Source of the DNA: an uncultured Methanoregulaceae archaeon
GTDB taxonomy: Archaea > Halobacteriota > Methanomicrobia > Methanomicrobiales > Methanospirillaceae
Length of the DNA: 64,000 nt
Assembly: GCA_963701095.1 (NCBI GenBank)
Contig: OY969564.1
Span: 416,001 to 480,000, forward strand
Direction of reading: 5' to 3'
Part shown: positions 1 through 64,000 of the stretch, piece after piece
Numbering within the stretch: the stretch's first letter is position 1
Layout: every line of letters starts with the position of its first letter
Translations under genes and position numbers: made by a program
Notes under the pieces: model-generated
Database searches by the model: none
What the model saw: the letters and a program-made list of their open reading frames with translations, nothing else
Told to the model about the DNA's origin: nothing

Positions 1-303
1 TACATATCGAGAGGTTGTTTTTTGGATCGCACCATGAACTTTACCCGCAACCCGGCGCACCTTCGTGAGTATCGGGTGTTTCTTTTCGTATTCTTCCTTG
101 TCCTTTGCCGGTTTCTGTTGCTCACGGAGTTTTTTGTTTAAGTCCCGGCGTGCCTGTTGATTAGCAGGGACTCCGTTAACTTTCACATTCTGCGAGCGGG
201 AACCACGGGCGGGAGATTGTTTTTGAGGCTGTTGTTTCTGGTGATTCTTCATCCACTCAACATACTCGGCCCCGGTTAGCCCCTCTGGTGCGTCATCTTG
301 CAT
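1..303 (-). CDS. Hypothetical basic protein, partial (runs off the left edge)
   Basis: Manual translation MQDDAPEGLTGAEYVEWMKNHQKQQPQK...GAIQKTTSRYV is open to position 1. GGGGAG RBS upstream; starts 2 nt after the stop of 306..473. Confidence 0.6.
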   Translation of the reverse strand, partial: MQDDAPEGLTGAEYVEWMKNHQKQQPQKQSPARGSRSQNVKVNGVPANQQARRDLNKKLREQQKPAKDKEEYEKKHPILTKVRRVAGKVHGAIQKTTSRYV

Positions 304-305
304 AA

Positions 306-473
306 TCACAACTCCCCGATCTCCTCCATACAGGACAGAACTTGTTTGTTTACTCGCCTGTGTGTGCCGATGTGATCTTGTACATAGGCACTATGAAGTG
401 CATCCTCATGGTTTTTGTATTGAGAATGAACGCGCTGCTTTTTTCGTCTAACAATTATTTTTGCAATTACCAT
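306..473 (-). CDS. Small hypothetical protein (55 aa)
   Basis: Manual translation MVIAKIIVRRKKQRVHSQYKNHEDALHSAY...GEL*. AGGTGA RBS upstream; tightly packed between two co-oriented ORFs. Confidence 0.5.
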   Translation of the reverse strand: MVIAKIIVRRKKQRVHSQYKNHEDALHSAYVQDHIGTHRRVNKQVLSCMEEIGEL

Positions 474-479
474 TTTTCT

Positions 480-668
480 TCACCTTACTCCTGAAAACAA
501 AATATCGACGTGTAACAATATCCCGCACAACTTCCGCCCGATACCCGCGATCTTCCCAAGACCGGGCTTCTGCTCGGGCATATCTGATACCCGCCGGCCC
601 ACTTTTGAGACCCTAATACCGGGGCGACCGTCGATAATCGGGTTGTGTGTTTGAATGTGACGTGTCAT
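480..668 (-). CDS. Small hypothetical protein (62 aa)
   Basis: ORF track; first of three tightly spaced minus-strand ORFs downstream of an AT-rich, TATA-containing stretch (700-750). Confidence 0.45.
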   Translation of the reverse strand: MTRHIQTHNPIIDGRPGIRVSKVGRRVSDMPEQKPGLGKIAGIGRKLCGILLHVDILFSGVR

Positions 669-823
669 CGGTTTTTCTCTCTATTTCTTCAATCAATATT
701 AGACAGAAGATATAAGTACTGCTATATACTTATAGTATTTAAATATATCTACACAAATCGCGTATTACAACGACGGAGAAAGAACACACGCGCACATGCG
801 CGGAAAGAAAATGCAAAAATCAA

Positions 824-952
824 GCGCGGGGCGGTGTCCAGGTGGTATCTGCTGACGGGAAACCGTACCATATCCGGAACCGGCTCACTCTCTGCCGGTG
901 CGGGAAATCACAGAACAAGCCGTTCTGCGATGGGAGTCATGCACAGCATTGA
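824..952 (+). pseudogene. 5'-truncated CDGSH iron-sulfur domain gene remnant
   Basis: Manual translation (A)RGGVQVVSADGKPYHIRNRLTLCRCGKSQNKPFCDGSHAQH* carries the complete CxC-x2-S-x3-PFCDGSH motif. No in-frame ATG back to the TAA at 740-742; only a GTG at 842. Confidence 0.75.
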
Positions 953-988
953 CATAATAAGAATGATCACAGAGGAGTGAAAAGAACC

Positions 989-1402
989 ATGAGTTTTGTT
1001 AAAGTTGCAAAAGCTGGTGAGATACCTGCCGGAGCTATGAAACATGTTGAGGTGGGCGGGACAGAGATTTGCATTGCAAATGTCAAAGGGACATTTTATG
1101 CAATCGGAGACCGTTGTGGCCACGAGAATGCAAGGCTCTCCCGGGGCTCCCTGATGGATACCATCGTGACTTGCCCCATGCATTCTTCACAGTTTGACGT
1201 AACCACCGGGAAACTTATGTCCGGGCCGGTTCTGGAACTCGGCGGGCTCAAGGAGATGTTTACCGGCTGTCCCGAAAAAGTGAAAAAAGCGGTGGCGCAG
1301 ATGTTTGAGGGAATTGTCGAGGAGCAGCGCCTGATCAAGACGTACGATCAATCGGTTTACGAAGTGAAAGTGGATGGTGATGATGTGCTGGTTCAGCTTT
1401 AA
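989..1402 (+). CDS. Rieske [2Fe-2S] ferredoxin
   Basis: CGH...CPMH ligand motif and the typical N-terminus (FVKVAK..EIP.G.MK.V). Start could be GTG 977. Confidence 0.9.
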   Translation: MSFVKVAKAGEIPAGAMKHVEVGGTEICIANVKGTFYAIGDRCGHENARLSRGSLMDTIVTCPMHSSQFDVTTGKLMSGPVLELGGLKEMFTGCPEKVKKAVAQMFEGIVEEQRLIKTYDQSVYEVKVDGDDVLVQL

Positions 1403-1625
1403 ACTCAGGTGTTGACCGATGCAGCCTGAACAAATTAGGTAACATTCAACGAGATTGTCTATGATTAAAACAAGAGAGACAACCCAATAATGTGCAATAA
1501 ATGTATTCAAATAACCAATTTCGGCTCTGTTAACTTGTTAGGAGATAATCATTTTTTCAATGCTAATTCATGAAAAATCATGACGAGATGAATATATCAA
1601 GTCCCGATAATGCACCAGAATCCCA

Positions 1626-3302
1626 TCAGTTACCAGTCTCAAGTATTCGCCAAAAACCTTTGGGCACCGTTATCTCAAACCGGGCACCTTTACCAAATAC
1701 ACCGTTCTCTTTGATAGTAAGCCCGGTAATCGCGAGGATTTCCTTTACAAGGAACAACCCGTATCCTGTATTCTTTCCAAATCCTCGTTCAAAAATTCTT
1801 TCCTTATCCTCGTCCGGGATTCCGCCTCCATCATCTTGATAAACAATAATCAGGTCGTCATGGTCTCTACGATATTCTAGTGAAATGCTGGTCAGGTTTT
1901 TTCCATGACGAAGGGAATTTTCAAGGAGATTGCCATATATTTTTTCGATAAGCAAATCAGTATAGATCTCAAGATTGCCGGTATTGACCACTATTGAAAC
2001 TCCACCCAAATCTGTGGTTTCAAGAACTTTTGTTACCGTAGCATTGACATTATTCCACTGTGAAGGTTGGATCCCAATATTCTGGTAATCACGGGTAAAC
2101 GTAATCTGGCGTCTGATGGTCTCGGCAATCTGTTGTTCCTGGTTTGCGAGCTCGGCAATTTTTGTATCGTCTGCAACCTTTTTTGTCATTCCGATATAGC
2201 CTGATAGACTATTGAGTTGGTTGAGAATGTCATGTCTTGTAACACTATTCAAGAGGACAATCTGTTTAGTTGCCTTGCGTATCCCCTCTTCTGCCCTTTT
2301 CTGTTCAGTGATGTCATGGCTGACTCCAAAGACGACATTCTTGACCCGATCATATTCCGCAATCGATTGAATAGTCATAAATGCGTTATCACCCGGCCTC
2401 TGAATCTTAAACTCAATATTGTATGGTTTGTTTTGTTCGATCAATTCCTGAAGGGCCTTATCCAACGCCTGCCGGTACTCAGGAAGTGCTATCTTCTGGA
2501 ACTCTCTAACATCCCATTCCTCACCCGAGAGACCGTACAGCTTCCGTGCTCCATCGGATGCTGTCAGTTTGTTCCGGTCAGGATAATATTCCCAGTTACC
2601 AAAATGCGCAACACCTTCTGCACGTCTGAGCCGGGCCATATTGTGCATAAGGGCCTCTTCTGCTTTATTGCGCTCTTCGATCTCTTTCTGGAGTGCATCA
2701 TTTGTGGTGACAAGCGCTGCAGTCCGTAACCGAACCCGTTCCTCTAACTCCTGCTGATATCGTTTCATTTCCGTGATATCTTCAAGGATAATCCCGACTG
2801 CCTGGCTACCATCTTCAAACACGAGAGGAATAAATTTAATTTTGAAAAACCGTTCATCGTCTTCAACATTGAAATACGCTTCGAAGCTGCATTCCTTTCC
2901 GTCCAGTGCTTTTTCAAGAGCTGCAAAGTGTTCTCCGGTAAAGTATGGTGAGATCTTTGAATGTTCCAGCTTGAGTCCCTTAAGATCGTCTTTTGAGATA
3001 TTAAAATAAGAAAGGAGGGAGTCATTGACTTCTTGAATGAAAAGATCCTGATCAAGGATCATAATCAGATCGGAAGCGAGACTCAACAGGTTGGTCAACG
3101 GCAGCCTTTGGTTAACATAGAACAATTTTGCCGGTCCCAGAACCCGCAAATCTGCCTGCCCGGATACGACCAGGGAATTAAGATATTTCGCTGCAGTGGA
3201 ACGATTCAGCGAGAGTTTCTTTGATACTTGCTCAATGGTCAGTCCTTTGGGGTTGTCCTTTAAGAGATCCCGGATCCGCACCAATTCGCTCTCCTGAACC
3301 AT
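1626..3302 (-). CDS. Winged-HTH / PAS / PAS histidine kinase
   Basis: N-terminal HTH (LLKDNPKGLTIEQVSKKLSLNRSTAAKYLNSL), PAS/PAC motifs, H-box TRHDILNQL, N-box NLLENSLRH, G-boxes DDGGGI and GYGL. Confidence 0.9.
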   Translation of the reverse strand: MVQESELVRIRDLLKDNPKGLTIEQVSKKLSLNRSTAAKYLNSLVVSGQADLRVLGPAKLFYVNQRLPLTNLLSLASDLIMILDQDLFIQEVNDSLLSYFNISKDDLKGLKLEHSKISPYFTGEHFAALEKALDGKECSFEAYFNVEDDERFFKIKFIPLVFEDGSQAVGIILEDITEMKRYQQELEERVRLRTAALVTTNDALQKEIEERNKAEEALMHNMARLRRAEGVAHFGNWEYYPDRNKLTASDGARKLYGLSGEEWDVREFQKIALPEYRQALDKALQELIEQNKPYNIEFKIQRPGDNAFMTIQSIAEYDRVKNVVFGVSHDITEQKRAEEGIRKATKQIVLLNSVTRHDILNQLNSLSGYIGMTKKVADDTKIAELANQEQQIAETIRRQITFTRDYQNIGIQPSQWNNVNATVTKVLETTDLGGVSIVVNTGNLEIYTDLLIEKIYGNLLENSLRHGKNLTSISLEYRRDHDDLIIVYQDDGGGIPDEDKERIFERGFGKNTGYGLFLVKEILAITGLTIKENGVFGKGARFEITVPKGFWRILETGN

Positions 3303-3369
3303 ATTGAGTACCTCTTTCTCTCTTAATTTGCGTTATATTCTTATAAACATCACTTTTTTCTACTAAATT

Positions 3370-3477
3370 TAATCAACTGATTTAATCATCACATATTAAC
3401 TAATGTATCAAATCAGTATATTAATTCAATGTATGTAATCAAAGGTTCTAATCATCACAATAAGAAAAATATAAATA
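3370..3477. promoter_or_regulatory. Divergent promoter with a 24-bp direct repeat (putative operator) and TATA box
   Basis: TAATCAACTGATTTAATCATCACA (3370-3393) and TAATCAAAGGTTCTAATCATCACA (3436-3459), 66 bp apart; TATAAATA at 3470-3477. Confidence 0.55.
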
Positions 3478-3567
3478 CTTTGGTGGGAGAGTATTCTCTA
3501 TGCCCAAAATCCATGCACACAAAGTGCTCATCGGGTTTCACAAAAACTTGAGCGTAGGGCGGTAATA

Positions 3568-3750
3568 ATGGAGATTTGGAATCGCCAGCAAAATGACATG
3601 GACCGATTCGAACAACAACTTAGCTCCATTGCTACCTTACTAAATGAGCATTTTAGCGTTGTCGATGAAATCTGCCGGAAATTTGAGGAATGTTGTGAGA
3701 TTCCCATAATTCCGGACGCTGATACCAGGAGAGGGTACACATGTTCCTGA
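3568..3750 (+). CDS. Small acidic hypothetical protein (60 aa)
   Basis: ORF track; part of a chain of abutting plus-strand ORFs. Confidence 0.45.
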   Translation: MEIWNRQQNDMDRFEQQLSSIATLLNEHFSVVDEICRKFEECCEIPIIPDADTRRGYTCS

Positions 3751-4073
3751 AGGTTCGGGGAAAAACTCCTGGAATTGATTGCATGATGATGGGTCGGATG
3801 AAATCTACTCGTACTGGAATGTTATGGGCTCTTGAACAGATAGTGCCCCAAAACAGTGGCTTAGATCACCTAATTATTCTGCCAATGCAGAAAAATTCGG
3901 TGAATTTCATGGAATCCTCTACAGGAATTAAAACCCTTTGGATACATTACGCCTGGCTTGTGATAGGTTCAGAGGCATTTCCTGAGATGGCATCGTTCAG
4001 TGAAAAAGCAGGACACATTTTCCAGAAACCGTATTCGATGCCCGGCAGCCAGCAAATGTTGGTTGCACAGTAA
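3741..4073 (+). CDS. Hypothetical protein (alternative start ATG 3909 with GGTGA RBS)
   Basis: ORF track; GGAGAGG RBS; overlaps the stop of the upstream ORF. Confidence 0.35.
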   Translation: MFLKVRGKTPGIDCMMMGRMKSTRTGMLWALEQIVPQNSGLDHLIILPMQKNSVNFMESSTGIKTLWIHYAWLVIGSEAFPEMASFSEKAGHIFQKPYSMPGSQQMLVAQ

Positions 4074-4088
4074 TGAGGGGGGAGTATC

Positions 4089-4250
4089 TTGGAACTGATG
4101 GGAATTACCGTTGAAAATGACACAACCTGGATTAAATTTGCTGACCTGTTGGTTGAATCTGGTGTGATTGACGATTGGATCGGACTAAAGAACAAGAGCA
4201 GTTCGTCAATTAATGTTGGTAAACGCTCTGATAATTTCAAATTGGGTTAA
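4089..4250 (+). CDS. Micro-protein copy A (53 aa), MELMGITVENDTTWIKFADLLVESGVIDDWI...
   Basis: TTG start after a GAGGGGGGAG RBS; stop 3 nt before satP; paralog of 5029..5169. Confidence 0.6.
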   Translation: MELMGITVENDTTWIKFADLLVESGVIDDWIGLKNKSSSSINVGKRSDNFKLG

Positions 4251-4253
4251 ATC

Positions 4254-4847
4254 ATGGACACTGAAACTAACTTTATCAAGGATACGATTAGGATTGCCGA
4301 TACGACTGCCAACCCAGCGCCGCTGGGACTACTGGCATTTGGTATGACGACAATTCTGCTGAACCTGCATAATGCCGGGTTCTTTGCGATGGGATCTGCG
4401 ATCTTTGCAATGGGGATATTCTTTGGCGGGATTGCGCAGATCATTGCGGGTATTATGGAATGGAAGAAGAACAACACGTTTGGTTCGACCGCATTTATCG
4501 CATACGGTTTTTTCTGGATCTCTCTCGTAGGCCTGATTCTTATGCCAGTGTTCGGCTGGAGCGGTCCCATCCAGATGCAAGCAATTGTATCGTTCCTTAC
4601 GTTGTGGGGTTTGTTTTCGTTTGTGATGTTCATCATCACATTGCGATTGTCAAAAGCGCTCCAAGTGGTCTTTGGAACCTTGACCTTATTGTTCCTCCTC
4701 CTTATCGTAGGTAATGCAACCGGCAATGGTGTTGTTCTCCAAACCGCAGGTATCGTGGGTATCATCTGTGGGCTTAGCGCGATGTACACAGCCCTTGGCC
4801 AGGTAATGAATGAAGTGTATAAAGAACAGGTTATCAAACTCGGGTGA
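4254..4847 (+). CDS. satP: Acetate uptake channel, SatP/YaaH/GPR1-FUN34 family
   Basis: Signature ANPAPLGLLAFGMTT, about six TM helices, GGIAQIIAG and NTFG..AF..YG.FW motifs. Confidence 0.9.
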   Translation: MDTETNFIKDTIRIADTTANPAPLGLLAFGMTTILLNLHNAGFFAMGSAIFAMGIFFGGIAQIIAGIMEWKKNNTFGSTAFIAYGFFWISLVGLILMPVFGWSGPIQMQAIVSFLTLWGLFSFVMFIITLRLSKALQVVFGTLTLLFLLLIVGNATGNGVVLQTAGIVGIICGLSAMYTALGQVMNEVYKEQVIKLG

Positions 4848-5038
4848 AAATCCTCGTAGAATTACAGGAATTAACTGAAATGTTTGAGATAAATCCGCTG
4901 GGACACGGTGTTGTGGATCCAATCTCAAATTCGTTTTGGAGAATGACAAGTTCTGCAAACTTGTCGGATACAGTAGGGATGGTTGCTCGCAATAAAATGT
5001 CCCGATTTCAGGCAACAGGGGAGAAACTATGGAACTGA
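4844..5038 (+). CDS. Small hypothetical protein (64 aa)
   Basis: GTGA overlap with the satP stop; ORF track. Confidence 0.3.
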   Translation: MKILVELQELTEMFEINPLGHGVVDPISNSFWRMTSSANLSDTVGMVARNKMSRFQATGEKLWN

Positions 5039-5169
5039 TGGGAATTACCGTTGAAAATGACACAACCTGGATGAAATTTGCAGACCTGTTGGTTACATCT
5101 GGTGTAATTGACGATTGGATAGAAAATCATCAACTTTCCTCAAAAGAACAGGGGGCAGATACCATGTAA
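5029..5169 (+). CDS. Micro-protein copy B (46 aa), MELMGITVENDTTWMKFADLLVTSGVIDDWI...
   Basis: ATG after a GGGGAG RBS; paralog of 4089..4250. Confidence 0.6.
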   Translation: MELMGITVENDTTWMKFADLLVTSGVIDDWIENHQLSSKEQGADTM

Positions 5170-5362
5170 GTCGGGCTTCCGAATATCAGCCGTTGATTGT
5201 TACAGGATTTATCTTCCTGCCGATATTATTGGCTGGTCTTCGATACCGGCTACAGGAAAAAGTACGGTCCCTTAAACACACAATTGCGAACTTCAAAAAT
5301 TTTGCAAAAATGCAGTATGGGAAAGAGAAAAATGAAAAAAATGAAAAAACAGGAGTAAAAAA

Positions 5363-7498
5363 ATGGATTCAAATGAAATGGATGAACTGCTGGTGAAAGC
5401 ATTCCGTGGGGATGCAAATTGCCAGACTGATGCACGAAGAGAGATTGCCGCGATGTTTACTTCGCTCGATAAGATGGCTGCAGATGCGAAGATGCTCGCT
5501 AAAGCTGCAGTTGATGGAAAACTTGAGACCCGTGCGGATGCTACCAAACACACTGGTGTATACCGTGAGATTGTTGAAGGTGTTAATAAGACTCTTGACG
5601 CGGTTATCATGCCACTCAATGTAGCGGCAGACTATGTCGATAAGATCTCCAAAGGTGAGATTCCAGAGAAAATTACTGACAAATACAATGGCGATTTCAA
5701 CGTCATCAAGAACAACCTCAACACCTGTATTGATGCGGTTAACCTTCTAGTCAAGGATGCAAAGATGCTCAGCGTGGCTGCGGTTGAGGGAAAACTCGCA
5801 ACACGTGCTGATGCATCCAAGCATATGGGAGATTACCGTAAGATCGTTCAGGGTGTCGATGACTGTCTTGACGCAGTGATTGGACCTCTCAATGTAGCGG
5901 CAGACTATGTCGATAAGATCTCCAAAGGTGAGATTCCAGAGAAAATTACTGACAAATACAATGGCGATTTCAACGTCATCAAGAACAACCTCAACACCTG
6001 TATTGATGCGGTTAACCTTCTAGTCAAGGATGCAAAGATGCTATCGAATGCCGCTGTCGAAGGTGCACTAAAGACGCGGGCTGATGCAACCAAGCACCAG
6101 GGCGATTATAAGAAGATTGTCGAAGGAGTTAACGCCACACTTGACTCTGTCATCGGACCCTTGAATGTTGCCGCTGATTATGTCGATAAGATTAGCAAGG
6201 GTGCAATCCCCAGCAAGATAACCGACAATTACAATGGAGACTTCAATGTCATCAAGAACAACTTAAACAACTGTATTGATGCCGTTAACCTCCTCGTCAA
6301 GGATGCCGGTATGTTGGCCCTTGCTGCAGAGGAAGGGAGACTCGCGACACGTGCCGATGCAACCAAGCATCAGGGTGATTACCGCAAGATTGTCGAAGGT
6401 GTCAACAATACCTTGGATCGTGTCATCCAACCGGTCAACGAAGCGCTTCGCATGTCACAAGAGTATGCAAAGCAAAACTTCACCGCACGTGTTGACGAGA
6501 AACTCAAGGTGGCCGGTGATTTTGTCGTATTCAAAGAAGCCCTTAACAATATAGGAATTGCAGTCTCCGCGGCTGTTAAAGAAGTGAACTCTCAGACCGC
6601 CAGCCTCTCAGCATCTGCTGAGGAAGCAACAGCAAGCCTCAACGAAGTCGCAACAGGCTCTGCCCAGATTGCAAACAATGCTCAGAAAGTAAACGAATTT
6701 GCAGAGAAGAGCAACAACGGAATTGCCCAGGTACTCAAGGCCATGGAGGATATGACTACTTCGGTCCAGCAGGTCTCAACCAGTATGGAAAATGTTTCCA
6801 ACCAAGCAAAAGCTGCTGCAGACGCCTCCAAGAGTGGTGCAGTGCTTGCTGAAAACGTCGAGAAAGGCATGGCAGATATCTCTACCTCAGCAGGTACAGT
6901 CAACGACATCGTCCAGGATATTGAAAAACAGATGGCAGATATCAGCAAGATTGTTGACCTGATCCGGGACCTTGCTAACCAGACAAACCTGCTCGCACTT
7001 AACGCAGCCATTGAGGCTGCACGGGCTGGAGATGCAGGACGCGGGTTTGCCGTTGTCGCTGCAGAAGTAAAATCTCTTGCCCAGGAATCACGTGGCAGTG
7101 CTGAAAAGATTGAGGAAATGATTGCCAACCTGAACCAGTCAACCAAGAATGCAGCGGTAGCCACCGATAATGCCAAGAACCAGGTTTCCAAAGGAGCACA
7201 GATGTCGTCTCAAGCACTCCAGGCATTCCGCAGTATCAATGAGGCTGCCGAGAAAGTATTTTCTGCCGCAACGGAAGTGGCAGCAGCTACCGAAGAACAG
7301 GCAGCAACTACCGAAGAGATCACGGCTAGCGTTACTGAAGTCAGGGGCCAGATTGAAGGAACCACAAAGGAAGCAAGTAATGCAGCCGCTGCATCAGAAG
7401 AAGCAACGGCATCCATCAATGAAGTCAACAAAGTTGTTGAAAACCTCAACAAGATTGTTGAAACTGTCTCCAAAGAAATGGCAAAATTCACCGTATGA
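5363..7498 (+). CDS. Cytoplasmic methyl-accepting chemotaxis protein with tandem HAMP repeats
   Basis: MCP hairpin [34 protein letters not shown]; repeated 91-aa HAMP-pair units; no TM segment. Confidence 0.95.
5615..6042 (+). repeat. Identical 155-bp intragenic repeat (5615-5769 and 5888-6042), 273-bp period
   Basis: Exact nucleotide identity by manual comparison; a third unit (about 6161-6315) is synonymously diverged. Confidence 0.9.
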
Positions 7499-7507
7499 GG
7501 GGGAACC

Positions 7508-8068
7508 ATGGCAGCAAAGGCAGCAGCAGAACCAAAAATTGAGAACAATGGATCCCTGCCGGAACAGGAACCCAGTTCACGCTCCCGGGGAGTAAAAGGA
7601 GCCTCGAAGGATATCCAAGTCGTGGAATTTGTTCTGGGAAAAGAACACTTTGCCATCGACCTGTTCGATGTCAAAGAGGTGGTGGAGTATACCACCATCA
7701 CAAAACTTCCCAACACCCCACCGTATATCAGGGGTATGATCGATCTCCGCGGGGAAATTACAACTATCGTCGATCTCAAGCAACGCCTCAATATCCATGA
7801 GGGGGACGATATCATTGAAGAGAATAAACGGATCATTGTCCTTGACGAGAAGATAACCAAATCCAAAGTTGGCATCATGGTCGACGATGTTTCTTCAGTA
7901 TCGACATTTGAGCTCACTCAAGTCGATGACACGTCAGGAGTCGGAAACCAGGACAGCAATGCAATCATCGGGATCATTAAAAAGAAGGTCCGGATCAAGG
8001 ACAAAGATGTGAACGAGCTGATCATCTGGATTGATATTAAACCCCTCCTCGAAGACATCCACATGTAA
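7508..8068 (+). CDS. cheW: Chemotaxis coupling protein CheW
   Basis: IQVVEF.LG.E.FAI....V.EVV, GMIDLRGEITTIVDL and VGIMVDDV motifs; follows the MCP. Confidence 0.95.
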   Translation: MAAKAAAEPKIENNGSLPEQEPSSRSRGVKGASKDIQVVEFVLGKEHFAIDLFDVKEVVEYTTITKLPNTPPYIRGMIDLRGEITTIVDLKQRLNIHEGDDIIEENKRIIVLDEKITKSKVGIMVDDVSSVSTFELTQVDDTSGVGNQDSNAIIGIIKKKVRIKDKDVNELIIWIDIKPLLEDIHM

Positions 8069-8451
8069 AAAAGGTGGCAGAACAATCGGGTGGTCACCAG
8101 GAAACGATGAAACAAATATGATTGTAAGCGAGGGGAAAAATTGGAGCGGGCGGATCGAGAACCTCAAAAAAATGGAGGGGGTGAACGATCCTCCCGGTTT
8201 CCGGAAAGTCTGGCGGGCATTATGAGACCATGGGCTATCCCGGATACCATCTAACCCCATATATCGCTTGATCAAAAGACATCGGGATACAAGCGTCAAC
8301 GAGCTAAAGGTATGAAACTCGGTATTGTTGCGAGAATGATAACAGGTCGGGTTAACGTATGAAATACCTCTATGCTCTTCTGGTTCGCATCCAGATCCCG
8401 ATTTTTTCAAATAGACCGGATAAATTCGACAAAATAGACAGGAAATGAAAT

Positions 8452-11400
8452 ATGAAAGAAACAGATGATGGGTCACGAACGGATCATACCTTTGCATCCT
8501 TTTCAGAAGCCGATGGAGAGAGATTAAACTCCAAAAAGATCTCGGTCCTGTACGTGGATGAGAACTCATCGTTACTGGATATCGTATGCAGGTACCTGGA
8601 AATGGACGGTGAAATAATGGTTGATACATCATTATCCTGGGAAACTGCGATTGAAAGGATGAGATATATCAAGTACGACGTGATCGTTACTGATTATAAT
8701 ATTAACAACGGGGATGGAAACGAACTGCTCAAGTCTGTAAGGAATTTGGGCATAATGATACCCGTTGTATTTTTCGTTCTTTTCCGCTCAGATGAACTGG
8801 AGAAAGAAGCACTCCAGTACGGTAACGTATTATTTACTGAAAAACTGGCTATGTCCCTGGGTTCCCCGTTTCCCAATCTCTATAATACCATAAAAAAAGC
8901 CGTGTCACAAAATCAGGATAACACCCGGCGGAACCGGTTTGCCATATTGAGACCGGAGGGGATTAAAACGCTTTCGGTGCTCTATGTGGATGATGAGCCG
9001 GCGCTTCTGGATATATGCAAACATTTCCTTGAGAATTCAAAGGAGATGTCGATCGATACAGCAACCTCAGCAAACGAGGGACTTGAAAATATTAACACTA
9101 AAACCTACGATGCAATTGTTTCTGATTACATGATGCCAGGAATGGATGGTATCCAGTTTTTAATTGAAGTACGGAAACGTTTTGGAGAGATCCCTTTTAT
9201 CCTGTTCACCGGAAGGGGTAGGGAAGAGGTGGCTATTCAGGCTATCGATAACGGGGCAGATTTTTATGTTCAGAAAGGCGGCGACCCGGTTGCACAGTTT
9301 GTAGACCTGGCTCACAAGGTAAAACTCGCGGTTAATACATTCAGATCTAATGAAAAACTGGTCTATTATAACCGGCTTTATACGATCCTTTCCGGCGTAA
9401 ATTCTACGATTGTTCATACCGATGACAAGGATACACTTTTCTCCGAGATCTGCCGGATCGCTATTGAAAAGGGCAAATTCCGGATGGCGTGGATAGGACT
9501 CATTGATTCTGCAGTTGACCTGTTACGCCCGGTAGCTTTTGCCGGATTTGAAGAGGGGTATCTTACATCAATACGGATCTCAATCAAAGATGAACCTTAC
9601 GGGCAGGGACCCAGTGGACGTGCAGTTCGCGAGAAAGAGCATATCGTTTATAATGACATTGATACAAACCCCATGATGGCACCGTGGTATGCAGAGATAA
9701 AAGCACGGGGGTACCGATCAACAGCAGCTTTTCCGCTGTTCCTGAATGAAAAGGTTATAGGCACATTCCAACTCTATGCTGCTGAACCTCATTTCTTTTC
9801 TGATGATGAGATCCTGCTTCTCGATGAGATTGCCTCTGATGTATCATTTGCATTGGAAAGGTTTGAAGCCGAGCAGCAGCGCAGTGAGGTGGAGCGGGAA
9901 CTCCGGAATAAAAACGAAGATCTCATGGCAGCCTACGCACAGATCAGCGCAACTGAAGAGGAGCTCCGACAGAACCTTGACGAGACCATAAACGGTCAGG
10001 CCCAGTTACAGGAAAGCGAGGAAAAGTACCGAACTCTAGTCGACAAAGCAAATGAAGCCATCGTGATGGTTCAGGAAGGTCTTTTAGTATTCGCAAACCC
10101 GCGGATGTCAAAATTGCTCGATATTCAATCTGAAAAACTGATCGGGAGTTCCTTTTTGGATTACGTCCATCCCGATGACCGGGAAAAGGTTGCCGGATAT
10201 TATAAAACATGCTTATCCGGAAAGAATGTGTCTGACGGTTACGAATTCAGGTTTATTCGAAATGATGGAACGATGATTTGGGTTCATAACAATGCAGCCC
10301 GGATCCTGTGGCACAAAAAGCAGGTGACCCTCAACCTGATTACAGATATCACAGAACGCAAAAAATCTCAAGATGACTTAAATGAGAAACAAGCCGATCT
10401 CGAGGCTGCGTATGAAGAGCTTATCTCAACCCAAGAAGAACTTCGTAAAAATTTTGATCTCCTGACACTTCACGAACGGGAGTTATACGAGAGTGAGCAA
10501 CATTTAATCAGTATTATCGATTTTCTGCCGGATGCGACATTTGTCATTGACCAAAAAGGAACCGTTATCGCATGGAACCGGGCAATCGAGGATATGACCG
10601 GAATCGGCAAGGCTGAAATGATCGGTAAGGGGAACCGTGAATACACAATCCCGTTCTATGGCGAACGAAGGCACAACCTTCTTGACCTGATCGGTACCGA
10701 TGATGATGAACTAAAAGCGAAATACCAGTATGTTAAAAGAAAAGGCCAGACTCTCTATGCAGAGGTCTTCACACCTGCATTGTATGGCGGAAAAGGGGCA
10801 TACGTATGGGCGACCGTATCACCACTTTTTGATCATCAGGGTAACCGCACCGGTGCCATAGAATCCATCCGTGATATAACCGAGAATAAAAAAGAAGAAG
10901 AGACACTTCGTGAAACGCGTGATTATCTCGAAAGCCTCATCTCCTATTCAAATACACCAATCATTGTCTGGAACCCGGATTTTGAGATCGTTCGGTTTAA
11001 CAATGCTTTCGAAGATTTAACGGGAATTCCTGCTGCAGAAGCAATCGGAAAACCTCTCTTTACTCTTTTCCCTGAAGATAGTAGGGATTCCTCAATTTCC
11101 CTAGTAAAAAGGACGTTAGCCGATGACCATTGGGATTGCGTTGAGATTCCTGTCCTCAATAAGATCACTGGCTCCGTAAAAACGGTCCTTTGGAATTCTG
11201 CAAATATTCTTGACAAATCCGGGTCATCGGTCGTTGCAACAATAGCCCAGGGACAGGATATTACCGATCGGAAAAATGCCGAGATTACCTTACTTAAGGC
11301 AAATAAGCAGCTCAACCTGCTCTCATCAATCACGCGGCATGATATTGCGAACAAAATCACGGGCATTCTTGGGATATTAGCAATAATGCATAAACTTACA

Positions 11401-11973
11401 TGTGATCCAGTACTCGACAAACATATCCAGAAACTGGAATTATTAACAGATGAGATCATGTCTCAAATCGAATTTACCCACCTCTGCCAAGGTCTTGGTA
11501 CAAACACTCCACAATGGCAAAACATAGCCGAAACCTTCCCGATCCGGCAGGTGCCCGAGGGCATCGGGGTTGATATCAGGTTCCACGATATTGAGGTCTT
11601 TGCCGATCCTCTTCTCGAGAAAGTTTTTCCCAACCTTCTTGACAACACGATTCGACATGCAGGTAACGTAACCACGATACGACTTGATTGCCGGGAGAGT
11701 GCTAGCGGTTTACATATCACCTACGAAGATGATGGCATCGGCATCCCTAAAGATGAGAAAGAACGTATTTTCGAAAGAGGGCATGGGAAGAACACCGGCC
11801 TAGGCCTTTTTCTAGTACGAGAGATCCTTACCCTAACCGGTATTTCAATAATTGAGAACGGAGAAACTGGAAAAGGAGCACGGTTTGAACTGCATGTACC
11901 TAATGGGATGTATCACGTGAATTCTGCATCGTCCTTGCTGTCTGATGAAAAGGCGTCTTCTAAAACGATGTGA
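8452..11973 (+). CDS. Hybrid sensor kinase REC-REC-GAF-PAS-PAS-PAS-HK
   Basis: Two receiver domains (first degenerate; second YVDDE...SDYMMP...FTG...K), GAF (RMAWIGL...GQGPSGRA), PAS/PAC repeats, TRHDIANKI H-box, HATPase boxes. Confidence 0.9.
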   Translation: MKETDDGSRTDHTFASFSEADGERLNSKKISVLYVDENSSLLDIVCRYLEMDGEIMVDTSLSWETAIERMRYIKYDVIVTDYNINNGDGNELLKSVRNLGIMIPVVFFVLFRSDELEKEALQYGNVLFTEKLAMSLGSPFPNLYNTIKKAVSQNQDNTRRNRFAILRPEGIKTLSVLYVDDEPALLDICKHFLENSKEMSIDTATSANEGLENINTKTYDAIVSDYMMPGMDGIQFLIEVRKRFGEIPFILFTGRGREEVAIQAIDNGADFYVQKGGDPVAQFVDLAHKVKLAVNTFRSNEKLVYYNRLYTILSGVNSTIVHTDDKDTLFSEICRIAIEKGKFRMAWIGLIDSAVDLLRPVAFAGFEEGYLTSIRISIKDEPYGQGPSGRAVREKEHIVYNDIDTNPMMAPWYAEIKARGYRSTAAFPLFLNEKVIGTFQLYAAEPHFFSDDEILLLDEIASDVSFALERFEAEQQRSEVERELRNKNEDLMAAYAQISATEEELRQNLDETINGQAQLQESEEKYRTLVDKANEAIVMVQEGLLVFANPRMSKLLDIQSEKLIGSSFLDYVHPDDREKVAGYYKTCLSGKNVSDGYEFRFIRNDGTMIWVHNNAARILWHKKQVTLNLITDITERKKSQDDLNEKQADLEAAYEELISTQEELRKNFDLLTLHERELYESEQHLISIIDFLPDATFVIDQKGTVIAWNRAIEDMTGIGKAEMIGKGNREYTIPFYGERRHNLLDLIGTDDDELKAKYQYVKRKGQTLYAEVFTPALYGGKGAYVWATVSPLFDHQGNRTGAIESIRDITENKKEEETLRETRDYLESLISYSNTPIIVWNPDFEIVRFNNAFEDLTGIPAAEAIGKPLFTLFPEDSRDSSISLVKRTLADDHWDCVEIPVLNKITGSVKTVLWNSANILDKSGSSVVATIAQGQDITDRKNAEITLLKANKQLNLLSSITRHDIANKITGILGILAIMHKLTCDPVLDKHIQKLELLTDEIMSQIEFTHLCQGLGTNTPQWQNIAETFPIRQVPEGIGVDIRFHDIEVFADPLLEKVFPNLLDNTIRHAGNVTTIRLDCRESASGLHITYEDDGIGIPKDEKERIFERGHGKNTGLGLFLVREILTLTGISIIENGETGKGARFELHVPNGMYHVNSASSLLSDEKASSKTM

Positions 11974-11988
11974 AAGGAGGAGGAAACG

Positions 11989-13755
11989 ATGGATCGAATG
12001 TTCTTTAAACGGATAGAAACTGCAATGAAAAATATGGGGCCCTGGGATTACTTGATTATCTGTGCTACCATTCTCCCAGTAGTTTTAATCTATTATTCCC
12101 TTACTTTGGGCGTTTCATCACTCGTAAGTGATTTACTCTATATTCCTATTATTATAACCGCGTATACCTATCCACGGCGGGGAACATTATTTGCGATCGG
12201 GCTTGGGATCGTGTATCTGTTTGTCGTTTTCTTATTACGTTTTAGCTATCCGATGGATCTTATAGCCGCCTTGGCACGGTTCTATATCTTTGTGTTTGTA
12301 GGTATTTTTGTCTCTTACCTTGCACTTCGCTTAATGCGCGAAGAACAGATATATCATCGGATCTTTGAGCTCCCCTATGCCGGAATTACACTCATGGATC
12401 CAAAGTCTCGAAAAATCCTGCAATCAAATCATCACATGGAAGATCTTTTCGGTTATACCGCGGATGAACTCAAATCTTTAACAATCTCTGATCTTATCGC
12501 GGAAAAGGATAAGTCTCTGATATCGTCTGTTTTGAAACGGATCAAGGAATTGCCCGATACTCCGTTATCATTGGAACTAACCATTCAAAAAAAGACCAAT
12601 GAAACACTCCCTGCCGTTCTCTCATTATCTGAGATCCACGATGAAACAGAAATGCCAGATTACCTTGTTGTGCTGGTTCAAGAGATGACCGAGCGCAAAC
12701 TTTCCCAGCATCTCCGTTACCAGCAGGCAGCTTCATTGCAGGCATCTATCGACGGGGTCATAATCCTTGATCCATCATTTACCGTAACATACGTAAACGA
12801 TGCTTTTGCCCGCATGTTCTCATGTAAAAACCCATCACATCTTGTGGGAAAATCCTGGTCGGCCATCTATCAAGCGAGTCAGCAGACAAAACTGATCCAG
12901 GAAATCATACCTGCAATTACCAAGGACGGACAATGGAGGGGTGAGATGACCGGAAAACGCCATGACGGGACGTTTATCTCCCTCGAAATATCAGCCAGTG
13001 CCATAGAAGACGGAGGGACCGTCTGTATCGTGCGGGATATCACTGAACGCAAACTGGCCGAACAAGCACTCTATGAAGTAAACAAAAAATTGAACCTGGT
13101 TTCCAACATTACGCGTCATGATATCCATAACCAGATATTCACCCTGCTAGGTTGCCTGCATATAATACGAGGAAAGGTAAACGATCCGGCAATTCAGCAC
13201 TACCTCCAGATAGAGGAAGAGACGATTCAAACCATATCTCATCGGATCGACTTTACCAAAAACTATCAGGACATGGGGTTACGTCCTCCATCTTGGCAAG
13301 ATGTACAAACCGTTTTCCTGTATGCCATCTCCCACCTCGATCTAAAAGGTCTGGAACGTTCACTGAAGGTTGACGAACTTTCAATCTATGCAGATCCCCT
13401 GCTAGAAAAAGTCTTCCAGACTTTGGTCGAAAATACGCTGAAGCATGGCGGCAAAGCAACCCGGTACTCATTTGTCTTTGAACACGTTCATGGAGGAATT
13501 TGTCTGGTGTATGAAGATGACGGGATCGGGATTACGACAAAAGACAAGGAATCAATTTTTGAGCACACACCGGATATGATGGGTGGTCTCAATCTGTTCC
13601 TGTCCCGCGAAACCCTCTCCATTACCGGGATTGGGATACGGGAAACCGGTGAACCAGGAAAAGGTGCACGGTTTGAAATTTTCGTACCTCATGGAGCGTA
13701 TCGCGAGGCTGCAAAGTTGCCGGTTGAAGGTTCATTACCAGGGGTTACAAAATGA
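11989..13755 (+). CDS. Membrane-anchored PAS-PAS histidine kinase
   Basis: About four N-terminal TM helices, two PAS domains, TRHDIHNQI H-box, DDGIGI box. Confidence 0.9.
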   Translation: MDRMFFKRIETAMKNMGPWDYLIICATILPVVLIYYSLTLGVSSLVSDLLYIPIIITAYTYPRRGTLFAIGLGIVYLFVVFLLRFSYPMDLIAALARFYIFVFVGIFVSYLALRLMREEQIYHRIFELPYAGITLMDPKSRKILQSNHHMEDLFGYTADELKSLTISDLIAEKDKSLISSVLKRIKELPDTPLSLELTIQKKTNETLPAVLSLSEIHDETEMPDYLVVLVQEMTERKLSQHLRYQQAASLQASIDGVIILDPSFTVTYVNDAFARMFSCKNPSHLVGKSWSAIYQASQQTKLIQEIIPAITKDGQWRGEMTGKRHDGTFISLEISASAIEDGGTVCIVRDITERKLAEQALYEVNKKLNLVSNITRHDIHNQIFTLLGCLHIIRGKVNDPAIQHYLQIEEETIQTISHRIDFTKNYQDMGLRPPSWQDVQTVFLYAISHLDLKGLERSLKVDELSIYADPLLEKVFQTLVENTLKHGGKATRYSFVFEHVHGGICLVYEDDGIGITTKDKESIFEHTPDMMGGLNLFLSRETLSITGIGIRETGEPGKGARFEIFVPHGAYREAAKLPVEGSLPGVTK

Positions 13756-13947
13756 AACGACACCATATACCACCGGATTTCTTATATCATCGTCTTCGTG
13801 TCGGGGCACGTCTTCCTCTTCGCAAACCAGCCAAAGGACCACCAGAATTGCTCGAACGAGTCGTATTCAAAGATTCGCCGTTATGTAAAAAATTTGAGAA
13901 AGAATTACAAAAAAAACAGGAATTTAATGTAAAGGGGTGACCGGAAA

Positions 13948-14808
13948 ATGAAACAAGAAATTAACGCTCTGATAGTCGAGGATTCAGCCGATGATGCAAC
14001 GCTGCTAGTGCTGGAACTCAAGAAAGGAGGATTTATCGTTACGCACGAACGGGTAGAGACCGTCGAGGGGATGAAAACAGCATTGGCAAGCAAGCCATGG
14101 GACATCATCCTCTGTGATTACAATATACCCAGATTTGGCGCGATGATGGCATTGAACCTCGTGAAAGAACTCAACGTGAAATTACCATTTATTGTTCTTT
14201 CCGGTGTTGTTGGAGAAGAGACAGCCGTTAATACGATGAGAGCCGGTGCCCACGACTTCATTGTAAAAGGCAGGTATGACCGGCTGGTTCCGGCAGTCAA
14301 ACGGGAGATCGAAGAGTATCTGCACAATTTGGAACTAGATGAGAAAGTAAAAAAACAGACTGCAGAAGCGAACAAACAAAAACAACTCGCTTTTCAGATG
14401 ATGATGCAGAACCCGCAACCGCTGATAATGGTTGATACGAATTTTCATATTAAAATAGCCAATGACGCATTCCTCGCCCTGAGCGGGTTAACCGAAGAAA
14501 AAATACAGTCTATGAGCATCAGGGATTTTAAGGTTTTAGAGAAGAGCGGGCATAACGTCCGTGAAGCACTTGAGACAAAAAAAGGTGTTACCGGCAACGT
14601 TGTTGTTGAGTTCCTGACCGGTATTCATTATCTCGAACAGCACACGATTCCGTTGCTGGATAAGGACAACAATCTCGTTGCCCTGATGGTAGTATATAAC
14701 GATAACACCGAAAAACGCAAGATTGACGCTGCAAAGATGGAATTGGCCGAGTACCAATCCACGTATTTCCAATCCCTTTCCGATAACCTTACGCTGATGG
14801 CATGGTAG
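13948..14808 (+). pseudogene. REC-PAS signalling protein, C-terminally truncated by IS256
   Basis: Receiver (IVEDS...CDYNIP...LSG...K) plus PAS. The stop TAG (14806-14808) lies inside the IS terminal repeat. Confidence 0.75.
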
Positions 14809-16062
14809 TGTCTCTATAATGCTGTAAAATCAGCACACCCAGTATCCAAAGAGATCATCTCACTCTTCACAGATAAATACCGGTTACCCGTGATCCACTC
14901 CTCATTAATATCGATAAGGATCGAACCGGTAAGTCTTAACAACGAAGCATCATTCGGGAAAGCCCCTATTTTTCTGCTCCGTCGTTTGAGTTCTTTATTA
15001 ACCCGTTCCAGGAGATTAGTAGTCCGGATCTTTTTCCAGTGTTCCGGGGGAAATGCCCGGTAATTCATCAGGCCGTGCTCGAACCGGTAGATGGTATCAG
15101 CAGCCCGAGAGAGCCCGAAATTCTCCAGTTCCTTCGCATAAGCAAGTAAGAGAGCATGATCACTGAGACATTCTTTGAGTCGTTCGGCGATCGACTTGTG
15201 ATATTTTCGGGAGACTTTTCTCAGAACTGCCCGGATAAAATGAACGTGACAAAGCTGCCATGATGAGCCAGGGAACATCCTTTCGGCAGCCGATTGGATC
15301 CCGGAATGTCCATCTGAAATAACGAGATCCACCTTACTGAGACCACGATCCTTGAGGTCGGAAAATATTCCTTCCCAGGTAAGTTCATGTTCCGCATCAG
15401 CTACACGAGCTCCGAGGATCTCCCGGTATCCGTCTTCCCGTACCCGGCTACTACGAGAAGAGCTTTCGTTGACGTACTTGACTCCATCTCTTACTTTGAA
15501 GTACGATGCATCGACGAAAAGATACGGAAAGTGTGAGTCGATGGTTCTTTCCATAAACTCCGTGATTTTCACATCGAGTTCCTGTGCTACCTTCGAGACG
15601 TAGGACGCCGAAATCTGGGTGACGCCCAGATGTGAGATTACTTTCTCGACATTCCGGGTCGATACGCCCTGAAGATACGATTCGATGATCGCGTTCACGA
15701 GCGCTTTCTCAGCCCGGGAGTATCGTTCGAATACTTTTGTCTCAAACGGGATCTCGCGTAACTGCGGTTTCTGGAGCATGAGATCCCCGAACCGGGTCTT
15801 CAGGGACCTAGACCGGTACCCGTTCCGATGCGCTCTTCTCGAACTCGATCTCGCGTGTTTCGGTACTCCGGCTTGTTGGGCCACTTCCTCGTTCATCACA
15901 TCGTTCAGAAACCACGTGATGAGCTGTTGCATTCCCTTCTCGTTATCGGTAAGATAATTTAGTACGATGTCGTTTAGATTCATTGCCCTGTATTCTCCTT
16001 GTTGCAATCTGATGTTGGATACAGGGCGTCTTCACTTTTTACAGCACTTCGTGTACACTACC
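14804..16062 (-). mobile_element. IS256-family insertion sequence (1259 bp)
   Basis: Imperfect 26-bp TIRs: GGTAGTGTCTCTATAATGCTGTAAAA (14804-14829) and the reverse complement of 16037-16062, GGTAGTGTACACGAAGTGCTGTAAAA (19/26). They enclose a single transposase gene. Confidence 0.92.
14814..15983 (-). CDS. IS256 (Mutator) DDE transposase
   Basis: RNGYR, YLQGVSTR, FVDA, ISDGH.G, QLCHVH and IRTTNLLERVNKE motifs. A short compensated frameshift at about 15440-15470. Confidence 0.93.
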   Translation of the reverse strand: MNLNDIVLNYLTDNEKGMQQLITWFLNDVMNEEVAQQAGVPKHARSSSRRAHRNGYRSRSLKTRFGDLMLQKPQLREIPFETKVFERYSRAEKALVNAIIESYLQGVSTRNVEKVISHLGVTQISASYVSKVAQELDVKITEFMERTIDSHFPYLFVDASYFKVRDGVKYVNESSSRSSRVREDGYREILGARVADAEHELTWEGIFSDLKDRGLSKVDLVISDGHSGIQSAAERMFPGSSWQLCHVHFIRAVLRKVSRKYHKSIAERLKECLSDHALLLAYAKELENFGLSRAADTIYRFEHGLMNYRAFPPEHWKKIRTTNLLERVNKELKRRSRKIGAFPNDASLLRLTGSILIDINEEWITGNRYLSVKSEMISLDTGCADFTAL

Positions 16063-16075
16063 AAAAGAAAAGATA

Positions 16076-16432
16076 TTATTTTTTTTCCTGCGCCATTTTT
16101 TTGATTTTTTCATTGATGTTGGAACTATTCTCAATAAGGTGCCATTCTGCTTTACTCATCCCCATAAAAAAATTGCATGCTGAACATTTAATCCAGGCTT
16201 CATATTGATCAGGAAATTCTACACGAATCGTTAATTCGCCGCACTTTGGGCAGGTAATTTTTTTCTGTTTGATCGAAATTGTTACATCTTGATCCCTATT
16301 GTGAGGCGGGTCTTTTTGTTTACGAGAGACGGGAATTGCGCCACCGGTTTTTTCATCCTCTGATACACAATGTGCACCCATGGGGGTTTCATTAACGCTC
16401 TCATTTATTGTAACTTTGGAATTATCAGTCAT
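16076..16432 (-). CDS. Hypothetical zinc-ribbon protein
   Basis: CPKC...CSAC motif. Confidence 0.65.
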   Translation of the reverse strand: MTDNSKVTINESVNETPMGAHCVSEDEKTGGAIPVSRKQKDPPHNRDQDVTISIKQKKITCPKCGELTIRVEFPDQYEAWIKCSACNFFMGMSKAEWHLIENSSNINEKIKKMAQEKK

Positions 16433-16648
16433 TTTGTTTTTGTCCCACATTGAATCGTTAGATCAGATTTTTGTTTCTTCAGGTACCGCTACAGGACAAA
16501 GGTGATTATAGCAACTATGATGAAGATTATAACGAGCCATTTTGCGATTTCCATAGAGAAACCCGCAATCCCCCGAGCACCTGCTATATAAAAAATAAGG
16601 GCAAGCACAAGGAAAATTACTGCAAGGTAGATTAAATCGGCCATTGCT

Positions 16649-16873
16649 TCACTTCTCCTTCAATTTTGACTTAGCCTCATGAACCGCAATTCTGGCATCG
16701 GCGACGCTTTTAGAGACACTTGTTTTTATATTGTCTGACACTTTGTGAGCATCCACATCTGCATCTTTGAGTGTATTATGGGCGGCCATTTTTGCATCAT
16801 CATAGGCTGCATGTGCAGCTACTCTTGCATCATCGACAATCTTACCCGCCTTTACTTTTAAATTATCAGTCAT
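16649..16873 (-). CDS. LEA/hydrophilin-like 11-mer repeat protein (74 aa)
   Basis: [62 protein letters not shown]; paralog at 42597..42851. Confidence 0.75.
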
Positions 16874-16958
16874 TTTGTATTCAACTCCAATACCCTGATA
16901 TGATTTTTCAGCTAATTTTTTACTGCATATCAGAACTACCCTGCATAGAATAGGAAAT

Positions 16959-16993
16959 AATATAATTCTTGGCTGTTTTTGCAAAATCTGTAC
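16959..16993 (-). promoter_or_regulatory. Shared upstream element plus TATA-like box (site A)
   Basis: Minus strand GTACAGATTTTGCAA-N12-ATTATATT. Confidence 0.6.
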
Positions 16994-17199
16994 CAAAAAG
17001 ACGGGTAATCTGATGATTCAGAGTAAAAACAATAAAATTACAAAACCGGGAGATTTTTTGGACGCGATCTACAGTATATTCTTTTCAATCAAGTGGAATC
17101 GAGCACCCTGTTCACGATGAATGTTGCAAAATTTGCAAATACAGGAATTGTAAAATTCCGAAATGATAATGTATAGCGGGTTGTTAATAGAGGTCGATC

Positions 17200-19542
17200 G
17201 TGAGAATTATGATGAAAACGAATTGTGTAATGTGTGCGGGAATCATTACCCTGCTCCTCATTCTGATGGTACCTATGGTATCTGCCGACAGCACTGTCCA
17301 GCCGGGCTATATCACGGTCGGACTGGCACCTGTTGCCAACTTTAACGCGGTGTACACGGGCACCACGGCTCCTGCTGTGGTTACATTTCAGGATCAATCA
17401 ACTGGTAGTACCCCATTAACATATTATTGGAATTTTGGCGATGGCGCAACATCAACCGATCAAAATCCACAACACACGTATATTCAGAGTGGATTATTTA
17501 CCGTCAATCTCACAGTAACAAATGCATATGGGACCAGTACCGAGACAAAAGTAAATTATATCGGGATTGGACTGGCTCCGAATGCTGACTTTACCGGTAT
17601 TCCGACAACAGGGAATGCACCGTTGACGGTAGTGTTCACGGATCGTTCATCGGGATCTCCAACGTCATGGAATTGGGATTTCGGGGATGGTCAAACATCG
17701 ACCCAACAGAACCCGGTGCACATCTTCTTTGCGCAGGGAGATTATTCCGTGACCCTGACTGTAACCAACAGTAAGGGTACATCCACCATCACAAAACAAT
17801 ACTTAATTCATGTATTGCCTGCTCTCAAATCAATATTTACCGCCAATCCAAAATCCGGAGTAGCGCCGCTTGTTGTAGGATTTACCGATATATCTACGGG
17901 GAATCCACAAACATGGACGTGGAATTTTGGCGATGGCACTACTGACACAACACCGAATCCAGTCCATACCTTCACTAATAAAGGGGTCTATGCCGTTAGC
18001 CTTACAGTAACCAATGGGATACAGACGGATACTTCGACACAGGCGATCGTTGTTGGTGGTGTTCCCGCAGTAGATTTCGTAGCGGATAATACAACTATTG
18101 TTGCAGGCACTCCTGTACACTTTACGGACTTAACAACAAATTCGCCGACTTCCTGGTATTGGGATTTCGGCGACGGCCATTCATCGACCTTGCAGAACCC
18201 CACTGAAATCTATATGGCAAATGGGGTTTACAACGTCACCCTGACGGCCACGAATAATAATGGACAGAACACGCTGGAAAAAGTTGATTATATAGACGTT
18301 GGGGTCCCACCCACTGCAGACTTTACTACGGCAATTCCGAGCTTCCAGGTAGGCAGTGAAACTCAGTATGTCCAGTTTACGGATACTTCCTACGGTAACC
18401 CGGTTACATGGTCATGGAATTTTGGCGACGGAACGACATACAGTGGCCAGGAACCTCCCCTTCATCTCTATAACCATGTCGGATCATATACGGTTTCACT
18501 GACCGTGACGAATGCCTTTGGACAGAACACAAAGACAGAATCCAACCTGATTAACGTCAGAGCAGGACCATTAGTTAACTTCACGGCGGATAGGACAACT
18601 GTGAGTGTGAACCAGTACGTATCATTCACCGATCTTTCTGCAGGTAATCCTACCAGCTGGTCATGGAATTTCGGCGACGGAGCCACAAGCTCCGAACAGA
18701 ACCCCAGCCATGCATATAACCAGGTTGGAGTTTATTCAGTGATGCTGACAGCATCTGACGGGTACACCCAGAACTCCCTGACAAAGTTAAATTACATCAC
18801 CGTTACAAATCTCCCGAGTGCTGACTTTGTAGGAACACCTACCAGGGGCATTTCGCCTTTCACCGTAGCGTTCACCGATAAGTCCGTAGGCAACCCGACT
18901 GGATGGTCTTGGGATTTCGGTGACGGGACAACGTCGAACGAGCAAAATCCCTCACATGTATACACTACATCCGGCAATCAGATAACCAACAATTATACCG
19001 TGTCCCTAACGGTAACAAATTCAAACGGTGCTAATACAGAAACGAAAGTGGATTATATCCATGTGACCCAGACGCCCATTGCTGATTTCACTGTAAGCTC
19101 AAGGCAGGGTAAAGCACCATTTGTCGTGACATTCACTGACCTTAGCCTAGGGAGCCCAACCGCATGGCTTTGGAATTTCGGTGACGGGACAACGTCGACA
19201 GACCAGAATCCGACGCATACCTATCCATTCGAAGGATCCTATGATGTCCAGCTGACCGCTACGAACCAATATGGGTCTGACACTGTCTTCAAGACCGGAA
19301 CGACATCTACACGGAACAACGGAGTACCTACCGAAGAACCCATTCCGGTACCCTATGTGATAGTTACTCCGCAAGAGGTGATACCGACAATTGCCGCAAC
19401 ACCTCTACCAACCATGCCGCCGGCAACACTGCAGCCAACCGTTATTCCGACAACATCACAGGCACCAGTATCAACTCTCGTTCCAGTGGCTGCAGTTGTG
19501 ATCGGTATGCTTGCGGTTGTTGCAAAGACAAAACTGAAATAA
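17200..19542 (+). CDS. Cell-surface protein with 8 PKD domains
   Basis: Signal peptide; eight W[ND]FGDG repeats; Pro/Thr linker; C-terminal TM plus basic tail. Confidence 0.95.
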   Translation: MRIMMKTNCVMCAGIITLLLILMVPMVSADSTVQPGYITVGLAPVANFNAVYTGTTAPAVVTFQDQSTGSTPLTYYWNFGDGATSTDQNPQHTYIQSGLFTVNLTVTNAYGTSTETKVNYIGIGLAPNADFTGIPTTGNAPLTVVFTDRSSGSPTSWNWDFGDGQTSTQQNPVHIFFAQGDYSVTLTVTNSKGTSTITKQYLIHVLPALKSIFTANPKSGVAPLVVGFTDISTGNPQTWTWNFGDGTTDTTPNPVHTFTNKGVYAVSLTVTNGIQTDTSTQAIVVGGVPAVDFVADNTTIVAGTPVHFTDLTTNSPTSWYWDFGDGHSSTLQNPTEIYMANGVYNVTLTATNNNGQNTLEKVDYIDVGVPPTADFTTAIPSFQVGSETQYVQFTDTSYGNPVTWSWNFGDGTTYSGQEPPLHLYNHVGSYTVSLTVTNAFGQNTKTESNLINVRAGPLVNFTADRTTVSVNQYVSFTDLSAGNPTSWSWNFGDGATSSEQNPSHAYNQVGVYSVMLTASDGYTQNSLTKLNYITVTNLPSADFVGTPTRGISPFTVAFTDKSVGNPTGWSWDFGDGTTSNEQNPSHVYTTSGNQITNNYTVSLTVTNSNGANTETKVDYIHVTQTPIADFTVSSRQGKAPFVVTFTDLSLGSPTAWLWNFGDGTTSTDQNPTHTYPFEGSYDVQLTATNQYGSDTVFKTGTTSTRNNGVPTEEPIPVPYVIVTPQEVIPTIAATPLPTMPPATLQPTVIPTTSQAPVSTLVPVAAVVIGMLAVVAKTKLK

Positions 19543-19709
19543 TTTTTTTTGAAAATTTCTATTTCTTGTTTTAAAAAGAATAAAATTATCATAAGAGATT
19601 CTGTGAGAATTAATCTTACATTTAAGCCATTTCATTCCACGGTCTATGGGAATTCTTCATCTCAATGAACCTAAAAAATCCTGAAATAAATTAAAATATT
19701 TTATCACCC

Positions 19710-19743
19710 TTCAAATTTTGTAACATCGGAATTAATTATTATA
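19710..19743 (+). promoter_or_regulatory. Shared upstream element plus TATA-like box (site B)
   Basis: TTCAAATTTTGTAA-N12-TTATTATA. Confidence 0.55.
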
Positions 19744-19885
19744 GTATTTCCGCCATATAACGACCTGCTCTGGTGTGGTAATTTTACCAGATGATGTTTT
19801 ATTACAATAAAAAATGTCATCAGGAAACAAAGAACAGGGCTTCAAAAAATGAGAAACGAATCTCAGCGAAAAGGGGGAATTTTAC

Positions 19886-20524
19886 ATGGATGATATAAAT
19901 TCAGGGAATGATGAAAAGGGCCGGGAACTGGCCCGGGAAACGGGAAAAAGGGAGGAACAGGATGCGCAACGCCAGCGTGAAATGGCGACAGAAAAAGGAC
20001 GGAAACAGGGACTAGATGAGGAGCGCAACCGGGAAAAACAAGATAAACAAAAGGCCGGTTGGGGAACAGGGATGAAGATTGGTGTATTCATTATAGTTCT
20101 TGCCATTATAGTAATAATAGCAGCCTTTCTCACGGTATCGGTTCAAGTAACTAATGTCTCTCCCGGTGATGTGTTACCCTATACTTCGAGTTACGGTACT
20201 TCATTTCCTGAAGGTCAGACAATCCAGATCGGAAACACACAGATCAGTGCAATCTCTTATGGGAATTCAGTCACCACGGATGTGAATGGAAATCAGCAGC
20301 AACTTCAGGTAGGTCAGACCCAGGACGTATCAGAACAGCATGCAAGGATTACTACACTTGGTGTGATCACCCTTATGAATACCAACTTCCAGATTGACCT
20401 TACCTACAAAGGTGAACGAGATAACCGGGCATATTTTGATATAGCCATTAATACCGGAAGTCAGGTACCGTCTGAGCTTATCAGACTGTTGCTCCCATCT
20501 GAAATAGATGCAACACCCATATGA
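19886..20524 (+). CDS. Hypothetical single-pass membrane protein with a charged N-terminus
   Basis: ORF track; one TM helix and a beta-rich external part. Confidence 0.75.
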   Translation: MDDINSGNDEKGRELARETGKREEQDAQRQREMATEKGRKQGLDEERNREKQDKQKAGWGTGMKIGVFIIVLAIIVIIAAFLTVSVQVTNVSPGDVLPYTSSYGTSFPEGQTIQIGNTQISAISYGNSVTTDVNGNQQQLQVGQTQDVSEQHARITTLGVITLMNTNFQIDLTYKGERDNRAYFDIAINTGSQVPSELIRLLLPSEIDATPI

Positions 20525-20642
20525 GCATTGACATTCAATGAATTTTTTTTCAATCGCAGTTTTTGAAGCTCTGGTTTTATTTCCCATCTTGAAATTTTCT
20601 CTTTATCCGTGTGCAGAGGAAATAAAATAGAGTGTAAAAGCG

Positions 20643-21159
20643 ATGGATGAAAAAACCAAGAATGATCTTATGATTCTTGCGATCGGAGTCCTTATAGGTG
20701 GAGGTATTTACCTTGCTAATTCTCTTGTCCTCTATTACACTACGATGAATAAGGAGAAGAGTGACGTCGCCGATGGCCTTTATCTCGATATCTCATCTCT
20801 TAAGGATAATCTTGTCGCCACTGATTAAGAATTCCTCACGCACCCCAGTAACAATTTTATCTACGTCCAAACCCCCCCTCTACCCTTCCAATGGTCTGTA
20901 CTTCGCATATCTGCAGGAAATCCCAACGATGGATAGAAAGACCGCACAAGATACATTTACATTTTATAGTCACCTGATGGCTGCAGAGGATTATCGAAAC
21001 CAGATCTACGAGATCGAGCAGTTGGGTGATCAGAATCCTCTCACTTCGGCGGAACTTACATGGAAACGGATCCTGACCCGGGATGCCGCCGTCGAAATAA
21101 ACACGTCGGTAAATCTCCTGCCTAATCTGACAGAAGAGCTCGATGCCGCTGCGACTTGA
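20643..21159 (+). pseudogene. Hypothetical membrane protein interrupted by an in-frame TAA (20826-20828) and a poly-C frameshift (about 20871-20878)
   Basis: Reading through TAA gives ...LVATD*EFLTHPSNNFIYVQTP, which joins LYPSNGLYFAYLQ... if one C is removed from the C-run. Confidence 0.55.
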
Positions 21160-21404
21160 GATAATCGATTCGACATTTCTGGCTCGGTTCCGTTGTTGGA
21201 AAAGCCAAACTTACCCGAATCAGAGATCCGTAATAAGTGATATCTCAAAAATCCGGTTCTTCTGACTTCCATAACAGTATCCAAGACCCAACATTTCCGA
21301 AAAGATATGATATTATCTTGTATTAACGCCAGATTCAGGAAATATATCCGTTAACCAACGATTTGTTTTAGTCCAAAAAAGGCAGTTTTTCCCGGATTCC
21401 GGGT

Positions 21405-22839
21405 TCAATCACCCTGATCTTCGGGAATGGCCCATGAAGGTTTTTTGAATTTCATAAAGACCAGCGGCGGTACTGCAAGGAGGAATGTCCCGAGGAGGTA
21501 CTGCACCGACATAGATCGGGATGTTTGTGAAAAATGACGGAGGAATAAGTCCTACAATAAATGCAAATACGACACCGAACCCTCCAATACCCCCAACAAT
21601 CCAGATCCCCGTCATACCGCCGGGGATCTTAAACGGGCGTGGCTGATCCGGTTTACTGTACCGGAGCTTGATGAGGGCCGCAAAAATCAGCACGTACATG
21701 ATGCAGAGCAGTTCTGTCGTCATTGCCGACATGATCCAGTATGCCTGGTTGACAGATGGCAAGATAATATACAGGAGAGAGATTGCAGAACCGATGAGAG
21801 CTTGGGTGACAAGTATTGCAACTGGCGACCCGTACTTGTTATGACGGTTGAAAACCTGTGGCATATTCCCGTCTAAGGCCACAACTCCGAGGCCTTTTGC
21901 AGGACCGATGAGCCAGGCTGCGAGGAGCACCACTCCGCCAAGCGTCAGGAGGATTGCCATAGGTGCCACAAGCCACGTGAGATTAACTGCTCCAAGGAAG
22001 TACTGGATGGCCTGCATGGTACCGGATGCGAGACCGAGCTGCGTTGTGGGGATGACAAATGCTATCGCGAGTGTCCCGAAAACCGAACAAAGAAAAATAA
22101 TAACTGCCGATAATGCCATCGCTTTTGGATAATCTTTCTGCGGATTCCGGGTCTCAAGCGCATGGAACCCGGCCATCTCCATTCCCGCAAACATAAGAAT
22201 GATCGTAGAGAAAAATGGCACCGTTGTTAAGTTTATTTCCGGGAGCATTGCCCCCAAAGAGAATACGGGAAGTACTATTGCGGCGCCGGTAATGACCCAC
22301 CAGAGGCCGAATAGAATGATAAGAACTGTCGGGAAAATACTCCCTGCCACAACGCCGAAATTGGAAAATTTTGAGGTTACATCAGGCCCGAAATATGCGA
22401 TTGCAGTCGTACCCCAGAATACGATCATCATCACACTGAGCATATAGACCGGATTATTTGCAAGATCCGGGGTAAGAGCAAAGGCAAGGGTCGAGGCAAT
22501 GAAGGCAAGTACAGTGGGAAACCAGACAAGGTTGTTGGACCAATCGCAGAAGATCGCTATAAAACCTCCTTTTTCCCCAAAGGCCTGTTTCACCCATGCA
22601 TAGACACCACCGCCTTCGGGCCATCCGGTGGCGAGTTCTGCACCGGCAAGCGATATAGGGACGAGAAATAATATTGTTCCTATGACGTACCACCCTACAC
22701 TCGACCATCCGAACTCTGCCATGGAGGGAAAATTCCTGATACTCAACACCGCGGCGACGTTAATCATCGCGAGGGCAAAGACGCCCAGTATTTTCATATT
22801 AACAGGTTTTTTTGTTTTTGCAACGTTATCTTCGGTCAT
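21405..22839 (-). CDS. APC-family amino acid/amine antiporter (GadC-like); apparent +1 frameshift at about 21497
   Basis: About 12 TM helices, ELAT.WP..GGVY.WV and F.GME motifs. Removing one base restores ...GAVLLGTFLLAVPPLVFMKFKKPSWAIPEDQGD*. Confidence 0.88.
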
Positions 22840-25142
22840 GATTTCTCCTTGATACAGAAAATCCTATACTCTCCATTCACGTATTCGACACCGTGAGTGT
22901 CATGGGTAAAACCGGGGAACCGTGCATCGAAATTCTGGAGTGCGAGCAGGTACTGGAGTACCGGTTCATCAGCTCTGCCCGTCCGTTCTCCCGGAAGGAG
23001 TAAAGGAATACCCGGGGGATAGGGGACAATACCGGTTGCGACGATCTTGTCTCCCATCTTTGCTACTGGCACCTGTTCAACTTCACCTTTCACGAGGTGT
23101 TTGTATGCTTCGGCAAATGTGATGGCCGGTTGTGGAAGAAGACCGTATGCTTTTTCAAGCAAAATTCCCTGCCCGTTTTCCCGCATGAAGCCATGCATAT
23201 CAGCTACGAGATCCTGGAGGGTCATTTTCCCGTACCGGTCCGGGTATTGTGTTGTAAGGTCGGGGAATATCTCGTCAAGCGGAGAATTCTCGTCATAATG
23301 GCGCTTGAACTCAAAGAGTTCAGATACGAGAGTCCCCCACTTTCCTTTGGTAACTCCCATCGAGAAAAGAAACAGGATGATATAATCCCCGGATTTCTCA
23401 TTGATGATACCACGGGTATCAAGGAATTTTACAACAATTGCTGCCGGGATCCCCCATGCCTCGAGAGATCCGTCGGGCGCCACCCCAGGAGTAACGACAG
23501 TAACTTTGATAGGATCAAGCATGCAGTACCCGTCTTCAAGCCCCGAAAAACCATGCCATGCATCGTTCGGGTGCAGGACCCAGCAGGAAGGGTCGTCGCG
23601 TAGCAGATCATGATGAGCATCGGCAAAAGGAACTGTCTTTCCTGTTTTGGGATCGGTAACGGTATCTGGCTGCCACATGTCAAACCACCAGTCTTTTGAC
23701 CCCTTTTCTTTTTCGAGTTCACGGGAAATCCTTGCCATTATTACGCGGAACCGGATTGCCTCGTCAATGCATTCCGTTGTCAGAATTAAACCCGAGGGGC
23801 CATCCATCATCTTTGAGGAGACGTCGAGTGAAGCGATAATGGGGTAAAAGGGTGAGGTCGAAGTGTGCATCATAAATGCTTCGTTAAACCGTTCGTGCTC
23901 CACGGGGGATCTTCCGTTCCGCACATGGACCATAGATGCCTGAGAGAGTGCCGCGAGGAGTTTGTGTGTTGACTGTGTTGCAAATACCGTGGGACTATTG
24001 GAGTTTTTTATTTCCTTTCGCATGGCGAAACGCTCCCGGTACAGGGGATTAAACCGGGCATATGCAAACCAGGCCTCATCATAATGAATACGATCAACAA
24101 TCCTACCAAGTAACTCTTCAACCCGGGTGGCTCGATAACAAAGACCATCATACGTCGAATTCGTTACAACTGCTAGTGTGGGATTTGGCTTATTTACCGC
24201 CCGGGTCAACGGGCATGCTTTAATTTTTGCTGTTACTGTATCTGGCAGCATCTCGTTCGGGTGAATAGGACCGATGATCCCAAACCTATTCCGTGTCGGA
24301 ATCAAGTATACCGGGATTGAATGCGTCATAGTGACCGCATGCTCTACCGATTTGTGACAGTTTCGATCTATGAGAACAATATCACCATCGGTAACACAAC
24401 CCATGAAGACTACCTTATTTGCTGTGGAGGTTCCGTTGGTCACGAAGTACGTCCTGTCTGCCCCGAACACTTTTGCAGCATACTTCTCTGCTTCACCAAT
24501 AGGTCCTGAGTGATCGAGGAGAGAGCCCAATTCGCTTACCGAAATGGAGAGATCAGACCTTAGCAGATGTTCTCCGAAAAAATTGTAAAATGCCCGCCCG
24601 GCTGCCGATTTGCGGAATGCGGTTCCACCGGCATGGCCTGGAGTATGCCATGAATATTCAAAATCCTCTGAGAAGGTAGCGAGAGAGCCAAAAAATGGCG
24701 GGAGAAGGTGGGCACGGTAACGCCTGGAGGCTGCCCGTATCCGTCCAGCAATAAACTCCGGTGAATCTTCCATTACCCAGACATATTCACTGACCTCACG
24801 GATCATGTCTAAAGTGAGGGTCGTGGGAGATTCTTTCGTGGGTTCCCCCATCAGGAAGATAGGGATCTCCTCGTTCCTCTTCCGGATCGCATTTATGAGT
24901 GCCACAGTCGCATTATGGCGATGTGGCGTATCTCCGCCAAGGTTCCAGTTGATGAATACGCTATCAGATTCAGGAAGGCTGGCAAGAGCACCACTTGCAT
25001 TATCGACTAATCCAACATCGATGATATGAATGCCGAAATCTGTTAATCCATCCATGATCCGCCGGATCGCGTTTCCTGCTGGGGTATCCGTCTTATGGAT
25101 ATCATCAATGAGGGAAACGGTCAGGATTTCTTCGGCGTTCAT
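22836..25142 (-). CDS. PLP-dependent Orn/Lys/Arg decarboxylase with N-terminal wing domain (AdiA/CadA type)
   Basis: WHTPGH.GG, VTNGTST.NK, DRNCHKS, HYDEAW, QSTHKLL (PLP lysine), LDPIKVT and YPPGIP motifs. Confidence 0.95.
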   Translation of the reverse strand: MNAEEILTVSLIDDIHKTDTPAGNAIRRIMDGLTDFGIHIIDVGLVDNASGALASLPESDSVFINWNLGGDTPHRHNATVALINAIRKRNEEIPIFLMGEPTKESPTTLTLDMIREVSEYVWVMEDSPEFIAGRIRAASRRYRAHLLPPFFGSLATFSEDFEYSWHTPGHAGGTAFRKSAAGRAFYNFFGEHLLRSDLSISVSELGSLLDHSGPIGEAEKYAAKVFGADRTYFVTNGTSTANKVVFMGCVTDGDIVLIDRNCHKSVEHAVTMTHSIPVYLIPTRNRFGIIGPIHPNEMLPDTVTAKIKACPLTRAVNKPNPTLAVVTNSTYDGLCYRATRVEELLGRIVDRIHYDEAWFAYARFNPLYRERFAMRKEIKNSNSPTVFATQSTHKLLAALSQASMVHVRNGRSPVEHERFNEAFMMHTSTSPFYPIIASLDVSSKMMDGPSGLILTTECIDEAIRFRVIMARISRELEKEKGSKDWWFDMWQPDTVTDPKTGKTVPFADAHHDLLRDDPSCWVLHPNDAWHGFSGLEDGYCMLDPIKVTVVTPGVAPDGSLEAWGIPAAIVVKFLDTRGIINEKSGDYIILFLFSMGVTKGKWGTLVSELFEFKRHYDENSPLDEIFPDLTTQYPDRYGKMTLQDLVADMHGFMRENGQGILLEKAYGLLPQPAITFAEAYKHLVKGEVEQVPVAKMGDKIVATGIVPYPPGIPLLLPGERTGRADEPVLQYLLALQNFDARFPGFTHDTHGVEYVNGEYRIFCIKEKS

Positions 25143-25357
25143 AATCCACTCCTCGTGTAGATGGCAAAAAACCTTGTATCTTGTAAAATATCGAAATGGA
25201 AAATGAAGAAACCTGTTTTTTCCAGATCTTCGGATATCCGGATCTTCACATAATCAGCGGTGACAATTCCTGCAATTATCATCCAATTTACAGGCCCATT
25301 CAAAATGGTTACGCGTTGTCTCTTTTGGATCATTTGTTTTAAACGCAATTTATTCAA
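25139..25357 (-). CDS. Small leader/hypothetical ORF coupled to the decarboxylase
   Basis: TTG start near a GGGAG RBS; ATGA overlap with the decarboxylase start. Confidence 0.3.
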   Translation of the reverse strand: MNKLRLKQMIQKRQRVTILNGPVNWMIIAGIVTADYVKIRISEDLEKTGFFIFHFDILQDTRFFAIYTRSGL

Positions 25358-25446
25358 CTCCCTTCCCCGATTGTATTTTTTCGAAAACTCTTAAAAATAT
25401 CAAAAATCTCCGTCATTCTAATTATGGATTGCATATATCCGGTGAT

Positions 25447-25481
25447 TATTTATACCGTTCCGGTTATTACAAAATCTGCAA
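25447..25481 (-). promoter_or_regulatory. Shared upstream element plus TATA box (site C)
   Basis: Minus strand TTGCAGATTTTGTAA-N12-TATAAATA. Confidence 0.65.
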
Positions 25482-25565
25482 TAATTCAAGAAAAAAAGCC
25501 AGGTATTCTGAACCCGAAGGCAACGTTTCTCAAACAAAAATGAATTTCCACTTAGAATACTCGTA

Positions 25566-25946
25566 TTAATCGGAGAGGTATTTTTCGGCGTATTTCTGGA
25601 GATAAGTCGTAATATAAGGCGTCACTATCGGAATAATAACCGGGATCATTTCACGGATAAGATCCGTATTATTCGTATCCTTCTGCCGGGTGACGCGAGA
25701 TCTTTGTTGTGCTTCCTTTGTCGGAGCACGTGATGTCATCAGTTGGAATATCCCGTAAACGGCTATTCCGGCAACCACTGCTGTGGCAGCTGTGGCAATT
25801 GGGTGATCGCGTACCGTTTTTCCCACAGTTTTGCAAACACTAAATGGATTCTGGATTACGGATTGTTTCAGCTCACTGTAAGATTGAGCAATCAACGATT
25901 CAGTGACAAGGAGATCTTCTTTTGTAATACGCCTATTGCTTTCCAT
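25566..25946 (-). CDS. Hypothetical membrane-anchored protein (third gene of the ElaB/YqjD-like triad)
   Basis: VRDHPIATAATAVVAGIAVY motif; overlaps the upstream gene. Confidence 0.7.
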   Translation of the reverse strand: MESNRRITKEDLLVTESLIAQSYSELKQSVIQNPFSVCKTVGKTVRDHPIATAATAVVAGIAVYGIFQLMTSRAPTKEAQQRSRVTRQKDTNNTDLIREMIPVIIPIVTPYITTYLQKYAEKYLSD

Positions 25947-26307
25947 TTTTTATCATATCCTTCGCAAGGGGAGTGTTCAGAACGATTTTGTTCGATAGGA
26001 CCAGATGTGCCGCTACAGTTCCTACTCCACACATGATAGCTCCCGTGATGAGGAGGGCCGCCCAAAGAGGAACTAATGTAGCGATAAAAAGGATAATACC
26101 TACAACCAAGATTATGATTCCAGCTACCAGTGAGGTGAGAATGACCGATAAATACATTAACTGTTTAAAAAGGAAGTTCACAGGTTCAAACACATAGTCC
26201 TGCAGAAACAAATCTGTTTTTTGCCGCAGGTAGAGATCTATATATTTGATTATCCTGACGAACTGTAATTCTATCGTATCTCCTTCGGTTTCGGCAGCTG
26301 AACCCAT
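25933..26307 (-). CDS. Two-TM membrane protein, YqjE/holin-X-like
   Basis: Long hydrophobic hairpin with VPLWAALLITG; lies downstream of the ElaB-like gene. Confidence 0.7.
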   Translation of the reverse strand: MGSAAETEGDTIELQFVRIIKYIDLYLRQKTDLFLQDYVFEPVNFLFKQLMYLSVILTSLVAGIIILVVGIILFIATLVPLWAALLITGAIMCGVGTVAAHLVLSNKIVLNTPLAKDMIKNGKQ

Positions 26308-26318
26308 AGAAACCTTCG

Positions 26319-26627
26319 TTAATCTCGTGATTTGAAGATGATCATGCCAAGGAGAATACCTATTCCTGCTGCAACTAACACCGCAGGTATTGGATGATCA
26401 CATATAACATGTTCTACAGGTTCCACGTGTTTGTGATATGACGTTTCCATATTATGATAGCCGTGGCCAACATCTGCCTTAAACTGGTTTACCCGGTCCT
26501 CGACATCCTGCAGGATGGCCCTTACATCCTCTCCTCTCGCCGATACATCAGCTATCCGCAGCTTGCGGGCAGCCTCTTCCAGAGCTTCAGCCGTCTGGTT
26601 TTTTAATTCTACAGTATCATGTGCCAT
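26319..26627 (-). CDS. ElaB/YqjD/DUF883-like tail-anchored protein
   Basis: Helical charged N-terminus and C-terminal I.DHP..AVLVAAGIGILLG...K.R tail anchor. Confidence 0.8.
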   Translation of the reverse strand: MAHDTVELKNQTAEALEEAARKLRIADVSARGEDVRAILQDVEDRVNQFKADVGHGYHNMETSYHKHVEPVEHVICDHPIPAVLVAAGIGILLGMIIFKSRD

Positions 26628-26762
26628 AGTTATACACCTTCACCTGGAGTTTGCATCATTTTCATGAACATTTTTTTCAACTCCCTTCCCCGATATGGTT
26701 TTGAAGTGATTAGCATTCGCTTTTTTATCCATACCAGAGTTATCGTCCTTATAGTTGGAAAG

Positions 26763-26796
26763 AGTATAAGGATTACCTGACGTTGCAAAATCTGAA
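26763..26796 (-). promoter_or_regulatory. Shared upstream element plus TATA-like box (site D)
   Basis: Minus strand TTCAGATTTTGCAA-N12-CTTATACT. Confidence 0.65.
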
Positions 26797-26968
26797 TCGA
26801 TCAGAATTTCCGTTCAGGTAAGAAATATTATAAATTTATTCATTCCGCAGATCTGTTGAAAAAATATCAGTTCTGCATTTATGTATTATATGATAATTTT
26901 GAATTTTCATTCAAGGATCCGACATGCTACTAGTTGAAACATTTGAAAGGTATCGAAAAAAAATTGGA

Positions 26969-28099
26969 TTATTTGCTCTTTTTGTGTAGCATTACGACTG
27001 CGTAGCAAATACCAATTGAGGAGAGTATTGTAACTACTTCTATAGGGGATTTTGTGGGTAATGCGGTAGGAGATGACGATGATGTTGATGGTGTAAGTAT
27101 CCCCGACGTATCGACACTGCCGCCTGAAGGAACGTTCTTCGATACCTGCCAGTCCTCGTACCCGGTCAACCTTAATAAAACTATGTGGGTTCCCTGCGGA
27201 ACGTTCGTTAGGGAAAGCGGTGTGACGCCTTTAAATACATTATCTAAATAAATGTAGGCACCTGCCGGATTTGATTCGACAGTGATCACGCCGTTTGTGA
27301 TCGGCGTCGGGCCTGGCGTTACAGGAACCATAGTAGTCTGAATAGTATATGTTGATCCTGCTGTAACCGTAGCAGTTGTTGTGTATGTCTGGTAATTCGC
27401 AAGAGTAATACTGACCGTATAGGATCCTGGGCTGAGCTGGGTTACGTAGAGTGGCGATGATGCCCCATTAAACCCTCCTACGGTAATACCCTCATAATTA
27501 CCATCGACGTACACCGCTCCTCCGAGAGGGGTTGTCGTGATCTGGAGATCACCATAACCTGATGCCTGAGTGTATGGACTCAGTGTTTCTATAAGGTTGG
27601 TGGTTTCGCCGCTTGCTATACTAATGGGAGCAGTGAAATCGAAATACCCGGCCTTTTTGAGAATCAAGGTATGTGTAGCTGGATTAAGGGCAATAGTCTG
27701 TGGTGTTGCACCATAATACACATTATCAATCCAGATATCCGCATTGGAAGGGCTGGAATCAAGGTTAAGAATCCCGGTCTGAGATGGGCTTGTGACGAGG
27801 TTTACGTTAATCGATGTAATTTCTCCGGCGTCAGGAGCGTAGACCGTTTGTGAGGATTGCGTATAGCCCGCCTGGTAGACTGTAAGGGAATGATAACTAT
27901 TTGCGTTCTCAACGAATGTAGCTGGGGTAGCCTGACAATACGATTGGTCAAGACATGCCAATGCGTTGGACGGAGTTGATGAAACCTGAAGAGACGATGT
28001 GCTTGGGGCTGCTGAAACTGGTACCATACAGATCGCTACAGCAAAACTGAGGATCGTAATAAGGAGCAACGATCGTGAGTTCTTAAATTTTAGAGGCAT
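26969..28099 (-). CDS. PEGA-domain surface protein
   Basis: Signal peptide; about four S.P.GA.IY.D..Y.G.TP PEGA repeats; KSP plus TM plus basic tail. Start may be 28123. Confidence 0.9.
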   Translation of the reverse strand: MPLKFKNSRSLLLITILSFAVAICMVPVSAAPSTSSLQVSSTPSNALACLDQSYCQATPATFVENANSYHSLTVYQAGYTQSSQTVYAPDAGEITSINVNLVTSPSQTGILNLDSSPSNADIWIDNVYYGATPQTIALNPATHTLILKKAGYFDFTAPISIASGETTNLIETLSPYTQASGYGDLQITTTPLGGAVYVDGNYEGITVGGFNGASSPLYVTQLSPGSYTVSITLANYQTYTTTATVTAGSTYTIQTTMVPVTPGPTPITNGVITVESNPAGAYIYLDNVFKGVTPLSLTNVPQGTHIVLLRLTGYEDWQVSKNVPSGGSVDTSGILTPSTSSSSPTALPTKSPIEVVTILSSIGICYAVVMLHKKSK

Positions 28100-28355
28100 G
28101 CAGGAGACTGATGTTAAAAGCATAATAATATATCCCGATTTTCTTTTTTTTGCAAATTGTCAAATCCATACTGACACATTTTAGTTTTATTTTTGGAAGA
28201 TGTCCTGGGAATCGGGCTATATGAACCATATTCATCCAATTACGATTCTATCGATTTTGGGATCTGCACATATCCTATATGAAATGTGTTATGGGGACAC
28301 TTTACCCGGATGAAACGCAATCAGAGAAATAATCAAAAATTGTATGTTTCAAAAA

Positions 28356-28389
28356 TTGCAAACTTGCAAAATATTTATTAAATTTATAC
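28356..28389 (+). promoter_or_regulatory. Shared upstream element plus TATA-like box (site E) before the kinase/REC-PadR operon
   Basis: TTGCAAACTTGCAA-N12-ATTTATAC. Confidence 0.55.
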
Positions 28390-28547
28390 TAGATCTTATG
28401 GCGTTCAGGAAAAAAAATACTTTTCAGATAATATCGAAATATGAAGATCGGTGGGAGTGAAATCTGTGAATAATCAGAGAAGAACCAGATTTCGGTTCGT
28501 AAAGTACCAAGGCACTTAAAAATTTAATCTCTGAATGTGGGGAAAAA

Positions 28548-30893
28548 ATGGTCGAAGGTAATTGGTCTAATGAAAAAATCCGATGGATGGAAAGTTTTCC
28601 TGATATGAACCCGAATCCAATTGTTGAAATGGATGCAAACGGGGCAATCACTTTTTTCAATTCAGCAACTCAAAAAACTCTGAATAATCTGGGATTTCCT
28701 GAAAATCCCGCAATATTTATTCCAGATGATAAAGTGGAAATATTACGCCTCCTTAAGGATAGTGCTGAATCACAGGTTTCCAGAGAAATTATCCTTAAAG
28801 ATGCGTGTTTTTCGGAAAATATTTTATTTTTCCGCGAGTTCCAGACGGTCAGAATTTATGTAGTAAACATTACCAAACAAAGAAAGGCAGAATGGGAATT
28901 AGTCAGAAAAAACGATGAAATCACTGTACTTAATGAAAGACTCACGAGACTCCATAATGAACTTGGTCTGATCTTAAAATACAACAAAAAGTGTGAAGAG
29001 GTACTGCACCACCGGGAGGAAACCTTCCGCCAGGCTCACGAGTTTTTAGAGACCGTAACAAAAGGGACCGGTGTGAATATCGCTATACAAGACGTGAATT
29101 TACGTTACTTGTTTTTTAATAACGAATACAAAAAAGAAATTAAGCGACTTACGGGAAAGAATCTCACTTTAGGCACCAGTATGGTAGAATTGTTCAGGGA
29201 AAAGCCGGAAGAGCAAAAGGAAGCCATGATCGAGTGGAGTAAGGTACTCCACGGTGAGAATATAAATAAAATACAAGAATATGGAGATCCTGGGAAGTCC
29301 CACAAAGTCTATCATGTAATTCATATCCCTATCAGGGATGCCAAAGAAAATATTATTGGCGCGGGTGAACTAGCTTACGATATAACTGAACAGGTTCAGA
29401 TTCAGGATAAACTTCGTGAAACGAAAGAATATTTTGATAACCTTATAACGTATGCTAACGCCCCTATTATTGTTTGGAACCCTGAACTCCGCGTTACTCT
29501 TTTCAACCATGCTTTTGAGCATCTAACCGGTCGAAAAGCAAAGGAAGTCATCGGAAAACCATTTTCCATTCTTTTCCCTGAGAACTATCTCGATACGGTG
29601 ACCGCTCTTATCCAAAAGACTCTGGAAGGAGAACGTTGGGAAAGTGTCGAAATCCCCGTTCTCCATAAGAATGGTAAGGTCAGGACAGTACTTTGGAACT
29701 CTGCCTCTATTTTTGGTAATGATGGAAAAACAATTGTTTCAACTATTGCACAAGGGCAGGATATCACTGATCGGAAAAAGATAGAATATGAGTATAAATT
29801 GCGAGCAATCGGATATGCAAAAATAAACGAGACGCTCCAGGAAGAGATCCTTCAACGGACGATATCAGATAAAACGCTAAAAAAAACTCTTTCTCTTCTC
29901 AATGCATCACTTGAATCAACGGCTGACGGAATCATCGTCGTCGATCTGAAGGGAAATATTACTAGTTATAACCAGAATTTTGTGAACATGTGGGACATCC
30001 CCCCAAGGTTATTGGAATCGAGGGAATGGAAGGGGGTAGTTAATCAAATAGTGACCCAACTTAAGAATCCTGATGAGTTTCAATCTAGCATCAAAGATCT
30101 TCAATCTTTCTCGGGACGTGAAAGCTTTGATATGATCGAATTTAAAGATGGAAAAATTTTTGAATGCTATTCAAAACCCCAGAAAATAGAAGATACGCTA
30201 GTCGGCAGAGTATGGAGCTTCCGGGACGTTACCGATCGCAGACAAGCAGAGGAAAAACTTTTATCTTCCATTCAGGAAAAGGAAATCCTGCTTCGAGAGA
30301 TTCAGCACCGCGTAAAGAATAATCTCGAGCTGATATCCAGTGTGCTTGATATGACACGGATGCGTACTCGTGATGAATTAACGAATGACCTACTTACCGA
30401 TATAATGCTTAAAATCCAGACCATTGCACAGTTTCATTCCCGCCTGTATGAAAGCGAGCAGCTGGGGAAATTCAATATAACCAGTCAATTCAGGGATCAG
30501 GTTAATTTACTATCGAATATTTATTTCAAACCGGGGCAGGAAATTAATTGTGAAATTAATTCTCCGGACATATTTCTCACACTCGACCAAGCGTTACCTT
30601 GTGCACTTATAGTCAATGAAATACTCTCAAATGCCTATAAACATGCCTTTACTGGGAGAAAACAAGGAGTGATTGAAATTTCCGGATCTCAGGAGGATGG
30701 GCAAAACCACCTTACTTTCCGGGATAATGGTATTGGAATACCGGATACGGTGAATTTAGATCGTTCTACCAGCCTTGGACTTAAGCTGATCAGGACACTC
30801 GTGCAACACCAGCTGAGAGGCTCTTTAAAGATAAACATCCAAGGCGGAACTGAAATTTCGGTAGAATTCCCTTTCATTCAAGGCGGGACATGA
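28548..30893 (+). CDS. Multi-PAS histidine kinase, HisKA_2 type
   Basis: H-box [28 protein letters not shown] and SLGLKLI motifs; four PAS-like domains; no TM. Confidence 0.92.
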
Positions 30894-30896
30894 GTC

Positions 30897-32252
30897 ATGT
30901 CAAAGATACTTGTTGTAGATGATGAAGCGCTTATTGCAATGCGCCTCGAAGAACGTCTAAGCAGTCTGGGATATACCGTTGTAGGCATGGCAGCCTCCGG
31001 AGAGGATGCAATTGATAAGGCACGAAGTACTCGACCAGATCTTGTTTTGATGGATATCGTTATGCCGGGAAGGATGAATGGGATCGATTCAGCAAAAATT
31101 ATATCAGATGAACTGGATATTCCGGTTGTTTTTATCACCGCATATGCCGACGACGAAATAATCAAAAAAGCAAAAAGTGTCCGACCGTATGGATATATTG
31201 TAAAACCCATCAATGAGCTCGAAATTAAGGCCGCCATTGAAGTGGCGCTGTTCCGGAAATCGGAAGAACAGGATCTGCAGAAATTACAAAAAATGGGTCG
31301 GGAAAACATTTCAACGGAGATGGTAACCTCCCAGAGTGCAGATGAAAGTCTTACTTACCTTGATATAACTGAAGAGAAAACCGTTCTATTAACAGATATT
31401 TTTACAGAAATCGGTTTATTTCTCTATACAGACCCTGATGCAAAAGAATCCATATTTAAATTTGTATTGGAAGAGGGAATAAAAAAGCGAGGACGCACAT
31501 TATTTTCTTACTCCAAGTCAACGATTCCGAAATATTTCCAAAATGAGATCCGGAAAAAGGAACTCTATACGTTCCGAATAAGAAGAAAAGAAGTTTATAA
31601 CCTTTTACCTATCCTTGAAAAATGTACCCAATCCCTATCGGACGATCCATCTCCAACAGCATCATTACAGATCCTTCTCGATTTTTCTGAACCTGAAGAG
31701 TTCGAAGATATTCTTTCTATCAAGGATTTGCTTCTTTCAAAAAAGAAGAATATGATCCCCGTATCAGGAATCATTGCCGTGAATATCGGGAATATGGATC
31801 ATCAACTGATAGCATCTTTGGCTGCAGGTATTCCCAAGATCATTGTTTCTACTGGTAAAGAGACCACTTTTTCATTCGCTCATAATTCATTTCCCGCAAA
31901 ATCCGTTTCCGTTGTTCCTCAGTCAACTATTGATTGCGTTATAAAAAAATCACTGGAGCCAGTAGTTCTTTCACTACTGGAAAAACCGATGTCCGGGTAT
32001 GATATCGTTCATGAGATTCAAAGGAGATATAAAGTCCTCATTCCGCAGGCAAGAGTTTACACCATCCTTCATGATCTTTTGAAGGACGGTTATCTTGAAG
32101 TTGAAGTTTCGGGAAAATCTAAATTGTTTTGTCTTACTGAAAAAGGAAAAAAACACGTCAGCCAGAGACTGAACGAGTTCAGGTTAGTTTTCTGGCATAT
32201 TTTAGGAGATGGGAATGAAATAAACGCTGGGATTGAAAATCAAAATCAATGA
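30897..32252 (+). CDS. Response regulator: REC - unknown domain - PadR-type winged helix
   Basis: Intact receiver (VVDDE...MDI.MP...ITAY...KP) and C-terminal VLSLLEKPMSGYDIVHEIQRRYKVLIPQARVYTILHDL...LTEKGK. Confidence 0.88.
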   Translation: MSKILVVDDEALIAMRLEERLSSLGYTVVGMAASGEDAIDKARSTRPDLVLMDIVMPGRMNGIDSAKIISDELDIPVVFITAYADDEIIKKAKSVRPYGYIVKPINELEIKAAIEVALFRKSEEQDLQKLQKMGRENISTEMVTSQSADESLTYLDITEEKTVLLTDIFTEIGLFLYTDPDAKESIFKFVLEEGIKKRGRTLFSYSKSTIPKYFQNEIRKKELYTFRIRRKEVYNLLPILEKCTQSLSDDPSPTASLQILLDFSEPEEFEDILSIKDLLLSKKKNMIPVSGIIAVNIGNMDHQLIASLAAGIPKIIVSTGKETTFSFAHNSFPAKSVSVVPQSTIDCVIKKSLEPVVLSLLEKPMSGYDIVHEIQRRYKVLIPQARVYTILHDLLKDGYLEVEVSGKSKLFCLTEKGKKHVSQRLNEFRLVFWHILGDGNEINAGIENQNQ

Positions 32253-32362
32253 AAAGGGCATTCATAAAAACCAGAATAAACGATAAATGGAAGTTTAGAA
32301 TAATGCTAGCATCAAATCTCTTTTTCTCTTTTTTCTCTTGAAATGTCTCATTCTTAAAAACG

Positions 32363-32397
32363 TAGCAATATTTGCAATACCTCGTCAGGTATATCTT
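32363..32397 (+). promoter_or_regulatory. Shared upstream element plus TATA-like box (site F)
   Basis: TAGCAATATTTGCAA-N12-TATATCTT. Confidence 0.5.
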
Positions 32398-32789
32398 CTA
32401 TCATAAAGATGTAGTCTCCGGGTATAGTGTTGCCCACGGGAGGTAGATTACCATCTTTATGAGAAGAATGCCGAATTCAACTCAGTTGAGGCTGTTAATC
32501 CTCATCTGAATAACGCATGCGGACAGACGATAGTGGAATCATAGGTAAAGGCCGCTTCGTTCGTTGCTGTCCATAAGAACCTCTAAATTACATCATAAAA
32601 AGAGCCTTAAAAAATATGGCTCAAGAAAAATAGTGGCGTTGTGGCATTTAGAAGTCGAATTATAAGCCCGATAACTGATTGGGGTTATTTATACCCCTTT
32701 TTCGAGCTTCAAACTGATGAAAACCAATTAAAAAATGGATGTTACCTAAAAAATATGTAGTCTATAAAAAGTTAACCGGGCGCAGGAAT

Positions 32790-33086
32790 ATGAAAACAGA
32801 AAATTCTAAAAAAATCAAACCGGAAAAAACTACCGAACCAGAAACAACATTCATAGATGATGGAAAATTCCTCCGCATACGTACAGAACTGCCAGGCATT
32901 GCCGAAGAAAAAATCAAAATCGCCCTTGAAAACCGTTCAACTTCAATAACTATTTTAGCTATTAACTCCGTGATACAATACAAAAAAGTAATTAATATCC
33001 CCGGTGAAGTAAGGTTTAGTAAAAAGCGTTTCGCAGAAGGTGTCTTGGAATTAACCCTGGAAAAAATTGATTCTAATATTCCCTGA
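32790..33086 (+). CDS. Hsp20/alpha-crystallin-like small protein
   Basis: ELPGI.EEKIKI and F..GVLELTLEK motifs. Confidence 0.75.
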   Translation: MKTENSKKIKPEKTTEPETTFIDDGKFLRIRTELPGIAEEKIKIALENRSTSITILAINSVIQYKKVINIPGEVRFSKKRFAEGVLELTLEKIDSNIP

Positions 33087-33175
33087 GCCTTTATCCAAAA
33101 ATTCCCAAAACCTCTTAAAAAAGAAGGCATATTACTTAAAATTCGGATAGAATCTTGTCTGTAATAAATATTTGT

Positions 33176-33757
33176 TCACACGATTCGGGATAGAATACCG
33201 GTTCTCAGATCATAGTAAATTCCGTAGATTTTAATTTTCTCTTCATCTGTAGCTTTTTTTACGAAGGGATACGCGATTAGGTGCTCTATTTGGAGACGAA
33301 CATTTTCCATTTCGATCTGCTTCCATCGCTCTTCCATCTGTTCCTTCGTCCTTGGCGGCGCAATCCACGAATCCACGCGATTTTTCGCCTCGCGAGCTTC
33401 GTTAAGCCAGAGAGGGATGTATGCATCCTGCAGATTCTGGTCGAGAGCCCTGATTGCATCGCAATCTGAATGACCACAGACGACAATATCTTCGACGTTC
33501 AAATGGACAATCGCATATTCTAGTACGGATGCAAAGTTCCAGTCATGATTTGGGGCAATATTTCCCATATTGCGATGAATATAGAGTGTCCCGGGGGGTG
33601 CATCGGTTATATGCCCTGTCTGGATTCTCGCATCAGAACAACCGATCCAGAGAACTTTCGGTTTTTCGCCTTCTATGAGCTCACGATACTGAGAAATATT
33701 CTCTATAAAAAAGGTCTCCTGGAATCTTTTGTTTCCCTGAAATAGTTCTTCTATCAT
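33176..33757 (-). CDS. Beta-class carbonic anhydrase
   Basis: GCSDAR, HRNMGN, LEYAI..L and CGHSDC zinc-ligand motifs. Confidence 0.93.
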   Translation of the reverse strand: MIEELFQGNKRFQETFFIENISQYRELIEGEKPKVLWIGCSDARIQTGHITDAPPGTLYIHRNMGNIAPNHDWNFASVLEYAIVHLNVEDIVVCGHSDCDAIRALDQNLQDAYIPLWLNEAREAKNRVDSWIAPPRTKEQMEERWKQIEMENVRLQIEHLIAYPFVKKATDEEKIKIYGIYYDLRTGILSRIV

Positions 33758-33873
33758 ATTACAACCCCTTAATTTTCGATTGTTTCAGTAGGATAGGTGA
33801 TGATCGTACCTGACTAAAAGAGCTTCGCATATTACTTAATTCTTACAAGAGACCCCGGGACATTTTAAAAATA

Positions 33874-35064
33874 TTATTCGGCTCTCAGTGCATCGATCGG
33901 ATCCATATTCGAGGCAGCCCAGGCAGGGTACATTCCGGATACGACGCAGACCACGACCCCGATAATTATCCCGTAGGGGATATAAATCAGGCTTGCCGGT
34001 TGGAAAAAATACGCGGTGGAACCCGTCATGGCACCTACGACGGTATATCCGATGATAAAGCTCATAATGCCTCCTACCCCCGCACCGATAAGGCCAAGGA
34101 TAAGCGCCTCGTACAGGAACATCCTGCGAACCTCGCCTTTCTCAGTCCCGATAGAGAGGAGGATACCAATCTCCTGGACCCGCTCCTTAACCGACATCAT
34201 CATGACATTGAAGATACTTACGGCAGCGACGACAAGTGAGATTCCACCGATTGCCGTTATAAATGTGGTAATTGTTCCAAGGGTGCTTGTAATGCTTGAC
34301 AAACGGGAACTGGCATCGGTAACTCGTACCACGTCGCTGTTCCTGTTTACTTTTGCGTTAATTGCCGCTTCGGTAGTGTTGATGGTGGAAACATCTCCCA
34401 CAATCACGTTAACCTGATCATACTGGTCCAGACCCCCGAACTCATTTGTGTACCAGGAGTCATCGACGACCATACCATTATCGACATTGACGCCGTCTGT
34501 CGCAATCCCCCGTGCTACAAGAATACCAGCGACCCTGACAACCGGACGCGTAATGGTAGCACATTTCTCACCGATTTGAATGGTATCCCCGGGAACCAGG
34601 TTGAAGGTGGTGGCAAGGGTTGCACCTGCAAGAACGTCACTGCCCCGGATATTCGAACCTTGCGCTATGGTAAGGAATTTTGGGACGTCGGTGGGATTGA
34701 GCCCATAGATCGTTCCCCGACCATTCTGGTCGCCGATACTAAACTGGATACTCGTACGGTGAATCGGTATCACGGTATTCTGTCCAACGGAACTTCGGAT
34801 ATCGTTGAGGGTGCTCGAATCTATAGTACTTGACGGCGGTGCGGCTCCAAGACCGGTGCCCACTTTCACGACATCGGAAGTGAGGATAATCGTGTTGACA
34901 CCCGCCGATAGCTGATCCTTTACTGAGAGCGACAGGTTAGCCCCGAGCATGCCCATAGATGAGATAGCAACAACACCGATAACGATCCCGATAGAGGCAA
35001 GAATCGAACGCAGGAAATTCAGCCGGACACTTCTAACCGATAGATCGAAAAAAATGTCTCTCAT
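33874..35064 (-). CDS. ABC transporter permease, MacB/FtsX type
   Basis: RS.LA..GIVIGV, MMMSVKER..EIGIL and YPAW.AS.MDPIDALR motifs. Confidence 0.93.
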   Translation of the reverse strand: MRDIFFDLSVRSVRLNFLRSILASIGIVIGVVAISSMGMLGANLSLSVKDQLSAGVNTIILTSDVVKVGTGLGAAPPSSTIDSSTLNDIRSSVGQNTVIPIHRTSIQFSIGDQNGRGTIYGLNPTDVPKFLTIAQGSNIRGSDVLAGATLATTFNLVPGDTIQIGEKCATITRPVVRVAGILVARGIATDGVNVDNGMVVDDSWYTNEFGGLDQYDQVNVIVGDVSTINTTEAAINAKVNRNSDVVRVTDASSRLSSITSTLGTITTFITAIGGISLVVAAVSIFNVMMMSVKERVQEIGILLSIGTEKGEVRRMFLYEALILGLIGAGVGGIMSFIIGYTVVGAMTGSTAYFFQPASLIYIPYGIIIGVVVCVVSGMYPAWAASNMDPIDALRAE

Positions 35065-35741
35065 GATGCCACAATCCTTCCGTCAGCGAGCCGGATTATC
35101 CGCTGTGCGTTTGCTGCAATATTCGGATCATGCGTCACAATAATAACCGTCTTTCCCTTCCGGTGAAGGTCAGTCAGGATCTCCATAATCTGGAGCCCGG
35201 TCTTGCTATCAAGATTCCCGGTGGGTTCATCACAGATAAGGATCTTTGGCTCGTTTACTAGGGCTCGTGCAATGGCTACCCGCTGCTGCTGTCCTCCGGA
35301 TAGTTGATTAGGACGATGGGCACCCATGACAGGATCAATACCCACCGCTTTAAGGTATTCGGCTGCCTTTCCGGTCGTGTCCCTCTTTTTATACTTGAGT
35401 ATAAGAGGGTACTCCACGTTTTCGTATGCAGAAAGGAGAGGTATGAGATAAAATTTCTGGAAAACATATCCGATGACGTCCCGGCGCATGTGTGTCCGTT
35501 CGATGCTTGACATTTTCGCCACATTTCGACCAGCGATATAGAGTTCCCCGGAGGTAGGGACATCGAGAATACCCAACTGGTTCATCATCGTTGATTTGCC
35601 TGATCCGGAAGGTCCCATAATTGCCACAAATTCACCCTCCTCTATATCGAGAGATACGTGATCGAGCGCGGTAAAGTCGCCACTTTCCAGGTGATAGGTT
35701 TTTGTGACATCGGTAAGCCGGATGAGTGGCTCATCGGTCAT
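35061..35741 (-). CDS. ABC transporter ATP-binding protein, LolD/MacB type
   Basis: [26 protein letters not shown] and VTHD motifs. Confidence 0.95.
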
Positions 35742-37125
35742 GTTTGCTTACCTAGGTCTTTTTTCCTAATTTTCCCCATGATCCATTTCCTCTTCACATA
35801 GAGAATCACAACGACAACAAATACAATGCCCCCGATAATGATCGGGTAGAACGCACTCAGGCCACCGCCCCGGCCGCCACCAAACAGTCCGCCAACTCCC
35901 CCACCACCGCCGCCAGTGTAAGAGCCAGTCCCAGCCGTGGATCCTGTTCCTCCTGAACTGGTTCGTGTGCCAGAGGTGCCGGTGGTACCTGAAGATGTGA
36001 GCGAACGCAGGTCAAATGTCTGTACCTGAACTCAGATTGTTGCCACTATCATCCTTCCATACTGTTGTGATAGGAATGGCCGCGAGAGAGGATGCGGTAA
36101 AGGTGAGTGTAAAACTGGAGAAATCATTCGACGTCAATGAACCGACTGCATAATTGGAATATGGCTCCACCGGTGTTGCCGGTGCCCCAACAGACACTAC
36201 CACCCCGTTTGCATCGGTTATCCCCGTATTGGTCACGTCACCAGTCAAAGTGTATACGCCATTCGCGTTAGTGAGTGCCAGATCGTTTATATCAGTTGAC
36301 GCGGCGGTTAAGCTTGAACCGATATTGAGCGGAAGGACAACAGTATCCGAGTGTGGGTTCTGGACTATCTGCCCATTGCTGTATTGGATATTGAAAGTAA
36401 CATTAGACACCTGATAGGGCGTAATGGCAAACGGTACATTCATAGAACTGCCACCGGGTAACGAAGAGATAAAGGACTGGCGTGGGTCGATATCAAAACC
36501 TGAACCGGAAGGCGTTATTATGACATTACTGATGGCTCCTCCGCGAGGATTGGTGATGGTCAGGTTTACAGTATCCGGATTGTTGATGGCAAAATTACCT
36601 GGTCGCTGCGAAATCGCTTCTACAATTGGTGTTGAATCTTCCTGAACTTCTATGGGATAGGTTAAGTCTGTTGCCCCCGAGGGATGCCACACTGAATTCA
36701 GGGTAATATATTCCATCAGGCGGTTTTGCGACAACCTTAAATGTATAGGTAAATGAATTTCCGGGCCCGAGGTAGGTCTGACCCTGGTAGGGGTTGAGAG
36801 TTTCATCCGGGATATAGATATTCTGGGAGTTGAGAATGTCTGCGTGTTCAAATGCAACTTCCTGGGAACCGGAGTTTGTCAAGGTAACCGATATGATTCC
36901 CTGATCATAGGAGTAGAATTCCTGTGGATCTACGACTACAGAACTCACATAGACCTGGGAAAGGGCCTGATCTGGATTGAGTGTCGTTGTGGACGCACTG
37001 GCAGAACTTGTCCCGGAAGAACTGCTGGTACTTATCGATGAGCTGCCACCAGCTGCACTTACGGTACCAACCGTCAGGAAAATTATAAGAATACCAATTA
37101 TGGCAGTAAACGGTTTCATATACAC
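35738..37125 (-). CDS. Secreted S-layer-like protein (COG1361-like) with Gly-rich linker and C-terminal TM; split by two apparent +1 frameshifts (about 36667 and 36026)
   Basis: ORFs 36595..37125 and 36012..36857 join, then continue QTFDLRSLTSSG...FYPIIIGGIVFVVVVILYVKRKW...KQT* with an ATGA overlap onto the ATPase. Confidence 0.8.
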
Positions 37126-37270
37126 TCCGTCTCTAAATTGTCATCCTCGTATTACCGACTGTGAATATGAATGTCTGAATGTGATACAAATTCGTGAGTC
37201 TTGTGCCAATGCCATATTGAATCTCCAGCCCAGTATGAGAATAACCTCTTAATAGAAGATTTCACGAATA

Positions 37271-37315
37271 TCAGAAATTGCAACGTTTTTTGCAACAAAG
37301 GCACAGGATTATCTA
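37271..37315 (+). promoter_or_regulatory. Shared upstream element plus TATA-like box (site G)
   Basis: TCAGAAATTGCAACGTTTTTTGCAA-N12-ATTATCTA. Confidence 0.5.
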
Positions 37316-37407
37316 TCATAGTTCAATATGGTTACCTGATCTAGCAGAGGTAAAATTGGAAATTTATCGTTATCTTGTACAGAACAACATTTCCGGGGAC
37401 AGGCCTA

Positions 37408-38271
37408 ATGGACAACAATTCAGGTGATGAACATATTTTTGAAACGGTAGGAAAATGCCGTATAAAGGTGCATAACGGGCAGGTGGTGGAGATCGGTGAA
37501 CCCCGGATAAAAGACTGTCCCCTGGCGAAACGGTTTGAAATTCCTGTTGATGAAATATCAAAAAAAGCGATAAAAAAAACTATTGAACAGAGGATCCGCT
37601 CATTTGGAATGTGTACGGCACGCCGGAAGGTGATCTCTGATCGAGAGTTCTTTGGATTTGCCCCTGCAGAGCTACTTGCATGTGGACTACGTAGCGGAAT
37701 GTTTGATGCCGCCATTTGCAATTGCGACGGGGCAGGAACACTCATTATCACTAATCCGGCTATGGTACTGGGGATAAGTGGCTTGTTGTCCGGGCTCATT
37801 TCGACGTCACCGATCCCCGAGGTAATAGATAGAATTGAGCAATATGGCGGCGTTGTTTTTGACCGGGTTGGCGCCAGCCTCGATCCTTTGGGAGCAACAA
37901 TTGTCGCACAAAAGATGGGTTTTTCCCGTATTGCTATCCCGGTCTCAGATCCTGATATTGCAGAAAATATCCGAACCTATTATCCCGGTGCTTTTATTTT
38001 CGGTGTTCATATGAGCGGGATTGCCGAAGAGGATGCCCAACGTATGGTAGGTGTTTCAGATCTCGTCACCGGTTGTGCATCGAAAACCATCAGGTCAATT
38101 GCCGGAAAAAAGGCACTCCTCCAGGTGGGAGCAGTTATACCTATTTTTGCTTTGACCCCTCTTGGAAAGGAGCTTATTATGAAAAGAGTCCTTGAAGCCG
38201 ATGAAAAATTTTTCCTTAAGCCCACTACCTTCCCGGTAGTATGCGACAATCAGCCAGAACCTCTTTTATGA
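37408..38271 (+). CDS. Methanogenesis marker 8 protein (DUF2099-like)
   Basis: DEHI.E..G, CPL, RI.SFGMCT..R, CDGAGT, SGL..TSPI.EVI and CASK.IR motifs. Confidence 0.85.
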   Translation: MDNNSGDEHIFETVGKCRIKVHNGQVVEIGEPRIKDCPLAKRFEIPVDEISKKAIKKTIEQRIRSFGMCTARRKVISDREFFGFAPAELLACGLRSGMFDAAICNCDGAGTLIITNPAMVLGISGLLSGLISTSPIPEVIDRIEQYGGVVFDRVGASLDPLGATIVAQKMGFSRIAIPVSDPDIAENIRTYYPGAFIFGVHMSGIAEEDAQRMVGVSDLVTGCASKTIRSIAGKKALLQVGAVIPIFALTPLGKELIMKRVLEADEKFFLKPTTFPVVCDNQPEPLL

Positions 38272-38312
38272 CAAAGGTCTGCTCATGGTTCAAAACCAGT
38301 TTCGAAAATTAA

Positions 38313-38347
38313 TTGCAATAAATGCAATAATCGGGATATTATATCAC
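38313..38347 (+). promoter_or_regulatory. Shared upstream element plus TATA-like box (site H)
   Basis: TTGCAATAAATGCAA-N12-TATATCAC. Confidence 0.55.
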
Positions 38348-38424
38348 TTGACGGAAATCAATGCAGTTAAGAGCGGAATATAGACTGCTGCGTGTTCACG
38401 ATTGAAAGGAAGGGATAACTCCTC

Positions 38425-39411
38425 ATGACTATTGCACTTCATATCGATAACCTGACCAAGCGATTCAACGAACTGGTTGCTGTGGACAAAATATCACTTG
38501 ATATCGATCACGGAGAGATTTTTGGGCTGCTTGGTCCCAATGGCGCCGGGAAAACAACAACAATATCCATGCTGTCAACTATGCTCAAACCTACGTCCGG
38601 TTCAGCGACGGTTAATGGCATCGATATCGAACGTAACGAGGATGGAGTGAGAAAATCCATAGGGATCGTCTTCCAGGACCAGAGTCTCGATGAAGAACTG
38701 ACTGCCTGGGAAAATATGGATTTTCATGGACGTCTTTACCGTGTCCCCGCAGATCTACGTAAGCAACGGATTACAGAGCTACTCAACCTTGTCGAGTTGG
38801 AAAACCGGAAAGACGACATCGTAAAAACATTTTCCGGAGGAATGAGGCGTCGTCTGGAAATTGCCCGTGGACTTCTCCACCACCCTGCGGTCCTCTTCCT
38901 TGATGAACCTACGTTGGGCCTTGACCCTCAGACCCGAAATCATCTCTGGCAATACATTGCCACCTTGGCCAAAGAGAAGGGAATTACCATCATCCTGACG
39001 ACGCATTACATGGAAGAAGCCGACCAGTTATGCAACCGGGTTGCTATTATCGATCATGGTAAGATCATTGCTCTTGATGCTCCAAAAAACCTCAAAGATG
39101 GAATTGGCGGGGATGTAGTGACGATCAGATCACCAGACCCGGCTGCTGTGGTTGCAGCCCTGAGCGAACCTTGGATCACCCGCGTGGAACAGCATAATGA
39201 TGAAGTAGTTATCAACCTGAAAAATGCCGAACAGCACATTAGTGCTATCGTAACTCTGCTCAACTCAAAACAAGTCTCTATCGAATCCCTTGCCATCCAT
39301 AAACCAACTCTAGAAGACGTGTTTCTCTTTTTTACTGGAAAAACGATCCGTGATGAAGAGGCTGACCATAAAACCAACATGCGGATGTACCAGCGGATGG
39401 TGAGGCATTAA
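38425..39411 (+). CDS. ABC exporter ATP-binding protein, DrrA-like
   Basis: GPNGAGKTT, FSGGMRRRLEIA, LDEPT.GLDP and THYMEEA motifs. Confidence 0.95.
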   Translation: MTIALHIDNLTKRFNELVAVDKISLDIDHGEIFGLLGPNGAGKTTTISMLSTMLKPTSGSATVNGIDIERNEDGVRKSIGIVFQDQSLDEELTAWENMDFHGRLYRVPADLRKQRITELLNLVELENRKDDIVKTFSGGMRRRLEIARGLLHHPAVLFLDEPTLGLDPQTRNHLWQYIATLAKEKGITIILTTHYMEEADQLCNRVAIIDHGKIIALDAPKNLKDGIGGDVVTIRSPDPAAVVAALSEPWITRVEQHNDEVVINLKNAEQHISAIVTLLNSKQVSIESLAIHKPTLEDVFLFFTGKTIRDEEADHKTNMRMYQRMVRH

Positions 39412-39413
39412 TC

Positions 39414-40163
39414 ATGGACATTGTATATGCCATCTGGCTCAGGAATATGAAACGCTATGTGCGATCCAAAAGTCGGATCATTGGCAGTATCAGTATGCCG
39501 CTCTTCTTCCTGCTCTTTTTGGGCTTTGGATTGAATTCCGTGGTGACATTGCCAGGAATCGGCGGAAACTACATCGTATTCCTGATACCCGGCATCGTAG
39601 CAATGAGTGTACTGTTCACCTCAGTTTTTTCCGGAATCCAAATTATATGGGATAAGCAATTCGGATTTTTGAAAGAAACCCTGGTTGCACCGGTCTCGCG
39701 ACTGGAGATCATGTTAGGCCAGACGCTGGGTGGAGCAACAACAGCAGTACTTCAGGGATTTATGATCCTCATCCTTTCATTATTTATCGGGCTTCACGTA
39801 TCAAATCCAGCTGGTTTTCTCGTGGCTCTTGGATTCATGATCCTTATCGGTATATCATTCACGGCGTTTGGCATTGCGATTGCATCACGTATGGATGACA
39901 TGACAGGTTTCCAGCTTATTATGAATTTTGTTGTTTTCCCCATATTCGGACTGTCTGGTGCTCTTTTTCCAATCAGCTCATTGCCGTCATGGATGGCTCC
40001 GATTACGCTGGTGGATCCGTTGACCTATGGCGTTGAAGGGATCCGTTACGGTCTCACCGGTTCTTCACAGGTTAATCCGCTGATCTGTGTGGCGGTTATC
40101 GGGGGTTTCACGATACTTATGACTATACTCGGGGCATTCCTGTTCAGAAAAATCAGGTTCTGA
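39414..40163 (+). CDS. ABC-2 type permease, DrrB-like
   Basis: Six TM helices; WDKQFGFLKE.LVAP, SGALFP and PLTYGV motifs. Confidence 0.93.
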   Translation: MDIVYAIWLRNMKRYVRSKSRIIGSISMPLFFLLFLGFGLNSVVTLPGIGGNYIVFLIPGIVAMSVLFTSVFSGIQIIWDKQFGFLKETLVAPVSRLEIMLGQTLGGATTAVLQGFMILILSLFIGLHVSNPAGFLVALGFMILIGISFTAFGIAIASRMDDMTGFQLIMNFVVFPIFGLSGALFPISSLPSWMAPITLVDPLTYGVEGIRYGLTGSSQVNPLICVAVIGGFTILMTILGAFLFRKIRF

Positions 40164-40510
40164 ATGAAAAGGATGATGTTTGAAAGAAACAGGAATACGG
40201 ATTAGGTAAAACGATATGGCCGTTGTTGCAAAAGATGTTGCAATTTTTGACTTTGTAGAATCAGCTATTATGTCCCCTCTTCACATGCTGTGCTGGTGAT
40301 CCATTATATCCATCACGAAAATATTTGAAACAAATAATGCATTCATGATCGGGCAAGAAAATTTCCTCCCCATCTCTGGTAAACAGAAAACCCCTGGAAA
40401 TAATCTTTCTCCGACTTTCATGGATGAGGTAAACCTATCAGTACTGAACCGGTTTAAAGAAAAATTCCGATTAACCGGAATTGATGTCAGAACCTTCAGA
40501 ATTCGATGAA

Positions 40511-40804
40511 TTAAAAGTCTTCGATGTATTGCTTGATGACCATGTGAACCTGTCCAAGATCTGCAATGTCCATTGTAAGTTCCTCTGGAGCGAATGGGTT
40601 CGGGCTTACCCGCGCCAGACGTTTCGCTTTCCAAAACTTATCCGCGAAAAAGAATTCAGTGCTATCATCACAGGTAAATAGGGAACAGAGGTTGTCATGT
40701 ATGACCCTTGGTGTGCAGTCGTCTATCCCGGTACAAAGTTCGTTCAGTAACTCTGATGCATCGAAAAACAATCCGGGAACAGATCTTCCTGATTTAACTC
40801 CCAT
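40511..40804 (-). CDS. Hypothetical protein
   Basis: GGTGAG RBS; globular composition. Confidence 0.5.
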   Translation of the reverse strand: MGVKSGRSVPGLFFDASELLNELCTGIDDCTPRVIHDNLCSLFTCDDSTEFFFADKFWKAKRLARVSPNPFAPEELTMDIADLGQVHMVIKQYIEDF

Positions 40805-40909
40805 TATTGAGACTCACCGGGGTTGCGAAGTATTTTGGAAAGCGAGTTTTCAGAGGTGACATCTGAAAGCATATTACGATCTTGAAGGAAAACAACAACG
40901 AGGTTGTGT

Positions 40910-41437
40910 ATGACACCGACTGAAATTGCCAATATCAATGCTTATGCGATTATATTAACCGCTGTCTCCACGATTGTCCTTGCCGTGATAACGACGTTTT
41001 ATGCAACTGAAACGCATAAAATGCAAGTATGGGCAAAGAAACCCATTCTTACTATCCAATGTGATTTCGCTCCCGGAGAGACAGACCGGGCGAGAAAACT
41101 CTTTCTCAGCAACAACGGGCCGGTTGCTCAGGACATCTCAATCAATGTCGATGTAAAGTTGAAAGGCGAGACTGTGACCAAAAAGCTCTACCTTTATTCG
41201 ATGGCTCACAAGGAGCGTGTAGAGATTGTGGATAACATTTTCGAGATCAAGGACAATGGTGGTGAACTTACCGTTAGGATGCGATTTTATGACGCAGATA
41301 TGAAGCTCTATCGTTCGTCAATCGTTGTCGATTTCTCTGAGATGACTGCGGACAGGATTATCACCATACCGGAATCGGCATCCAAAGAGATGTCTGACAT
41401 CGGCGATGCCCTTCTAGAAATTTCCCGAAAACGATAA
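40910..41437 (+). CDS. Hypothetical protein with an N-terminal TM helix
   Basis: GAGGT RBS; ORF track. Confidence 0.65.
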   Translation: MTPTEIANINAYAIILTAVSTIVLAVITTFYATETHKMQVWAKKPILTIQCDFAPGETDRARKLFLSNNGPVAQDISINVDVKLKGETVTKKLYLYSMAHKERVEIVDNIFEIKDNGGELTVRMRFYDADMKLYRSSIVVDFSEMTADRIITIPESASKEMSDIGDALLEISRKR

Positions 41438-41613
41438 GAGAAAGGGGTTATATTTTTTCGTTAATGGAATTGTCCTTTACGATATTGCTGACAATCTTTG
41501 ACACATCACAACGATGTACTATGTAAACTCAAAGAGATGACCATTCCAACCAGATCAGACATTTAAGTCAACATATCCAAATCCAAAATCTTCTTTATTC
41601 AATTGTACTAAAG

Positions 41614-42117
41614 TCAGACCCCATTATTCCCTTTGCCTCCTGGGAATGGGTAATAGTTATCAATAATCGTATACTGTTGGCCCGAGGTCATAGTGACATA
41701 AACAATGACATGGTCGGTTGTTGTAGTCCCCAATAGTGTAACCTGTGCACCGGTTGTGGGGTTAGCTACGGATCCGGTTTCTTCTACTCCATCAGATCGG
41801 ATAACGGTGACGTCCATGTGCTCGACCATACCTAACCCCAAACCCCCGTTGAATGTTGTAATGATCGTTGGATTTTCCGAGATCGAATTACGGCTGACTC
41901 CTATATTGATTGATTCGAAGTCGGGAACGGTCTGGACAGGGCCGGGAGCAGCCGTCAAAGTAGGGGCTACCTCAGTTACTTGGGGGGCTGTGGGCATGGT
42001 AAGCGGCGGAGTAGGAGTTGTTGGTGGAATTACGGATTGATTAGTGCAACCCATGACAAGTGTCAAGGCTAATACGAAGATGATGAGTAAGAATAGTGCC
42101 GAAGCTGATTGTCTCAT
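41614..42117 (-). CDS. Putative lipoprotein with Pro/Thr linker
   Basis: Lipobox-like LVMGC after a hydrophobic stretch. Confidence 0.75.
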   Translation of the reverse strand: MRQSASALFLLIIFVLALTLVMGCTNQSVIPPTTPTPPLTMPTAPQVTEVAPTLTAAPGPVQTVPDFESINIGVSRNSISENPTIITTFNGGLGLGMVEHMDVTVIRSDGVEETGSVANPTTGAQVTLLGTTTTDHVIVYVTMTSGQQYTIIDNYYPFPGGKGNNGV

Positions 42118-42230
42118 TGCAGCTCCCCGGTATCCCTTATATGAAACTTAGAGATCTCATCGCTCTTTTTCCTGATCATACCGGAGAATGTCCCGGTTTT
42201 TCTATAGTTTCTTTGATCGTTTTCGTGCAT
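42114..42230 (-). CDS. Leader micro-ORF (38 aa) coupled to the lipoprotein
   Basis: GGAGGT RBS; MHENDQRNYRKTGTFSGMIRKKSDEISKFHIRDTGELQ*; ATGA overlap with the start at 42117. Confidence 0.4.
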   Translation of the reverse strand: MHENDQRNYRKTGTFSGMIRKKSDEISKFHIRDTGELQ

Positions 42231-42327
42231 TTTCCTACCTCCGTGCTATTAGAGTGCTTTTTGCAAGAGTTTTCTGATGAATAATGATTCATAGATCCAT
42301 GCGAATAATGTGCATACATCAAGAAGA

Positions 42328-42361
42328 TGTATATATCAAACTCGGTATTGCAAAATCTGAA
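42328..42361 (-). promoter_or_regulatory. Shared upstream element plus TATA box (site I)
   Basis: Minus strand TTCAGATTTTGCAA-N12-TATATACA, preceded by a further TTCAGATT half-site. Confidence 0.65.
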
Positions 42362-42596
42362 ACAATCTGAAAATTTTCAATATCAATTTTTGAGAAATAG
42401 TTCTATTGCTTAAAAGGGCAAAAAAAACTACCGTCTTAATCAATCTATATTAAAATATAAAGATCCCCAAACGAAGCATCGTTTATTTTTGATTCACATC
42501 CAGGCAGATCGATACGGAATTCCCGGTTACATAGAAAAATGTTTTAAATGAAAGTTTATGATATTTATTGATACGGTAACGGAGCGGTTTTTTACG

Positions 42597-42851
42597 TTAC
42601 TTTTTCTTCAGTCCTGATTGGGCTTCATGCATCGCTATTTTCGTATCAGCCTCATTTTTTGCGATCCGAATCTTTGCATCATCAGATGCTTTGTGGACAC
42701 TGGCCTTTGCCTGATCTGAGATTTTCTCAGTTTTGGTTTTTCCCTTAAGAGCATTGTGTGCGACTACCGATGCATTGTCATACGCAGAATGCGCAGATAC
42801 GCGAGCATCATCAACTGCTTTGTGAGCTTTAACTTTTAAATCGTCCGTCAT
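42597..42851 (-). CDS. LEA/hydrophilin-like 11-mer repeat protein (84 aa)
   Basis: VDDARVSAHSA YDNASVVAHNA ... SDQAKASVHKA SDDAKIRIAKN EADTKIAMHEA; paralog of 16649..16873. Confidence 0.78.
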   Translation of the reverse strand: MTDDLKVKAHKAVDDARVSAHSAYDNASVVAHNALKGKTKTEKISDQAKASVHKASDDAKIRIAKNEADTKIAMHEAQSGLKKK

Positions 42852-42921
42852 AACATTTCATCTCCGCTCCAAGATAGGGTTTTTCAATACCCCCAGAGCA
42901 TACTTGCATAGAACGACGTCC

Positions 42922-42956
42922 TTGATTAATTGCACTTTTATTTGCAAAATTTGGAA
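42922..42956 (-). promoter_or_regulatory. Shared upstream element plus weak TATA-like box (site J)
   Basis: Minus strand TTCCAAATTTTGCAA-N12-TTAATCAA. Confidence 0.5.
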
Positions 42957-43156
42957 AATATTTTATTAAAAATTTTTTGGTTCTCAACCGTCGAAATCCT
43001 GTAAATCTGATGTAGGCACTTCTTATTGTGTTTTGGGGCTCGTCCTCTGCCATAAGAGATCTTTATCAGCCCAGGTATACAAACTTGAAATGTTTATACC
43101 GGTAATTTGGACTGAAAAACAAGCATTAATACCTTAACACAACAAAATTTTGGAAG

Positions 43157-43699
43157 ATGGCCGACACAATTCCAGCCGGTGGTCCGACTCAGGACGAAGT
43201 GATGGCACTTTCATTATTCAAAATGGGTCTTGAACCAGCTGACTGCATGCTGGATCTCGGATGTGGAACAGGTAAAGTCTCAATTGCCGCCGCAGGACAG
43301 GTTAAAAAAGTCTGGGCTGTTGATCGGCGTCTGGAAGCAGTTGCTTATGCAGAAGCTGCAGCAAAAACTGCCGGCCGGGAAAATATTGCATTTTTTTGCA
43401 GTGAAGGTCTTGATTTTCTCAAAACAGCTCCGGTATTCGATTGCGCATTCGTTGGCGGATCGCAACAGATTGAAAAGATTTTACCCATTCTTTCAAAGAA
43501 AGTCAGGCGGGGTATCGTAGTAAATGCTGTCCTTGTCAACACACTTGAAACGGTTATAACTACAATGCAGTCGCTGGGAATTTTCCAGGAGGTTGTGCAT
43601 GTACAGGTTTCCCGCTCGCATATACTTGGGAAAAGTCTGATGTTCAAACCTATCGACCCGGTGTACATTATCGTAGGAAAAGGTGCAGCATGCTCTTAG
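43157..43699 (+). CDS. cbiT: Cobalt-precorrin-6B C15-methyltransferase (decarboxylating)
   Basis: GGPTQDEV, DLGCGTG, FVGG and VVNAV motifs; first gene of the cbi operon. Confidence 0.88.
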   Translation: MADTIPAGGPTQDEVMALSLFKMGLEPADCMLDLGCGTGKVSIAAAGQVKKVWAVDRRLEAVAYAEAAAKTAGRENIAFFCSEGLDFLKTAPVFDCAFVGGSQQIEKILPILSKKVRRGIVVNAVLVNTLETVITTMQSLGIFQEVVHVQVSRSHILGKSLMFKPIDPVYIIVGKGAACS

Positions 43700-44294
43700 G
43701 TCTGGGCCTTGGCCGGGAAACCCGGAACTCCTGACGATCCGGGCGGTCAGGCTTCTTAAAGAGGCAGATGCCGTTTTTGTTCCGGGGAGAATAGCTGCTG
43801 ATCTGGTTGCACCGTACCGCACACCAGTTATGCTTGATTTTCCCATGACTGATGATGAGCACCGGATCCGGGAATGTCTGGAATCAAATGCCGAAAAAAT
43901 TGCCCCGGTTGCGCTAAAAGGGCTTGCAGTTTTTGGCATTCTCGGTGATCCTAACTTTTTTTCTACGTTCTCGCGACTCTGTGAAATCATTACAGCCCAC
44001 CATCCCGTCATTGAGTTCCGAACAGAACCTGGGATCAGTTCGATAACGGCATTTGCTGCCGCTGCCAATATTCCCGTTGCGGGAGGGTTTGAAGTGACTG
44101 ATGGATCCAAATCATCCTCCCTTATCCGGCTTAAAGCCCGTCACCCGAAAAAGATCATCGCTAATCTGAAGGAGGAAGGGTACCGGGATTTTATCCTTGT
44201 CGAGCGGATGTTTTTTCCCGATATGAAAGTGTACCGGGGCGATGAGATCCCGGAAAAAAGCGATTACATGAGCGTCCTGTACGCGAGACGGTAA
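43690..44294 (+). CDS. cbiL: Cobalt-precorrin-2 C20-methyltransferase; apparent -1 frameshift at about 43713
   Basis: Adding one C restores MLLGLGLGPGNPELLTIRAV; FPMT, LGDP.FFSTF and PGISS motifs. Confidence 0.85.
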
Positions 44295-44296
44295 CT

Positions 44297-45022
44297 ATGG
44301 TAGTCACACCTAAAATCTGGTTTGTTGGGGCAGGACCGGGCGATCCGGAGCTAATTACGGTCAAAGGAAAGGAGTTGGTTAACGCCGCTGACGTCCTGAT
44401 CTATGCAGGGTCACTCGTTAACCCGGTACTTGTTGAAGAATCTGGTGCCCGGATCAAACACGACAGCTGGGGCATGCATCTCAATGAGATTGTTGATGAA
44501 ATGGTTCAATATGCCGTAGCCGGGGAAAAAGTAGTAAGACTACATTCCGGCGATCCCTCGCTTTACGGTGCTATTGTCGAACAGATCGAAAAAATTGAAA
44601 AACGTGGCGTCGATGTTGAGATTGTGCCCGGTGTATCTTCGTTGTTTGCAGCTGCAGCGGCACTCAGGACTCAGCTTACCCTAAAGGGTGTTTCAGAATC
44701 TGTTATTATCACGCGCCCGTCAGGAAAAACTCTTGAAAAAGACCAGATAGAAGCGTTCTCACGCTTTGGCACAACAATGGTAATCTTTCTTGGCACAGAA
44801 AAGCTCAATGAGATCACCGCAAAACTGGCGTGCCCCGATGATACGCCAGCAGCTGTTGTCTATCATGCCTCATGGCCTGACCAGAAGATTGTCTTGGGTA
44901 CCGTAGCAGATATTGCGTCAAAGGCACATGATGCCGGCATAGAACACACGGCATTGCTTCTCATTGGGGACGTTGTTGGCGAACGAAAAGCGGGGCATAT
45001 AACCTCCTATCTTTACTCATGA
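44297..45022 (+). CDS. cbiF: Cobalt-precorrin-4 C11-methyltransferase
   Basis: VGAGPGDPELITVKG, YAGSLV, RLHSGDPSLYGAI.EQ and ASWPDQ motifs. Confidence 0.93.
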   Translation: MVVTPKIWFVGAGPGDPELITVKGKELVNAADVLIYAGSLVNPVLVEESGARIKHDSWGMHLNEIVDEMVQYAVAGEKVVRLHSGDPSLYGAIVEQIEKIEKRGVDVEIVPGVSSLFAAAAALRTQLTLKGVSESVIITRPSGKTLEKDQIEAFSRFGTTMVIFLGTEKLNEITAKLACPDDTPAAVVYHASWPDQKIVLGTVADIASKAHDAGIEHTALLLIGDVVGERKAGHITSYLYS

Positions 45023-45890
45023 CAGACACCGTCGTGATCTCACTCTCCCGATTTCTGCCGGACGCCCGGAGGATCGCGGCGTTCCTCGATGCAGATATAC
45101 GTGAATACCATGCCGGTATTTTTGCTGAAGTCTTTCCGGAGTTCCGGAGAATTGTCGCATTGATGTCCATGGGCATTGTTGTCCGATGTATCGCCCCGCA
45201 TTTTAAAGATAAATGGGTCGACCCGGCAATTGTCGTGGTGACTCCTGATTTTATATATGCTATTCCTGTACTTGGAGGTCATCATGGGGCAAACGACCTT
45301 GCAAAAGAACTTGCCGGACTCGGGCTTACGCCAGTAATCTCGACAGCGACAGAATCTACAGGACGGGATTCAGTAGAATCTATTGCCTGTCGCAGTGACT
45401 GTGATATAATCAACCGGGATTCGACCGGGTAGTTAATGCAGGAATACTGGACGGAAAAACGAAAATTTATACTGTTCCGGGCCCTGGGATCATCCTTGCA
45501 GGTCCAGACGTATCAATACTCGTGCATAAGGGTGAATACACTATCGGGATAGGTTGCCGGAAAGATGTATCTGCTGAAGAGGTAACTCAGGCAATACATG
45601 AAGCACTGTCGCATGCCGGTATTACCTTGAAGGAGGTTATGATCTTTGCAACTACCGCAAAAAAATCTGACGAGGGCGGTCTTCGCGAAGCTATTGCCGC
45701 AATCCCTGCCAATTTAATATTCCTTGACGATGACATTATTAATGCTGAAGTACCCTCAACACCGTCTAAGGCAAAAAAGATAGGCCTTGTCGGTGTTGCA
45801 GAACCGTGTGCACTTGCAGTTTCTAAACACCGGGATATGATCATGAAAAAGAAAGTTTTCGGGAAGGTGACCATTGCAATTGCCCGCTGA
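45019..45890 (+). CDS. cbiG: Cobalt-precorrin-5A hydrolase; apparent -1 frameshift at about 45425
   Basis: N-terminal half (GIVVR, KWVDPAIVVV, GGHHGANDLA, ISTATE) and C-terminal half (GIGCRK, GVAEPCAL, KVTIAIA) join via STRVVNAGILDG if one C is added. Confidence 0.88.
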
Positions 45891-46662
45891 ATATTCGTCA
45901 CATGGTCTCTGGATTGTAGGGTTAGGCCCTGGAAGATCAGAGTACATGACCAGCCGGGCTGTCGAAGTACTTTCCCATGTGGAATATGTGATTGGAAATG
46001 ACAGTTATCTCGATGCGATCGAACCGCTTCTTGAAGGAAAGCAGGTTATCCGGAGTTCCATGGGAAAAGAAGTGGATCGGGCCAAAAAAGCTATCCAGCT
46101 CGCCCAAGTTCATCCGGTAGCTATTGTTTCTGGCGGTGATGCTGGTGTTTACGGAATGGCCGGTATCGTCCTTGAGGTTCTCGAACACGAAGGTGCAATA
46201 ATTCCGGTAGAAATCGTCCCTGGAGTGACTGCTGCAAATGCGGCCGCTTCCGTTGTAGGATCTCCCTTATCAGGGGATTTTGCGGTAATAAGTCTCTCCG
46301 ACATTCTCACTCCTCTTGAGGTAATAGAAAAAAGGCTCGACGCCGTTTTTTCTGTCGGTATTCCGGTGGTTATCTATAACCCACGAAGCCACGGCCGGCC
46401 GGATAATTTCGCGCTTGCAATGGAGCATGCCAGAAAATATTACCCGCCCAGTGTTCCGATCGCGATTATAAAAAATGCCCTTCGCAACCAAGGAAGCGAC
46501 CCGGTTACAACGACTCTTGGGGAGATCGGGAATTGTATCGAGGAAATCGATATGCACACGACCGTCATTATTGGCGGCACAGAGAGTAGGATATGGAGGA
46601 TGGGAAATAATGTCAAAGGAATCATCACGCCACGCGGGTACCACCGAAAATACGTATATTGA
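45874..46662 (+). CDS. cbiH: Cobalt-precorrin-3B C17-methyltransferase
   Basis: VGLGPG, M.KEVDRA, SGGDAGVYGMA, SLSD.LTP, YNPRS, DMHT..IIG and TPRGY motifs. Confidence 0.92.
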   Translation: MQLPAEYSSHGLWIVGLGPGRSEYMTSRAVEVLSHVEYVIGNDSYLDAIEPLLEGKQVIRSSMGKEVDRAKKAIQLAQVHPVAIVSGGDAGVYGMAGIVLEVLEHEGAIIPVEIVPGVTAANAAASVVGSPLSGDFAVISLSDILTPLEVIEKRLDAVFSVGIPVVIYNPRSHGRPDNFALAMEHARKYYPPSVPIAIIKNALRNQGSDPVTTTLGEIGNCIEEIDMHTTVIIGGTESRIWRMGNNVKGIITPRGYHRKYVY

Positions 46663-47275
46663 TCCAGGTGCAACGACGCCGGAAGCATACGAGATCTCGA
46701 AAACATCCCGTACGCTTGCCAGGAAGATGGTCGGGAATGTGACGACAGAAGACCGCGTACGTCAGCGGTGTTCGGTAGCCGTGGGGGATTTTGCGATGGC
46801 AGACCTTTTGAGATTCAATAGCGATCCGGTAGAAGCAACGGTCGAGGCTCTCAGGAACGTTGCAGTGATCATCACTGACATTCGCATGGTCCATGTCGGT
46901 ATCCAGAAAAAGGGACATCGTTCTGAGATACTATGTGCCCTCGATTATGGTAGTGAAATCGCTCAGAAGCGTGGCATTACAAGAAGCTCTGCAGGTTTTA
47001 TCGCACTCCGCGACAGGCTTCCAGGATCCATTGTTGTTATTGGTAACGCACCTTCTGCCCTTCTCACGGTGTGCGATATGGTAAAAGAAGGCATTCATCC
47101 GGCGGTCATTATCGGGGCTCCTGTCGGCTTTGTTAACGCGGCGGAATCAAAAGCCCTCCTGCGGACGTTAGATGTACCCTCTGTTTCCACAGAAGGGACC
47201 CGGGGAGGGACACCGGTAGCGGTCGCGGCGATCAATGAATGTATTACCCTTTTGATCGAGGAATTGACTGCATGA
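46610..47275 (+). CDS. cbiC: Cobalt-precorrin-8 methylmutase
   Basis: TDI.MV..GI, TRS, IGNAPSAL, PVGFVNAAESK and GTRGGT..AVA..N motifs. Confidence 0.92.
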   Translation: MSKESSRHAGTTENTYIDPGATTPEAYEISKTSRTLARKMVGNVTTEDRVRQRCSVAVGDFAMADLLRFNSDPVEATVEALRNVAVIITDIRMVHVGIQKKGHRSEILCALDYGSEIAQKRGITRSSAGFIALRDRLPGSIVVIGNAPSALLTVCDMVKEGIHPAVIIGAPVGFVNAAESKALLRTLDVPSVSTEGTRGGTPVAVAAINECITLLIEELTA

Positions 47276-48276
47276 GGGACCCGGTCACCGGTTTTATCTA
47301 TCCCAAAGACTGGGTGGAAAAGGTCACCGATTCTCAATCACTTGAACTCGTTGAGCACGGATTTGCAGTGCTGACTGCATCGGGTATGTTCCTCAGGCGA
47401 GGATTCACCACCGGGACCACTGCGGCTGCCGCATGTAAGGCTGCTATCCTCTCTCTCTCCGGTGACGTGTCACAGGTAACTGTAAAACTTCCCTGCAGCC
47501 TCGTGGCGGATCTTCCTGTTACAACACACGCCGGGAGGTCATCATGCAGGAAATACGCGGGAGATTATCCTTCGGACGTGACTGCAGGTATTGAGTTTGT
47601 GGCAGAAGCCGTTATTTCCGAAAATGACCTCTCCCTTGTTCCGGGCACAGGTATTGGTAGGTTTGTAAGAGATACTCCTCGGTACCGCAAAGGTGCGCCG
47701 GCTATAAGTGAAATCCCCTTGGCCTGCATCCTGTCTTCTATGCAGGAAGCACTGAGGGAGACCGGTCTTACTGGAGTTACAGTTACGCTCTCAATACCTG
47801 ACGGCGAATGTATTGGAAAAAAAACGCTTAATCCCCGGATCGGCATTGAAGGCGGGATCTCGGTGCTGGGGTCAACCGGGCTTGTCGAACCATGGGACGA
47901 TCATCTCGAAGAGTCTGTTCTTTCCCGGATAGCCGCTGCAACCCATGTGGTCATTACTACTGGCCGGATCGGTCTTCGCTACGCCCGTCTTCTTTTCCCG
48001 GATTCTGAAGTTGTGCTCGCCGGAGGAAAAATCGGAGAAGCATTATCGGTTGCGAAAGGGGATATAATCCTCTGCGGTCTTCCGGCCCTGATCTTAAAAT
48101 ATTTAGACCCGCATATCTTGGATGGAACAGGGTTTGAAACTGTGGAAGAACTGGCAGCATCGGGAATTTTCCTGAATGTTGTGGATCCAATCCTTGGAGC
48201 TTTCAGGAAAAAATATCCTAAAATCCGGGTAGTCCTGATTAACAGGGAAGGAAAAATTATTGCGGAGAGTCCATGA
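47272..48276 (+). CDS. cbiD: Cobalt-precorrin-5B C1-methyltransferase
   Basis: LRRGFTTGTTAAAA.KA, K.AGD...DVT and TLNPRIGI.GGISVLG.TG.VEP motifs. Confidence 0.93.
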   Translation: MRDPVTGFIYPKDWVEKVTDSQSLELVEHGFAVLTASGMFLRRGFTTGTTAAAACKAAILSLSGDVSQVTVKLPCSLVADLPVTTHAGRSSCRKYAGDYPSDVTAGIEFVAEAVISENDLSLVPGTGIGRFVRDTPRYRKGAPAISEIPLACILSSMQEALRETGLTGVTVTLSIPDGECIGKKTLNPRIGIEGGISVLGSTGLVEPWDDHLEESVLSRIAAATHVVITTGRIGLRYARLLFPDSEVVLAGGKIGEALSVAKGDIILCGLPALILKYLDPHILDGTGFETVEELAASGIFLNVVDPILGAFRKKYPKIRVVLINREGKIIAESP

Positions 48277-48878
48277 AAATCGTTGGTGTCGGGTGCGGCC
48301 CGGGAATGCTTACCGAACAAGCGACTCAGGTTATCCGGTCGGCCAGGTTTATTTACGGGTCAAGTCGGGCTATCGATATGGTACAAAAACTTATCCCGAA
48401 GAACTGTACTGTGCGGTCTATCATCGATTACCGGAACCTTTCCCAGATTCCTGAAAATGCGGTGATCCTCTCAACAGGCGATCCCATGCTTGCAGGTCTT
48501 GGATATCTGGCCGGTGAAGTGATACCCGGTATCTCATCACTCCAGGTTGCAGCTGCCCGGTTGCATATCCCACTTTCCCGGGTAGCAGTCATTGTTGCCC
48601 ACGGCAGAGGACATGACCGGGCAATGGAAGAAACCATTGAAGAACTCCGAAGAGAAAAAATCGTTTTTTTGATCTCAGATCCCAAGTTTGACGTTAGAGA
48701 ATTATATCGGCGTCTTGGATCTATGGGTCTTTCTATTCCGGTCAGGATTGCGGTCTGCGAAAATCTCGGATACCCGGACGAACAGATTTTAACCGGCGAT
48801 ATTGTTTCTCCACCCTTTCCTGATGCAGATCTCTATTCAATGGTTCTCGGTCAGTTTGAGGTATCTGGTAAGCGGTGA
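48273..48878 (+). CDS. cbiE: Cobalt-precorrin-7 C5-methyltransferase
   Basis: IVGVG.GPG, LSTGDP...GLG, PGISSLQ.A.AR, AHGR and ENLGYPDE motifs. Confidence 0.9.
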   Translation: MKIVGVGCGPGMLTEQATQVIRSARFIYGSSRAIDMVQKLIPKNCTVRSIIDYRNLSQIPENAVILSTGDPMLAGLGYLAGEVIPGISSLQVAAARLHIPLSRVAVIVAHGRGHDRAMEETIEELRREKIVFLISDPKFDVRELYRRLGSMGLSIPVRIAVCENLGYPDEQILTGDIVSPPFPDADLYSMVLGQFEVSGKR

Positions 48879-48940
48879 CCGGTGAAAGATTATGCTTTGG
48901 CAGTGATGGCTATTTATCTTTAATAAAAATAAGAAAAGAT

Positions 48941-49132
48941 ATGAATGTTCAGAACCTCAGAAGCCCGAAGGTTAAGGCAGTATTACTTGGAATCATTGTT
49001 GCATTCATTGTAACCGAGATAGGTACTCCTCTTGGGTTTGCTCTTGTTGTAGGCATTATTTTTGGCCTGATTGCCTATATTATCCTGAATGATTCAAATA
49101 AGATCGGAAAATTTGGGAAAAAATCTATGTGA
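48941..49132 (+). CDS. Small two-TM membrane protein
   Basis: Hydrophobic hairpin; alternative GTG start at 48875. Confidence 0.5.
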   Translation: MNVQNLRSPKVKAVLLGIIVAFIVTEIGTPLGFALVVGIIFGLIAYIILNDSNKIGKFGKKSM

Positions 49133-49285
49133 AAGGGACATTTTCATTGATATTCTGATCTTTCAGGGACTCAAATTGTTATCTCAGAACTCGAAAATAG
49201 CATAAATAATACAATTGGCCTTTCAAATTCAAGCCAAAAACTCTTTTACGGGAGGGAATCAAATGAATTGTTTAAGGAGATTTTG

Positions 49286-49480
49286 ATGAGTTCACAAAAA
49301 TCGTCGTCTTCCATCTCTAAATCGCAGTTGAGCTATCTTTTTTTTATCCTTGGTATAGTCCTGTTAATTATCCCGGAACTTAATGGTCTGGATTTTCTCC
49401 CATCAGAAATCCGTTCAATTTTTTCCGTATTGTTTTATCCGGGATTATTATGTGTTATTATCGGTTTCCTGCTTAAATAA
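49286..49480 (+). CDS. Small two-TM membrane protein
   Basis: AGGAG RBS; two hydrophobic segments. Confidence 0.55.
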   Translation: MSSQKSSSSISKSQLSYLFFILGIVLLIIPELNGLDFLPSEIRSIFSVLFYPGLLCVIIGFLLK

Positions 49481-49500
49481 GAACCGGGAAAACAAGTTTT

Positions 49501-50037
49501 TTACTTTTTGGAAGACGATTTCTCTCCCTCTTTTTCCTTGGATGCCTGCTTTTTCTCAATCTTTAATTCGCATTGCCTTTCACCGGTGCACATTGTGCGG
49601 ACGTACCGTGCCGTGTAGTTTGTGTTTAGAAGAGGAACCGTCGTGAGGGTCAGAGCCATACAACGGGAAAACGTATGTTCGTGATCGACGGCAAGTGAAT
49701 GACTATGAACCAGGAACGGGCAGCGTTTAATAAGTAATACAGCACCATCATCAGCAAGTTCAATGATCTCCCCGCCATATTCAGGACCGAAAAGGATGAT
49801 CGTTGCCTGCTGGATACTACGGGCGATCTCCGGGGCAGTTTTCACTGGGAGGGAACAAATCTGTACGATCTCCCGGACCATCCGGGCGACCTCCATCCAG
49901 ATTTCGCGTTCTAATGCATCGTATTTGTTTCCGAGCACTTCTCGGAACGCGATCTCATAAAGCGCCGGGAGTTTTGCGGCACATTCAGCGGCAAATTTCC
50001 AACGAACTGCATCTGGAACGTCCTTTAAATCTGGCAT
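49501..50037 (-). CDS. Hypothetical protein, V4R/ATC-hydrolase-like Cys motif
   Basis: RCP...C...MC.G...C pattern. Confidence 0.65.
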   Translation of the reverse strand: MPDLKDVPDAVRWKFAAECAAKLPALYEIAFREVLGNKYDALEREIWMEVARMVREIVQICSLPVKTAPEIARSIQQATIILFGPEYGGEIIELADDGAVLLIKRCPFLVHSHSLAVDHEHTFSRCMALTLTTVPLLNTNYTARYVRTMCTGERQCELKIEKKQASKEKEGEKSSSKK

Positions 50038-50195
50038 GATTTTCCTACGGAGGTATAGGAAAGGGGGTCATATCAATTTGGCGATGGGCAGATAACTGTT
50101 TAGTACCTGTGTATAGCACGACTGAAAAGAAGATGAAATTGTTATAAAAGAGATTGAGAAAACTGCCACGGCTAAAGATCCTTTGACGGTTTTTT

Positions 50196-50504
50196 TTATT
50201 GAACAATAGAAGGAATGACATCATCTGAAATGATATCTTGTCCAATTATCGCATCAGACACTTGTTCGCTTCCATAACGCCAGGAAAACCAGTTCTGCTC
50301 CCATTCGGGATTTCTTGATTTAAGCAAAAGCAAAAGTTGCACTTTAATATCCTGTGTTGTCATCCCATCATGTATATCGCCCGAAATTTGCTCTGCAATA
50401 TCCCTTGCGATATTCAGAGGAGCTCCACTTTTTATGGCGCTCACGATGACCTTTTCTGGAATAAATGCCTCCATTTGACCGTTCATTTTCTCAATCATCA
50501 CCAT
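50196..50504 (-). CDS. Stand-alone ATP-cone domain protein
   Basis: V.K..G..E.F..EK...S..K.GA....A..IA...MTT.DI pattern. Confidence 0.7.
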   Translation of the reverse strand: MVMIEKMNGQMEAFIPEKVIVSAIKSGAPLNIARDIAEQISGDIHDGMTTQDIKVQLLLLLKSRNPEWEQNWFSWRYGSEQVSDAIIGQDIISDDVIPSIVQ

Positions 50505-50691
50505 AAAATTGACCCCTTTTGTCGGACATAGGATGAAAAATGATATATAATTACGTTTACTCTTCAGATTTTGAGACAAAAAATGAAACGCCCGGGATAC
50601 CAAATGGCTGAATTTTAATCGCACGGCAATGCTGCATTGCATTGCTTCATAGAGTACCTACCGTTAATTGCCATTGTCAAGGAGGAGATTT

Positions 50692-50862
50692 ATGGTATCA
50701 TTCAAATGTTCAGAAATAGGACTTGATTGTCAATACGAAATTATGAGTGAGAGGGAGAATGATTTGCGAAGAAAGATTCTGGATCATATCCATGATTCAC
50801 ATCATGAAGGGGCTTGTCCTCCCGAGGTTTTAATGAAGATACAGACCGTTATTCATCAATGA
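50692..50862 (+). CDS. Small metal-binding protein, DUF1059-like
   Basis: FKC..IG.DC.....(E)...H....H pattern; GGAGG RBS. Confidence 0.75.
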   Translation: MVSFKCSEIGLDCQYEIMSERENDLRRKILDHIHDSHHEGACPPEVLMKIQTVIHQ

Positions 50863-50966
50863 ATTACGATTTCCTTTTTTTATATTTTCCTCATAAATGT
50901 CAGTATATCTTTTCCGGATAAAAAAGTCCTCACGTAACAAATTGTAAAAAATAATACTCTGCTAAA

Positions 50967-51911
50967 TTATGCAGCTGAAGGAATTCTATGAATATAATTT
51001 TCAAATTTTTGCTGAGACCGGATATTTTCACATATCTGCAGATTTTTCAAGGCCTGTTCGGCAGTAATGGGGAACTGACGTTCATCGGATACACAACTGA
51101 CAAATGTATTTAATTCATCTTTTAGGGATTCTGACTTATTGATCAGTACTTTCTCTATAACGTTATCCTGGACATACCGGCAATTTTCCATTGAATACTG
51201 ATCTGGTTTCCGGTAGATGGAAATTTCCTGTGTCATGAGATCTGCTTCAATGGTATAATTCTCCTCTTCGACATAAATCATTCTTATCTTCTTGGAAGAT
51301 TTCCTGCTTGCCGAAAGGTACACCGGTGTTTCATCGAAATTAAAAAGGGCTGTGCATACGTCCTGGTTTCCAGCACTATATAAAGTTGGTTGACCCGTAA
51401 AAAGGAGATTGAAAATAATATCAATATCATGGATCATAAGGTCTTCGACGACCGAACCGTCTACAACTCTTGCCGATGCCGGATTATGCCGTTTAATCTC
51501 AACATACAGAGGTTTTTTTAAGATCTTGGCAATTTCTTTAACGACCGGATTGAATCGTTCTATATGGCCTACTCCAACAATAGCATTTTCTGGTATAATA
51601 TTGACCAGTTTTTGCGCTTCATCAACAGTCTGGCAGATCGGTTTTTCGATAAGGATTGGTATGTTATGGTCGATTAAATTTTTCGCAATATCAAAATGAT
51701 ATTTGGTAGGAACGCACAGGCTCACTGCATCAACACAGGATTCAAGTTCTGCAAGAGTATCGCAGGCAAATGCATTATTCATTTTAGCCACGTTTTCTGT
51801 TGCAGCCCGGTTTGAATCAAACAATGATACAGAATCTACCGATTTCATTTCTGAATAGATTCTGGCATGATTCATCCCCATGGCTCCTACACCGATTACA
51901 CCAATATGCAA
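50967..51911 (-). CDS. Gfo/Idh/MocA-family NAD-dependent oxidoreductase (sugar-nucleotide dehydrogenase-like)
   Basis: GVIGVGAMG, EKP, GHIERFNP and DLMIHDID motifs. Confidence 0.9.
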   Translation of the reverse strand: MHIGVIGVGAMGMNHARIYSEMKSVDSVSLFDSNRAATENVAKMNNAFACDTLAELESCVDAVSLCVPTKYHFDIAKNLIDHNIPILIEKPICQTVDEAQKLVNIIPENAIVGVGHIERFNPVVKEIAKILKKPLYVEIKRHNPASARVVDGSVVEDLMIHDIDIIFNLLFTGQPTLYSAGNQDVCTALFNFDETPVYLSASRKSSKKIRMIYVEEENYTIEADLMTQEISIYRKPDQYSMENCRYVQDNVIEKVLINKSESLKDELNTFVSCVSDERQFPITAEQALKNLQICENIRSQQKFENYIHRIPSAA

Positions 51912-52080
51912 TCTTTCACGCTCCTTTGAAAATACTTCATATAATCAGAGCCGGATTGTTCTCCGCCAGATATGTCATTCATCGTCTCCCCCTTCTTTTG
52001 ATAAACATTATTTTAAGATATGCCTTGCTCCGGTGCATGGCAAATTATTATATATGGAATTAAAGTCTGCCAAGCAAAAG

Positions 52081-52112
52081 AAAAGTCTGCAACATATAAA
52101 ATTTTAAATATT
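52081..52112 (+). promoter_or_regulatory. Degenerate shared element plus TATA-like box (site K) before the wHTH-PAS regulator
   Basis: AAAAGTCTGCAA-N12-TAAATATT; AAAGTCTGC is also repeated at 52062. Confidence 0.4.
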
Positions 52113-52203
52113 ACAGAGTTGAAGGATGCTTTGCATTGCGACACCCTTCTCATAAGAGAAGGAATCAGTGCGGATGTAATATTCCCGATTTCGAATTTAA
52201 AGA

Positions 52204-54930
52204 GTGACGAACCAAACTATGATAAATGAATCATATAGTCAGGAACTGAAAAAAATCCGGGGTCTTTTAGTCGGACTTAACAAAGGACTTACGGTTACTG
52301 AAATTTCCCGGAAGATTGGGATCAACCGAAATTCTGTTTCAAAATACCTTGATATTCTTCTGACATCCGGAATCGTGGAAATGAAAGTTGTCGGGTCGGC
52401 GAAGCTGTTCACAATCTCAAAACGGATGCCTTTTACTTCAATTATTAACGTTTCTTCTGATTATATTCTGGTTCTTGACGATGATTCCCGCGTCAGTTAT
52501 GCTAATGAAAATATGCTATCCTTTGAAAAAAAAACACTTGACCAGATCACCGGAATGCAATCTGGTGACCTGGAAGTGACCCGGCTTGCTGATCCTGATA
52601 TCAGGAAATTTATTGAAGAAAGCCTCCAGGGGAAGGAATTTGGAACAGAGTTTGAGATAAGTGGAGGCCCGACACCTTTCTTTTTCAAAGCAAAATTTGT
52701 ACCCGGGATGCTTGAGAATAGCAAGAAAGGGGTCATAATTATCCTTAATAATATTGCTAATATTAATCAACCGGCAAAAACACGTAATTCAGATATAATA
52801 ACTATTCCTGCAGCAGCAAGTCCTGATTTCAACCCTCCCTTGGATGGAGATGGAGCCACCGCTATTAACTATGAAAAAGCATCTCTTTTAGAGAAAAACA
52901 TAACCAATTATCAAAAATATCTTGAACTCGCCACGCAGGGGATCTGGGCAATTGACGAAACATTCCGGACTTCCTTTGCCAATGCATGGATGGCAGGAAT
53001 GCTTGGATATTCTGTTAATGAAATGATCGGGAAATCCGTTTACGATTTTGTCTCACCGATAAAAAAAGAACATGTCGAAAAATATCTGCAAAATCTCCGT
53101 GATAATAAAGATGTGCCGGATAATTTTGAGTTTGAATTTATCCGTAAAGATGGTATCAGAATATTTACTCTTGTGGGGCTCTCTCCATTTATCAGTGAAA
53201 CTGGCAAATTTATCGGTGCACTAGCCACCATATCCGATATAACCGATAGGAAAAGAGCGGAAGATGCCTTACGCAATAGCGAGAAGTACTATCGCACTAT
53301 TATTGAAACATCACCAAACGGGATCTTAATTTTCGATAATTCGGGTCTTCTTAAAATGACAAATATGCAGACTGCAAAATATCTGGGGTATGTCGATCCA
53401 AAAGATCTGGAAGGAAAAAATATCTTCGATTTTATTTCACCTAACGATTTGGAAAAATGTGAAAATTTCTTCAACAAAGCAATAGAAAATCAGGATAGTT
53501 CAACATTAACATGCACGCTCATTAAGAAAGACGGCACGGGATTCTGTGCCGATCTGACTGTCTCACTCTTCAATATATCACTTGAAACTGAGAATTTCTT
53601 TATTGGTATAATCACTGACATTTCAGAACACCGTAAAGCTGTCAACCAGATTAAAAAATCGGAACTCAAATATCGTTCTCTTGTAGAGGAAATCGGATCT
53701 GTCATTTTTACAACTGATATAAGGGGAAAAATTACATATATCAGTCCCGTTATTCAAAAAGTCCTTGGATACTCACCGGACGAATTATTGGGTAAACATT
53801 TTTATGCCTTGGTTGATTCATTTTCACGTCACTCTCTTGGCGTCAAACTCAAGGAGGCCCAGACCGTAAAATTACAGCCTTCTGATTTCCAGATGATTGA
53901 CAAATCGGGTAATTCGCGCTGGGTTAGGATTATAACACAGCCTCTGGTTCATGAAGGTCGGCTTCAGGGGATTTCAGGAATCATTGAAGATATCAATGAC
54001 TGGAAAAAAACAGAAAATGCACTTTTACAATGTGAGATCAAATATAAGATTGTGGTCGAGGACCAGATCGATCTTATTTGCCGCTTCTCCCCGGATTATG
54101 GTATTCTTTTTATCAATCCGGCGTTCTGGAAATTCTTCAACAAAACAGAAAATGAAATACTCGGAACTAGTTTTCTTGATTTTATACCTTCGGATTTTCA
54201 TCAGATACTTATGACCAGTATCGAAAAGATGGATACAAAGAATTTTGTAAAAACCATAGAACTTAATCTTGTCACCCCTAAAGGAAACACATACTCATTC
54301 CATGCGACAATTCGGGCAGTGTTAAATGCCGAAGGAAAATCTGCGGAATACCAGATAATTTGCCGGGATATCACAGATTTAAAAGCATATTTTGAACGAT
54401 CTCAGTCCCTTCTTAAAGAGATCCAGACGAGAGAAATTAAACTCAACGCACAAAATGAAGAATTAAGGAAACTTCAGAGATATACTGAAATTTCTGAAAT
54501 GCGATATCGCGATCTCTACGATAAGGTTCCCGCGGGTATTTTGACCCTTGATATGGAGGGCAGGATTATCTCGTTGAATCTGACTGCAACTCAGTTTATT
54601 GGCAGACCAAGAAAATACCTGATCGGACAGGTTTTTTCGAATTTTATTTCCCATAAAGACTTGGAAACATTCTCCGATTTTCTCACCTCCCTGTTCCGTA
54701 TGCATAAAAAACAGACTTGTGAAATTTGCCTGAACGGGTCCGGTGATTTGCCCCTTATGATTAAAATTGACGGCTATGTCACTGATGACATCATTGGTGG
54801 ATCCCCCCAGTGTCAGATGGTATTCACGGATATTTCAGAATTTAATTTACTGGAGAACAGAATTAAAAATAATAAAATCTCTTTTGACGCAAAAACGGAT
54901 CAGTTTGAGGAATTAGAGATTCCAAGGTGA
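52204..54930 (+). CDS. Winged-HTH / multi-PAS (about six) one-component regulator, no kinase domain
   Basis: KGLTVTEISRKIGINRNSVSKYLDIL HTH homologous to that of 1626..3302; repeated PAS/PAC; no H-box or HATPase. Confidence 0.88.
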   Translation: MTNQTMINESYSQELKKIRGLLVGLNKGLTVTEISRKIGINRNSVSKYLDILLTSGIVEMKVVGSAKLFTISKRMPFTSIINVSSDYILVLDDDSRVSYANENMLSFEKKTLDQITGMQSGDLEVTRLADPDIRKFIEESLQGKEFGTEFEISGGPTPFFFKAKFVPGMLENSKKGVIIILNNIANINQPAKTRNSDIITIPAAASPDFNPPLDGDGATAINYEKASLLEKNITNYQKYLELATQGIWAIDETFRTSFANAWMAGMLGYSVNEMIGKSVYDFVSPIKKEHVEKYLQNLRDNKDVPDNFEFEFIRKDGIRIFTLVGLSPFISETGKFIGALATISDITDRKRAEDALRNSEKYYRTIIETSPNGILIFDNSGLLKMTNMQTAKYLGYVDPKDLEGKNIFDFISPNDLEKCENFFNKAIENQDSSTLTCTLIKKDGTGFCADLTVSLFNISLETENFFIGIITDISEHRKAVNQIKKSELKYRSLVEEIGSVIFTTDIRGKITYISPVIQKVLGYSPDELLGKHFYALVDSFSRHSLGVKLKEAQTVKLQPSDFQMIDKSGNSRWVRIITQPLVHEGRLQGISGIIEDINDWKKTENALLQCEIKYKIVVEDQIDLICRFSPDYGILFINPAFWKFFNKTENEILGTSFLDFIPSDFHQILMTSIEKMDTKNFVKTIELNLVTPKGNTYSFHATIRAVLNAEGKSAEYQIICRDITDLKAYFERSQSLLKEIQTREIKLNAQNEELRKLQRYTEISEMRYRDLYDKVPAGILTLDMEGRIISLNLTATQFIGRPRKYLIGQVFSNFISHKDLETFSDFLTSLFRMHKKQTCEICLNGSGDLPLMIKIDGYVTDDIIGGSPQCQMVFTDISEFNLLENRIKNNKISFDAKTDQFEELEIPR

Positions 54931-54937
54931 TGAAATT

Positions 54938-56263
54938 TTGAAGACAGCCAAAATCAAATATCCGTCAACCAACTTTGTGCTGTGGATATCACTTATTTTA
55001 CTTGTCGCTCCTACTATGGCCATGACTCCCGTCTGGACGTATTCATATCCTTCCGCGAAAATCGGGAGTGTTGCCATTTCTTCGGATGGAAATTCTATTG
55101 TTGTGGGTTCTGGGCTTTTGTATATCCTTTCTCATGATGGTCAGCTTCAGGCAACTCAACCGTACGGCGATAACGTTGCTATGACTCCTGATGGCTCAAC
55201 AATCGTTTCGTCGTTTGGTCCTACAGTTTATTTATTTAAGCAAAATTTTACAAGAAATCCCAAGATATTTTCAAGTATTCACGAAATCTGGGAGACACAA
55301 CTCCTGAATCCCATATCTTCTTTAAGTATATCCGATAATGGAAAAATGGTAACTCTTTCCACGCAAGGATCTGGCCTTCTGGAGGTTTATTCCTCTAAAG
55401 GCGGTCTTATCGGTTACAATAATCAGAGTTACTATCCTGTCGTCAAGATTTCATCTGACGGGCAGGTTATTGTCGGACTCTCCCAAACGGCAATGACCGT
55501 TGTCGACAAATACGGGCGTTCTAAAGTGTACTTCAATTTATCTGTCGTTTCCGATCCGACGGTAATGGCCTTGACATCCGATGGAGATGCAGTTTTCTTC
55601 AATGATGATCAACGAGTCTGGTGTGCATCGACAAAATCGAACGGATCAGCAATCTGGTCTTCGTTGCTACCCGGGGATATAAACGCTCTCGCTGTAACAC
55701 CAAGCGGATCGGATATTTTCATTGGAACCGATAATGGATATGTGGACCATTTTGACAAAAATGGAAACCTTACCTGGGAATATAACATAAATCAGAATGG
55801 AACTCGTGGATCCATGGTTCAAAGTGTAGCTGTGTCGGATAATGGTGCGAACGTTATTGCCGGAACGTATGATGGTAAAACGCTCATGTTTTCTTCGGAT
55901 GGTGATCTGTTATGGTCCAACCAGACAAACGATCATATCCATCACGTAGTATTAACCGGGGACGGCTCTTTTGCAATAGCAACCGGTGATTACACGGTGT
56001 ATGCCTATCAATCGGTAAGTTCAGGAGCGAGCCCCTCAACGGCCTCGACTGTGGTCTCGACCCTAACACCTGGTGAAGATAATCCGCCTGTATCTGATTA
56101 CGGTTCAGGACCTGCGGATAATAGCACAGTGGTCCCTACGCCGGTTTCACAGGATCTATCACAGTATTCTACTATTCAGACTGCACAGGGAAGTCCCTTG
56201 TCCCCCGTGACTGGATACATTGCGATCATAGTCATAATAGTATTAATTCGGAGAAAGGGGTAA
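54938..56263 (+). CDS. Secreted WD40/PQQ-like beta-propeller protein
   Basis: Repeated VA.S.DG..I..G motifs; signal peptide; GSPL plus TM plus RRK tail. Confidence 0.85.
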   Translation: MKTAKIKYPSTNFVLWISLILLVAPTMAMTPVWTYSYPSAKIGSVAISSDGNSIVVGSGLLYILSHDGQLQATQPYGDNVAMTPDGSTIVSSFGPTVYLFKQNFTRNPKIFSSIHEIWETQLLNPISSLSISDNGKMVTLSTQGSGLLEVYSSKGGLIGYNNQSYYPVVKISSDGQVIVGLSQTAMTVVDKYGRSKVYFNLSVVSDPTVMALTSDGDAVFFNDDQRVWCASTKSNGSAIWSSLLPGDINALAVTPSGSDIFIGTDNGYVDHFDKNGNLTWEYNINQNGTRGSMVQSVAVSDNGANVIAGTYDGKTLMFSSDGDLLWSNQTNDHIHHVVLTGDGSFAIATGDYTVYAYQSVSSGASPSTASTVVSTLTPGEDNPPVSDYGSGPADNSTVVPTPVSQDLSQYSTIQTAQGSPLSPVTGYIAIIVIIVLIRRKG

Positions 56264-56391
56264 CAGGTCTCTAAATTGGAAATTATTAATGCGATTTAAT
56301 TCTATAATGGTGATTATTCAGAAATGATTGTTTCAAAAATAAAATAGTTTAATTGACTTTTATTACCTGTGTAAGCCAGGCATTTTTCTGA

Positions 56392-56898
56392 TTATGAACT
56401 ACCAGAAGTATTACTAATATTCCTCATGACGATGTTCAGGTTTGATTGAGCATCGGAATATTCAGGGGCAATTTGGAGGGCCTTTTCGAAGGAATCACGA
56501 GCTCCCGTATAATTTCCCATGTCCATTAATGCAACACCCCTGCTGTTCCATACATCCGCAAGATCACTTTCTATGGCAAGAGCAGAGTTAAACGATGATA
56601 CCGCAGCGGATGTTTGGTTCAATGCCATAAAGGCATTTCCTTGGTCTACCCATGTTCGTGCGTTCGTTGGATCTAACGCAAGGGATTGATTGTAGAATCC
56701 AATTGCAGTAGCGTAATCTCCCATGACGTATGCATTAAAACCGCTGGTGTGCAGGGTGACAGCGTCTGAAACGGCCGGCGTCGTCGGTTGAGTCATCTGT
56801 TGGGTTTCTTGTGATACCGAATTGTTGTTTACGCAGCCGCACACTATAACCACAACAAGGATTAGCGCCGTAATTACCACGAATCTTTTAAAGGACAT
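56392..56898 (-). CDS. TPR-repeat lipoprotein
   Basis: VCGC lipobox-like motif; three TPR motifs (W...G.AL...G.Y..A...F.KAL...P). Confidence 0.85.
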   Translation of the reverse strand: MSFKRFVVITALILVVVIVCGCVNNNSVSQETQQMTQPTTPAVSDAVTLHTSGFNAYVMGDYATAIGFYNQSLALDPTNARTWVDQGNAFMALNQTSAAVSSFNSALAIESDLADVWNSRGVALMDMGNYTGARDSFEKALQIAPEYSDAQSNLNIVMRNISNTSGSS

Positions 56899-57046
56899 AG
56901 TAGTTTCAATTCATCGCAAAAATGATAAAGTTTTGTATGGAAAGGAAATATATTTCAAACAACTTGAAAAATATCTTCTAATCACAAAATTTTTTTATTT
57001 TCGAAAATGCATCAAGATGATCGAACGTTGAATAATTTAAAAAAAT

Positions 57047-57712
57047 TTAGTATTCACTCCGCCGCTTTAAGACGTAGACTATGAACACCATGCCTAAGAC
57101 CATAGCTATTGGCAAGCCTACGGTGGGGAATTCAGGCACATACGGTATTTGCCGGACCGGGATAAGGCTGTCTTGATAACTAACTGAATCCCAGAGGATT
57201 ACACCGTACCACTGTCCCGCACTTGGAACGAATGACGAGTGCGATATTGCGTTGGTCACCAATGTGCTAACGGCGCTCTTTTCTCCGGGTGAAACAGGAC
57301 CTCCAGAAATTGATGTCCAATAAGCATTAGGTCCACCATTACCGAGTTGCCATATTGCACTCTGGATGGTATACTTGTCATTTGATCCCTCATTGTTCAG
57401 AATCCAGTTAATAGCCCCCCAATTGGCAGTAGGTACCTGAGATGGAACTAAACCTAATGTTGAATAAACATTCCATGTTTCTTTGTCCCCGTTTTGCAGG
57501 ACGTCTACCCTATCACTGCACCACGAGACGTATAGCGGCGGTGAATTGGGAAGATCTCCAGTTCCTCCTGATATGATGTTAACTTGCGCGTATCCAAAGA
57601 GTGATGTAGGATACGTCACCATACCGTACACCGTTGTTGGTAACGCTGCCGAGGCTACAGAAACCAAGGCAACTAATCCAACAAGCATAGCCAAGATAAG
57701 GACTTTTCTCAT
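57047..57712 (-). CDS. PEF-CTERM surface protein with putative thioester (TED-like) domain
   Basis: Signal peptide; single Cys in WCSD; IQSAIW; YQDSLI; VPEFPT plus TM plus KRR. Confidence 0.85.
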   Translation of the reverse strand: MRKVLILAMLVGLVALVSVASAALPTTVYGMVTYPTSLFGYAQVNIISGGTGDLPNSPPLYVSWCSDRVDVLQNGDKETWNVYSTLGLVPSQVPTANWGAINWILNNEGSNDKYTIQSAIWQLGNGGPNAYWTSISGGPVSPGEKSAVSTLVTNAISHSSFVPSAGQWYGVILWDSVSYQDSLIPVRQIPYVPEFPTVGLPIAMVLGMVFIVYVLKRRSEY

Positions 57713-57841
57713 ACAAGCATTCCTCCTTTTTTCAAAATGATATCCAGTCGGGAGATATTATAAATAAATGCGAAGCACAGAAGCAATGCAGATCTTTTTT
57801 GTGATTTGAAAATTGTTCAGAACCATTAAAAGAGAAAAAAA

Positions 57842-58503
57842 TTAGATTTCACTCCGCCGCTTTGCGACGTACACTGTGAATACCATGCCCAACACCATAG
57901 CTCACCGGCAATCCGACGGTTGGGAATTCAGGGTACTGGCGGTGGTGTTTTTGGGACCGGGAGAGGGATAAGAATATCTTGAGTGGTTTTTGAATCCCAG
58001 AGGATTACACCGTACCACTGTCCCGCACTTGGAACGAATGAAGCATGTGATAATGCAGTGGTTACCAATGTGCTTACAGCAGCCTTTTCAGCGGGAGTAA
58101 CTGGAGACCAATAGGCGTGAGGTCCACCATTACCAAGTTGCCATATTGCGCTCTGGACGACGTGCTCGTCGTTCGACCCTTCGTTGTTCAGTATCCAGTT
58201 AATAGCGCCCCAATTGGCAGTAGGTACCTGAGATGGAACGACACCCAATGTTGAATAAACATTCCATGTTTCAACCTTTGCATTTTGCAGGACACCTTCT
58301 TTGTCAACGCACCAGCCAGGGTATAGTGGCGGTGAATTGGCAAGATCTGCATTTCCTCCTGATATAACATCAAATTTCACATACCCAAAGAGTGATGAAG
58401 GGTACGTTGCTTTACCAGTCACAGTCGTTGGTAACGCTGCCGAGGCTACAGAAACCAAGGCAACTAAGCCAACGAGAATGGCCAAAATAAGGACTTTCCT
58501 CAT
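57842..58503 (-). CDS. Tandem paralog PEF-CTERM/TED-like protein; two apparent +1 frameshifts in the tail (about 57931 and 57903)
   Basis: WCVD, VQSAIW, TQDILI; correction restores VPEFPTVGLPVAMVLGMVFTVYVAKRRSEI*. The promoter region is also duplicated. Confidence 0.82.
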
Positions 58504-58792
58504 ATAAGCATACCTCCTTTTAACAAATTGATAACCTTCCGGAGATATTATAAATAAATGCGATGCAGCGATGCATGGCATCTGGTTCCATGAATGTAAT
58601 TTATATGCTCCTTGAGGGAAGACGGCATGTTTGTAAAGGAAATAAAGGCGATATAAACGATTACTTCAGCCGGTCGACAAGCGAGTGAAAGCGAAGATAG
58701 TATTGCTTGCCCGGCTCTCTTCAGTTTTTTCGCTACACTAGGCGAGTCATTCTATAATAAAAATATTTTTCAAATAACCGAAGATTTCGATC

Positions 58793-59830
58793 TTACGATA
58801 AATCAAGCTCGTTATTTTGCTTCAATGCATGGTATATACTTGACATAAGATTATTTATTGGTGACAACCACTTCAACTGATAATAGGGAACGGTAGTTCC
58901 GTTGAATTTTCTTTTGAAAGGAAACAGGGAATAATCATCGGCACCCAGGATCTGAAAGACCTTATAGTGATTATCCGCACTCCACCGTATTGCTTCCCAG
59001 AGGAGCAATTCATTGGGACTCAGCCCTTTGAATAAACATTTCGGAGCGCCAATCCAGAAACTCACCATATCTTTATATGCAATTGTTATTATTCCACTGA
59101 GACGTTCTGATCCAGCTCGTGCAATGAATACTTTTATATGGTCCGGTGAAAAAAAAGTAAAAAGTTCGGAAAGGTAGTCTTCTGGAGAATGGATTCTGTT
59201 TCTTTTTGCGAGCATATCACGGATGAAGAACGCATCTTCTCTTGTTCCATCAGAAACGGTAATTCCTTCTTTTTTTGCTTTTTCAATATAATATCTCAGA
59301 CTTCTGTTGAAATTTTTTAAAATATTGTCTGATCCGCACGTAAGATCGATATGATAGGTGTATCGTGGGGTTGCAGAATACCCGCCCCATTTGAATAATC
59401 TGCAATCACTAAACCCCGGGGGAGTATTAATCTGAATATAATTCGCTTTCAGATTTTTTTTAATGAATCTGTCTGCCTGTATCTGCAAATCCTGGAGGAA
59501 CATTTGTTTCTTTTCTTGTTTCATGGTTTCAAGATCGGGGATAAGAGGACCGAGGTATAACAAGTCTATATTCGAAGGAGGGGAATAACAAAAGGTGCTC
59601 ATGGGAGTTTTAAAAAGATACAGTGGATAAATCCCTACAATTATTTCGTTTTGTGTGATAAACAAGGGAAAAAATTGAGCATTGAACTTGAAACCGGCAA
59701 TTTTTATAACCGAATATTTTTCCAGAAGTTTCAGCCATTTCCATGTATAAAATAATGTACCGTTTGGGGACCTGTCAACTATTGTGTCCCACTGTTGAGA
59801 ATCATTTTCTTCACCAATTATTAATTTCAT
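58793..59830 (-). CDS. FemAB-like / GNAT acyltransferase domain protein
   Basis: W...V..SPNGT.F..W.WL, TY.IDL, R..I.KA.K.G, PNELL.WEAI.W and FK.KF.G motifs. Confidence 0.85.
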   Translation of the reverse strand: MKLIIGEENDSQQWDTIVDRSPNGTLFYTWKWLKLLEKYSVIKIAGFKFNAQFFPLFITQNEIIVGIYPLYLFKTPMSTFCYSPPSNIDLLYLGPLIPDLETMKQEKKQMFLQDLQIQADRFIKKNLKANYIQINTPPGFSDCRLFKWGGYSATPRYTYHIDLTCGSDNILKNFNRSLRYYIEKAKKEGITVSDGTREDAFFIRDMLAKRNRIHSPEDYLSELFTFFSPDHIKVFIARAGSERLSGIITIAYKDMVSFWIGAPKCLFKGLSPNELLLWEAIRWSADNHYKVFQILGADDYSLFPFKRKFNGTTVPYYQLKWLSPINNLMSSIYHALKQNNELDLS

Positions 59831-59944
59831 GTCCGTGTATGTTATGCAATTAGATATTAATTTATTGTCATCCTGTAATCCAAGTTTTATAATACGACAA
59901 TCAATTGAAATAAAAATAATTACATATCTTTATTCCGGCGACGA

Positions 59945-61405
59945 TTACTTTGAAATAATTCTATTCACAAATTTTAGCAATCCGTTCCTTAGACTTATAT
60001 CCTGGTAAAGAATGACCGCATAGTAAACAACGGATACGATTACAATAATAATCATGATAATCACAGAGGAAAGAGAAAGAAGCATCGCAACGAATAGGGG
60101 TATGCAAACGATCGATCCAAACAATAGATAATACCCTATATCATACAACATATCTCTCCACGAAACCTCGGCAATATTTAACGAATATATGTTCATCCAT
60201 CCTCCGAGAGCGGTTCCCGCGAGTGAAAGAAGTATCATGCTCATAATTGGACTATGCATTACCCCTCCTATAATAAGAGCGGAAGCACTCAAAACAAGGA
60301 GTGAAAGATTAAACCATAGAGTAACGGCCTGCTTTCCGAGAACCTGATAAATATAATACAGGGGAATCGAAACAAAGCTCATAAAAAAACTCGGCGCTAA
60401 AATTTGTGCGTACTGTCCTGCAGTAGCCCATCGCGTTCCCAAGACAAATGAGAAAATCACCGGTCCTGCTATAACCAGAATCAGGCAGATGAATATGCCA
60501 AAAGAGATCAACCTTTTGAGTACCGCTTTCACGACGTTTTTAATCCCTCCTGTAAGATTTTTCTCGAGGCATGCCTGCTGGAAAAAAACGGTACCGATTG
60601 AAGTTCCAACTAGTTTGGAAGGTAATCTTAATGCTATATAGGACATGGCATAATATCCGACTATTTCCGGAGAAAAATTAAGAGCGAGCAAAAAAGGAAT
60701 AAATTGAATTACGACGTTTGCTGCCAGATCTGATCCAAAACTGTATTGAGGAAATTTTTTATAATATATCATTAATTTTTTTATCTTCTGGAAAGATGTA
60801 TGATAGAAGAGAGAGAAATCTTCACTGATTTTTTTCAACAGCATAATAGCTATTGTCGCATCATTAATCATCGATCCAAGAATAAGGCCAAAAGGGGTTG
60901 ATTTCAGAATCCCATAACCGATTGAAAACCCCTTACCTGTAAATGAACTTACTACATTCGCGGAAGCAAGGGCATTATATTGTTCCTGTCTTGAGATCCA
61001 AAAACCAAGTACATAGGCATAACCGCTGAAAATGATTGCAAACGGCAGAAGTGGTAGATAACGAGATAATGTAGGGGCGTTTAATTCTTTTTCTATAGTG
61101 CCGGAAAAGAGAAAGAAGCAAAGCGTGGTAATAAATGATATAATTGTAATAAGAGACAAACATAAGATGACGACGTTTGCTGCATCCTCCTTTTTTTCCG
61201 GTAAAACTATTGCATAATAATAGGAAAAACATGCAAGAGGCGCTATAAGGCTGACAATGGAGAGAAATATCTGGAATATTCCAAAATCTGATGGGGAGTA
61301 AATCCGTGCAAGGATCGGAGTCGCTATTAACCCGAGTATCTGCCCCACAAGAGTTGATGAAGATAATTTTAACATGTTTGAAAGAAATTTTGACATCGGA
61401 CCCAA
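59945..61405 (-). CDS. Wzx-like oligosaccharide flippase
   Basis: PILARIYSPSDFG motif; 12-14 TM helices; W..AG.Y..IL motif. Confidence 0.9.
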   Translation of the reverse strand: MGPMSKFLSNMLKLSSSTLVGQILGLIATPILARIYSPSDFGIFQIFLSIVSLIAPLACFSYYYAIVLPEKKEDAANVVILCLSLITIISFITTLCFFLFSGTIEKELNAPTLSRYLPLLPFAIIFSGYAYVLGFWISRQEQYNALASANVVSSFTGKGFSIGYGILKSTPFGLILGSMINDATIAIMLLKKISEDFSLFYHTSFQKIKKLMIYYKKFPQYSFGSDLAANVVIQFIPFLLALNFSPEIVGYYAMSYIALRLPSKLVGTSIGTVFFQQACLEKNLTGGIKNVVKAVLKRLISFGIFICLILVIAGPVIFSFVLGTRWATAGQYAQILAPSFFMSFVSIPLYYIYQVLGKQAVTLWFNLSLLVLSASALIIGGVMHSPIMSMILLSLAGTALGGWMNIYSLNIAEVSWRDMLYDIGYYLLFGSIVCIPLFVAMLLSLSSVIIMIIIVIVSVVYYAVILYQDISLRNGLLKFVNRIISK

Positions 61406-61603
61406 TCTTATAATATTACTCAGGAATAAAAATATTATGGAATGCCATAGATCGGAGCGAAAGAGTCAACCCCGATGATATTCTGCAAACACTATATCTT
61501 AGGTACCTCGGCGGTTACATAATTGGGATAGATGAATATAATTTTTTATAATTGTGTCCTTCCGGTTTACTAACTATTAAATAAATTCAAGTGATAATAA
61601 GGA

Positions 61604-62605
61604 TTGACTCGTAATATGGTGCTATTTGATCTAAGTCCTGATGATTATTGGTATCTGATGATTTTTATTTTTTTTATAGTTCCGTTTTTTTTCACGGTCG
61701 CGGCGCTACCCTATATCATAAAAAAACTCCGGCTTAACGGACACGTGGTCCGGGATATGTACAAGCCTGATCAGCCTGAAATTCCTACCCAGGGTGGTAT
61801 TCCCATTCTTCTCATCTCTATTTTTTCCCTTTCAATTCTAACTTTATTTTATAGTAAAATGGTTACGCCAATTAATTACACCATTATTGTAGTAGTAATT
61901 CTTTTTGCCCTTTTCGGCTTGTTAGACGATCTCGTTAACATAGGCAGACCCGTAAAACTGGTGTTATTGTACTATTGTTCCTATCCCCTCATTCCCTTCA
62001 TTACGACCACTGCATTCTTTATTCCCTTTTTGGGTCATGCAGATTTATCTATTATTTATCTCCAACTTATCATCCCAACATATGTACCCGTGGTTTCAAA
62101 TCTTGTAAATATGCATTCTGGATTTAATGGGCTTGCGCCGGGTCTTTCCCTCATCGTCCTCATTTCCCTTGTCATAAAAACCTATATTTACGGTAACATT
62201 TCAAACGCCCTTTTTATTGTCTGCCTTACCGGGGCCCTCGCCGGTTATTTTCTGTTTGAAAAGTACCCCTCGAAAATATTCTGGGGAAATATCGGGGCTC
62301 TTGCTATCGGAGCTGCTATCGGCGCTATAATTGTGTCCCAAGGATTTATTATCGGTGGTTTTATTATGCTTATTCCCCATATAGTGAATTTCCTTCAGTA
62401 TGTATTTTGGCGGGTGAATAAAGATAAATATCCGATCGCAAAATTTGGAAAAGTTCGAGAAGATGGAACACTTGAAGTACCGAACCCTCTCACCCTTAAA
62501 TGGGTTCTGCCGTATTATTTCCGTATGACAGAAAAAACGGCGGTGTACGCCATGTTTGCTGTAACCGGTATTTTTTGTCTGATCGGGATATTTATACCTT
62601 GGTGA
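61604..62605 (+). CDS. Polyprenyl-phosphate GlcNAc-1-P transferase (GT4/MraY-like, AglH-like)
   Basis: D.YK....IP..GG, GLLDD, N.VN...G.NGL and YPSKIF.GN.G motifs; multiple TM helices. Confidence 0.85.
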   Translation: MTRNMVLFDLSPDDYWYLMIFIFFIVPFFFTVAALPYIIKKLRLNGHVVRDMYKPDQPEIPTQGGIPILLISIFSLSILTLFYSKMVTPINYTIIVVVILFALFGLLDDLVNIGRPVKLVLLYYCSYPLIPFITTTAFFIPFLGHADLSIIYLQLIIPTYVPVVSNLVNMHSGFNGLAPGLSLIVLISLVIKTYIYGNISNALFIVCLTGALAGYFLFEKYPSKIFWGNIGALAIGAAIGAIIVSQGFIIGGFIMLIPHIVNFLQYVFWRVNKDKYPIAKFGKVREDGTLEVPNPLTLKWVLPYYFRMTEKTAVYAMFAVTGIFCLIGIFIPW

Positions 62606-62635
62606 TATAAAGAAGACCTATTTCGGTGATAATCT

Positions 62636-62998
62636 GTGATAGATGTTATAAGTGTCATAATCGCGTTTTTAAGAGTCCTGCTAGGTTTTGTACTTGTATT
62701 GTTCATACCCGGTTTTTTCCTGACCTTGGTTTTTTTCCCCAAAATCTCAGAGATTCAGATTTTTGAACGACTGGTGTATTCAGTGGTTCTTAGCATCGGA
62801 ACGGTAATTGCATCAGTTCTTTTCATGGATGTCGCATTAGGGGTCAATACTACCCCCTTGAATATTGTCTTTGGAATTTTGTCGGTTTCATTTGTTTTTA
62901 TTATAATTTGGATTCTGCGATTGTATTTTCCGGAAACCTTTATGCGAATAAAAAAGTTTTTCATTTTAAAATTTTACACGTTAAAGATGAAAAAATGA
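62636..62998 (+). CDS. DUF1616-like membrane protein
   Basis: LFIPG..L....FP......ER...S..LSI motif. Confidence 0.75.
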   Translation: MIDVISVIIAFLRVLLGFVLVLFIPGFFLTLVFFPKISEIQIFERLVYSVVLSIGTVIASVLFMDVALGVNTTPLNIVFGILSVSFVFIIIWILRLYFPETFMRIKKFFILKFYTLKMKK

Positions 62999-63007
62999 GG
63001 GTATTTG

Positions 63008-64000
63008 ATGAATGAAATATTTATTAGATCTCTCAGAAACTATCACCATCTCAATCACCAACAACAAGAGAACGTTATACAGTTAGTTGATATATCAAAA
63101 AAATTTTTCCAAAAAAAGAATCTGGAGCCCTATGAGGGAAGCTCAATCGAATCTGAACATACACTTATTGTGGAATGCGGCCATCAACCTAATTTTCTTC
63201 CTCATTCAGCAACGTGGAAAAAAGCTTTTTTCATGAGTTGGTTATGCAAGAAATTGGAAAAGGGCGGATCAACCCCTCTTGCTTTTTTTGGCTTGGCAGA
63301 TCAGAATATTTCGACTGCGAGACTATTATCGAAGAATCAGGTTCCAGATCTGAATAAAGATGGATTCATAAAAATTGGATTTAAAATTAGCAGTAAGGAC
63401 CGGTTGCGATCCTTTGCCTGCATTGAAAAACCTCCTGCTGAAGAATGGGAAAAGGAGATTGACCGAATTCGGCGGCATTATAAAGATATTTCAGAGAAAA
63501 CCAGATTTGGGGATGAAAATGTTAAAAACCAGTGGACCCGGATTCTCGATATTCTTTGGTCAAGCTATAATTGTGCTGACAATTTTCCAGAACTCAATTC
63601 CCTGGTTTTCGTAAGAATCTGCAGGGAAATTTTAGGCGTTAACCTTTTCTTTTTCTTGTACTCCGATATGCACAACGCCGGCATGTTCCTTGAAGAATCA
63701 AAAAAAATTCTAAAAAATCTCCCCCGTTTTAATCATATTTACAATCAGGAGATTGCAAGAGACGGTCTGAATATACCGTCGGTTTTACCAAACCACATGC
63801 CGTTCTGGTATGAGTGTGAGTGTGGAGCAAAACTTGATCTCTTTCTTGATTCCGATGCAAGCTGCAAACCGGTCTGCCCGGGTTGCAAGAAGGAATATCA
63901 TCTCGCCTTAAAACCTGATTTTGAGAATCTGGAAAAATATTATTGGAAAATGGATTTTAACGCAGTATCGAGAAATATTATTATGGCTCAAGGATTAGGA
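63008..64000 (+). CDS. Hypothetical protein with GHQPNFLP motif and Zn-ribbon, partial (runs off the right edge)
   Basis: Manual translation is open for 331 codons: MNEIFIRSL...VECGHQPNFLPHSATWKK...PFWYECECG...CPGC... It is absent from the ORF track because it has no stop. Confidence 0.75.
   Translation, partial: MNEIFIRSLRNYHHLNHQQQENVIQLVDISKKFFQKKNLEPYEGSSIESEHTLIVECGHQPNFLPHSATWKKAFFMSWLCKKLEKGGSTPLAFFGLADQNISTARLLSKNQVPDLNKDGFIKIGFKISSKDRLRSFACIEKPPAEEWEKEIDRIRRHYKDISEKTRFGDENVKNQWTRILDILWSSYNCADNFPELNSLVFVRICREILGVNLFFFLYSDMHNAGMFLEESKKILKNLPRFNHIYNQEIARDGLNIPSVLPNHMPFWYECECGAKLDLFLDSDASCKPVCPGCKKEYHLALKPDFENLEKYYWKMDFNAVSRNIIMAQGLG

Follow-up and report, generated by a model that had tools for sequence, protein, structure and literature searches.

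A GvpE-like upstream promoter element and its predicted PadR-family response regulator in an uncultured Methanoregulaceae archaeon

Gene and promoter organization of the locus

The window, by which we mean the whole stretch of DNA analysed, comprises 64,000 nt of an uncultured Methanoregulaceae archaeon (GCA_963701095.1, contig OY969564.1, positions 416,001–480,000, forward strand); the genome that holds it is called G000. A first-pass annotation of window positions 16959..52112 had proposed 11 sites of a two-part motif. Read directly, ten of these hold, two of them in another register, and each forms a unit of element, BRE and TATA box. On the minus strand, the unit at 16959..16995 precedes a gene for a small hydrophilic 74-aa protein with 11-mer repeats (16649..16873) and, 5 nt behind it, a gene for a small DUF1328 (UPF0391) membrane protein (16489..16644; PF07043 43.5 bits, cut-off 27). 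The orthologous promoter in G008, G010 and G123 also carries it. The unit at 25447..25483 stands before the genes of an Orn/Lys/Arg decarboxylase (22836-25142) and a GadC-like antiporter (21409-22839), that at 26763..26799 before a triad (26319-26627, weakly DUF883-like; 25933-26307, PF07332; 25566-25946), that at 42328..42364 before a 167-aa predicted lipoprotein, and that at 42922..42958 before a second 11-mer-repeat gene (42597-42851). On the plus strand, 19707..19743 precedes a 212-aa membrane protein (19886-20524) and is kept in G008, G021, G058 and G077; 28345..28381 precedes a kinase-regulator operon and is kept upstream of orthologous operons; 32361..32397 precedes a conserved long leader and an Hsp20-like gene (32790-33086); and 38311..38347 precedes an ABC-2 exporter pair (38425-40163). 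A three-block version at 37267..37315 (+) lies before methanogenesis marker 8 (DUF2099).

Two gene labels need qualification. The 11-mer-repeat proteins are LEA-like by periodicity only: the self-match peak at period 11 is present in all three copies, and no Pfam family, LEA included, was matched. The ElaB/YqjD label corresponds to a DUF883 match (PF19029, 17.1 bits, E 0.0044) that lies below the cut-off of 27.

The element is 20 nt long with an 8-4-8 form, as seen at the 10 window sites and in relatives. The earlier description had two TTGCAA halves separated by about 9 nt; the parts are better described as 8-nt blocks with a 4-nt gap and a period of 12. The core is CA-N5-TG(C/T)AA. The proximal half TG(C/T)AA is invariant and starts 17 nt before TATA. 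The 3' end of the element is 2 nt before the 7-nt BRE, which places it wholly upstream of BRE/TATA. Eight of the 11 sites had been placed correctly or to within one base (16979−, 19709+, 25467−, 26783−, 32363+, 38313+, 42348− and 42942−), and the 14-mer said to be common to the 26783 and 42348 sites is indeed identical. The site given at 28356 is real and belongs at 28347+, a register kept in orthologues, while 37290 is the position of the proximal half alone; that site has three blocks, and its 15-mer starts at 37281+. The site at 52087(+) has neither a matching distal half nor a TATA in register, and is dropped. At 17124..17138 the element forms a perfect palindrome, to which no strand is assigned; it had been named as lacking the 12-nt spacing, and only a weak TATA-like hexamer is found, on the plus strand. 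Its role is uncertain.

The kinase and the candidate activator

The unit at 28345..28381 is followed by a cytoplasmic PAS-domain HisKA_2 histidine kinase (28548..30893, +; Pfam PAS, HisKA_2 and HATPase_c) with an intact H-box, and by a 451-aa candidate activator (30897..32252, +) in which a receiver (REC), a Walker-less KaiC/RecA-like (MEDS-like) domain and a PadR winged helix are joined. The winged helix matches PF03551 with 38 bits (cut-off 27). The middle domain is RecA-like, with Z scores of 14.5 against UvsX (rmsd 3.2, 155 residues aligned), 13.9 against FlaH (3.8, 170) and 12.1 against KaiC (3.1, 162). It contains no Walker A motif. Its likeness to MEDS comes from Atlas structures (TM about 0.49), and the regulator gave no Pfam MEDS match. 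In the receiver, D8, D9, D53 and K103 are invariant and T81 is present in at least 90% of 38 sequences. Judged by sequence, the regulator and the adjoining kinase have the marks of a two-component pair, with phosphorylation-site residues and H-box intact. This operon had been taken as a target only; the element does precede it, but it also encodes the best candidate reader, and the arrangement represents putative positive autoregulation.

Significance of the 12-nt spacing

With up to two mismatches, the originally proposed pattern gives 20 matches in the window against a shuffle mean of 4.70 and maximum of 13, a circular test because the pattern was derived from the window. A regular expression for element, 12 nt and TATA finds 7 matches in the window's intergenic DNA, whereas 300 dinucleotide shuffles average 0.08 with a maximum of 1; this test is likewise circular. 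Held-out tests used a two-block model trained on nine window sites only. In the genome interval 340-416 kb, TATA is found at +12 in 5 of 26 element matches, compared with 0.52 at other offsets; in the rest of the genome the figures are 23 of 258 against 7.7 (mostly the second element variant described below), and at the loci of relatives 18 of 106 against 3.4. Across the 108 genomes of the genus comparison set, the composite pattern occurs 144 times and its reversed control 24 times, and wrong-spacing controls are far lower than the element with correct spacing. The held-out spacing is significant. Two results point the other way. An independently learnt genomic TATA model shows hardly any enrichment beyond the window (15 vs 12.1, 9 vs 5.8 or 1 vs 2.7, depending on which of three thresholds is used), and the plain regular expression in 340-416 kb yields as many matches at +10 as at +12, 3 each.

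Conservation and targets in relatives

The spacing is kept outside the window and at the promoters of Methanoregula and Methanospirillum orthologues. The 12-nt distance persists although the spacer sequence diverges. The Hsp20-like site is the target recovered most often in relatives. Among 29 homologous loci scored for each, the element of the triad is found at 8 and that of the decarboxylase at 1, a close copy of 81%. It is missing from most homologous promoters tested, some of which may be operon-internal. The cultured Methanospirillum lacunae Ki8-1, with a complete genome, has the kinase operon with the element. In G000 the element precedes about 17 non-gvp promoters, 15 of the 17 sites lying within 113 kb; one conserved target is 1.6 Mb away, at 2,027,723, before the PEBP orthologue. 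In relatives, 39 of 119 matches lie no more than 60 kb from the regulator.

Among the held-out targets are DUF1328, DedA, a third 11-mer-repeat protein, Fe/Mn SOD, PEBP and ice-binding-like proteins. Such protective types make the suggested general-stress regulon plausible, but marker 8, the ABC exporter and a T2SSE ATPase are not stress genes by annotation. Overall, we consider a general-stress role fairly probable.

Co-occurrence of element and regulator

The number of composite elements per genome follows the regulator: 2.07 where it has at least 63% identity (45 genomes), 1.24 at 52-62% (21 genomes), 0 where only the 39-46% clades are present (7 genomes) and 0.38 where none is found (34 genomes). 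Exceptions occur on both sides, with 5 of the 45 genomes with a close regulator having no element match and 11 of the 34 without a detected regulator still having one (G103, 74% complete, has 3). At loci of mostly distant clades, an element lies upstream of the operon in only 4 of 24. Elements and regulator are physically linked, so co-inheritance alone could yield co-occurrence. The related genomes in these counts are not independent samples.

A strict-pattern search detects a second variant, AGTTTCA-N5-TGAAAC, in 4 of the 108 genomes. All four genomes with a REC-less paralog of the regulator carry this variant beside the paralog gene, with TATA at +12. The pairing serves as an internal control for the match between regulator and element. 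In a further clade the gene order is kinase-regulator-CDC48-gvpA. Of the 9 genus genomes with gvpA, 8 have this clade. Ten methanogen gvpA promoters were parsed; their period-12 blocks are in register with the haloarchaeal PA, and the proximal block deviates from the consensus.

Comparison with GvpE and its UAS

The closest known counterpart is the GvpE-UAS of haloarchaeal gas-vesicle promoters, mapped by mutation by Bauer et al. (PMC2241852). Its spacing is rigid, the proximal block is essential and the distal block can be deleted (PMC2241852). Like the window element, it has an 8-4-8 form, lies directly upstream of BRE and has the proximal half as the conserved one. Our comparison covers four gvp promoter regions from annotated plasmids, with TATA boxes called by our own reading (that of c-vac is weak). 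On the gvpA side, the distance from TG to TATA is 17 nt in all four records, equal to that in the window; on the gvpD side, two of the four have GTTTCA-N5-TGTAA at this distance, the p-vac distal block being looser. Compared with the published UAS half-site consensus YGAAAYGA, the proximal half TG(C/T)AA in the window has a different base at position 3, but it equals the gvpD-side half; in the second variant it is TGAAAC. The UAS was described as specific to gvp clusters (PMC2241852), whereas in G000 the element is at non-gvp promoters. No gvpA was found in G000, and a gvp location applies to the sister clade only.

GvpE has been likened to a leucine-zipper protein (review PMC4390858). The four proteins at the GvpE position, of which two are annotated as GvpE and two are syntenic homologues, all exceed the Pfam PadR cut-off of 27, with 30-34 bits, and the PadR regions of GvpE and the regulator score 81% in hhalign (E 1.2e-5, 93 columns). 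With p-GvpE of H. salinarum, the only matches in G000 at E ≤ 1 are the window regulator and its REC-less paralog. The architectures differ. GvpE is a stand-alone protein of ~190 aa from a gvpDE operon with a separate ATP-binding repressor, GvpD, while the regulator, encoded behind a kinase, has 451 aa and three domains, the Walker-less KaiC-like one being fused into the same chain; similarity of GvpD to the regulator was not found (hhalign 0.3%). The sequences hint at a special kinship of the regulator family with GvpE, but weakly: the tree groups them at 80/90, unstarred, on a long branch and with 10 generic PadRs only, two generic PadRs score above all four GvpE in the family HMM, and GvpE was not among the matches listed by tblastn with the winged helix.

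Proposed mechanism and alternatives

The element is very probably an activator site, and the response regulator at 30897-32252 is its likely reader. The reading that combines the two, a GvpE-type UAS bound by a dimer of this REC/inactive KaiC-like/PadR protein, is the one we favour with good confidence. We infer that, on a stress trigger, the cytoplasmic PAS/HisKA_2 kinase would phosphorylate the REC aspartate, and that the regulator would bind the element as a dimer. Held beside BRE, it would recruit or stabilise TFB/TBP, as is thought for GvpE, and switch on its own operon and the physically clustered protective genes. These would include the 11-mer-repeat proteins, DUF1328, the DUF883-like triad, the Hsp20-like protein, DedA and the decarboxylase/antiporter pair, joined in relatives by SOD, PEBP and ice-binding-like proteins.

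One activator governing one regulon, as the first-pass annotation had suggested, is supported by rigid spacing, orthologous conservation and tracking of a specific regulator; its other option, an alternative TFB, is disfavoured. Phmmer and tblastn find a single TFB gene, and the two-fold element ends before the BRE begins. Three TBP paralogs and the weak held-out signal of the independent TATA model might suggest an extended promoter read by an alternative general factor (TFB or TBP), or a chance pattern in AT-rich DNA. This seems highly improbable given how far the shuffled, reversed and wrong-spacing controls fall below the element, and a 12-nt distance that outlasts the spacer sequence. Many PadR proteins are repressors. 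The same protein could thus block TFB access just upstream of BRE until phosphorylation relieves it; we regard this as very unlikely, since a repressor does not require that its sites lie entirely upstream of BRE/TATA and at a single fixed distance. Identical geometry activates in the GvpE system (PMC2241852).

Two further explanations concern the reader of the element and the purpose of the regulon. Another dimeric factor, an MreA/TrmB paralog or HTH-PAS protein, may bind the element, the REC-KaiC-PadR operon being a mere target. An MreA-family gene at genome position 57,101 is preceded by the second variant, HTH-PAS proteins are encoded in the window, and physical linkage weakens the co-occurrence argument. 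The MreA family is nevertheless present in 106 of 108 genomes and so does not, counted as a family, track the element; such a reader, which we consider improbable, would also leave unexplained why variant and paralog are paired and why the element resembles the UAS of a PadR-family activator. If element and reader are as proposed, the regulon might still serve a single condition (cold, acid, stationary phase/dormancy entry) or the self-regulation of an island. Sites cluster near the regulator, Mutator-type transposases are present in the region, and the targets form a mixed set (ice-binding-like and PKD surface proteins, T2SSE ATPase, marker 8, ABC exporter). Against this, which we judge unlikely, stand several kinds of protection (small heat-shock-like, SOD, decarboxylase/antiporter, DUF1328, 11-mer-repeat, DedA) and the conserved PEBP target 1.6 Mb off.

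Relation to other regulators and significance

Ptr2, TFB-RF1, EarA and Tar belong to other protein families, with other motifs and no known two-component input. The general stress response of alphaproteobacteria consists of an HWE/HisKA_2 kinase, PhyR, NepR and an ECF sigma factor. This response, together with RpoS-type target genes, resembles the present system in the HisKA_2 kinase and in targets such as DUF1328 and the DUF883-like triad. The window receiver scores best against the PhyR model (PRK09191 99.5 bits, cut-off 240, receiver only), and in this comparison the regulator shows no sigma-mimic domain. The output here is predicted to be direct DNA binding, and the likeness to PhyR-NepR-ECF is a functional analogy only.

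According to PMC11705074, Ptr2, TFB-RF1, EarA and Tar activate by recruiting TBP or TFB, as proposed for the regulator. RosR of Halobacterium salinarum is among the regulator's structural matches. PMC7145548 presents it as an archaeal MarR/PadR winged-helix, palindrome-binding protein of the oxidative-stress response, but one that binds TGT-N10-ACA and has a single domain, with no receiver or kinase. According to an archaeal two-component census (PMC5847659), DNA-binding response regulators are rare and signalling proceeds mostly through protein-protein contacts; FilR1, LtrR and Bat join a receiver to a helix-turn-helix, as here, but differ in domain order and output. The main text of the census makes no mention of PadR, and its uncharacterised MetOD5 (300 aa, Methanoregula) may be the regulator's output region.

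We give about even chances to a wider proposal, that GvpE is an offshoot of an archaeal activator family with an optional receiver, an inactive KaiC-like domain and a PadR winged helix. Its paralogs would read their own variants of one 20-nt UAS at one fixed TATA distance, splitting promoters between programmes like the alternative sigma factors of bacteria; one clade would run a phosphorylation-triggered general stress response in Methanoregulaceae, another the gas vesicles of methanogens, and a receiver-less one a cell-surface programme. In our literature search, no account of a master regulator of general stress in methanogens came up. Kinase, candidate DNA-binding regulator, predicted site and predicted regulon are conserved across a widespread methanogen lineage, and would, if confirmed, constitute such a regulator with testable targets. 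The comparison also recasts GvpE as a PadR winged-helix protein whose type of UAS is not confined to gas-vesicle genes, and it points to a candidate regulator of gas vesicles in methanogens.

Element and its distance from TATA

The element is a 20-nt sequence of two 8-nt blocks set 4 nt apart, and a TATA-like box starts at +12. The first-pass annotation listed 11 such sites in the window; ten of these hold, two of them in corrected registers (28347 and 37281), while the site at 52087 fails. In the intergenic DNA of the window, the composite of element and TATA at fixed spacing gives seven matches against a shuffle mean of 0.08, although this test is circular. The proposed fixed spacing is borne out by a model built from nine sites of the window and applied to held-out DNA. 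TATA lies exactly at +12 in 5 of 26 matches in the 340–416 kb region against 0.52 expected, in 23 of 258 elsewhere in the genome against 7.7, and in 18 of 106 at the relatives' loci against 3.4. A TATA model learnt independently from all promoters shows weak held-out enrichment, much below that of the nine-site model; its seed imposed a TT start that is absent from several regulon boxes. With a plain regular expression in the 340–416 kb region, +12 is no richer than +10, the match numbers being equal. In 108 genomes of the genus, the composite pattern gives 144 matches versus 24 for the reversed control. A 4-nt-spacer pattern gives 48 matches and serves only as a rough wrong-spacing control, its TATA term being slightly stricter. 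On the idea of a weak BRE, sites in relatives carry A at -3 (73%) and a purine at -6 (82%), the background set having no usable BRE profile. The element model of the relatives excludes 18 of 77 sites, namely clade-b kinase sites, sites with no clear downstream ORF and weak sites. At a further set of loci, L248–L327, which overlap the earlier ones, the TATA offsets of 604 element matches have two maxima, +12 with 56 and +24 with 50, suggesting three-block arrays with a period of 12.

Extent of the predicted regulon

The source genome (G000) is 2.63 Mb, with 2,775 ORFs called by a purpose-written script; the window is C1:416001–480000, and 15 of the genome's 17 sites fall within 113 kb. Outside the window, element sites lie at genome positions 345,788 (before a small gene and two DUF1328 genes), 372,806 (before a third 11-mer-repeat gene), 378,363 (aRF1 paralog), 378,820 (DedA), 943,305 and 2,027,723 (before a PEBP orthologue). 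At 374,281 on the plus strand, a strong element with TATA faces into the 3' end of a TMEM175 channel gene in the antisense direction, and no sense gene is called there. The element-rich region also holds copies of a Mutator/IS256-type transposase (window 14814–16007; genome 382220 and 403921), one apparently truncated. Two near-duplicate secreted-protein genes with no Pfam family stand in tandem at window 57047–58581.

At 38 loci of relatives, TATA is at +12 for 77 of 519 element matches (other offsets, 9–55). These +12 sites lead orthologues of the 11-mer-repeat, membrane, DUF883-like, Hsp20-like and kinase genes of the window, and further targets include a KaiC operon, Fe/Mn SOD, PEBP, a GT4 enzyme, ice-binding-like proteins and a T2SSE ATPase. 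Membership of the regulon is fluid. The element is present at 1 of 29 decarboxylase loci and at 8 of 29 DUF883-like loci; in genomes with a mid-identity regulator or none it is found at 0 of 8 DUF883-like loci. For one genome, G106, the stretch scored in these locus counts may stop short of a site about 600 nt upstream found by the composite scan. The DUF883-like gene itself is present in 31 of the 45 genomes that have a close regulator and in 11 of the other 62.

A long leader precedes the Hsp20-like gene (window 32398–32789) and is partly conserved in 14 loci. It contains a small hairpin of weak consensus and a Shine-Dalgarno-like stretch, and no conserved ORF. An Rfam search of window 14000–56000, this leader included, returns no family. 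The leader is possibly a small RNA.

Candidate reader and its distribution

The candidate reader of the element is encoded by ORF 30897–32252, whose named homologues are from Methanoregula. Its receiver is intact, its PadR winged-helix domain is present, and its middle domain has a predicted RecA/KaiC/FlaH-like fold without Walker A. The HisKA_2 kinase encoded ahead of it (28548–30893) retains the H-box. The full-length model of the regulator is poor (pLDDT 63) and its structural matches are receiver domains only; the output region folded alone reaches pLDDT 78. The element stands upstream of the kinase-regulator operon in G000, of many orthologous operons of Methanoregula, and of the operon in Methanospirillum lacunae Ki8-1. 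In four relatives' loci (L028, L034, L048 and L054), the element-led operon opens with full-length KaiC and apparent KaiB-like genes, followed by kinase and regulator. A second kinase/regulator operon of G000 (C1:1442311–1446102) has a TCTCA-type element upstream; the regulator there is broken into two ORFs that overlap, which makes it a pseudogene or an assembly error.

Grouped on regulator identity alone, the genomes carry on average 2.07 (n=45), 1.24 (n=21), 0 (n=7, distant clades only) and 0.38 (n=34, no regulator found) elements. This co-occurrence is suggestive only, because related genomes do not count as independent cases and because of the linkage between sites and regulator gene; 39 of 119 element matches in relatives lie within 60 kb of that gene. 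The regulator family is narrow: of 401 genomes sampled from the phylum, 20 have a member, and 15 of those belong to the family of the source organism. Two other readers are rejected. MreA, taken as a whole family, is present in 106 of 108 genomes. An alternative TFB, raised in the first-pass annotation, finds no candidate, as a single TFB is found (1851401). The same contig encodes three TBP paralogs (643238, 769429 and 2547598); the copy at 769,429 is near a GT4 gene, whose homologues in relatives carry the element.

Second variant and receiver-less paralog

A genome scan exposes a second variant, AGTTTCA-N5-TGAAAC, with mostly unchanged TATA spacing. A strict pattern counts 13 sites in G000, seven in G116 and single sites in G078 and G096, with none in the 104 other genomes; the sole G096 site has no TATA. 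The 13 sites of G000 include C1 positions 56957, 57728, 98120, 531724, 716359, 787900, 908222, 2070460 and 2497607. Downstream of the variant lie an MreA-family gene, genes for PKD/Kelch and DUF3821 surface proteins, and genes for receiver proteins; the variant is also found directly behind three tyrosine integrase genes. A receiver-less paralog of the regulator, with KaiC-like and PadR domains, adjoins REC-PAS genes at G000:C1:529576–530448 (minus strand), and its orthologues are limited to G000, G116, G087 and G078 (4 of 108 genus genomes). In all four the second variant, with TATA at +12, lies beside the paralog gene; the G087 site has a C in the spacer and is missed by the strict pattern. 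A distinct paralog therefore pairs with a distinct variant of one element, which serves as a natural control.

Likeness to haloarchaeal GvpE and its UAS

Distant members of the regulator family show the gene order kinase, regulator, CDC48, gvpA. These loci point to haloarchaeal GvpE, the gas-vesicle activator. In Bauer et al. (PMC2241852), its upstream activating sequence (UAS) is mapped as two 8-nt blocks with 4 nt between them, adjoining BRE; the spacing is rigid, the proximal block essential and the distal block deletable, and the sequence is described as specific to gvp clusters. In the review PMC4390858, GvpE is a leucine-zipper-like protein that forms dimers, can bind both TFB and TBP in vitro, and is destabilised by ATP-binding GvpD. 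The distance from the proximal TG to TATA is 17 nt in four annotated plasmid records, the same as in the G000 element. On the gvpD side, in Haloplanus and H. borinquense, the element on its own strand reads GTTTCA-N5-TGTAA, then 2+7 nt, then TATA; window sites 28347 and 42348 have this form. Ten methanogen gvpA promoters, of 13 compared (three could not be parsed), show period-12 blocks in the haloarchaeal register with a divergent proximal block. Eight of nine gvpA-containing genus genomes carry the kinase-regulator-CDC48-gvpA clade, a candidate gas-vesicle regulator of methanogens. Six Methanoregulaceae loci (L137, L138, L139, L144, L146 and L042) combine this gene order with a period-12 element before gvpA.

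Each of the four proteins in the GvpE position scores above the Pfam cut-off for PadR, and p-GvpE of H. salinarum finds only two matches in G000 at E ≤ 1, the regulator and its receiver-less paralog (E about 0.01). The regulator shows no special sequence closeness to GvpE beyond the PadR level. Judged from sequence, the system works like GvpE and its UAS, yet the regulator is not classed as GvpE, because the tree joins the two with support of only 80/90, generic PadRs reach scores as high as those of GvpE against the regulator family, and similarity to GvpD is not detectable. A second tree of the analysis omits G024.

Proposed mechanism and significance

Most likely, the PAS kinase would phosphorylate the receiver of the regulator, whose PadR dimer would bind the element and recruit TFB/TBP to the adjacent BRE-TATA, so activating its own operon and the protective targets. 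For the inactive KaiC-like domain, a role in docking or as a ligand module is possible. A stress role for the regulon is suggested by the annotation of its targets and by the place of DUF1328 and elaB/yqjD among the general-stress genes of bacteria.

A literature search, with most subscription papers outside its reach, returns nothing on the element or the regulator and no match for the MEDS domain combined with PadR in archaea. In a two-component census (PMC5847659), the main text does not mention PadR, and an uncharacterised 300-aa Methanoregula domain, MetOD5, is listed; the searchable part of its supplement has no match for MetOD5. MetOD5 may be the regulator output region, and a table of that supplement may already note its winged helix. 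The system stands out in that a candidate regulator, a site and targets come together, all of which can be tested directly.
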